Source of the DNA: Lepidodermella squamata
Lineage: Eukaryota; Animalia; Gastrotricha
NCBI GenBank assembly: GCA_047495785.1
Contig: JBLDXI010000066.1
Coordinates: 186,001-250,000, forward strand
Direction of reading: 5' to 3'
Length of the DNA: 64,000 nt
Part shown: piece after piece, positions 1 through 64,000 of the stretch
Position numbering within the stretch: position 1 is the first letter of the stretch
How the letters are laid out: each line of letters opens with the position of its first letter
Translations under genes and position numbers: made by a program
The notes under the pieces: model-generated
What the model was told of the DNA's origin: nothing
Database searches by the model: none
Seen by the model: only the letters and a program-made list of their open reading frames with translations

Positions 1-572
1 TGGGTCATCCGGCCTCTCTGCCAATTCGCAACCTGCAACGCTATTCGCCATCGAGATGACTGCGTAATCAGCGAAACTGAGCCAGATCCCGAGTTGAAGC
101 AAGACTTCCACTGGAAGAAGATCAGTGGCCTGACAGGCAGTTGCATTTCGTTTGAATCCGTCAACAAGCCGAACTTTGTCCTGCGTCACTCAAACTTTAA
201 GCTGTTTCTTACGTGGTACGATGGCAATCAGGGGCTTGCTGCTGATGCGACGTTCTGCGAAAGGCAGCTGGGTTCCGGCATTGGCTACGAATCTGTTAAC
301 TATCCCGGCTACTTCATTCACGTCGATGCCAACAACGAACTCTTCATTCGCCAGAATGCAACGTCGTTGAGTTTTCCCTCGCGCTCAACCTTCCAAGAAA
401 CGGCTTTGGGTAAGTTGCCGGAGATTTAGCTTTCGCATACTGATTGTTTTCTTTTCATAAAACAGCCGTCTGTACCGACTGCGGTGGCGAAAACCAGCAA
501 TGCCTGGAGAACAACAAGTGCACGTGCAAGCCTGGATGGGAAGGGCATAGGTGCACTAAACGCTGTATTTAA
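1..572 (+). CDS. Array paralog 0 (3' part only): AbfB/CBM42-like exon (1-409) + terminal EGF-like exon (466-572)
   Basis: Frame open from base 1 (WVIRPLCQ...SFESVNKPNFVLRH...DATFCER...STFQETAL); GT donor at 410, AG acceptor at 464-465; exon AVCTDCGGENQQCLENNKCTCKPGWEGHRCTKRCI*; AATAAA at 673-678. Confidence 0.85.
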
Positions 573-1140
573 GTTGAAAGAAACCAGAGTTGTGACAATT
601 GCATCAAATGCTACAATGACATTATGTATTCATTGAAATTAAAACCAAAGTTGTCGATATGTTATATTTACCAATAAAACGTTACAATGCATCGTCTGAC
701 TTATATCTGCTTTTGTCTTTTGCTGCAATTTCGAATTTTACATCAATTACTTAGCAAAATAAAACTGCGAATAATCTGCCCAATATGCCGTTCTTCGTCG
801 CGAACTCTCCGCCCCAACAAGGATTGAGGCTCAGAAGGATAAGGGAACATTCTTACAGTAATTTCGGCCTTGCATAGGGCAGTGGTTATCCGTTCCCAGC
901 TGCGCAATTTCAAGTCTGCAGCTTTTCAGAGCTTTCCAGAGCTTTCATTTTGAACTTCGGTTCGACATGTCAGTGTTGAAATTGCGGACGTGGATGCGTG
1001 AAGAAAAAACTCATCCCTCTTTACTACAATCTATATATATGAATATATGATCTATCGAATGAAGCTATGGCTAATGGTTGTCGCTTGTCGCATGCACATT
1101 ACCCCCTGTGGCAAACATCAAGGCAAACATACATCAACGT

Positions 1141-1189
1141 CTGTAGCCTGTAGCCTGTAGCCTGTAGCCTGTAGTCCTGTAGCCTGTAG
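1141..1189. repeat. (CTGTAGC)~7 tandem repeat
   Basis: Directly visible 7-bp unit repeated about 7 times with one inserted base. Confidence 0.9.
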
Positions 1190-1883
1190 TTGACAAAAAA
1201 TAAACGTAAGTGTAGCCTGAGTGTCGCGAGTTTGTTTCGTCCGGTCGATAAGGTGCCCCTGTGTAGTTTCAAAGGCGTTTCCTAGTTAATCATCTTGACT
1301 TTTATCATTTGTTAAATAATCAGTAATGAATATAAACCGGTTATTCGACCAGATAGCAATTTCAGTGTTTCGTGTTGGAAACTGATTTTTGTTGATCCTA
1401 AGTGTCGTTAAGGTGATGACTTGCTAATTTGATTTTCTAATCTAAACCTTTCGTCTTGGCAATCTGTTGTTTTGGCGATGGTAATTTGGTGACCATAATT
1501 CTCCTACCTATAATAGCATCTTTCATTCGATGCCCCTTATTTTTTTATAGTAATTGCCTACTGTTTGCCGATTCATGTCGTCGTTCAGCAAACAAATTGT
1601 CTGAGGTCTGAGGAGCATGGCGCCATGGCCCAATTTTCCTTGAGCGCTCTGCTAGGCTCAGGTCAAAAATTGCCCTTGAACAAAATAGAACAATGAAAAC
1701 ATGTTCTAGTATCTAGCATAATCATCAACCCACCATTCGCCAATTGTTCAAGCAGAAAATGTCTGATGTCTGAGCCTTTTTCAATTTCTCTGTTGGGCTC
1801 AGGTCAACAAACTGTCCATAGAAAAAATAACGTTATTGAAGAATCTTTGCTTTCAAGATTTTCCTATTTTATCGCGAATTCAG

Positions 1884-4020
1884 ATGAACTCGTATTTTTC
1901 AATTACATTTTATTCGGCGGCGATTCTATCAGCGATAGCGATCACCGACTCACTGCAAGCATACAAACGCTGCTTCTCCAGATTCAATGATACGTTCACT
2001 GATTGTAAACCCAGTTGCTCATATTTCGAAGAAATTCAAGTCAGTTTAACTTGACAGCACAAATATTTCTGAAGGAATTATGCTTTGCCAATTTCAGCTA
2101 GGGCTTGCTTTGAATGGCTATGACAGCTGTACTACAGGAGTGGGTTTTTGTGATATTAGTTAATTTTATCTTAGCCTGTTTTATAGTCCGCTCGGAGCTG
2201 TTTCAATTTCAAGCAAACCAGCATGAGGTGCATTCCCAGGAACTTGGGCTGCTCTGCTGACGAAGTTCAGGTAAGGTTCCATCCATTCAAAATACTACAA
2301 AAATTGCAACACATTTTATGTCAGATATCTGATTTCATTGGTCAGTTGTTCAAGGCTAAGTACGACGATTGCAGAGCAGTTATCAAAGGTTTCATGGTTT
2401 GTTTGATGATGATATTCTAAAATCTCAAGAAAAACGCTACATTTTATTTCGCAGACTCGTCGAGCTAACCTATGCGACAAAAACGGCGCCCGGCTATGCA
2501 TACCAAACAATGGAACCTGCCCTAACAGTGGGGTAAGTCTTTTAGGCGTGGTTGATCATCACTGAATTTTTCTGATTTAGCTTATTTTTGTTGAATTTAC
2601 TCTACATATGATGTATGATGGTATATGATGTTGATTTTTACGAGTATTTTCTTATTTAAAATAACGGTTCCGCGTTTCGCGATTTCATGATTCTAATTGA
2701 TAATTGAGTTTTATTATCGAATTAAATATATTTCCGCAGACATTCGTCCGCGCAGTCGTATCGATGCAAGAATGTATGCGAGAACAGAACAGTGAGTTGT
2801 GATGAGCGTGACTTCCAACTCAATCATCCACTCTATTCTGTTTATGTTTTAGTTGTCAGAAACGAAAACGATTTCAAGCCGCACTACCGCTGTTTCCTGA
2901 CCAGCGATCGATCTTTTCTCGGCTGCCAATCGACTACATGTAACAGTAATACAGCTACACAAGTAACATCACGTTTTGATGACTACAATTTTGAAAAATA
3001 ACCAATGAATTTTTTAGGATTTCAGCATTGGCACATACATGGACAAAGCTCACTGCAAAGTTGGCGTGAGTTCATTAAAGGGATGTCATAGCAATATTTT
3101 GTGTGAATATCAATTCCAGCCTGCTGCTCTGTGCTCCTCGGCCTCTGGGAACACGTGTGGAGGTTCATGCAATCGGCCAGGATTAACGCTGGTTGCTACG
3201 TTCAAAGCCAAGAACGATTTTGCTGGAAATTATGGTGACTGCATTGCTGCTCAGGTTTGAATTATTTTAATTTAATGATTATCTCGGGTTATTCTTTATT
3301 TATTTCCAGCCCCATACCCAGTGCCTGGATCAAACTTCGTTTGCATTCGTCAAGTGTCAGCCGCAAGGCACGACCTGCTCAGCCGGGACAATCAGTGGAA
3401 ACACCTTCGACAATTTGAACGATTGCGTGACAAGTGAGTAAATTTTGAGGGTTTGGTATGGTTAGTAGTTTGAGTTATTTACAGTTTTCTGTGCCAACTG
3501 TACAAGTGCGAACCAACAATGCCTGCAGCCCAACACGTGTACGTGCAAGACCTCTTCGGCTCAACAGTGCCAGGCGCCCAACAAGTGCAACATTTGGGTC
3601 ATCCGGCCGGTTTTCCAAATCGCGAGCTGCCGCGCTCTTGGCCATCAAAATGATTTAGCATTTAGCAATGTCGAGCCAGAACCTGAGTTGAACCAAGCCT
3701 TTCAGTGGAAGAAGATCAGTGGCCTGACCGGCAATTGCAATTGCAGCTGTGTTTCGTTCGAAGCCGTTAGCAAGCCGAATTATGTCCTTCGACACGCCAG
3801 CTTTAGGCTTCAGATTACATGGTACGATGGCAATATTGGGCTTGCTAACGATGCGACATTTTGCGAAAGGCCCCTTGAATCTGGGGTTGCCTACGAGGCT
3901 GTCAACTTTTCTGGGTATTTCATTTACGTCGATTCGAACAGCGAAATCTTTCTTCGCCAGAACGACAATACAGAGGATTTCACGTCACGATCCACCTTTC
4001 TAGCAACAGCGATCAATTAA
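1884..4020 (+). CDS. Array paralog 1: secreted 6x(4-Cys repeat) protein with one AbfB/CBM42-like module; 11 exons
   Basis: ATG 1884, signal peptide MNSYFSITFYSAAILSAIAITDS; exons bounded by GT-AG and collinear with the other paralogs; last exon 3485-4020 ends ...TFLATAIN*. Confidence 0.85.
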
Positions 4021-4478
4021 AATGTTGACTTATTGACAATTGGATTCTTACTTTATTCGCTTATTCACTTATAAATAATGATGACATTGTAGTCTTTCAG
4101 CAACATTGTAATCTTCAGAGATGTTTCAACTATTAACTATCAACAGTCACCTCTCCATGTTCCTATGCGCCGTATACAGCTGACGAAGCGTAACCTCACT
4201 TTTCCGAACCAAATGAAATTAAAATAATAAATTAGATTATTTTCGTTTAATCGCATTTGTCGTTCACGCCATTCGCCCGGAGTTTGAAATGATTTTTTTG
4301 CTTCAAATAACTTAACTTATCAAAAACTTATAAATACAGCGGATTAACATATAATAACTTCATTAGAGTCATCATGTTTTACCAAATATTTCGTAATCGT
4401 CTTTGAAGACTGCTTGAACTCCCAAGAAGATATAGGTTCGACGTGCTGATTATAAACTGGTTACAGCATGCTTGATGA

Positions 4479-5030
4479 TTAATTTGTCACTCTGCATCTT
4501 GTCTCAGCTGAAACCAAAGATGACGATAATATATGACGAACATCCAACGTCCTCTGATTTCCGCTATGAAGACGGGAAGCGCGTCGTGTAGTAACTGAAC
4601 GAAGGTGCCTTTCAATGATTTCACTAAAAAATTCACGACGGGTATTGTCGAGAACAGCACCAACAACACGCACAGCCTCGATAAGCTGGTTGTATCCCAG
4701 CCCACGCATAGCTAGTTCGTCTTTTATCGCAGCCGAGAAAACGTTCACGATAGGGTTCAAAATCGGCGAATAAGGTGGGAGAAATTTGAACTGATGCAGC
4801 TCCCACATTGGGAAATCGGCGTCAGGATAATGGCTTCTCAAATTGTAGTATTATTATATGTCCAGTATTATGACAACTTCGTGTGATGGCGAGCTAGTTT
4901 GCGTGATAACTGTTGCGAATCGATCAGCAGTCATGTCCGTTTCAGAAAATTCGTAGTAGACCAGCCCTCTAACAGGGGAAACTACCAACGCCACAGACAT
5001 ATTTTTGCCGGGCGAAGCTGTGAGCAGTAA
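4479..5030 (-). mobile_element. Degenerate Tc1/IS630-type DDE transposase fragment
   Basis: Minus-strand frames give VVSPVRGLVYYEF...VVIILD and FKFLPPYSPILNPIVNVFS, resembling the LPPYSPDLNPIE motif; catalytic Glu replaced and frame broken. Confidence 0.7.
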
Positions 5031-5831
5031 AACATAGTAAAATTCCAAATACTTTGCGTAAACTTTGCGTAAACTAAAACTTGCACAATCGTGTACGTGT
5101 ATGAAATTTTGCACATAAAAATCGCCGTATACGCTCATTTGCGTAGACGAGAGTGAAATGCTTTTTAGTGATTTTCAATTAACACCTGGAAAATATAAAT
5201 TTTCAAGTCAAAATCGCGGAAGAGTGCTTTATCGGCCGAAAAAGAAAATCACTGATAGTCGATTAGCGATTATCGATTTTACTTTAACACTGATTTTTTT
5301 AGATTGCAAGTCGATATTAAGACGATAAACTCGAGGCCGGTCGACTATAATTTATAGATGAAGCCGACTTTATGTTCGAAATCCATCATGGTCATAGAGT
5401 CGACTTTATTTCCGGGCGATGAAGTCGACATTTTTGAGATAAAGTTAGCTTTATCGATAAAGACGGCTTCGAAAATAGCCCCGATTATATACAACTTCAA
5501 ATGAAACGCTGCTTTTATCGCTTTTATCGTCACATTCCAGAAAATTATCAATGAAAGTTAGGAAAAATAGTGAGAAAATGACAAAAAATGAATACGCAGA
5601 CAAAATTGGCTCGTGCTAAGAAACCATTGTGAAATTTGTTTTGCACATTATGAAAATGCAGTTTTGCTCGGCAGTTGCTCTGTTGCTTCAGCCATCGATA
5701 CAATTAATACAACTCCTTCATCTTAGTTGAATGACTGTTGATTTCATGTCTTTTGCACTTGTCCTATATACTTAACTCTTAACTCGTGCATCTATATGTT
5801 TCCTCTACATCTGAAACTGCCGACTGCCGTT

Positions 5832-6899
5832 ACCTTGGGACTAATACTGTATGGACTCGACACTCGACACTCGACTCGACACATCTCTCCCTTATATTTC
5901 TTCTGGACGCTAAAAACCGTCCGAAGAATCGTGTTCGTAAAGTCGTTCAAAAATCGTGAGAAAAAACTCGCGAATCGACGTTTTATACAAGCCTATTTTA
6001 CGCATGTGCACATTACATTGGGAAATACCGCAGTCTCGCCCCGTTGTTACCGTATCCCACCTTATCTTCATATTGGATTTTTTTTATTTATCGAAAAATT
6101 TCAGGCGGAAGCTCTAGGTCATTTTTAAGAGGTCGACATTGATCACAGATGTAGGAAGATTATTCCATTTTTGTGAACGTAAATTGCGTTGAAATTTAAA
6201 TTACACATGAGTTCTCCATGAAAAAATCGTTGTGACGGTATAAACCATGACCTGCTGGGTGCTAATTTACTCTGCTAAATTGATGCTTCCAACAGAATGA
6301 GTGAACATTTCTATGAATAGAAGCAAATATATACGAGAGAATATTCATGACGCAATAAATGAGAAAGAAGATTTTTTATTCTCTCATAAAATTGTTATTT
6401 CTGTATAAAATTCCAAATAAAATCATGGCACTGTCATACAATTTAGAATTTGGCACTGTTACAAAGATCGTGATTGGAGCTATCGATATTCATAAGAATC
6501 ATCTAGATCTAGTCTAAATCTATCACAATGGCTTGCCCACACGGTCCACCCGTGAAACTTTTCCTGCTTTTAGCTGTTTGGGTGTTTTTTCTATTCACCC
6601 CAAATTTTCGGGTCGCCCACTTTTGAAGCTCATCTAGAAATGAAAATTTGGAGCTGTGTAGAAGACTTCATTGCCCGAAAACCTCTGGTGTTTACATAAA
6701 AAAATCTGTCATCCGGCGCCTACACCTGAGCTTCCCGAAATTCCGGGGTGAATAAAAAAACACAGCCTTTAAATAGTGCTCTTAATGTGTATAAAATCGC
6801 ATTTTTTCCTGTCATTTTCTCGCATCAAAATTATTGATTTTTTTTCCGTCCGGCTGAAAAGTGGCTAGTGTCGAGTCCATACAGTATTAGTTCCAAGGT
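5832..6899. mobile_element. Non-autonomous TIR element (MITE-like, 1068 bp) with a nested small inverted-repeat element at ~6572-6767
   Basis: 33-bp TIR ACCTTGG(G/A)ACTAATACTGTATGGACTCGACACT at both ends; CGTT direct repeat at 5828-5831 and 6900-6903. Confidence 0.8.
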
Positions 6900-7366
6900 C
6901 GTTACAGCTTTTAACAATGAAAGAAAAATTCAGAATCATGGAATAATGCGTAAAAATAGAACTCTTGGTGCATAAAAACGTAAATGGTCCAGTTTATTAA
7001 AATTGCCAAACGCGTGTCTTCCGTGCAAAAGCAACAATCCGTGCTTTTTTTATTTTTTTTTGTGAGTGCACTCTGTTCAGCTCAGGTCAACATTTGACCT
7101 CGTCTTTCACAAAGACCAGATTTCGCGCCGTTTTAGAGCAATAGAAACGTGTTCCAGGTTCCAGTTTCCAGTATGATTTTTCTCTGGAAATGTCAACCCA
7201 CTTTTTGCCAATTTGCCAATTTGAAAATGTGCCATCGCTCAAGCACAAAATTCCAGTTATCTGAAATTAAGTCGCGAAATTAAGAACAAATCGCGTTTGA
7301 AAAATAAAACCGTTATTATTTATTAGAATTTTGATCTAGAGATTTTCCTGTATATTGCGAATTCTA

Positions 7367-10300
7367 ATGAGGTCGTATTGTTTAATGCTCTATTATTCTG
7401 CGGTGATACTATCAGTAATTGCAATCACCAACTCACAGCAAGCATACAAGCGCTGCTTCTCCAGATTCAATGACACCTTCACTGTTTGTAAAACCAGTTG
7501 CGCATATTTTGAAGAAGTTCAGGTCAGTTGAATTGACGTTTGGACTTCAATAATATGTATGGACAAATTTTGCTTCATTAATTTCAGCTCGGACTTGCTT
7601 TGAATAGCTATGACAGCTGCTTCGCGGGAGTGGGTTTTGCGATATTAATGGATAATTCTATCTTTGCGTTTCTATCTTCCTCTCTTAGTCCGCTCGAAGC
7701 TGTTTCAATTTCGAGCAAACCAGCATGAGGTGTATTCCGAGGAATCTGGGCTGCTCAGCTGATGAAGTTCAGGTATATAAGGTTCCATTATTTCGAAATT
7801 TTATAAAAATTCCACCACATGTCATGCCAGGTATCTGATTACATTGGTAAGTTGTTCAAGATAATATACGACGACTGCAGAGCGGATATCAAAAGTTTTA
7901 TGGTTTGTTTCTTGATATTGAAAAATTCATTCAAAGGGAGAATTGTTATATCGCAGACTCGTCCAGCTAATCTGTGCGTAAAAAATGGCGCCCGGTTATG
8001 CATACCATTCAATGGAACCTGCCCTAACAGTGGAGTGAGTCTATAAGGCGTGGTTAGCCATCATTGTATTTTTCTGTTTCACTTTTTGTTGAATGTTGAA
8101 TCAATCTACAGCATATGATATTTATTTTTTACTCATTTATTCTCATTTAAATATACAATCGATTTTATTAATTTTTGAATAATAACGGATTAATAATATT
8201 TCCGCAGACATACGTCGCCACAATCGTATCGATGCAAGATTGTATTAGGGAACAGAGCAGTGAGTTGCATTAGCTTAGCTTCCAACTCAATCACCAAATC
8301 TATTATGTTATGTTTTAGTTACCAGAAACGAAAACGATTTCAAGCCACATTACCGCTGTTTCCTGACAAGCGATCGATCTTTCCTCGGCTGCCAATCGAG
8401 TACATGCACCAGTAATACTGCTACACAAGTAACCCAATGTTTCTGCGATTAAGAATTTTAAATACAACTGATGGACATTTCCAGGAATTCAGCCCAGGCA
8501 CTTACATGGACAAGGCCCACTGCTCAGTCGGCGTGAGTTCATTTCTTTGAAGCTACATTTTTGCGAATGCGAATGCCAATCATAGCCTGCTGCTCTGTGC
8601 TCTTCAGCCACTGGGAACACGTGTCGAGGTTTATGCAACCTGCCCGGACAAACGCTGGTACGCAGATGATGACAATAGGAAGGCTAACTTTTTTATATTT
8701 TTATTTTTGAATTTGAAATCGATCGAAGCTTTCGACGTTCAATGCCAAGCCCGACTTCGCTGGAAATTATGCTGATTGCATTGCTTCTCAGGTTAGAATT
8801 TTTTAATATTATGATTTCATGTAAATTTGATTCGAATTTATTTCCAGCCCCATACCCAGTGCCTGGATAAAAACGTGTTCACATTCGTAAAATGTCAGCC
8901 ACAAGGGACGACATGCCCAGCCGGAACAATCAGTGGAAAAACCTTTAACAATTTGAGCGATTGTGTAACCAGTGAGTATATTTTGAGGGTATATCAGTGA
9001 GAGAAGTAGCGGGGAGACTGGGAGTACGGTACTCCCAGTTCGACCGGCCGGGAGAATGACAATATTCTCAGAGTACTAGCACAAGTTTCTCGAGATTTTG
9101 CGGCAAGGGTCATTCTTGGATTGGAGATCATTTTCCTGACCATTCTTAGCTGATTTAGGTGCTTGAAACTCATTTTTTTTGGCTCGCTCCGCTCGCCTAC
9201 TGAATACAACCCTCTTTCTCAATTTTTAATGTCGTCAGTGGTTACCAAGTTGTAAGTTGGGCTGGCCGACTTTGTTGAAATGTTTCCTTAGAGCATACGC
9301 CTTTCTAAAACTGTTAGAATGACGTTTTGCGGAAGTACGCGAGAATTAGTTGTTGTTAGCCTCTTCCAAGTCGAAAATTCACAAAAATATCGCCAACTTA
9401 AGCTCGCTTCGCTCGCAGGTGAATAAACGCCCTATGGATTCAGCTCAGCTGTGATTTCTTAGCGGATTCGAACTTAAAAACTCGCAAATTCTCTAAAACA
9501 GGCGCGCAAACGCGCGATTCTTAGGAAATAGCACTAAAGGAAGGTAAATTAAGACCTCTGCGAGCGAGCGCGAAGCGATCGCGAGCGATATTTGTTTTGG
9601 ACTATATGCTGAGGGAATGGCCGAGGTATCCCCAGCTCGAAAGTTCTACTTCGCACACTGGGGTATATGATAGTGGTTGAAGTTATTCTCTGTATAGTTT
9701 TCTGTGCCAACTGCACAAGTGCGAACCAACAATGCCTGCAGAACAACACGTGTACGTGCAAGACCCCTTCGGCTCAACAGTGCCAGGCGCCCAACAAGTG
9801 CAACATTTGGGTCATCCGGCCGGTTTTCCAAATCGCGAGCTGCCGCGCTCTTGGCCATCAAAATGACCTTGCGTTTAGCAATGTCGAGCCAGAACCTGAG
9901 TTGAACCAAGCCTTTCAGTGGAAGAAGAAAAGTGGCCTGACCGGCAATTGCAATTGCAGCTGTGTTTCGTTCGAAGCCGTTAGCAAGCCGAATTATGTCT
10001 TGCGACACAACTACTTCAGGCTCCAGATTATCTATTACAACGGCGATGCGATCGTTGCAACATTCTGCGAAAGGCAGCTGGGTTCCGGAGTGGCTTACGA
10101 GGCTGTTAACCTACCTGGCTATTTTATTCACGTCGATGAGAACAACGATATTGGCCTTAGGCAGAATGACAATTCGACGGATTTCGCGAAACGTTCAACA
10201 TTTCAAGAAACGGCTTTGGGTACGGTGCCTGAGATTTCAATTTCGCTGATTTATTTTCTTCTCATATCAAACAGCCATATGTACCAATTGCACTGGAGAA

Positions 10301-12698
10301 AACCAGGAATGTCTGCGGACCAACCAGTGTACGTGCAAAGCCGGATGGGAAGGTACCGGTTGTACTAAAGGTAGGCTTTATGAATGGCTACGCTCTCTGA
10401 TCCATGGATCTTTCGGGGTAGATCTAACTGGGGTAGAGAAAATTGAACAAAAATGAAATCTTTCATTCCATTTTTCCTTATGGCCATAAGGAGGATCCCG
10501 GAATTTAGACTTTGAAAATTTACAGTAATTTGAATTTTATGAATTGTTGATCGCCCGTTTGATAAATTCAATTTTCGATGTTGGCTTTAAGAATTACAGC
10601 AGACGCGGCGTTATTTGGCATGGTCAGGGCATTCAGTGGTCAGGTAGCTATTATGAAAAAGTATACCTGAGATTGAAACTGAGATTGAAACAACTCGAAA
10701 TTACAGGGTTTCTGATCTCATTTTGATCAAACAAAAAATACTACCGTGACCGCCATAGTCAGATCGACCTCAATTTTTTCGAGTTGAAAACGAAAAATGA
10801 TGAAGCCATTGAAGTTTAACCAAACCGGTTGAAATCGTCCTATCGGCCCAGAGGTAATGCGGGCGAGATACGTTTTTATGTGCTTGAAAACAGCCGCGTG
10901 TGAAAAAGCTGACGTGACTGAATACTGATCAATATGCTGATTTTTGAAAACTGGATTTAACTGATTTTTTTTCCTCTAAATAATAAAGGGAGATTTTCAG
11001 GGACTGTCGAGAGAGAGGCTTAGAGCATGAAAATTCAATGTAGGAGACTTTGATGCTGCGACTAGGGTGTTCGAGAAATGTGCTAAACAGCTGGCCAGAT
11101 AGGGCGATTCTGACCACTTTTGCACAGCCTTAACTTTAATAGATAAAGACAACCGGGTGCAAACTAGTGATCAGGAACCCCTCAAAACCCCTAGAAATGT
11201 TGCCGGATATTTTTTTCTACCGTGGATAAATAATTCGGCAATGAAAGGGTTAATATTAACTTTTAGGAATTATCCTATGCAAGCATGCGGTGTTCACAGA
11301 CATTAATTATTATTTAAAAGCTATCTGTACCAACTGCATCATCGGAAAACAAGAATGTCTACAGCCCAACACGTGTACATGCAAGACCCCTGCGGCTCAA
11401 CAGTGCCAGGCGCCTAACAAGTGCAACATTTGGGTCATCCGGCCGGTTTTCCAAATCGCGAGCTGCCGCGCTCTTGGCCATCATAATGATTTAGCATTTA
11501 GTAATTTCGAGCCAGAACCTGAGTTGAACCAAGCCTTTCAGTGGAAGAAGAAAAGTGGCCTGACCGGCAATTGCAATTGCAGCTGTGTTTCGTTCGAAGC
11601 CGTTAGCAAGCCGAATTATGTCTTGCGACACAACTACTTCAGGCTCCAGATTATCTATTACAACGGCGATGCGATCGTTGCAACATTCTGCGAAAGGCAG
11701 CTGGGTTCCGGAGTGGCTTACGAGGCTGTTAACCTACCTGGCTATTTTATTCACGTCGATGAGAACAACGATATTGGCCTTAGGCAGAATGACAATTCGA
11801 CGGATTTCGCGAAACGTTCAACATTTCAAGAAACGGCTTTGGGTACGGTGCCTGAGATTTCAATTTCGCTGATTTATTTTCTTCTCATATCAAACAGCCA
11901 TATGTACCAATTGCACTGGAGAAAACCAGGAATGTCTGCGGACCAACCAGTGTACGTGCAAGGCCGGATGGGAAGGTACCGGTTGCACTAAAGGTAGGCT
12001 TTATGAATGGCTACGTCTCTGATCCATGGGTCTTTGCAAGGAGCTTGGGGATGAAACCGAACTTTTCAAACATTTCGAAAAAATGTCCTTATTTTAATGT
12101 CACTTGTAGAAATCATCCCTTTCGATATTTCCTGTTCACTGACATTTATTGTTACAAAACAGCTATCTGTAACAACTGCATAGTTGGAAAACAAGAATGT
12201 GTGCAGCCCAACACGTGTTCGTGCCTGGCCCCTTCGAATGATCCGTGCCTATCGCCTCATATGTGTGATATTTGGGTAATTCGGCCTGTTTTTCAAATCT
12301 CGAGCTGCCGCGCTCTTTGCCATCAAAATGACTTTGCCTTCAGCAATGTCGAGCCAGAACCTGAGTTGAACCAGGCCTTTCAGTGGAAGAAGATCAGTGG
12401 CCTGACAGGCAGTTGCAATTGCAACTGCGTTTCGTTCGAAGCTGTCAGCAAGCCGAATTATGTCCTACGACACGCCAGCTATAGGCTCCAGCTTAAATAC
12501 TTCGATGGCAATATTGGGCTTGCTTACGATGCGACATTCTGCGAAAGTCCTCTGGATTCCGGGGTTGCCTATGAGGCTGTTAACTTTGCCGGGTATTTTA
12601 TTTACGTCGATTCGAACAGCGAAATATTCCTTCGCCAGAACGACAGCACACAGGAGTTCGCGTCACGAGTCACCTTTTTAGCAACAGCGATCAACTAG
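7367..12698 (+). CDS. Array paralog 2: secreted 6x(4-Cys repeat) + AbfB-EGF-AbfB-EGF-AbfB; 16 exons
   Basis: ATG 7367 MRSYCLMLYYSAVILSVIAITNSQQ; AbfB exons 9698-10219, 11321-11842, 12163-12698; EGF exons 10275-10370 and 11898-11993; all these junctions phase 1. Confidence 0.85.
8995..9660. mobile_element. hAT-like non-autonomous element in an intron of paralog 2
   Basis: TIR CAGTG(A/T)G(A/C)GAAGTAG; perfect 8-bp TSD GGGTATAT at 8987-8994 and 9661-9668; the equivalent paralog-1 intron is only ~50 bp. Confidence 0.88.
9745..12030 (+). repeat. Near-identical internal duplication (9745-10408 vs 11368-12030, offset 1623)
   Basis: AbfB exon, intron and EGF exon are essentially identical; ORFs 9962..10249 and 11585..11872 translate identically. 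Confidence 0.95.
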
Positions 12699-13518
12699 CG
12701 TTTTGATTTATTGACAATTATTAATCATCATATTAACTCAGAAATATTGATGAAATTGCAATCTTTTCGTCATGTTTACGGAAGTTCTATTGAAAGTCAA
12801 ACCTATATGCTCTTTGGCGCTAAGTAGCCATATTGTCATGTATTGATGATACCTTAATGCGTAAGCTCACCTATCCGAACTGATTTAAATTCTGATTAAT
12901 TTGAATTAATATCTGCTTAACTTGATTCTGATTAAAAAAATAAACTATTTTTTGACGCTTTTGCACTTATTGTTAACGTTATACGCCAACAGTTTGAAAT
13001 GGTTTGTTTTGCTTCAAGAGATCAAATACTAAATAATACCTATATAAAATCAATTGTTAGCATTTGTTTTGTGCATGAACGGTTTTAGTCCATCGGAGTT
13101 TGTTTAGGATTTGTAACTTCAAGGGCTATTTGCCTGTAAAAGATTTCAATCGATTGCTATGACGTGGCTTCATGTGACGGCAGGTGTCGTGAAACAGTTG
13201 TCCAAGGCCTATATCATGGGGATATCATAGGTCCTGGGTCATCATCTTCGACCGAATTTTTGTCATCCTCTTCGATAAATAGACTGCTCGACTCCACAGA
13301 ACTTATGATTCCACCTACTGCCTATCAACTGATCACAGGCATTCATCGTTGATGATTGTTTTTTCACGGTGCATCTTGATTCTTATCTGCATCTTGTTGA
13401 ATGATTTAAAGTGAACATTCAATACCCTCTGATTTCCGCTTTGAGAGATGGAGCACGATTAGATATTAGCAATACTGAAACGGAAATCCGCAAACAAAGG
13501 AAGACGTCTCCCCTTAGC

Positions 13519-15828
13519 ATGTCAGCGTATCTTGTTGAAATGAACGTGATCGCCGTAAAACTCACAGCAGTCATGCTTTTCTATATCGTAAGCATCGTCC
13601 TTATCACAGCTGCGAGCAGCAATACTGAGAGGAAGCCATATACTATGCAAATTCTGGAGTTGTTGCCTAAAACTGGTAACGAGCCTCGAACTGGCGAGGA
13701 TTGTCTATCAGCAACTCAAGTTGCAGTAAACGAAGTCAACAAAAGAGGTGACATTCTACCGGATTATCACCTTGAAATTGTTGATTCAGACGAAGGAACC
13801 GATGGGGCGAAATCTCTTCAAAATATGTTCAACTTCATAGGCTCAAAAAATGTTGGTAGCTATCTCTCACCAGTTATTCTCTCGGGATACTTTAGTCCGG
13901 GTTGTATCACCCTAGGCTCAGTTCTCCATCACCTTTCAATGACTTCATTTTCCATCTCATGCACAAGTGTTTTACTGACAGATCGAAGGCGATTCCCTAA
14001 TATGTACCTCACCAGATTCGTCAACTACAAACTGTCCCAAGGCCAGCTTCAATTCATTCGAAGTGTTGGAAAATGGACGAAAATCGCGATTTTGACCTAC
14101 ATGGCTAACATCAATGAATATACCAGTGCCGAGTATTTGTACCAAAACAGCCTCCTTAAAAACGTTACCGTAGCCTGGTACGATTCATTATTGGATTTTA
14201 GTGATGAAACGCCAATTCGAGCCTTGAAAAATTTTGATGCTCGCGTAATTGCTTTCTGGACATCGCAACTCAATTTAATCCGCCAATTTTTATGCCTAAC
14301 CCACAAATACGGGATAACCGGTAATCGGTATATCTTCATTTTAGCCGGGTCTGCGCTAAGTGATCTAAGCTCCGCCCCTGACGAAATTCTTCCAGGTTGC
14401 AGGAAATCAGTCTTGCTCGAACAGTACAAGTATAGCCTAGTATTTTCAAACCCACAAGTTCCGTTTTCAATGACAAGAAAATCGCATCTTGGATACACTG
14501 CTAAAGAGTTCGAGCAAAAGTTCGATGCGTTGACTAATAATTCGAGAAAAATCGACTACCCATATCGATACCAATGTCATGATGCTGTAATGAATGCTAT
14601 AGTTACTTTGGATGCCGCTGAGAGAGATTTGGCGAAATCAGGCCTCAATTTGACCTTACGGGATTTTTCTGAATTTCCTGAAATTATCGGAAAATTCGTA
14701 AATGACTCAGCTGCTAAGTTGGATTACGAGGGGCTCAGAGTTGGTCGTATAAAGTACAGCGATAAAGGAGTCTTATCGACCGATCTGATCTCAATGGCGT
14801 ACTGGGGAAGTGGGAAGATGGATTACATCGGATTGGTTAGGCAACGTGGCAACTCTAGCGGAGATGATAACGACGATTACTATGTTGAAATGTTCAGACC
14901 AATGCCTTGGCTTACAGAAAAGGGACTCCCTCCTCAGGATAGAGCTGGGAATTCGAGAATCATTAGTATTATTTCTAAATATCACACTTGGATTATAGTT
15001 TCCATCGCTATAGTTGTATCTCTACTTCAGATTTACTCCCGAGCTGTTGTTATATTACGTGGAAAACATGGAAGGAAGGTTTACAAATTCTTCATGACTT
15101 CGGCCAGCTTACTCCTTAATACCGCTGCAATTCTATTCGCTGTCGATTCTGAAAATCCGGTTTGGTCACAAAGTCTTTGGAATGCTAGAATCTCTGCTTA
15201 CTTTATCGGTCTTTCTCTAGCTGTTACTCTTCAATGCGCTCAGGTTACAATTTTAAGAAACGAATACATTGAGATAAAGAAATATGCGAAAAATCTATCA
15301 AGATCTGTTGCGAAGCAAATGATCGAACGATTTAAAGTAAACTTCCGCCAAAACAGAGGCTATCGAGTTCTTCGGACATTCTTCCCTATGTTGGCTATCA
15401 GCAATATAATTTCAACATTATGGCTAAGCATTGATCCAATCAAATGTGACCTCAAGTTTCTTGGTAGTTTCTACGATCAGCCTAGTGATATAATTTACAA
15501 CGAAGAATCAGTCAACTGCACTTCGAGATTAAATGAAATGTGGATAGGATTATGCATTTTCGTCATCGAGTTATTCTACGCTGCTGGGCTGTGGCTAGCT
15601 TTCGATCTTCAGCATCGTGGCGGAAGGCTATACGCATCGGATTTCAATCTCATCGTCCTAGGCATGCTGAACAATTTCATGGTCATCTTAGCTACAGCTT
15701 TTATTCGCTCGTTAATAGCCAAGAAAGCCGCAGGACAATCTGGCGTGTTTTCAATATCTGCGTTGCTTATTTCCTGTGGAACGAGCTTGTCAATAGTTAA
15801 ACCAGCGTTCCGACAAAGAAATTCCTGA
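13519..15828 (+). CDS. Intronless class C GPCR, GABA-B-receptor-like (Venus flytrap/ANF-receptor domain + 7TM)
   Basis: Signal peptide; AVNEVNKRGDILPDYHL; LTDRRRFPN motif; seven hydrophobic segments including LWLSIDP and MWIGL...GLWLAF; no Cys-rich linker; true start may be ATG 13519, 13540 or 13573. Confidence 0.85.
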   Translation: MSAYLVEMNVIAVKLTAVMLFYIVSIVLITAASSNTERKPYTMQILELLPKTGNEPRTGEDCLSATQVAVNEVNKRGDILPDYHLEIVDSDEGTDGAKSLQNMFNFIGSKNVGSYLSPVILSGYFSPGCITLGSVLHHLSMTSFSISCTSVLLTDRRRFPNMYLTRFVNYKLSQGQLQFIRSVGKWTKIAILTYMANINEYTSAEYLYQNSLLKNVTVAWYDSLLDFSDETPIRALKNFDARVIAFWTSQLNLIRQFLCLTHKYGITGNRYIFILAGSALSDLSSAPDEILPGCRKSVLLEQYKYSLVFSNPQVPFSMTRKSHLGYTAKEFEQKFDALTNNSRKIDYPYRYQCHDAVMNAIVTLDAAERDLAKSGLNLTLRDFSEFPEIIGKFVNDSAAKLDYEGLRVGRIKYSDKGVLSTDLISMAYWGSGKMDYIGLVRQRGNSSGDDNDDYYVEMFRPMPWLTEKGLPPQDRAGNSRIISIISKYHTWIIVSIAIVVSLLQIYSRAVVILRGKHGRKVYKFFMTSASLLLNTAAILFAVDSENPVWSQSLWNARISAYFIGLSLAVTLQCAQVTILRNEYIEIKKYAKNLSRSVAKQMIERFKVNFRQNRGYRVLRTFFPMLAISNIISTLWLSIDPIKCDLKFLGSFYDQPSDIIYNEESVNCTSRLNEMWIGLCIFVIELFYAAGLWLAFDLQHRGGRLYASDFNLIVLGMLNNFMVILATAFIRSLIAKKAAGQSGVFSISALLISCGTSLSIVKPAFRQRNS

Positions 15829-16698
15829 AAATAGAACTATAGAAAACATAGGGTGCAGTAAGTATTGATTTTCGACATTCAATGCTGTAGAATATCAAAT
15901 TCTTGAATAAAAAGCTATGTATCATCTCGATCCTGACAGTGAGGCGAGCTACGCTTCTGGCTTCTCACAGCCCCCAGGTAGTGAAGAATAATAGCTCAGA
16001 GACCATCTTTTTGTTCTCTCAACAATGAAAATCCGCATGCGTAGCCCGTGTAAAGCAAATGAATGGCAATGCATAGCTAGAGTGTTAAGTCGAATACCCA
16101 GAATCGAAATCTGCATGCCGAGATCCGAGATCGATGGGAACATCATCGCAAAGCAGGTATAGTTACTTTGAGATCACCTTTCAAGTCAGACACAGTACAC
16201 TTGAGTGATTAATCATTTAAAAATGTATTAATTCGGTCGAAATTTCTGAATTATATCACTCACATCGTGTCATCAAAATTAACACACACAATTGAAGCGG
16301 AAATGATTGCCACTGTCGGCCTGCGGCCTTTGGCAGTTGACGGGGAACTCCTGCCAAACGGGTGACTCTGCCAAGAACGTGGGCACCTGTGACAATGAAA
16401 TTGGTACAGTGCTCCCTCGATAACTGCACGGGTTCGGGGTCCAGACCCGTGATATTATCGAGGGGAACGACGGATTGGAACACGACCCACGACACACGAC
16501 AACTGAAGTCCCTCGTCATTCCTTGGCATGAAAAAGATTTTATTTTACGACCTTTTGCCTCTCGGCACTCGCGGCGCGAATGCAATGCGAAACTTTTTAG
16601 CGGCCCTTCATACCGCTCATATCAGAAGAATGTTTGATAGCGAAGAATAGCCATCTGAATTTTTTACATTTTATTCTACGTAGAACTTTTATTTGCCG

Positions 16699-17045
16699 GT
16701 GATTTTCCACCGACATCGTGGCCATACACAAACCGATGATGCAATCGATCGTGCCTTTTGACTGTTTTTCATTCATCTTCTGTATTTCCAACTCGCGTGT
16801 ATTAGGTGGCGGAAAAATCAGAAAATGCCTGAACAACAATTGAGGGGCACGAGCGATTGCTTCATCGGTTTGTGTATGGCCACGATGTCGGTGGAAAATT
16901 ACTGAGAATTAAAGAAAGAACGATGGTTTTCATCGAAAAACAGAATGAAAAACAGTCAAAAGGCACGAGCGATTGCATCATCGGTTTGTGTTTGGCCACT
17001 ATGTCGGTGGAAAATTACTGAAAATTAAAGAAAGAACGATGGTTG
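16699..17045. repeat. Inverted plus tandem copies of a ~75-116 bp unit
   Basis: GGCACGA(T/G)CGATTGC(A/T)TCATCGGTTTGTGT(A/T)TGGCCAC(G/T)ATGTCGGTGGAAAAT occurs once on the minus strand (~16700-16775) and twice on the plus strand (~16846, ~16962). Confidence 0.85.
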
Positions 17046-18706
17046 TCATTCATTTGATTTTCTTTATTATTTAATTTCCTAATATTTAACCTATCTGTGA
17101 TGTGAGGTTTATTTTCTTTTGATATGATGCTATTTTTCAACGCAACAGACCTTGCGTCTGGGCAGTAGTTGACCAGAGGATAGATGCATCCTAAACCTCA
17201 TTACTATATTAGGAGACAAATTAGTTTATTAGTGAAAATCTTCACTTTAGAGCAGCGGTACACAGATAGGCTTGCGGGTCATAACTTGGATTTACGTAAA
17301 AATGTTGTTTTTCTTATTTTCTCTTTCGCCAGTAATTAGAATAAAATTAGCCAATAAAAAATTGGAAAGAGTGGCTCCAGTTACATCTGCGAGCGAATCG
17401 AGCTTCAGCTAACAGTATTTTACCGTAATTTTGGCTGAAAATAGCCTAAAATATGCTGATTTTTGCGTCATCACCATGTATCCCCCGCAGGTCACGGGCT
17501 GACCCGCTCACCCTGCTGTCAGACTTTGAGCACTCCTGTTTTAGAGTAATTGACGTAGGGTAATTTGGTTTTCACAGTTGGCTTTGATATAAATAGCGTT
17601 GCCATCGGTTTTATAGTTTCTTCTGATGGAAGGCTTAGGTCGATTTCCAAGGGTTTCCAAAGTTCCTAAGTTAGGGCCCTAGCCCTTCACCTGTAACAAT
17701 TTTCAAGCAGAAATGGCTACGTTTTCGCAGCCCGGCTTTTTGTTTTTGTTTTTAAAAACTGAAAACTATTCTGTTGCAATTTCCTTCATGTTTCCTAGTT
17801 TCTTTACGTTGTTAATCCGTTTATTAATTCTAGTAATGAACACTTTTTGCAGATGATTCCGAGATTTAAAAAAACGCTAAATCAGCAATAAATCACGGGG
17901 GCTAAATCAAAATCAAATCAAATCATTGCATAATTTTTCAAATCAAATAATCAAAAAATGGCCTAAATCTAATCAAATCAAAGTCTCTGGCAATAGCTTA
18001 ATTGGTTGCATTTTCAAGGTTCTGAAGAGCAGGTCGCTTCGCTTAAAAACTTACGTTTTGTCATCGCTTCATAATGCATCTTCTTCTACAGTCCTTATAT
18101 GCTTTAACTCATTCCCAGTCCGACACGAGCAGCCAGTACTGCTCGTACTGGACTGGGTTGAAGGTCTTGAATCTATACAACGTAAAGTTTTTGCTGAAAT
18201 TATTTAACTACGATAATTATCCGATTATAATATTTCACTGAAAAATTCGACTTGAGTTTACAGAAACGCCGTTATATCAGATTTATCATATTCACTTTCT
18301 AGTTGTATCTTGTTGCATAATTTTGTTGATACCAGATTTTCTTATTTATTTTCATTATCTAATAACAAGTTTGCTTCTATTCATCGTATTCGACCAACGA
18401 TAGGAGAGTTGTTAATGTTTGGAATAGTTTTAATATCGAACATGTAAATTGCAGCTTAAGTTCGTTTAAAAAATTATCGAGTCTGTTAATTTTGAAAAGT
18501 ACCTTATTTCGTCAGTTCAGAGCCATTTCGAAATAAATAAGTAAATGGTAAGAAATAAGCTCGAATAAGATTATAAAATATGTATGAGATTTGATCCGAG
18601 ATCGCCATGAGAGAACTTGGTGGTAAAACTGTGCCAGCCACCTCCTCATTCCATGCTTTTCCCGAAAGTTTCTGATTCAATTTTCTAAAGATTAGATCAA
18701 TAACAG

Positions 18707-21700
18707 ATGCGGCCGAATTTTTCAACTTTTTTATATTTCGCGGTGATCTTATCCTTCTTGCCGATCATCAGCTCGCAGCAAACATACAAACGCTGCTTCA
18801 ATCGAACAACTGACCTTTTCGTAGGTTGTAAACCCAGCTGCGCCTCTATCAACACAGTTCAAGTAAATTGAAGTTGCAATAGGACATTCCTTAAAACACA
18901 TTTTTCGCCCAATCAATTGCAGCTCGGGAATGCTTTTGCGACTGAAGCGTTGTGCAAACAAGGGGTGCGATTTTTATATCCGATAATCGCTAGCTATTCT
19001 ATTTTTCTATATAGAACGCTCGAAGCTGTTTCAATTTCAAACAAATCAGCATGAGGTGCATCCCCGGGAACATTCGCTGCTCAGCTGACGAAGTTCTGGT
19101 AGCGTTTCGATACACTAACTCAAAATACGTCGATAAACTCCATAACCTTTTTTGTCAGGTAAACGAGTACATTGGCAAACAGTTTAGTAACCAGTACTCC
19201 CTATGCAGGAAAGATATCGCTGGATTCATGGTTTGTTTCTTTGATGCGCACAATTTTATTTATTGTATATATTTTATTTTTGCAGGGTAAACGAGCTAAT
19301 CTATGCAGTGGCAATGGCCAATACTGCATACCGTTCAATGGACAGTGCCCATTCAGAGGGGTGAGTACACATTGGGCGTGATTGTCCATCTTTCTTATAC
19401 ATGTACATTTCTTACACAAAAAATTCAGAAAAAAAATTCAGTTCCGAATCTTGCCCACTGTACCACGCTCAGAGGCAGACACCAAAAAATATTCCTTATT
19501 AAAACCGTTCAGAAAAGTGGTAGGGGATATTTTAAGACCTTTAAGACCTTATGTAACTGGCCAGGTTTAGGGATTTCTTGAATTAAAAACTCGAAGTGCA
19601 CTTTCATACATATTTATGTATGACAAAATTAACTTTCATACATATTTTTTTTCATAAAATCGTGTTTTTCAGCCAAACTGTGATTAGGAATTGGGGTTAG
19701 GGGTTAGGGTTAGGTGCCAGGGTTCTGATTCGGGTTAGGGTTAGATTTAGGGTTTGGTTGGGGTTCAGGATTAAGGTTAGGGTTAGGAAATTTCGAGTTT
19801 CGGGTTTCTACGAAGCTCGATTTTTGGGCCCTTGTGCTTCCCCAATAACCATTTTCATGCGGAAAAAATTGGCTACGCTTTCGGAACCCCGTTTTTCTTT
19901 TTCATGAACCGAAAACTAGTCATCTGACATTTCCCTAATGTTTTCAGCTTGAATTTAATGAAAAAAAATATGTATGAAAGTTAATTTTGTCATACATAAA
20001 TATGTATGAAAGTTAAAAATTTCATACATATTTATGTATGAAAGTTGGCACCCCTAAAAATTCGCAACTTTTGTGCTTTTTATCGAAAATCCTATCCTCT
20101 CAAACCAAGAGTTCCCATTTTCATTAGACCCATTATCAATGATCTGGAATCCGGAATCTGTCCGTAAGAAAGTTAGAAGAACACCTAAAATTCATTCCTA
20201 TTTAGAGAAAAAACAGCTTTGAGATGCTCATTTTTCGCATTTTCAGAGGCAAATTGCCGAAAAATCGGCTCGCTTCGATCGCCGTAGAAAAGTTCTTTCA
20301 GTTTTCCTTCAAAATTAAACGAAATTTTGGAATGTTGTCACCTTGCCCCGAGAAACCTTTCTCATTTAAAACTTGAAAAATGTATGCTTATTCAAAAATA
20401 ATTGTAATTGCAGTGAAAGATGAAATGAATTGATAGCTAATGATAAATCGAGCGAAGCGAGCGAATTTTTAATAAATCAACAAAAATTAGAGTCTGACTT
20501 TTTCATCCGACCAATGTCTTATTTCATCCAACAACCAAAAATGTGTCTCAAATCATCCGACATGAAAATATTGATTTTCTTGATTTACTCGAGTTCGATT
20601 TTTCCTTAGGGGCATACCCCTTTAATGCACCCTATTTCGGCCCCTGAACCCAAAGAATTTTATGGTGAAAGACTGATGGCGATCTGAATGGTCAATTTTT
20701 TACTGTAATTTTTTGAAAATATGAAAAAGCAAGTCGGCAGGTTTTAGTCACATTTTTCGGTCGGATAAAAGAAGACATTGGTCAGATGAAAAAAGTTTTT
20801 CTCAAAAATTATGCCTCTATGATCGACTGATAAGTCTCTTAATTGCAAAGCTTAATTTCAACCATCGATTCTCCGCAATTAAAGGTCGCATCAGAGGGAA
20901 CCAAATGACATCATCTGATAGATCTCTTCCAATTATTATTTTTTTCCAAAATTTTAATAATCGAAGAAGTTGTCAAAATTGGGGAAAGAATTTTTTTCAT
21001 TCGGAAATAAACTGTGAAATCTGATTCCAAAAATTAAATTGAAGGCCTTTTTCAGGAAAAAGTAAATTCTTCGCCTCAGAAGCTACCTTTTGATAATTGG
21101 AGCCAACTTGGATGATTTTTCCCTGTTTTTTGCGATTTTCGAAACCTCAACAATGAATGACCCTGCTCTGAAATTCTTCCAACTGCGCCATGTGTGTTCG
21201 TCACACGTGCTTTGATCAAAGGTTCAGGACTGAAGCCTCTAACCAGTCGATGGTTGTTACTTTTTTTTACCGACAGAATTATTGGAAATTTCTAGAAAAA
21301 CAGGAAAAGATCACCCAAGTTCGCTCCAAGCAACATAGGGTAGCTTGATGTGAAGAATCTACTTTCCTGAAAAAGTCCTTCAATTCAACTTTCTTCCAGG
21401 CAATTGTCATGATTTTTTCCGAATGTGAAAACTGTTATCCTAATTTTTCACCACTTCTTTCATTATTAAATTTGTAAAAAAAATATTCCGATACAAATAA
21501 ATCAGCAGACCATCTGGCGCCGATGGCGTTCCACCCCTTATCTCAAGAGTAGACAGTCTATACTGATATTATGTCTATGGTCAATACGGACCTGCGCTCC
21601 TCACTTTTCAATTCGACTAATTCCTCAAAGTTACCTAGTAAAATTTTTAAAATTTCCAAAATTCCGAATCAATAAAACATCGCGCGTAGTTGGCTTTTCA

Positions 21701-24266
21701 AGCATCTGACACAAACTTAGTAAGGATCAACAAAATGATCTATTATGAAGTATTTTTCATCAATATGAAAGTTGGGGCAGAATTTCGGAAGAAAAAGCTT
21801 ATTATCGGTGTCGAATCAGGCATCATCCCCCTCATTGTTCCCATTTCTCAAATGTTTCCGAAATGGACATTTGTTTATTGACGTTTAGACCCATCTTCAA
21901 ATATATATTTTGGCTTTTTCCACAGAGAGTAAAAAGCGTAGTTGGTTCGATGCAAGATTGTTTGAAATCGCTGTCTAGTGAGTGGCGTTACTATTTCATT
22001 TTTCCCAATTTTCTAGTCCTCTATTTCTACGCATTAGTTGTGAGAAACGTGAACGATTTGAAGCCGCACAAACGCTGCTTCCTGACTAGCGATCGATCTT
22101 TTCTCGGCTGTCAAATTCCAGTGTGCAACAGCACTTTTGCTACTCAGGTTAATTCAGAAGTTATTTAACTTATTAATATGAGACTTTGAAATTTCTAGGA
22201 ATTCAGCCTCGGCGATTTACCGGATAAGGCCCGTTGTACACTTGGCGTGAGTCACTTTTTATTAATTTTGGCAGTACATTTTTTATGAAATATCACAGTC
22301 TGCAGCGCTGTGCTCTTCGGCATCCGGCAAAACGTGCCGAGGTTCATCATGCAACCAATACAGCCAAACGCTGGTATGTAGATGATGATACCCAGCAGCA
22401 TGAGAGAAATTTCATTCATAATATTTGAATATATGTATTTTTTATTCCTGGTTAAACTTTATTATATTCCATTTATTTTCTAATTGAATTATCCAGGTTG
22501 CCACGTTTACGGCAAAGCCCGATTTCGCTGGAAATTATGCTGATTGTTTAGCTTCTATGGTAAATATTTTTTCAATTACGGGCCCATATTCGTTTCGTCC
22601 GAACCCCAAGCGCCAGGGGCACAATTGGAACCAAGGTTTGTTATTCAAGTGTAGCCGTATGGCACCAGCGAACGCGGTCAACATTTGTTTCAAATTGTCG
22701 GCTCAGCGTTTGCACACAGGTCCAATTCTAGCCTTTGCGCAACAGACGTTTGGGGGATGGAAGTAGCTGATATGGGCCAGAAATTGAGCTAAAGATGTGC
22801 GAATACTAAATATGCTATTCCAATTCGCTCAGCCTCATACGCAGTGCGCGGATCGGACTTCGTTAGCATTCCTCAAATGCCAGCCCACAGGGACATTTTG
22901 CCCAACTGGAACAATCAGCGGGAACAACTTCAATAATTTGAAGGATTGCTTAGCTCGTGAGTGAACTTGAATGTTTATTTTTCGTAGATAGAAACATTAA
23001 AAACCTAAAGTTTGCTTGTATCGTGGGCATGCAGCACTCTATAAAATAATATGATTGAATCTATTCTAGTTTCATGCAGTCAAAAGTGCGAGAACGGCGG
23101 AATTTGCGTGGCTAATAACAGCTGCTCGTGTCAATCGAACTGGCAGGGGTCGAATTGCACAAAGCGTAAGTCAGTCGATAGTTCCTAAATTCTTAAACAC
23201 TATTGATGAATAGCAAAATGTACGGATGAGCCATGCTCTGTAAACGCGGAGTGCGTCGCCGCTGGGAGATCCTGTTCCTGCAAGGATGGCTGGCAAGGAG
23301 AGGGCTGCATGCAACGTAGGCATATTGATCTTACCTTATCCCTTATCACATAAGTTTTCATGCATCACTGCCACCGTTTTCTGTTGTTTTCCGGCTACTT
23401 TAGAAATATCCAACTGCTCGGACTGTACGGGAGAGAACCAGGAGTGCCGGGCCCCAAATACATGTGTATGCAAGGATGGCTGGCAAGGAGAGGGTTGCTG
23501 GGAAGGTAGGTTGACTGAGCTATCACTGTCACTAATCGTATTGGGCTACGCCTGAAGCAGTCGCCTGCAGTGACTGCGCAGGAGAAAACCAGATGTGCGT
23601 AGGGCCTAATCAATGCGAGTGCAAGCGTGGCTGGAAAGGAAATGATTGCACAGAACGTAAGCTGATTGAACTATCACTGTCACTTCATTAATTCATGTAA
23701 CGCTTTGAACAGCCGATTGCAGATACTGCCCAGAAAATGGGGAATGCGTAGAGCCCGATAAATGCATCTGCAAGGAAGGCTGGAGAGGAAGAGATTGCAC
23801 AGAACGTAAGCTGATTGAGCTACCACTGTATTTAATTAATTCATGTTACGCTTTGAACAGCCGAATGCAGAAGCTGCTCAGCAAACGGGGAATGCATAGG
23901 GCCCAATCAATGCAAGTGCAAGAGTGGCTGGACAGGAAGAGATTGCACAGAACGTAAGCTGATTGAGCTATAACTGTATTCTATAAATTCATGTTACGCT
24001 TTGAACAGCCGAATGCAGAGGCTGCTCAAACGGGGAATGCATAGGGCCCAATCAATGCAAGTGCAAGGAAGGCTGGAACGGAGAAGATTGCAAAGAACGT
24101 AAGCTGATTGAGCCATCGCTGTATTTCATTAATTCTTGTTGCGCTTGAAACAGCCATCTGCTCGGACTGTACGGGAGAGAACCAGGAGTGCCGGGCCCCA
24201 AATACATGTGTGTGCAAGTATGGCTGGGAAGGAGAGGGTTGCGCTGTGAAGAGTTCGTACCATTAA
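18707..24266 (+). CDS. Array paralog 3 (divergent): secreted 6x(4-Cys repeat) + 8 EGF-like exons, no AbfB module
   Basis: ATG 18707 MRPNFSTFLYFAVILSFLPIISSQQ; N-terminal exons collinear with the family; eight phase-1 exons between 23070 and 24266 of type C..C..N.EC..PN.C.CK.GW.G.DC; 3' end could extend by one more splice. Confidence 0.8.
19592..20053. mobile_element. MULE-like non-autonomous element with internal degenerate TTAGGG repeats (copy A)
   Basis: Subterminal inverted arrays of CTTTCATACATATTTATGTATGA; GGGTTAGGG tract at ~19693-19787; imperfect 9-bp flanking repeat TTAAAAACT/CTAAAAATT; closely similar inverted copy at 46795-47289. Confidence 0.75.
20490..20800. mobile_element. Small inverted-repeat (MITE-like) element
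   Basis: ~50-bp inverted repeat ACTTTTTCATC(C/T)GACCAATGTCTT... at both ends; TSD not resolved. Confidence 0.55.
20905..21520. mobile_element. Degenerate foldback element
   Basis: Long imperfect palindrome, e.g. TTGGAGCCAACTTGGATGATTTTTCCCTGTTTT (~21097) pairs with AAAACAGGAAAAGATCACCCAAGTTCGCTCCAA (~21297). Confidence 0.6.
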
Positions 24267-24722
24267 CCATTTTTGGAGTAGCACAAGCAGACTGCTAACA
24301 GACTGACCAACCAACAAATCGCATGAGCAAAGCTCTTTTCAGAAATTTCACCATTTTTCTTTAGGCCTTTCATGGTCATTGGGACGCTGTATTGGGTTCA
24401 CAATTCCCAATTCCAATGATAGGCGACACGTGATAATGCTATTTTTATGAAGTATTAAAACATTGCGATTCACTCCTCTTCTCTTTGAGTTGGTTAACGT
24501 TTAATAAAGATTCAATAAATAACTAAGAAATCACGAGAAACGTTATTTTTTATCAGATAAGATGAGAAGTTATTTTGTCGAGAGCTATTTCTTGGGCGTT
24601 ATCTGCATGATAAACTGCTTGAAGTGATTCTCCATGTCATCGGCTGACATCTGCCTCTGCAGGCGCTCCAGGATACCAGCGGCTGGCTCCATGACCGTAG
24701 GCCGTAGTGCGAGCAATGCAAA

Positions 24723-37747: not shown

Positions 37748-37845
37748 TTTTGGTGAGATGGAATCTGTTGGCAGCGCTTTTGAATTTCAGCGCTTCATTG
37801 CTCGCCTGGTGCTGCTCGAAGCTTTTATGCAAAAACAGGGTCGCT

Positions 37846-37916
37846 TGCATCGGCCGGGAATCGAACCCGGGCCTCCCGCGTGGCAGGCGAGAATTCTACC
37901 ACTGAACCACCGATGC
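37846..37916 (-). tRNA. tRNA-Gly(GCC)
   Basis: GCATCGGTGGTTCAGTGGTAGAATTCTCGCCTGCCACGCGGGAGGCCCGGGTTCGATTCCCGGCCGATGCA; downstream T-run terminator. Confidence 0.96.
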
Positions 37917-38002
37917 CGCTATAATGGCATTACTTGTTGAAGGCTATTTATTGTATGCCTATTTTGTAATGCCGCCGCTTCAGTTATTATATCAAAAAGC
38001 TT

Positions 38003-38074
38003 GGGCCCGTTCGGGAATTGAACCTGAGACCTCTCGCACCCGAAGCGCGAATCATACCCCTAGACCAACGAGCC
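38003..38074 (-). tRNA. tRNA-Pro(CGG), possibly decaying
   Basis: GGCTCGTTGGTCTAGGGGTATGATTCGCGCTTCGGGTGCGAGAGGTCTCAGGTTCAATTCCCGAACGGGCCC; one mismatch in the anticodon stem and one in the T stem. Confidence 0.85.
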
Positions 38075-38145
38075 TGTGTTGGAAAGTCATCGTGGGCTGT
38101 AGGCATTCCAATCAGTATAGGCCTGAAACGAAGCAAAACGTTATA

Positions 38146-38218
38146 CGCCGAGACCCGGGATCGAACCAGGGACCTTTAGATCTTCAGTCTAACGCTCTCC
38201 CAACTGAGCTATCTCGGC
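38146..38218 (-). tRNA. tRNA-Phe(GAA)
   Basis: GCCGAGATAGCTCAGTTGGGAGAGCGTTAGACTGAAGATCTAAAGGTCCCTGGTTCGATCCCGGGTCTCGGCG. Confidence 0.93.
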
Positions 38219-39186
38219 TTGATGGCGCCTTTTCTGTGGACGCTAAGTCGAATTTCCCTGTCGACGGCGCGTTGATGGCCGAATTCCCATGTAAGAAAAA
38301 ATTCCGATAAAGCCTTTCCACAGGATGATGCCATTCAACTCAAAATGCCACTCCAAATACCATTTTTCAAAAATGTGAATTTCTGAATAAGTCGCGGGCA
38401 GCATTTTCGTCATCGATTTTCTCTCTCGAAACCCATTCTAACGGAAATTTGAGGAAGGTTTACCCCAGACTAGATTTATCGACTGTCGAAGTTATTCAAA
38501 ACAATCGAGGCAAAACAAAGTTTGCGCATTCTTGAATTCATGACAGTTTTATTTTCAATCTAGATTGACAAAACAGCCGGCTAAATTTTCATTGTCATCC
38601 CCGGCGTGGCCGAGCTGAACATTGCTTTAGGCTTCAGGCTTTTAGCAATGACATCTATGACTTCACTTCGCGAACAAACTTAAAATGTGGTCCAGACACC
38701 CTAAATTATGAAAAAGTAATAGCGAGGAGAGGATTTTGTGAAGAAACGATTTAAAAAAATAACAGGCGTAACAGGAGTCACGTGGAATGACGTGGAATCC
38801 CTTGTGACCAAAATATTATGGCCACCGTAGCCACCTGTTACCAAAATCACGTGCGCGCGCCATTCATTTCTTTCAAAACAACAACACGTCGTTCTAACGC
38901 AAAAAAACAATTCAGCGATAATGATATAAACAATTATCGTCCCGTTATAGTTTTTTGTTATTTTTTAATACAACCCAATTTCAAATTTAATCGCGTGTCA
39001 TCGTTCAAACATCGTGTCGAACAAATGAGCTCGCTAAAAATAGCGGCGCCGCGAAAAACGGGCGGCACGCGCGTGAAATCCACGATAAAAAACAAGCAAA
39101 TTAAAGAAATAATTTCAACTACACCTTCATTCATTCGTTTTTCGTTTTCGGGAATTTCAGCCTTATCGATAAATTAAGCAACCGCG

Positions 39187-42046
39187 ATGAGGTCGCATGT
39201 TTCAACGTTATTTTATTTGGCGGTTATTTTATCGGCAATAACGATCACCAACTCGCAGCAAACTTACAAGCGCTGCTTCTCTCGATTCAATGACGATTTC
39301 GCTGGTTGTAAAACGAGTTGTTCATATTTCGAAGAAATTCAGGTGAATCCATTGATAATTTTTCCTTTAATATTAAAATTCTGTCAAACAATTTTTAGCT
39401 CGGCCTTGCTTTGAATAGCGCTGCTGCATGCGCCGAAGGAGTTGGTTTTTTTATTGTATTTTTTATGTTTAATTTGTTTATCTTAATTTGCCTTACAGAA
39501 CGCTCGAAGCTGTTTCAATTACAAGCAAACCAGCATGAGATGCATCCCTAGGAACTTGGGCTGCTCGGCAGCTGATGAAGTCCTGGTAGGGTTCAATGTC
39601 GTTGAAAATTGAGTACAAATTACAAATACCACTGTTTTCCTCCATCAGACAGAGGAGTACATTGGCCAGTCGTTCATTGTGAGGTACGAGGTTTGCAGAA
39701 ATGACACCAAAAATTTCATGGTTTGTTTGTTTGGTCTCAAAAACTAAAGCAAACTAATACATTTTATTTTCAGTCTCAGCCAGCTTATCTGTGCGACAAA
39801 AACGGCGCCCGGCTATGCATACCGATCAATGGAACTTGCCCAAATGGCGGGGTGAGTCTGTCATTCGGGATTTCAATCGCATTAAATAAATTCAAAAAAT
39901 TAAACTTAAAGTTCGTTTATCATTCCAAGATAGAATTACACTAAGTTCATTTATTAAAATGTTAGCGAATTCCTGTTCCCTGTTCCCACAGACTCGTCTC
40001 CGCAAATTCCCGACGATGCGAGCTTGTATGAGACAGCAGAACAGTGAGTTGCCTTACCATTGATTATTATCTCAGTAATCATCCTAATCCTAACGTTAGT
40101 AAGCAGAAACGAAAACGATTTCAAGCCGCACTACCGCTGTTTCCGGATCAGCGATCGATTTTTCCTCGGCTGCCAATCGACAACATGTGACACTGTTACA
40201 GCTACACCGGTAATTATCTGCTTCAGCGATTATTGGATTTTATTAAAAGTGTTGAATTTTCCAGGGCTTCAGCATGGGCACTTACGTGGACAAAGCACAC
40301 TGCACAGTTGGCGTGAGTTCATGTCATTGACGATCGAAGCAATTTATTTTTACTATTTTTTGTAAATAAAATAAATTCCAGCCCGCTGCTCTGTGCTCGT
40401 CAATCAGTGGAAACACATGCCGAGGTTCATGCAGCAGTCCCGGACTAACACTGGTATGAAGATATTAACAACAGCATGGGCAAATTACAATTGTTAATAT
40501 TTCTTTAAATTTAAGGTTGCTACGTTCAAAGCCAAGCCCGACTTCGCTGGTAATTATGCTGACTGCATTGCTGCTCAGGTTTGAATTATTTTTGGATTTT
40601 ATGATTTTTTATTAAGCTATTCTGAATTTATTTCCAGCCCCATACCCAGTGCCTGGATCCGAATTCGTTTGGATTCGTCAAATGTCAACCACAAGGCACG
40701 AGCTGCCCAGCCGGAACAGTCAGTGGAAACACCTACAGCAACTTGAACGATTGCTTGACAAGTGAGTGAATTTGCAATGCTTCGTATAATCTCTAGAACA
40801 AACCTAACTCTTCAGCTCAAAAAATAGAATATTAATGAGATCTCTCGGTCTTTTCTATAAACGATCATTCTTTTTATCGAACAGTCTTCTGTCCCAACTG
40901 CACTGCCTCGAACCTTCAATGCCTGCAGCCCAACACGTGTACGTGCAAGCCCCCAGCGAATCCCCAGTGCACGGCCAGTGCCACTCTTCAGTGTGACGTT
41001 GTCGTGATTCGGCCTGTCTTTCCACTTCCAACCTGCAGCGCTCTTCGCCACGACGGTGATCCTGTAGTCAACTATGATGCCGAGCCAAATCCTGAACAAA
41101 ACCAAGACTTTCAGTTCAGAAAGAGAAGTGGCCTGCTCGGCGACGCCTGCACTTGCAACTGCGTCTCCTTCGAATCCGTCAATGGCTTCAACAAATACCT
41201 ACGTCACTCGTCGTACAAGTTGAAAATTGACTGGTACGATAACGTCGTCAGCCCTGGGGTCGTTAACGATGTGACATTCTGCGAACGTACTCGAACAAAC
41301 GGCGTTGCTTACGAGGCTGTCAACTTTCCAAATTTCTTCATTCATGTCGATGCGAATAATGAAATCGGCCTTCGCCGGAATGACAATTCAGCGGATTTCA
41401 CGTCGCGTTCCACTTTTGTGGAAACGGTTGTTAAAATAGGTGGGTAGCATTGTTGGGTGAGACATGTTTGTACATGTATATAGGAAAGCTTTTGTAACAT
41501 TAGATCAAGGAATTTTCGCAAGTTTTCAGACTACTTATTTCCTTGTTTTGAATAGATATCCCGGGTTCGGGCCAAACATGCCCGGCACCTTCGAATCCTC
41601 GTTGCCAGGCGCCTAGCAAGTGTGACACCTATGTCATTCGGCCTGCTTTCCAAGTCACAAGCTGCAACGCTCTTGGCCATCAAGGCGATGTCGTTGGTAG
41701 CTATCTCGAACAAAATCCCGATTCGAATCAAAGCTTTCAATGGAAGAGAGTACGTGGCCTGACAGGCACTTGCTATTCTTTCAAGTCCGTCAACAGTGCT
41801 GGTCATTACATACGCCACACCTACTTCAAGGTCGTGATTTCCACGTACAACAACAATGCGGGCGTCGCTAGAGATGCGACATTCTGTGAAAAGGCTCGTC
41901 AAAACGGCACTGTTGCCTACGAGGCTGTCAACTACCCGAATTACTTCATCTATGTCGACACGAACAACGAAGTCCAACTGCGCCAGTTTGATCCTTCACC
42001 GGATTTCGCGATGCGAACCACCTTCCTCGCAACAATTATCCACTGA
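39187..42046 (+). CDS. Array paralog 5: secreted 6x(4-Cys repeat) + 2 AbfB/CBM42-like modules
   Basis: ATG 39187 MRSHVSTLFYLAVILSAITITNSQQ; AbfB exons 40885-41439 and 41556-42046. Confidence 0.87.
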
Positions 42047-44364
42047 GCAAAGAAGCGTTAATTTATTGACAGACTATAATCAAGTGAACAATCAAATGAT
42101 GTTAAATTGTGTTATCAATTTGTTAGAGTTGAGAGCGATTACATGCTGATTGAATATAACGCTGCGTTTTCAGTGTTATTCAAATTAGCTGAAATTATTT
42201 ATTTATTTATTTATTTGCTGACGAAATTTGCTGAGATGCTATCTAATAGCTATCTAAAGATTGTAAAATAATAAACTAATTTATTTTGGCTTTATTTATA
42301 GTTGTCCCTTCCCCGATATGAACGTGAACCTTTCAGGCTTAAATTCCCCCATTTTTTCGGCATTCATCACCCGGTGAAGTTGTAGGAAATGAGTAAATTA
42401 GGATCAATAGTGACAGTACCTGCCGCATAATAGCATCACTCAGGGCAAGCGGGATGTCGTTGCTCGGCTGGGCAAGGAAGTGGACGGTTGCGATTTTGAC
42501 TGCATCGACGATAGAGTGGCCGGCAGAGCGACTTGTAGCCTTGTAGCCTGAGTCGCACCGACGCGACATCGCTCCCTAATTTCTGCCTAACATTACATAT
42601 CACCAATCGGGCCGATTGTAACGGCAAGCTGGGTCCATTTCCCAAAATCCCAAATTGATTGATTCGGGTAGAGGACATCACAAGGGGCGTGCTCGTCATT
42701 TTTCTACAATTTTTTACAGAAATCAGAACAAGCTTCATCAGCGAAAAATAGCTTTACAATTACAAATAAAACTGATTTTGGTGATTAATTAATTAAGTCG
42801 AAATTGAAGCTGTTTTTTAGGGTAGCTCGCAGGCAGCTCGCGTCATCATGGTCCAGATTTCTGTACTTGGACGATTTTTGCTGAATTTCCTATGAATTTT
42901 AAAAAGGGTCCTCCTTCGCAGAACCAACTTTTGGAATTGTCTAGTGGCCTGACATCACTTTTCGGATATTTCTTGCGGGTCAAGAGTGACTACAAAAATT
43001 ATAAAGAAATCACCAGCCGAAAGCATATTTGGTTCCGTAAAATTGGTTCCGCTAAAAGATGTATTCTGTATTTAAAATAACGGCATCTGGTTATAACGGT
43101 CAATTAGGCATATTTTACGAACAATTTTTTTTTTCAATTTACCTGAAAAATTCGAAACAAATTACCAACGTCTTCCTTGTGAAACCCGCTGCCTGAATCG
43201 ACCAATATTCAGAAAAAATCACATTATAGCGTGTCCCTTAAGTTGAAATAGCATAGAAAAAATACATACAAAAGGATTCAGAAACTCTTAAATGAGAGCC
43301 GACGTCTCATGGCCAGAATTTTTTTAATAAATTAAAAAAAAATAAATCACGAGAATGGTAGGTAATCAAGTATGTCACTCGTTAATTGGATTAAAACAGA
43401 TCGCACAAATTAGATCCAAACCGGCAAAACACCGAAAATACCTGGCACGTGCTTAACGAAAATTATGCAAAATAGCAGTAGCAGTGAGGAACATTTTGAT
43501 TGAAAAATATCTGATTTAAAGCACTAAAAATAAGTTTTCGCAAAGTTTTGATTGAATTAAAAAATCGAATCGAATTCCGGAAAGTCCAAATTTTAAGAAT
43601 TGGGGGACCACATTTTTTTCCCAGAAAAATATTTTTTTCTTCAGAAATTATTTTTAGTAGAAAGGCCTTTTTCCGCCAGAAAGCCCATTTTTGTTAACAT
43701 AAAACTGCGAAATTGCATAAAAATTGTAATAAAAAGTTGAGCAAAGCAAATGACCCTGCGATTCCTTTCTCATTTTATATAAATTATAAAAAAAATGGAA
43801 AAATTACACGAGATGAAGAAATAAATACTCGCATTGGCGCAAATGTTCCAAATTAGTGCTAATTTTCAGAAATAATTAAGCGAAAATTGATCTCTGATTC
43901 TTTCCAATTTCGAATTTTTTATTTCAGCTACATGGTGCCCTAAGCTAATTAGAAAAATTATCGTTGATGGGTTTGGCTGATATCGGGAAAATCTCTGATT
44001 TGTAAAATTGATACCTGTAATCGATATCGGCTCTAAAAGTAATCCGACCGCTCATAGCGCCAAATACGCGTAATATGAAGGTCTATCGGTTGGGCATGAT
44101 AAAAAAATTTGAAATTCGAAAATTTGTAAATGTCTAGTGAAGACAAGAAACTCGAAAAACCTTATTATACCTAGAGGGAAATTTAGTGCTGGAACCCTGA
44201 AATTTTCCAACAATATCAGCGTTAATTTGCCGATTAGCAAAAAGCAAACGAATGGACGTTATATCAACAGTAATAGCGATCACTGGTTGAATATTATTTT
44301 GAAATAATAACTAGACACGTGGCTTGTTGAAATTAACTTATTGGGAATAGACATCTATTGTCTG

Positions 44365-44700
44365 CGCTGTTTCGCGTTACAGTTTATTCACAGTGAAATT
44401 GTCCAACCTGATTTTTTTGCAAATTGTTTTATCAACAGCTTGTCATCATTCGAATAATTAATGTCAGGGGTCATCATGGCGCCATGATACGCGCCTCTGC
44501 CAACTTTTCTGTCTGACCTCTGTTGTGGCCAGGTCGAAAAAAATGACCCAGCCAAAAAAATAGCTGCACCCAATGAAAAAACCTGCATAGACGGGCACGC
44601 GCGCGTTGAATGAAGCAATGTCGGGGTAAAAAATATCGCATACATATCAAAAAAAAGGATGACAATAACCTTCATTTATTCGAATTTTATTTTCGAGAAT
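44365..44700 (+). promoter_or_regulatory. Orphan copy of the array upstream region with no adjacent CDS
   Basis: Collinear with ~50770-51040 (TGTTTCGCGTTACAGTT, CTGTTG..GCCAGGT, GGCACGCGC, GCAAT.TCGG.GTAAAAAA, TTCATT.ATTC.AATTTT). Confidence 0.55.
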
Positions 44701-45794
44701 TTTTTAATTTTTTTTTTCGAGTAAACCACATGTTGTGTGATGAGTGAGTAATGGCTCATTTTGCGCCGATGAATCAATGCCGAAAATCGAAAATCAATGC
44801 CAATTGACAGATAAATTCCATTTTTTTCAACAAATTTTTTCACAAATGGATGCGAGCTTTGCTGATCGGTGATGTTAGAAATGGGAAATGGGCTGTGCTT
44901 CAATTTTGAGGAATAAAAATAAATTTTTTGAGAAATTCAATATCGCAGATGATGGATAGAACGAGTGGCGATAGTGTTAATAATTTCCGGGATTCAACGA
45001 AAATCAGCGTCATAAGAGCGTCATAATGTTGACAGTACGGTTGGATTTTCTTACGAGATTTCATGCAAAAAAATTGAACAAAAAATGATTGGATATTCTT
45101 TCAACTCCATACATTCAACCTCGACTTTAAAGGTGTCAGTCATACTTTTACGGGTCGAGTTTTGAACCGCCGAATTCAACGTGAAATTCTGCGTATTCCC
45201 AGCATGGAAAACTCGACAGGTTTTGAAAATGGAATAATGTTAAAAAAAGCTTTTTCGTTTCAAAATCCCAATTGCTAGGAGCTTTATTTTTTCCTGACTT
45301 CAAAGCTGAATCTTGACTCTGAAAATGCATTTTAGATGGTAAACATATTTTACATGGCTTGGAAAGCTTTATATGAATAAAAAGAAAATCCAAATTTTCC
45401 GGTTGAAACTAGTTGTCCAAAATAGACACAATTAAGGAATTATTCCAGTTTAAATCTAGGAGACCTAGATTTTTTTGCTTTACGTCGCTTTACACTCATT
45501 TTTTTATTTTTCCAACTAGATGTTTGCCAGATGAAACGCGTGCCATTTTTCAAACAGCCAATGTCAGGGCAAAAGATTGCGCCATTTTCTCAAATTTTCA
45601 GTGTGGCTTTTGTTGTGTCGGGTCATAAAAAAAATGACATTGCCTAAAATAGCGGTGTCATGAAAAATTTGACGGCACGCGCGTACTATCGAGCAATGTC
45701 TGATTTGAAAAAACCAAGCAAATCGAACGAAAGAAAACGTCAACCTTCATTCATTGAAATTTCACTTTTGAAAATTTCTCAATTTTCTTCAAAG

Positions 45795-48700
45795 ATGAGG
45801 TCGCATTTTTCAACTTCATTTTATTTGGCGGTTATTCTATCGGCAATTATAACGATAGCCAACTCGCAGAAGCCAACTTACAAGCGCTGTTTCTCTCGCT
45901 TCAATGACGATTTCACTGGTTGTAAAACCAGTTGTTCATATTTCGAAGAAATTCAGGTGAATTCATTTGATAATTTATCCTTTAATAATAATCCATTAAA
46001 ATTCTGTCAATCAATTTTCAGCTCGGTCTTGCTCTGAATAGCCCTGCTGCCTGCGCCGAAGGAGTAATTATTTTTTAAATTTTTTAAATTTTATTTATTT
46101 TTCGAAAATGTCTGCCCTATAGTCCGCTCGAAGCTGTTTCAATTACAAGCAAACCAGCATGAGATGTATTCCTAGGAATTTGGCCTGCTCAGCAGCTGAT
46201 GAAGTTCACGTAGGTTCATCTATAAATCGAAAATTTAGTGAAAATAAATTCCGCTTTTTTTCGCAGACATTCGAGTTCATTGGCCAGTCGTTCAAGACAA
46301 AGTACGAAGATTGCAGAACGAATATCAAAAGCTTTATGGTTTGTTCGATAATCTCGTGCCTAAATTCGCTTTTATATTATTTCATATATTTTATAGAGTC
46401 GTCCAGCTTACCTGTGCGACAAAAGTGGCGTTCGGTCGTGTATTCCAATCAATGGAACCTGCCCCAGTGGCGGAGTGAGTGTATTAACCGTTATTCGCCT
46501 TATTATCTCTACCGTTCTATAGATTTATATGTAGTTTAACATTATTTGCCAAGATTTGCAGTTAAAATAATTAATTAATAATCAATTTGAAAATTTCAAC
46601 GCCGAATTCCTCTCACCTATCAAGAGGTATTGCTTTTTGCTTTGCTAGAATTTCTAGCCAAAATTCAATTTAATGTGGAATATTTTTTAAAATTCAACAA
46701 AAAATGTAGCGAAATTGTTTCATTAGAATTTTTATTAGTTCGGGATATAATTGATTTTTCGAAATTAAATAGCGATTTTCTTGTTTAAAAATTAGGGTGC
46801 CAACTTTCATACATAAATATGTATGAAATTTTTACCTTTCATACATATTTATGTATGACAAAATTAACTTTCATACATATTTATTTTCATTAAATTCGAG
46901 CTGAAAACATTAGGGAAATGCCAGATGACTAGATTTCGGTTTATGTGAAAGAAAAACGGGGTTCCGAAAGCGTGGTCAATTTTTTCCGCATGAAAATGGT
47001 TATTGGGGAAGCGCAAGGGCCCAAAAATCGAACTTTGTAGAAACCCGAAACTCGAACTACCCTAACCCTAAACCTTAACCGTGAACCCTAACCAAACCCT
47101 AAACCTAACCCTAACCCTAACCCGAACCCTGGCACCTAACCCTAACCCCCAACCCCAATTCCTAATCACAGTTTGGCTAAAAAACACGATTTTATGAAAA
47201 AAAATATGTATGAAAGTTAATTTTGTCATACATAAATATGTATGAAAGGGAAAAATTTCATACATAAATATGTATGAAAGCGCACTTCGTAAAAATTATT
47301 TGTATTCGGTATTCGAAACATCGAGCATTTTGTGAAAATTTATTTATCAAGAAATGTTATACTCTTCAAAATTAAATATACATTTTCCTGAAATAAAATA
47401 AAAAATTCGAGATTTTTCCAATTTCTCTCCTTGAAGACATAAGCTCAATCTAATTCCCATCAGTCGTATCATTTAGTATTTAAAAAAAATTCAAGTCATG
47501 AAATTGAGCGATTTAATTTTTTAATTTTCAAAAAATTTCTGAAAATATATTTTTAATTTTGTTATTTTTCCACAGGCAGTCGTCCGAACAGTCGCGTCGA
47601 TGCAATCCTGTATGAATCAGCAGTACAGTGAGTTGTGGTTTTGTTATCTCGCTGATCATCTTCATCCTGCCTTTCCTTAAATCATAGTTACGAGAAACGA
47701 AAGCGATTTCAAGCCGCATTACCGCTGTTTCCTGACTAGTGATCGATCTTTCATCGGCTGCCAATCGACAGCATGCACCAGTAACACAGCTACACAAGTA
47801 ACGTTTTGCTTCATTAATTGTTTAGGGTTTGTAACGAGTATTAATGTTTTATTAGGATTTCAGCCTTGGCACTTACATGGACAAGGCCCACTGCACAGTT
47901 GGCGTGAGTTCATGCCTTTAAAGTTAAAACCAATTCATTGATCAATTTTTTTAAATTAATTTCAGCCTGCTGCTCTGTGCTCTTCCGCCAATGGGAATAT
48001 TTGTCGGGGTTCTTGCAACCGGCCCGGACTAACTCTGGTATGAAGAGGAAAGCTAAATTATTCGTTCTTGATTTTTCAAATTTTAAATCAGGTTTCTACG
48101 TTCAAAGCCAAGACCGATTTTGCTGGGAATTATGCTGACTGCATTGCTACCCTGGTTTTGATTATTACTTGAAATTCAGCATATTAAAAGTTAATTTATT
48201 TCCAGCCCCATACCCAGTGCCTGAATCAAAATTCGTTCGCATTCGTCAAATGTCAGCCTCAAGGCACGACCTGCCCCGCTGGAACAGTAAGTGGAAACAC
48301 CTACAACAACTTGAACGATTGCATGACAAGTGAGTAAATTTGAAATATATTCCTTTTACCTGACGTGTCTTCCCTGAAAAGTTCATGATTAATTCTATCC
48401 GAAATCTATCCCCATTTCAAACAGGAGAAAATCTTAGGAAAATCTGAAAATTTTGTTTGTTTTCGAAATTCCAGCTAGAATGAGATTGCCTGGATGAGGT
48501 GAGCTTCTAGTCGGAACACTGGCAAATGAAAAATTTTTCCTCCAACTTAAAACTATCACTGGTTGGAGCAAGAAATCAAATTTAGACGTTCAAAAAATAT
48601 ACATTTGAGGGATTGACAGCGTTTACCTTTTTTATACCCTGATCTCTCATCTCTGATATCTGTTTTATTCAACAGTCTTCTGCGCCAACTGCACTGCTGC

Positions 48701-49778
48701 GAACTTACAATGCCTGCAGCCCAACACGTGCACGTGCAAGGCCCCGGCGAATCCTCAGTGCACGGCCAGTGCCAGTCTTCAGTGTGACGTAGTTGTGATT
48801 CGGCCTGTCTTTCCACTCCCAACCTGCAGCGCTCTTCGCCACGACGGTGATCCCGTAGTCAGCTCTGCCGATGAAGATCCTGAACAGAACGAAGACTTCC
48901 TGTTCAGGAAGAGAAGTGGCCTGCTCGGCGACGCATGCACTTGCAACTGCGTCTCCTTTGAATCCGTCAATGTCTTTAACAAATACTTCCGTCACTCGAA
49001 CTGGATGCTCAAAATTGACTGGTACGATAACGTCATCAGCCCAGGCGTCGTTAACGATGTGACATTCTGCGAACGGACTCGAACAAACGGCGTTGCTTAC
49101 GAGGCTGTCAACTTTCCTAATCATTTCATTCATATCGATGAAAACAATCAAATCGGCCTTCGCGAAAATGACAATTCAGCGGATTTCACGTCGCGTTCCA
49201 CTTTTGTGGAAACGGTTGTTAAACGAGGTATATAACCCCCTTGTGGTTGCTACTTCTTCCGATTGCTTCAATTTTAATTCTTGTATTCTTGAACAGATAT
49301 CCCAGGTTCGGGCGTAACATGCACAGCGCCTTCGAATTCCCCGTGCCAGTCGTGTGATATTTATGTCATTCGGCCTGTATTTCAAATTACAAGCTGCAAC
49401 GTTCTCGGTATTCAAAATGGAGCTGTTGTTAGCATTCCCGATGAAAGTCCCGATTCGAATTCAGGCTACCAATTTCAGAGGGTTGCTGGCAAGTCAGGCC
49501 AATGCTTCTCTTTCGTACCCGTAGCATTGCCTGATAATGTAATGCGTCACTCCTACTTCAAGATCGTTACTTCCTTTTTCGATGGCTCAGAGGGGGTCGT
49601 TAAAGATTCGACATACTGCGAAAGAACTCGGGATAACGGCGCAATTGCCTACGAGGCTGTCAACTACCCGGGTTACTTCATCTATGTCGACACGACCAAC
49701 GAAGTCCAACTTCGCCAGTTTGACCCTTCACCGGATTTCGCGATGCGCACCACCTTCCTCGCAACAGTTGTCTCCTAA
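45795..49778 (+). CDS. Array paralog 6: secreted 6x(4-Cys repeat) + 2 AbfB/CBM42-like modules
   Basis: ATG 45795 MRSHFSTSFYLAVILSAIITIANSQ; AbfB exons 48676-49227 and 49297-49778. Confidence 0.85.
46795..47289. mobile_element. MULE-like non-autonomous element with internal CCCTAA repeats (copy B, inverted relative to copy A)
   Basis: Perfect 9-bp TSD TAAAAATTA at 46786-46794 and 47290-47298; degenerate (CCCTAA)n at ~47060-47157. Confidence 0.85.
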
Positions 49779-51070
49779 GCAAAGAAGCGAAACTGACAAA
49801 GCAATCAATTGAACTATCAACTGAATGATGGAAATATATGTCATTTTGTTAGAGATTAGTAATTAGATCGTCGCCATGCTAACTAAAAATTGTTTGGCTT
49901 CCTAGGAGTTCGGAGATGCGATCCCTTTCTGATACTCTATGATTTGTGAGTATCAAAATTAGTACGCAGGGTTAAATAATAAAATAATTTATGATTGTGT
50001 AATGAATCTTGTATTTACCTTCATGTGATGTCAAATTGCTGATAGATCTGCCAATTCAAATTGCGGCAATACTCATGGTCTTGAAGAGAAAAGGTGGAAA
50101 ACTTGACTTGGAAGTAGAAGAAATAAATTACCGTAATTCGAGATCGTTGGCTTACGAGTACTATAAATTCTGTTCGTGTAAAATCGATCCACCGTGAAAT
50201 ACAAATTATGGCCAGTAACAACCAGTAAACGTCGCACATGGGCATTTTTTAAAGTGGCCCGAGCGCGGAGCAATTTACCATGCGGATGCAAGAGATCGTA
50301 AGTAAATGAAACGACCTACGGCGCGAAACCTTCCATGAAACCGTCAGCATCGCAAAAAAGAACGTCCTGGGGCGCTGGGAAGCCTTCTAATAATAACTGC
50401 GTGTGCCTGAAAATTGTGGGAATTAAAAAAATATGGGAAACTTGACACACATGAAGAAATGTGCCGGCTATATTTGGCTCTACGAAGAGCTGAATAAACT
50501 ATTCCATGCAAGAGGCGCATTCTGGTAGGTATAAGCCCATATACCATCAAACGACTGCCATGGGCTGTTATTTATCGATAGATTAACTCATCTTGAGTTT
50601 TTAATTCCCGAGTGAAGCTAGGTGGCTCTGCCCCAGTTTAATTTAGACATAATTCCGAAACTATTTCAATTGGAACAATTTATCGCCGAAAAAATCTCAA
50701 AAATTAACAAAGCCGCTAGCAGACGGTTAAACCGGCTGGACATATAAATCTAGGAGAAGCAAGTTGTTTGCCATGTTTCGCGTTACAGTTATTATTCAAT
50801 TAGCCGCCAGATTTGTTTAATATCAAACATGTGCCATTTTTTAGACAGTCAATGCCAGGAAAAAAGATGGCGCCTTTTTCTCTAATTTTCTGTTGGGCCA
50901 GGTTCAAAAAATGTGAAAAATAACGAAGTTATGGAAAACCTGAAGGCACGCGCTTGGCACCGAGCAATCTCGGTGTAAAAAAGAGCAAGCACATCAAACG
51001 ATAGCGATTATTTTCATTCATTCAAATTTTGCTTCCAAAAATTTGTCATTTTTGCGAGAATTAAAAAGCC

Positions 51071-54000
51071 ATGATTTCGCATTTTTCAACGTTAATTTAC
51101 TTGTCGGTTATTTTTTCGGCAATGATGATCACCAACTCGCAGCAGCCCACATACAAGCGCTGCTTTTCTCGAGTTAATGACGATTTTGCAGGTTGTAAAA
51201 CCAGTTGCTCATTTTTCGACGAAATTCAGGTGAATCTCTGGCCGTTTTACTTGATAATACCCCTATTTAAATCGTGTCAACCAAATTTTAGCTCGGCCTT
51301 GCTTTGAATAGCCCTGCTGCCTGTGCCGCAGGAGTGAGTTTTTTTATATATTGTTTTTAGTTATTGTGCAATTTAATTTTGCCTCCTAGAACGCTCGAAG
51401 CTGTTTTAATTACAAGCAAACCAGCATGCGATGTATTCCTAGAAACATGGCCTGCTCAGCAGCTGACGAAGTTCAGGTAGGGTTATCTTTTGATCAAAAA
51501 TTGAGGCACATTTCCCCACCCGCCGGTGTTTCCTCCACGCGCGCATTCCTATTGGTTGGTTAAATTTACGCGTAACCGCACGTCGCGCGCATTTATTGCG
51601 CAACAAATAATTTCTACGCGCGCCCTGCAAAATCATAAGAAAACCACAAGTCAGCTAGCAAGTCCATCAGCAAGTATATCATGTGAAGCGCGCGCATCGA
51701 GAGTACATATTTCAATTAGTACCAAGTTTCAAAAGGTTGCAAATCAAGAAGATATGCGAGAAATAATGATGACAATCGACGAGGCGCCCAACAATATTTC
51801 CAAGCAAAATAAAATCGCGCCACCATTGTTCATCATGATATTAGGTCGCTGTTATGAAATCGCAATTTTTCTACATTTTTAGAAGCGATTGAGTTTTGAT
51901 CATTTTGACATTTTGATATTTTGATGAAATTACCCCAAATTCACCGAAAATACCTCGCTCGTGCCATCGGTGCGCGCTTTCGCAATTTGTTCCATTTTCC
52001 ATTTAATCGATAGGTAAATAAGAACAAAATACATGATAATCCAAATTTTGTCAAGTTTTTCGACAAATAATCTGCCTTAATTTAAGCTTTTTATTTTTCT
52101 TGAAAGCATTTTGCTGACTCAGCGAAGGGCGCAGTCGTCTTTGGTCTCGTCCGTGCGCAACAGCGCGCGCACGAAGGCTGTAATTATCTTGGCTGTTGCG
52201 CAACAAGGTCCAGCCAATAGGAGCGCGCGCGGAGGAAACACCGGCGGATGGGGAAATGTGCAAAATTGAGTGGAATATTCCGCTGATTATCCGTAGACAT
52301 TCGAGCACATCGGCCAGTCGTTCACGGCCAAGTATGAAGATTGCAGAACGGATATCAAAGATTTCATGGTGTGTTCGATGATCTCGCAATATGTTACATC
52401 ATGCTTCATAATATTTTATCTCGCAGATTCGTCCAGCTTATCTATGCGACAAAAGCGGCGTCAGGCTCTGTATTCCATTCAATGGGACCTGCCCTAATGG
52501 CGGGGTGAGTCTATTAACCGTTTTGTCCTCTCAAGTATAATATCGAAAAAAACGCTCTCGCTCGTCACTCCAATTCATAATACGAGATTTTATTTTTCTT
52601 ATTTCATAAAATTCATCGGATAGATCTGAATGAGTATTTGTGAATTGTTTTCCCACAGACACTCGTCCGAACAGTTGCATCGATGCAATCCTGTATGAGA
52701 CAGCAGTCCAGTGAGTTTTATAGTCTCACTGATTATCGTAATACTGTCTTTCTATACACATTAGTTACCAGGAACGAAAACGATTTCAAGCCGCACTACC
52801 GCTGTTTCCTGACCAGTGATCGATCTTTCCTCGGCTGCCAATCGACAGCATGCACCAGTAATACAGCCACGCAGGTAACCTATAGCTCATGTGTTTATCG
52901 GCCTGTTTATGTAACGATGAATTTGTTTAGGATTTTAGCCTTGGCACTTACCTGGACAAGGCCCACTGCTCAGTTGGCGTGAGCTCATGACTTTGAAGAT
53001 AAAACCAATTCGTTATTTTTGGAATATCAATTTCAGCCTGCTGCTCTGTGCTCTTCAGCCAATGAGAGCACGTGTCGGGGTTCGTGCAACCGGCCCGGAC
53101 TAACGCAAGTAGGGAGATCATGAAAATTTCACCAGTTTTTGATTTTCAAATTTGAAATCAATCAGGTTGCTACGTTCAACGCCAAGCCCGACTTCGCTGG
53201 AAATTATGCTGATTGTATAGCTGCTCAGGTTGGAATTTTTCATTTTTATGATTTTATGTAAATTTATTCCGAATTAATTTCCAGCCCCATACCCAGTGCC
53301 TGGATCAAACTTCGTTCGCATTCGCCAAATGCCAACCACAAGGCACGAGCTGCCCAGCCGGAACAGTCAGTGGAAACACCTACAACAACTTGACAAGTTG
53401 CTTGACAAGTGAGTGAATAGTAAATTTGAAACTATTACTAGTCTATTCTCGAATCGCTCATTTTTTAATTGAATAGTCTTCTGCGCCAACTGCACTGCTG
53501 CGAACTTACAATGCCTGCAGCCCAACACGTGCACGTGCAAGGCCCCGGCGAATCCTCAGTGCACGGCCAGTGCCAGTCTTCAGTGTGACGTAGTTGTGAT
53601 TCGGCCTGTGTTTCCACTCCCAACCTGCAACGCTCTTCGCCATGACGGTGATCATGTAGTGAGCTCTGCCGATGCAGATCCTGAACAGAACGAGGACTTC
53701 CTTTTCAGGAAGAGAAGCGGCCTGGCCGGCAACTGCAAATGCAGCTGCGTTTCCTTCGAATCTGTCAATGTCTTCAATAAATTCCTACGCCACTCGTCGT
53801 TCAAGTTCGAGATTGACTGGTACGATACCACCTGGAACAAGGGTGTTGCTGACGATACGACATTCTGCGAAAGGACTCGACAAAACGGCGTTGCTTACGA
53901 AGCTATCAATTTTGCCAATCATTTTATTTTCGTTAATGCGAACAACGACATCGGCATTCGTGAGAATGACAATTCAGCGGATTTCATATCGCGTTCTACT

Positions 54001-54799
54001 TTCGTGGAAACGGTTGTTAGAAGAGGTATGTAGGTTTTTTGTTATTGCTACTTTCCCCCGATCTCCATAATTGTTTCATCGACATTTTCAAGATGAAAAC
54101 AGCCGAAATATGCTGGCTTTCAGCTAACTTGAGCACCAAATTTGAACTTGCGCTTTTTCCAGTGAGAAATAAGTGAATTTTACCCGTTTATTGCAATTCT
54201 AGATTAAACCTGTTAGCTCAACGTTAAAGCTTGAGGTCTGGAATACATTACTCCTTTAATTAAACTCTTCCATAACTTTAACTTCAATAAAATTCTATTC
54301 TTGAATAGTCATCCCTGGTTCGGGTCACTCATGCCCTGTGCTTTCGAACCCACCTTGCGCAGCGCCAAAAGCGTGCGATACCTATGTCATTCGTCCTGCT
54401 TTTCAAGCCACAAGCTGCAACGCTATTCGTCATCAATATGGAGTCGTAATTAGCTATCCCGAATCAAATCCCGATATGAATCTTGACTTTAAATGGAAGA
54501 AGGTACCCGGCCTTGCAGGCAATTGCACTTCTTTCAAATCTGTCAACATTCCGGGCAATTACTTACGTCACGTCAACTTTAAGGCCATCATTACCTACTA
54601 CAATGGCGATCCGTTACTCGCAAAAGATGCGACATTCTGCGAAATATCCCGCGAAAACGGCACTGTTGCTTACGCGACTGTCAATTTTGCTAATTACTTC
54701 CTTTATGTCGACACGAACAACGAAGTCCAAATTCGCCAGTTCGACCCTTCACCGGACTACGCGATGCGTACCACCTTTCTCGCAACAGTTGTCGCCTAA
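51071..54799 (+). CDS. Array paralog 7: secreted 6x(4-Cys repeat) + 2 AbfB/CBM42-like modules
   Basis: ATG 51071 MISHFSTLIYLSVIFSAMMITNSQQ; AbfB exons 53477-54025 and 54309-54799. Confidence 0.85.
51506..52261. mobile_element. MULE-like MITE in intron 3 of paralog 7
   Basis: ~50-bp TIR GCACATTTCCCCA(C/T)CCGCCGGTGTTTCCTCC...; perfect 9-bp TSD AAAATTGAG at 51497-51505 and 52262-52270. Confidence 0.9.
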
Positions 54800-55614
54800 G
54801 CAAAGAAATATGAAATGACGAAGTGAACAATCGAACAATTATTATCGTTTTCTTAGAGTTGAGTGCAACTACATGCTAGTTGCTAGTAGAAATAATAATG
54901 TTGCATTTAAGAATAAAATAATTGTGATAGAAAAATTGAACTTCACACACTGCTGCCACGCCAATTGTTTGGTTTTAATAACTAATTTCTAACGATACCC
55001 GGATGAAATACGGGAATAGCATATAATGGATTCGAAGGAGTACATAACGCAGTTATTGTACTCGAATATTGGCCGAGAGGCGTCCAGCTCGCGAAAGCTA
55101 GCCAACCTCGAGTCCAATATCGCTAGTGCGATTGAATATGTCGAAGAGGACTTGCTTGACGAGTATGTCAACTTTTAGACTTGCCAACGACCAACGACAA
55201 AGTGGACTTTGCGTGCTAACGACTTACGGCCTACTTTTTTAAAGCTAACAAAGCTGCGCATCAATCCTTCCAGCTTGTATGCCTTTTCCTTGTCATGAAA
55301 AGAACTTGTCTACCTAAAATAGGTCGACGCTGTCATGTCGGTTTTGAGTCTCAATGCCATCACTACCATGCTTATAGTTCGTGCTATGTTTTGAGTATGC
55401 TACGAGAATTTGACGAGTTATGTGGGCATTTAGGTCGAACAATTCTACCATGCGATAAACAATGATCCCAACTCCGTTTCTCAATAACATTTATTCAGTA
55501 TCTCAGATTTGTTTTGCCAAGCTGAGAGGTTGAAAATAGATTCAATAAATAATCTAGCCAGTTCACAGTAAATAGTAGAATATATTTTATAGCAGAATCA
55601 AGTCGAATGGGGTT

Positions 55615-58612
55615 TTACGATTGATAAATAGCTTTAGTAGAGAACGGGCGGAATGGCAACTCTTTGACCATATCTCCTTGCGATTCAGACTTCATCTCGC
55701 CATAATGTTCACCGTGGTCGCTCGCTTTCTTGCCTCCGTTGTAATCCCGCCGGTACATGTGGCTGTTGTGCGCCATCGGGTAGGATGGGTGGCACTTTGG
55801 GAAGTCCTTTGGCGCCTTGACCCATTCGTAAACCTCGCCGACCTTCAGCGTCAACATCATGCCCTGTTCCATGTGGTCGTCAATGTGGCAGTGAAGCATC
55901 CACGGGCCAGGATTGGAAGCCTTGAAGCGAATGATAGTGTATCCAGTTGACGGTAGAGCAATGACATCCTACAACAAAGATCGGTTGATCGTAATAGGCT
56001 TGAAATCATGCGATTGCGAACCTTCGATGGGGGGCGATCGAAATTTCGTTTGATGAGGCCTTTGTGGGAAAGGTCTTTGAATACCGAAGCATTGAACCCA
56101 TCTTTGAAGTGTTCCTTCAATTCCCGGAGTGAAAAACAATAGCATACTGTAAAACTATTCAAGGCAAACCATAGCAAGGACGTAGAAGTGGAAACCATGC
56201 AGATGCATCGGATGAGTGGTGTCAAGTTCAGATTCGGCTTCAGACCGGTCGATAAGAACGATTTCGACCAACGCGTCGAGCGGGATTTCTTCAACGTGGA
56301 TGCACTCGCAGTGCTCCTCGCGCGGGCACTTGCGGTTCTTGGCATTGCAGAACAGCTCGGGCGGAATCTCTTCCCATTGTCTTCAAAAAATCAACAAAAA
56401 ATCCCAAAAATTTCCAAGAAATTGAATCTCACGTGAGCATGGTAATCGGAGACATCAAGTTGCTGATATCGTTAATTCGAGGCGTGATGAAGCGGAAAAT
56501 TTGCGAATATTTCTCGAGATCTTTCGCTGGCACGCCCTTCGGCTTCAAACGAGCATCTTCAACCAGATCGAAGCTCTAAAACCCCCCAAAAAAGCTCAAC
56601 CGAGCGATAGGTTCATTTCTAGAATCACTCACAACTTCAATGATGAGACTAACGTCAGGTTTGCCCATAATTTCTTTCAATGCTTTATTCTTCTTCAGGC
56701 TTCTTAAGTCGGAAATCTTGGCGCCAAGCGGCGGGTTCGGAACTCGGTATTTGCTGTAGAGCAAGTAATTGACCTCATCGTAAACCACCGAAACCGCACC
56801 ATTCGTCGCTTGCGATGGCGTCTTAACCCCAGGCAGGACATTGTCCTTATAGAACACCTTACCAAAGACGCTGCCCTCTACTTCCAAAGCTGACAAAACC
56901 TTAACTTCAATCAAGAAGTACGCTCCAAGCCGGGGTTTTTCACATCCGACGAAGTATGGTACGAAATCGAACCGTTCAGCTGGCATCATACTGAAAGATT
57001 TCGTTGCGACTGGTCTAATCGGCTGGCCGTCGATGCCGATAATGACGAAATGGTGGCACTCCATCGTGACAATCACCGGCGTGAAGAAGAAAGCGTTGTG
57101 GATGATTCTGAATCGATACCGGTGTTTCGCCTTCAAATAGTACTCGTAGGCTGGTAGTTTCAACGGGAATGGCGGTAGTTCAGTCGCGTCTGGCTTCTCC
57201 TCGGCTTCCAGGGACGGTAGAATGCCGTTGAACAGTAGATTAGCCGGGTTGGGTGGATCGTCAGTGAATTGAACCTTGGCAAAGCTCTCCAGGGCAGTGT
57301 CGCCTGGTATCCAATCTTGGATCATGATTGGTTGAAGGCTGTCGCGGTCGTAGAGTTTGCGTTGTGGGTCTTTAGCCTGGCGAATGATGAAGGGACCAGC
57401 GACGCCATCAGCGCGTTGGAAGCCCGTATGCGAGTGCCACCACCACGTGCCGGGCTGGTCGGCTGGAAAGTCGTATGTGAAGTTCTCCATGGCCATAATC
57501 GGGCATTGGGACACCATAGGCGCACCATCCATGAAAGGCTGTTAAAAATGACAGTAATCGTAACACGTTATATGAAAATGGAATGCAATTTCCTTGAAAC
57601 AGTAAGGTCAAACCTCAAACTAATTCCTTTCAATTTTATGTCGAAAATTTTATTTTAAACTTGAAATTTTTCCAGCTTACGAGGGAATTTCCCTACATTA
57701 CCTATTACCTACAACCTACCTACATATACAGCGTGTCCCAGAAGTTGCAAATTAATGTTCAAATTTGATAACTTTTTGCAGGTAATTTCATAGACATTTC
57801 TTCTGTAATTAAATATTTTGAAATATTTGAATATTAAAATTCGAAATAAAAAATATCCGCCTTAAAAATTGATTTAACATTTGAAACTTCTCGTTAACCT
57901 GATCGTTAAGTTCATAATTTAATTTTGAAATCGCTTATTCGCGAAAAAGAAATTTTTGCTTGACACGACAATGATTCGTGAATTACTCGAAATATTTTAA
58001 ATTCGCAGTTGATAAAAACCCTATTTAAAGCCCCAGAGGTAAAACCATGCTGTATCGTGCACCCCTTACCGTTTTTCGTTGGTTAAGACCGTGCCAGTGG
58101 ATGCCGATCGATTCGCCATTGGTCAGGCCGTTGATAACCTTGATACGAACTCGATCGCCCAGACACACCTCAACGGACGGCCCAGGCATTTGAAGGTTGA
58201 CAACCATGATCATTCGCCGGGTGCCAGCCGCCGGGATGCACCCAGGCGTTCGGCAGTCCTCGAACGAGTTCGGGCAGTTCATGCACTGGCGGCTCATCGA
58301 GGCGTACATGCCGACGTGGAACTCGTAGTCGCAGACCATGGGCTTGCCGTGGGGCTCGCAATGGCGCCGGCACGGATGGTTCGAGTAGTCGTGGTAGGGC
58401 GACAGCGAGTGGCGGCCCATCGGACTGGCGTGCTTGCCATGGCCCATGTGGCGATGCATTGGTTTTCGGGTGAAAAATCGCGGGTCATTCTTGTAAATGC
58501 TGGCCTGCGAGAATCCGATCAAACAAACAGCGAGAAACGCTACAAACAAAAAATTAAAACAAATTGACGCGATTACCGCATATTTTCATTACTGACCTGT
58601 AAGTGCTGCCAT
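55615..58612 (-). CDS. Secreted laccase-type multicopper oxidase, 7 exons
   Basis: MAALT|AFLAVCLIGFSQA signal; invertebrate-type Cys-rich N-terminus; all four Cu motifs HWHG, WWHSH, HPMHLHG, HCHIDDH....M; GT-AG junctions at 58597/58539, 58070/57538, ~56630/56576, ~56432/56380 etc. Confidence 0.93.
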
Positions 58613-59768
58613 AATTTCTGAGAAAATTAAAAATGTCAGCAGAAATACAGGCAAATACCTACTATTTAAATGTGATTTTTAATTAATTTCAAACGAAGAT
58701 TTCGTGGAACAGCATTTTGAGCTCGCGTGTTACGTTTTTTCCAGCACGTGCTGCCACGTAAATACGTTTAATCTTGGCGCTGAAACCGCCGACAAAAGTG
58801 TCGTAAATTGGATCCAGGTTCAAGCTAAAATTGGAACTGTTATTGTTACACTTTTTCATTCATTTAAGTGAAAACAAATTGACACACGCTCGCGTTGTCA
58901 TTTTCCAATTTCTTTACGGAACGAAAACAGGTCGAAATCAATATTGATGCGTTCACCATCGGAAAGATTTAAAGACCTATAATTTCTAATACGGAATCGG
59001 AACAAGATTTTGGAAAAATTACCGCGAATATAATTTTTAAATCCTTCGAAAATTCCGTTATCAATACAAAATTCTGAATTTATAACCATTAGTTCGAGAA
59101 CTTGAATTAAAAAAATGTATAAAGATTAAGGATATCGGGAATTTATTACCTTTCAAATTCAAATTATCCAATCCCTAACCTTACTAACCAGTTAAATAAC
59201 CGAAAAAATATTTAGTTATTCAGTTATATCGTGTCCCAGAAGGTGCGCAACTAATTTTAAATTTGGTAAATTTTCGAAGGAAATAGAACTAATTGTTTCC
59301 AATTAAACCTACGGAGAAAATATTCCATCTTTTATCCGCCAATTAACCGAAGAAGTGAACAATTTAACGGAGAAAACCGGAAAATCCCGATGGTAACTGG
59401 TTCGGTAATTTTCGGTATTTTACCGGGTTTGACCACATTTCTCTGGACTTTTTTTAATCTCATCAACAAGTGACATACATAATTACCATTCTCGTCATTT
59501 TTTGAATTTTTCTAAAATTGTTTTTGTCATGCGATGTCGTTTCTCATTTTAGAGTTTCTGAATCCTTTTACGTGTATTTTCTTTGCTTGCGTTTTGCTCA
59601 TGAGACACGATCTAAATTAAATTTGGTAATATCATCATGATTTGCCCTTGACAATTTCCTGTTTCTCCTATGAAATTTCGAAAAATTCGCTTCATCCGAT
59701 ATCAAACAATTCGTGCGGCCCCTTTTCGATGCAGAATAACCGCCGATCGAGCGTAACATCAATCCTAA

Positions 59769-62700
59769 TCTCAACTATTTTTTATTACTGTTTACAGTCT
59801 TAACTGTCGGAGCGTTGCCAAGCATAATTTAGCAGCTTTAACAGCCTTTTTATTAACATGCAGCTATGACATAATCTGTTTGTGCGAGACCTGGCTTCAC
59901 CCAGGCATCCCTGATGCTATGCTCGAAATAGGTGATTATCGCGTTGCGGTCCGTCGTGATAGACCGTCTCGCGCTGGTGGGGTTTGTATTCTCGTCAACA
60001 AAAATATCAAATTTTATAAAATTGACCATGTTGATAACTGCTCTGAAATTGTTGCCATTAATGTTATCTCGTCCAACAATATGTCATTTCAAATTGCCTG
60101 TTTGTATCGTCCTCCGTATAATGACGTGCCATATCTAAATCGCTTAATCAAATGTATAGATAAGCTGTGTGAATCTACTACATCTCCGATTCTGCTTGTG
60201 GGTGACTTTAATTTTTCTGAGATTGATTGGAAAAACGTTGTTTCGTATGAATTTAGTAATATTCATGAAACTCTTGAAGACTCATTTATGTCGTGTTGCT
60301 TGAGAAATTCACTGTGTCAACTAGTCACGAAACCAACTCATCGGCCATCGGGCAACACTCTTGATCTACTACTGACTAATAACACTTCATTTATTCACGA
60401 CGTTGATGTTGTCTGTCCTTTCATTTTCTCTGACCATGATGCTGTTATCTTTAAAATCAGAATTGATAAACCTTCATCTATTGAGAAAAATGTCAATAAC
60501 TTGAACAGAAATTTTAGAAAAGCCAACTACTCAGCTATCTCTCATCATCTTGACAACGTTGATTGGTCTGAATTCTTCTCTGGTATTACTGATGTAAATG
60601 CAATGTATAATAAATTCAATGCACTTCTTCAACAACTCGTTTCTACTCACGTCCCTCTTCGCAATTTTCACGCTCCTAGGTCCTGTAAATACCCCAAGCG
60701 TATCCGTAGGATGGCTCAGCACAAGCTAGCTATCTGGAAAAAACTCAAAGCTACCAAAAAAGACTCGCTTGATTATTCTCTTCTTCTTACTAAATACAAA
60801 ACAAAATCTGAAATTTATGAAAAAACTGTAAAAAAATTTAATACTGAAAATGTTACCAATATTATTACCGCTAATAATATTAATCTTCTTTACAATTATG
60901 CTAATAACAAACTCAATGCTCACCAGCACATACCTGCACTTGTAAATAAAAATAATGTTGTGTGCTTATCTGATCTCGAAAAAGCCGAGGCACTGAATGA
61001 GCAATTTTCGTCGGTGTTCACTATTGATAACCAGTCTCTACCTTCAAGTATTAATAATATTGTCAAAGCTAACTTTCATCTCTCTTCCGTCGAAATCAAT
61101 GAAGAAATCGTTTTAAATACTCTACTCAACCTCTCCGATTCGTACGCCGTCTGTCCGGATGGTCTTCCGACTATCTTTTTCAAAAAAATAGCTCGTTCTC
61201 TATGTAAACCGCTGGCACATGTCTTCAAATCGTCTCTAAGTCTCGGTACCTTGCCGGATATTTGGAAGATTGCCTCTGTCACGCCAATAGCTAAAAAACC
61301 TAATTCTAAAAAACCTATTGATTATCGCCCTATCTCTCTCACCTCCGCTGCTTGTCGTACCCTTGAAAAAATAGTTAAAAATGCAATTCTAGATTTTTTA
61401 CTAGCTAACTCTATTATCACTTCTGAACAACACGGTTTTCTTCTACGTAGATCTACTGCTTCACAAATGCTAGAATGCACCCACGACTGGTTCTTTGCCT
61501 TGGAATGCGGCGAGTTTGTCGATATTTTATACATAGACTTTGCCAAAGCTTTTGATACCGTTTGCCATTCCAAACTTCTTAAAAAATTAGCTCAAATAGG
61601 TATACAGGGTGATCTTTTGAATTGGATATCCTCTTATCTCTCTAACCGTTCACAATTTGTTGTAGTTAATAATTCTACAAGCTCACACTCGCCGGTTACC
61701 AGTGGGGTTCCCCAAGGTTCCGTCCTTGGCCCCTTGCTCTTCCTCATCTACATTAATGATATCGTCCCTATTTTACCAGCTGGTGTCACAATTAAACTCT
61801 TCGCCGATGATTGCAAGCTTTACATTAAATTCTGCTTTAATAATGCTGCTTCTTCTGTCTCGAGACTATCATTAGCGCTTGATAATATCTTCGCCTGGAT
61901 AAACGACTGGCAGCTCAGCCTTTCTATTGACAAATGTGGCGTGCTTCACCTAGGCCGTAACAATCCTCAATTTTCTTATACTCTTGGTTCACATCAACTT
62001 TCTATCTGTCACTCGTATAAAGACCTAGGTTTGATTATTGATGAAGATCTCACGTTCCGCCCTCATTTTAATACTATTGTTACCAAAGCTTATAACTGTG
62101 TCAACGCTATTCTTAGAGCCTTTCATGGGCAGTCGCCTTCCGTTCTCACATGGGCTTATCGAGTCTATTCTAGGCCTCTACTCGAATACCTTCCTTCGAT
62201 TTGGTCTCCTTACAAAAAAGGCGATATTGAACTCATTGAAAATGTTCAAAAATATTTTACTCGCCGTGCTTTAGGCTTCTCTTCGCACGATCTCAACCGC
62301 CCTTCTTATAAACAAAGGCTTCTAATTCTCAAACTAGATTCTCTGGAAAAACGTCGCATTCTTTTAGATCTCGCCCTTTTATACAAAGTTTACTACAAAG
62401 CTATCGATTCGTCAATCTCCTTTTATATCGAGCCTCTTGAGACAATAACTCGCGGTCATACTCATCGCCTTAGATATCGACGACCTGATGGTCGATACCG
62501 CAATGCTACCTCTCCTCTTTTTGCCAACTATTTTTTAAATCGTGTTTTACCCATTTGGAATGAATTGCCTGCCTATGTGTTTCCGTCCACGGACAATTTC
62601 GATTCCAATCTTAAATTTTTTAAATCAAAAATATGTAAACTTGACTTTTCTAAACACTGCACTCTCGACAACTAAATTTAAATACATTTTCTACCTAATT

Positions 62701-62886
62701 TCTCTATGATTTTGATATATGTTGACTCTCCTCTTGACTGTTCTATACGCTATCATATTGACTACCATACGGTTCAGAGTTAGTGGCCTGCGGGTCCTTC
62801 TGTATCCTCGAATCTTTTTTACTGCTTAATTCCCCTGATGAATTTATTTTTCGAAATAAAATAATAATAATAATAATAATAATAAT
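59769..62886 (+). mobile_element. Non-LTR retrotransposon (CR1/L2-group LINE): intact APE+RT ORF, (AAT)n tail
   Basis: Frame open 59769-62675: LNCRS, CETWL, VGDFN, TLDL, SDH (APE); YRPISL, QHGF, DFAKAFD, GVPQGSVLGP, FADD, KDLG (RT); (AAT)n at ~62856-62886. Confidence 0.95.
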
Positions 62887-63097
62887 CGTTACTAAGCCCG
62901 TTCAAGAGACACATTCTAATTACGATCAATAATTGTTTATTATTTTCAATAAAATTGTTTTTAAAATGTTGAATGGTAAATAAAACACGAGACGAGATAT
63001 AAATAGTAATCAACGTTTGTTTTCAGGCGCATGTTATTTTTTAAATAAAATTCCGAAATAAAATTAAAACATGTAAAATATGTGTGTGTAGAAAATT

Positions 63098-64000
63098 TCA
63101 AGTGTGATAGACAGCTTTGCTAGCGAACGGGCGGAATGGCAGGTCTTTGAATAGATCTTCCGGCGATTCAGCAGGGTTCTTCGACGTGTTCTCAGCGTAC
63201 TGATGTTTATGGCCAGTGTGTTCGCTCTTTTTCTGCTTGTTCTTGCCATTTTTTGTGTTGTAATCACGCCGGTACATGTGGCTGTTGTGCGCCATCGGGT
63301 AGGACGGGTGGCATTTCGGGAAGTCCTTCGGCGGCTTGACCCACTCGTGAACCTCGCCGACCTTCAAAGTGATCATCATGCCTTCCTCCATGTGGGCGTC
63401 GATGTGGCAGTGAAGCATCCACGGGCCGGGGTTGTAGGCCTTGAATCGAATGATGGCAAAGCCACCGGTCGGTAGAGCGATAACGTCCTTAAAATAAACA
63501 AAAATACGTCATTAATTAAAATATAAAATATTCAAATTAATAAAAATAAATTATCGAAAATTCAAAATATTGTGAAATTGAATTTAGGAAAATTAAAAAA
63601 TTAAATGATGACAAAGCCTAACCTTCTGTGGAGGTCGGTCGAAATTTCGCTTGATTAATCCTTTGCGCGACAGATCTTTGAACTGCGAGGAGTTGAAACC
63701 AGCTTTGACGTGATCCTTTGAAAATAATAACCGAATGATAAAGGGACGATTTTTCTAGAATCTCGAATTTCCCCAGAACATTTATTATTTTTCGACAGTA
63801 AAATTACCGAAAAAACCCGAAAACCCCGAATTCGGTAATTTTCGGTATTTTCCCAATAATTGCTCATTTTTTCGGGATTTTTCAATTATACCGATCAAAA
63901 GCAAAATTTTCCGACCCTTTTCAACTAGCCCATCAAGGATTTTACCCTTCATAATAGCCTACCATAGCGAGGACGTAGAAGTGGAAACCGTGAAGATGAA
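63098..64000 (-). CDS. Second laccase-type multicopper oxidase (3' exons; 5' part outside the window)
   Basis: HLHGFHFYVLAM | DHVKAGF...DRPPQK | DVIALPTGGFAIIRFKAYNPGPWMLHCHIDAHMEEGM; same intron positions as the 55.6-58.6 kb paralog. Confidence 0.92.

Follow-up and report, generated by a model that had tools for sequence, protein, structure and literature searches.

In microbes, CBM42/AbfB domains are familiar components of the enzymes that act on plant cell walls, and to our knowledge they are almost unstudied in animals. Otogelins are giant mucin-type matrix proteins of vertebrates built on VWD, C8 and TIL domains, and intelectins are soluble, multivalent lectins for microbial galactofuranose, which are fibrinogen-like and calcium-dependent. 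Arabinofuranose and galactofuranose are made by plants, algae, fungi, bacteria and protists, and beta-D-galactofuranose is a look-alike of alpha-L-arabinofuranose; we know of no animal that makes alpha-L-arabinofuranose or beta-D-galactofuranose. The pockets of CBM42 modules bind arabinofuranose via a His/Tyr/Asp triad (PMC12493170), and galactofuranose binding has been proposed for a CBM42 (PMC11627007).

Here we analysed a stretch of 64,000 nucleotides from the compact genome of Lepidodermella squamata (the window), which carries a tandem array of genes with AbfB heads. Judged from sequence, the seven complete genes (P2 to P8) are a real, lineage-specific, lectin-like secreted family. Our main reading, to which we give a probability of about one half, is that this tandem family encodes secreted, non-enzymatic, modular proteins that would act as soluble lectins by which food particles or microbes are recognised or captured.

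Structure of the gene array

The seven complete neighbouring paralogs occupy positions 1884-54799 of the window on the plus strand, and their spliced models were built from paralog alignments. The encoded proteins are 478–890 aa long with open reading frames in all seven genes, while the probability of a random 650-codon open frame at the local base composition is about 1e-18. Each gene has 11–19 exons, all introns (91 of 91; median 59 nt) are GT-AG, and splice sites are conserved between paralogs. Poly(A) signals lie 110–240 nt past the stop codons, and the search for a shared promoter motif upstream of the genes gave only patchy similarity, among P5–P8. It is extremely improbable that the array is silent or decaying or that the gene models are wrong: no protein of the species was found in the protein libraries searched, but 7 of 7 frames are intact over their many exons, the introns are canonical throughout, and a dS of 0.4–1.0 among paralogs with dN/dS well below 1 would be unexpected for pseudogenes of that age.

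An N-terminal set of 11 exons is common to the family (10 in P2, in which one intron is lost). The N-termini are signal-peptide-like and no further hydrophobic segment follows; signal peptide, six four-cysteine modules (the stalk) and EGF/AbfB cassettes cover the proteins fully, and no catalytic domain was found in Pfam scans of the exons. P6 (39187..42046; 13 exons, 649 aa) serves as the reference model, in which exon 1 (39187-39342) encodes the signal peptide and the first half of module 1, modules 1–6 are encoded by exons within 39187-40761, and two heads follow, AbfB-a (40885-41439) and AbfB-b (41556-42046). Three other genes have the same layout of a stalk and two AbfB heads on 13 exons, namely P5 (33592..37337, 652 aa; AbfB-a 36096-36653, AbfB-b 36838-37337), P7 (45795..49778, 647 aa; AbfB-a 48676-49227, AbfB-b 49297-49778) and P8 (51071..54799, 648 aa; AbfB-a 53477-54025, AbfB-b 54309-54799).

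The remaining genes depart from this layout in their cassettes. P2 (1884..4020; 11 exons, 478 aa) carries one EGF-like plus AbfB exon behind the stalk (3485-4020; assigned by Pfam, AF2 and Foldseek), and its module 5 is a single exon (3120-3254) that has lost the internal intron. In P3 (7367..12698; 16 exons, 890 aa), two EGF exons sit between the AbfB exons, and the order after the stalk is AbfB (9698-10219), EGF (10275-10370), AbfB (11321-11842), EGF (11898-11993) and AbfB (12163-12698). P4 (18707..24266; 19 exons, 561 aa) has no AbfB module, and its stalk is followed by eight EGF exons (23070-23165, 23214-23315, 23404-23505, 23561-23656, 23713-23805, 23861-23953, 24009-24098 and 24154-24266); a 2.5-kb intron of this gene (19361-21925) carries a repeat. 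All these features are on the plus strand, as is the fragment P1 (1..572), which consists of an AbfB exon running off the window start and ending at 409 with a phase-1 donor, and an EGF exon with a stop (466-572). Because no N-terminal set is visible, P1 is probably the 3' end of an upstream AbfB-EGF gene and not a stalk-bearing paralog.

The sequence-only reading had counted eight same-strand paralogs, of which the seven complete ones stand and P1, for the reason just given, is probably not a full member. The spliced models bear out that the complete paralogs share N-terminal exons and differ in their C-terminal cassettes. They return the AbfB counts given earlier for these genes (1, 3, 0, 2, 2, 2 and 2 from P2 to P8), and they place the eight EGF exons said to replace AbfB in one gene in P4 (23070-24266). 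Its description of the proteins as secreted and free of catalytic and TM domains likewise agrees with the signal peptides, the lack of any other hydrophobic segment and the lack of a catalytic domain match.

Other content of the window includes two ORFs of class-C-type 7TM receptors that are unrelated to P2–P8 (13411-15828, and 30599-32945 with a frame break), together with a laccase exon and a LINE ORF. One unclassified sequencing run from 2015, possibly of RNA, contains a fraction of 0.33 of the region's 31-mers.

The AbfB heads compared with known proteins

Five AbfB exons were scanned against Pfam PF05270 and scored 38.9–71.2 bits (cut-off 22.8; E 1e-9 to 1e-19). For example, the second AbfB module of P6 matched with an E-value of 1.2e-19. 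The remaining modules align to the scanned ones at 40–94% identity, and AbfB-b of P7 is the most divergent. The AF2 model of an AbfB module is a beta-trefoil (pLDDT 89.6), for which the best 19 Foldseek matches are all CBM42 entries (3kmv, TM 0.89 and rmsd 1.9; also 9nxg/9nxh and 1wd3). On the CBM42 structures used for comparison below it superposes with TM-scores of 0.87–0.89 and an rmsd of about 2 Å. The alignment to 1wd3 and 3kmv spans the beta subdomain with the disulfide and the 'RH' and 'DATF' motifs. The earlier proposal that these modules are AbfB beta-trefoils is thus upheld both by PF05270 scores above the gathering threshold and by the CBM42 structures as best Foldseek matches, and on profile and predicted fold the AbfB call for the heads is solid.

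In order to compare, we used the CBM42s of AkAbfB (1wd3; GH54/GH43 arabinofuranosidase group), C. thermocellum CBM42A (3kmv) and AtAbf43C (9nxg). Like these modules, the P2–P8 heads match PF05270, have a superposable predicted beta-trefoil and keep the conserved disulfide and, in 10 of 13 modules, the beta-pocket triad. Unlike them, they are found in an animal without any glycoside hydrolase, have a degenerate gamma pocket, share only 20–26% identity, and are preceded at the first AbfB cassette by an EGF-like Cys-rich stretch. This stretch forms the opening half of the first AbfB cassette in each AbfB-bearing gene.

The best eukaryotic matches are secreted animal proteins with multiple AbfB domains (34–36% identity), and when protein representatives were searched exhaustively with the P2 AbfB exon, no match exceeded 37% identity. 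The animal proteins come from the tunicate Clavelina lepadiformis (CAK8691439-42; the four accessions follow one another on a single contig) and the hydrozoan Clytia hemisphaerica (XP_066911515), and like P2–P8 they have a signal peptide (judged by eye), AbfB trefoils, here in tandem, and no enzyme domain. In the Clavelina and Clytia proteins, however, the AbfB repeats directly follow the signal peptide without a stalk or EGF, whereas P2–P8 place 0–3 trefoils behind a 280-aa stalk. Together with the AbfB transcripts of the Hydra basal disc (XP_002167824 and XP_002159690), these AbfB-only proteins make the sequence-only statement that animal AbfB is mainly of otogelin type too narrow. Otogelin and otogelin-like proteins resemble P2–P8 in being extracellular, non-enzymatic animal proteins with AbfB (one domain in otogelins), but Pfam scans of the exons found no VWD, C8 or TIL match in P2–P8.

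The four-cysteine stalk

The stalk of each P2–P8 protein is about 280 aa long and consists of six modules of about 45 aa with four cysteines each, spaced C-x6-10-C-x3-6-C-x15-27-C. Modules 1–5 are split by a phase-0 intron between Cys3 and Cys4, giving a three-Cys exon and a one-Cys exon, while module 6 is unsplit. Similarity among the six modules is marginal by hhalign (best E 0.003–0.007), and we read them as repeats because of their common Cys spacing and exon structure. The fold model of P6 module 6, which lies in one exon (40638..40761), has a three-stranded sheet and a short C-terminal helix (pLDDT 92.7).

No match was found in Pfam, PDB or ESM Atlas for the four-cysteine modules (searched as single-exon pieces and with the fold of P6 module 6), in line with the first description of this part as an unrecognised Cys-repeat region, which now resolves into six modules. 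A Kazal-type domain was considered and rejected: the lone Kazal_3 match is below threshold (E=0.095; 12.9 bits against 26.2) and lies on a 26-aa exon, the module has four cysteines against the six of Kazal, and no Kazal structure turned up in the fold search.

In a library of 1.8 billion representatives, the stalk is not among the matches of any of the 64 closest AbfB proteins, and EGF is not in the 25 commonest Pfam partners listed. The absence of the stalk from the matches of these 64 fits the earlier statement, in which no described family with this architecture was known. The four-cysteine module appears to be a lineage-specific building block of extracellular proteins. A further-reaching and unlikely proposal is that the stalk, as a new small disulfide fold, would be the chassis of a large lineage-specific repertoire for soluble recognition, in which phase-compatible cassettes swap heads of unrelated folds and the CBM42 branch is aimed at furanosides.

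EGF exons and cassette evolution

The EGF pattern C-x2-C-x6-C-x5-C-x-C-x8-C is present in the P4 exons. For example, the exon at 23713-23805 (scanned as 23709-23810) exceeds the cut-offs of EGF_Teneurin (PF23106; 29.6 bits against 24.3) and EGF_2 (PF07974; 23.8 against 22.1), and the other EGF exons give sub-threshold profile matches with an identical Cys pattern. By profile and cysteine pattern, the P4 exons are of the teneurin/tenascin type. EGF4–7 of P4 form a 148-bp tandem array detected by TRF.

All cassette exons of P2–P8 are in phase 1-1. P3 contains an internal duplication, in which 9701-10413 and 11324-12035 are 96.2% identical, and in the tree of AbfB modules the P1 module groups with those of P2 and P3. 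The number and type of cassettes thus changed as exons were duplicated and shuffled with the adjoining AbfB-EGF gene.

Pairwise dN/dS is 0.21–0.40 in the stalk and 0.27–0.69 in modules at equivalent positions, with dS among paralogs of 0.4–1.0; dN/dS values of 0.21–0.69 therefore point to constraint by purifying selection. The family had been called rapidly diversifying, which holds for cassette number and type and does not hold for the sequence itself. This indicates purifying selection combined with cassette shuffling, and not pervasive rapid diversification.

Sugar pockets and proposed function

Of the 13 modules in the alignment, 10 retain the His/aromatic/Asp triad of the beta pocket, whereas P3a, P3b (Asp to Val) and P5a (His to Gln) have lost it. 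Every module is without the His and Asp of the gamma pocket, which is functional in characterised CBM42s, and in the alpha pocket Asn/Gln stands where Asp would be. Going by these residues, most heads retain one canonical sugar pocket.

Each trefoil would thus offer a single working sugar pocket, the beta pocket, and P2–P8 would be soluble lectins whose valency of 1, 2 or 3 is set by the number of cassettes. Their ligands may be glycans ending in furanosides, such as alpha-L-arabinofuranose or beta-D-galactofuranose, and the stalk may serve as a spacer or an oligomerisation rod. At a secretory surface, P2–P8 would most likely serve to recognise, agglutinate or capture microbes or particles of food. 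The proposed principle, a soluble multivalent lectin for non-self sugars, resembles that of the intelectins, but their fold is unrelated to the P2–P8 trefoils and the likeness would be a functional analogy only.

Several observations count against the lectin reading, namely the degenerate gamma and alpha pockets, the absence of the beta triad in P3a, P3b and P5a, the P4 protein without any lectin head, and the fact that animal AbfB domains of known context belong to matrix or adhesive secretions and not to immunity. In each trefoil the alpha and gamma pockets are degenerate, and the two Venus-flytrap/7TM receptor ORFs are located between family members. These observations would also suit trefoils that bind no sugar and act as protein-protein modules like IL-1/FGF, for example as ligands or co-factors of the interleaved class-C-type receptors. 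We regard this as very improbable, since the beta triad persists in most modules (10 of 13), the reading frame of the second receptor copy is broken, and adjacency by itself counts for little in a genome so rich in tandem families.

A structural role is possible, though somewhat unlikely. P2–P8 would then belong to a mucus, a glue, an apical matrix or an egg/cuticle layer, where the trefoils and the EGF repeats would hold together glycoproteins of the animal itself as cross-linkers, the stalk would be a rod, and non-self recognition would not be the purpose. The human AbfB domain is confined to ECM proteins (PMC4224354), two AbfB-domain transcripts are specific to the basal disc of Hydra, which consists of adhesive cells (PMC5080974), and in P4 the place of the lectin heads is taken by eight repeats of EGF, a module typical of matrix proteins. 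However, proteins of 478–890 aa are small for such a role, Pfam scans of the exons revealed no polymerising domain such as VWD or collagen, and purifying selection acts on a canonical triad for furanosides, sugars that animals are not known to make.

In summary, P2–P8 form a constrained, expanded family in which an animal appears to have adopted CBM42/AbfB as a stand-alone binding unit, and the stalk with its exchangeable cassette exons is a tidy natural case of exon-shuffling modularity. If the stalk proved to be the chassis of a larger repertoire, it would equip the animal with a combinatorial repertoire of soluble receptors that recognise foreign glycans. The family is a candidate for the way in which a small invertebrate may recognise sugars foreign to it, or build a secretion cross-linked through glycans.

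Gene models of the family

In this eukaryotic DNA (about 41% G+C), clustering of stop-to-stop ORFs revealed + strand blocks recurring seven to eight times, and the biggest recurring ORFs match the Pfam AbfB domain (PF05270, CBM42) with E-values of 1e-9 to 1e-16. An exhaustive search with the AbfB exon of the first complete gene found no protein of the species itself in the searched libraries (best match 37% identity), so exon boundaries were taken from paralog comparison, using the paralog DNA alignment and splice sites consistent in frame and phase. The resulting + strand genes are P2 (1884-4020; 11 exons, 478 aa), P3 (7367-12698; 16 exons, 890 aa), P4 (18707-24266; 19 exons, 561 aa), P5 (33592-37337; 13 exons, 652 aa), P6 (39187-42046; 13 exons, 649 aa), P7 (45795-49778; 13 exons, 647 aa) and P8 (51071-54799; 13 exons, 648 aa).

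All introns of P2-P8 are GT-AG (91 of 91; median 59 nt), and splice-site positions are kept across all paralogs. Each model reads without interruption from its ATG to its stop (7 of 7), while the chance of a random open frame of 650 codons is about 1e-18 at the composition of the window. AATAAA/ATTAAA signals lie 110-240 nt 3' of every stop. Membrane-grade hydrophobicity is confined to the N-terminal ~20 residues, a signal peptide, and the seven products are predicted to be secreted modular proteins.

The sequence-only reading had counted eight paralogs, of which these seven are complete genes. Its "paralog 1", at 1-572 (+), consists only of an AbfB exon running off the window start and a terminal EGF exon with the stop, and is read as the 3' end of a gene entering from upstream.

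A public run of unclear type, from 2015, contains a third of the 31-mers of 33400-42400, close to the coding fraction of this region (~43%), and may be a transcriptome.

A four-cysteine stalk

Directly after the signal peptide, P2-P8 carry a stalk of six units of ~45 residues, each with four cysteines spaced C-x6-10-C-x3-6-C-x15-27-C. In units 1-5 a phase-0 intron between the third and fourth cysteine separates a three-cysteine exon from a one-cysteine exon (the intron of unit 5 was lost in P2), while unit 6 is one undivided exon. Profile-profile comparison between units is marginal (E=0.003 for units 4 and 6, 0.005 for units 1 and 4, 0.007 for units 3 and 5), so the repeat reading rests mainly on the common cysteine spacing and two-exon layout.

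Pfam searches at E-values up to 10 with single-exon stalk pieces, including P6 unit 6 and P2 unit 5 in full, returned no family except one Kazal_3 match (E=0.095) on a 26-aa exon. A model of unit 6 predicted by AlphaFold2 (AF2) from the seven paralogous copies reached pLDDT 92.7 and shows three strands plus one short helix at the C-terminus. Foldseek gave no PDB match below E=1.5 for it, and a profile search of PDB sequences reached E=0.19. In the ESM Atlas, matches by shape were to unrelated families (TM up to 0.59), and no usable match was obtained by sequence features. Kinship based on these weak matches was set aside, and they were taken as a common small arrangement.

C-terminal cassettes

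The C-terminal cassette exons of P2-P8 are all phase 1-1 and of two kinds, AbfB and EGF (~32 aa). The AbfB counts of 1, 3, 0, 2, 2, 2 and 2 for P2 to P8 agree with those of the sequence-only reading. The first AbfB cassette of a gene opens with an EGF-like stretch of seven cysteines, and the second one of P5-P8 has a shorter lead with three. Eight EGF exons are present in P4, and in P3 one follows each of the first two AbfB exons; the P4 exon at 23713-23805 exceeds curated Pfam cut-offs (EGF_Teneurin 29.6 bits, EGF_2 23.8 bits). P3 contains an internal duplication of 714 bp (AbfB exon, intron and EGF exon) with 96.2% identity, and EGF4-7 of P4 form a 148-bp tandem array. The copy number of heads, as we call the C-terminal domains, is set by symmetric cassette exons.

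One predicted sugar pocket per trefoil

The proposed AbfB identity was borne out by Pfam, with scores up to 71 bits, and by the predicted beta-trefoil fold. The AF2 model of the P2 cassette, built on an alignment of 12 window modules and 16 database segments, has a mean pLDDT of 89.6, and the top 19 PDB structures retrieved for it by Foldseek are without exception CBM42 entries, among them 3kmv (TM 0.89, rmsd 1.9 A), 9nxg/9nxh, 1wd3, 3akf and 9fnk. The same entries were returned by a PDB sequence search.

In AtAbf43C, arabinofuranose is held by His/Tyr/Asp in the beta (H70/Y73/D89) and gamma (H118/Y121/D136) pockets, and the alpha pocket is dead (PMC12493170). In the alignment used for the P2 model, the beta motifs "RH-x-x-F/Y" and "DATF" and the flanking disulfide are kept in 10 of 13 window modules; the exceptions are P3a and P3b (a and b give the order within a gene), where Asp is changed to Val after a small deletion, and P5a, where His is changed to Gln. 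Both His and Asp of the gamma subdomain are lost in every window module, and the alpha subdomain keeps its His with Asp changed to Asn/Gln. The AbfB heads are true CBM42 trefoils, and from the pocket pattern we infer one canonical pocket in each. Galactofuranose binding was proposed for a CBM42 joined to a galactofuranosidase (PMC11627007); the ligand of these heads need not be arabinose.

Selection and history

Pairwise dN/dS of the stalk is 0.21-0.40 at dS of 0.42-1.06 (Nei-Gojobori), and that of AbfB modules at equivalent positions is 0.27-0.69, with second modules the most relaxed. P2-P8 are paralogs of some age under purifying selection. These ratios favour function and speak against pervasive positive selection; a silent array is a very unlikely minor reading. 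The earlier description of the family as rapidly diversifying holds only for the changes of cassette (the P3 duplication and the P4 EGF array), while dN/dS of 0.21-0.69 speaks against it.

In the module tree, the P2 and P3 AbfB modules cluster with that of stretch 1-572, and a pair of a-type and b-type modules is common to P5-P8. Stalk trees pair P2/P3, P5/P6 and P7/P8, with P4 most divergent, whereas the a-type module tree pairs P6a/P7a, a conflict that hints at exchange between neighbouring genes.

Upstream of the ATGs of P5-P8 (33332-33592, 38927-39187, 45535-45795 and 50811-51071), short common motifs occur in two blocks, GGCACGCGC and TTCATTCATT, which are absent from P2-P4 and could be a common promoter of a younger subgroup.

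Other features among the genes

Between P3 and P4 lies an unrelated ORF of the class-C receptor type (13411-15828, +; Pfam ANF_receptor and 7tm_3), intact, intronless and 805 aa long, with seven hydrophobic segments, a Venus-flytrap domain (ANF_receptor, E=2e-18) and a weak 7tm_3 match. It is very divergent: no match as good as E 1e-10 was obtained from the 8000 scored candidates, picked for shared words out of 5.8 billion proteins. A second copy at 30599-32945 (+; ANF_receptor and 7tm_3) is divided by a frame break near 32530 into ORFs 30599-32557 and 32532-32945. Immediately 5' of it, 30142-30608 matches the 3' end of the first copy together with its flank (15566-16034) at 83% identity, as if it were the remnant of a third. 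That the trefoils bind proteins and are linked to these interleaved receptors is an improbable, minor alternative.

One repeated element lies in opposite orientations at 19587-19904 (+) and 46867-47295 (-), each time within an intron of unusual length (2565 nt in P4, 1101 nt in P7), and probably represents an inserted transposon. At 4479-4841 (-) there is a remnant of a DDE_3 transposase (E=7e-4). Also unrelated to the family, an intact LINE ORF (59880-62675, +; 931 aa, endonuclease and reverse transcriptase) has its best database relatives, at 46-51% identity, almost only in environmental assemblies. Unrelated multicopper-oxidase (laccase-type) exons at 55579-57532 and 63067-63803 (-), whose sequence is partly repeated on both sides of the LINE, look like two tandem genes or one interrupted gene.

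Comparison with known AbfB proteins and possible role

Nearest among eukaryotic AbfB proteins, at 34-36% identity, are uncharacterised secreted proteins with tandem AbfB domains from Clavelina lepadiformis, a tunicate (four accessions in a row on a single contig), and Clytia hemisphaerica, a hydrozoan; the sequences inspected have neither stalk nor EGF. In a Pfam scan of the 64 closest AbfB representatives, galactose-oxidase-like domains, GH64, GH2, subtilase and astacin lead the listed partners, and EGF is missing from the 25 most frequent families listed. Neither the combination of stalk and AbfB nor the EGF-AbfB cassette layout turned up outside this genome in the searched libraries and these 64 representatives.

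Two transcripts of Hydra that encode AbfB domains are specific to its adhesive basal disc (PMC5080974); they were interpreted as hydrolases, yet contain the binding domain only (PMC5080974; PMC9589958, PMC7037938). Among human proteins, those with an AbfB domain all belong to the extracellular matrix (PMC4224354). Together with Clavelina and Clytia, these cases indicate that stand-alone AbfB proteins exist in animals but are little studied. Their matrix and adhesive context, as well as the EGF-only member P4, would suit a tentative second reading, in which the proteins are matrix, mucus or glue components cross-linking the animal's own glycoproteins.

We give a probability of about 0.5 to the reading of the family as soluble lectins, in which the CBM42 heads would bind furanoside-bearing foreign glycans with a valency of 1-3 given by head number, and would serve to recognise or agglutinate their targets or to capture particles. 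On this reading the stalk would be a rod for spacing or assembly, with P4 as a variant without lectin heads.
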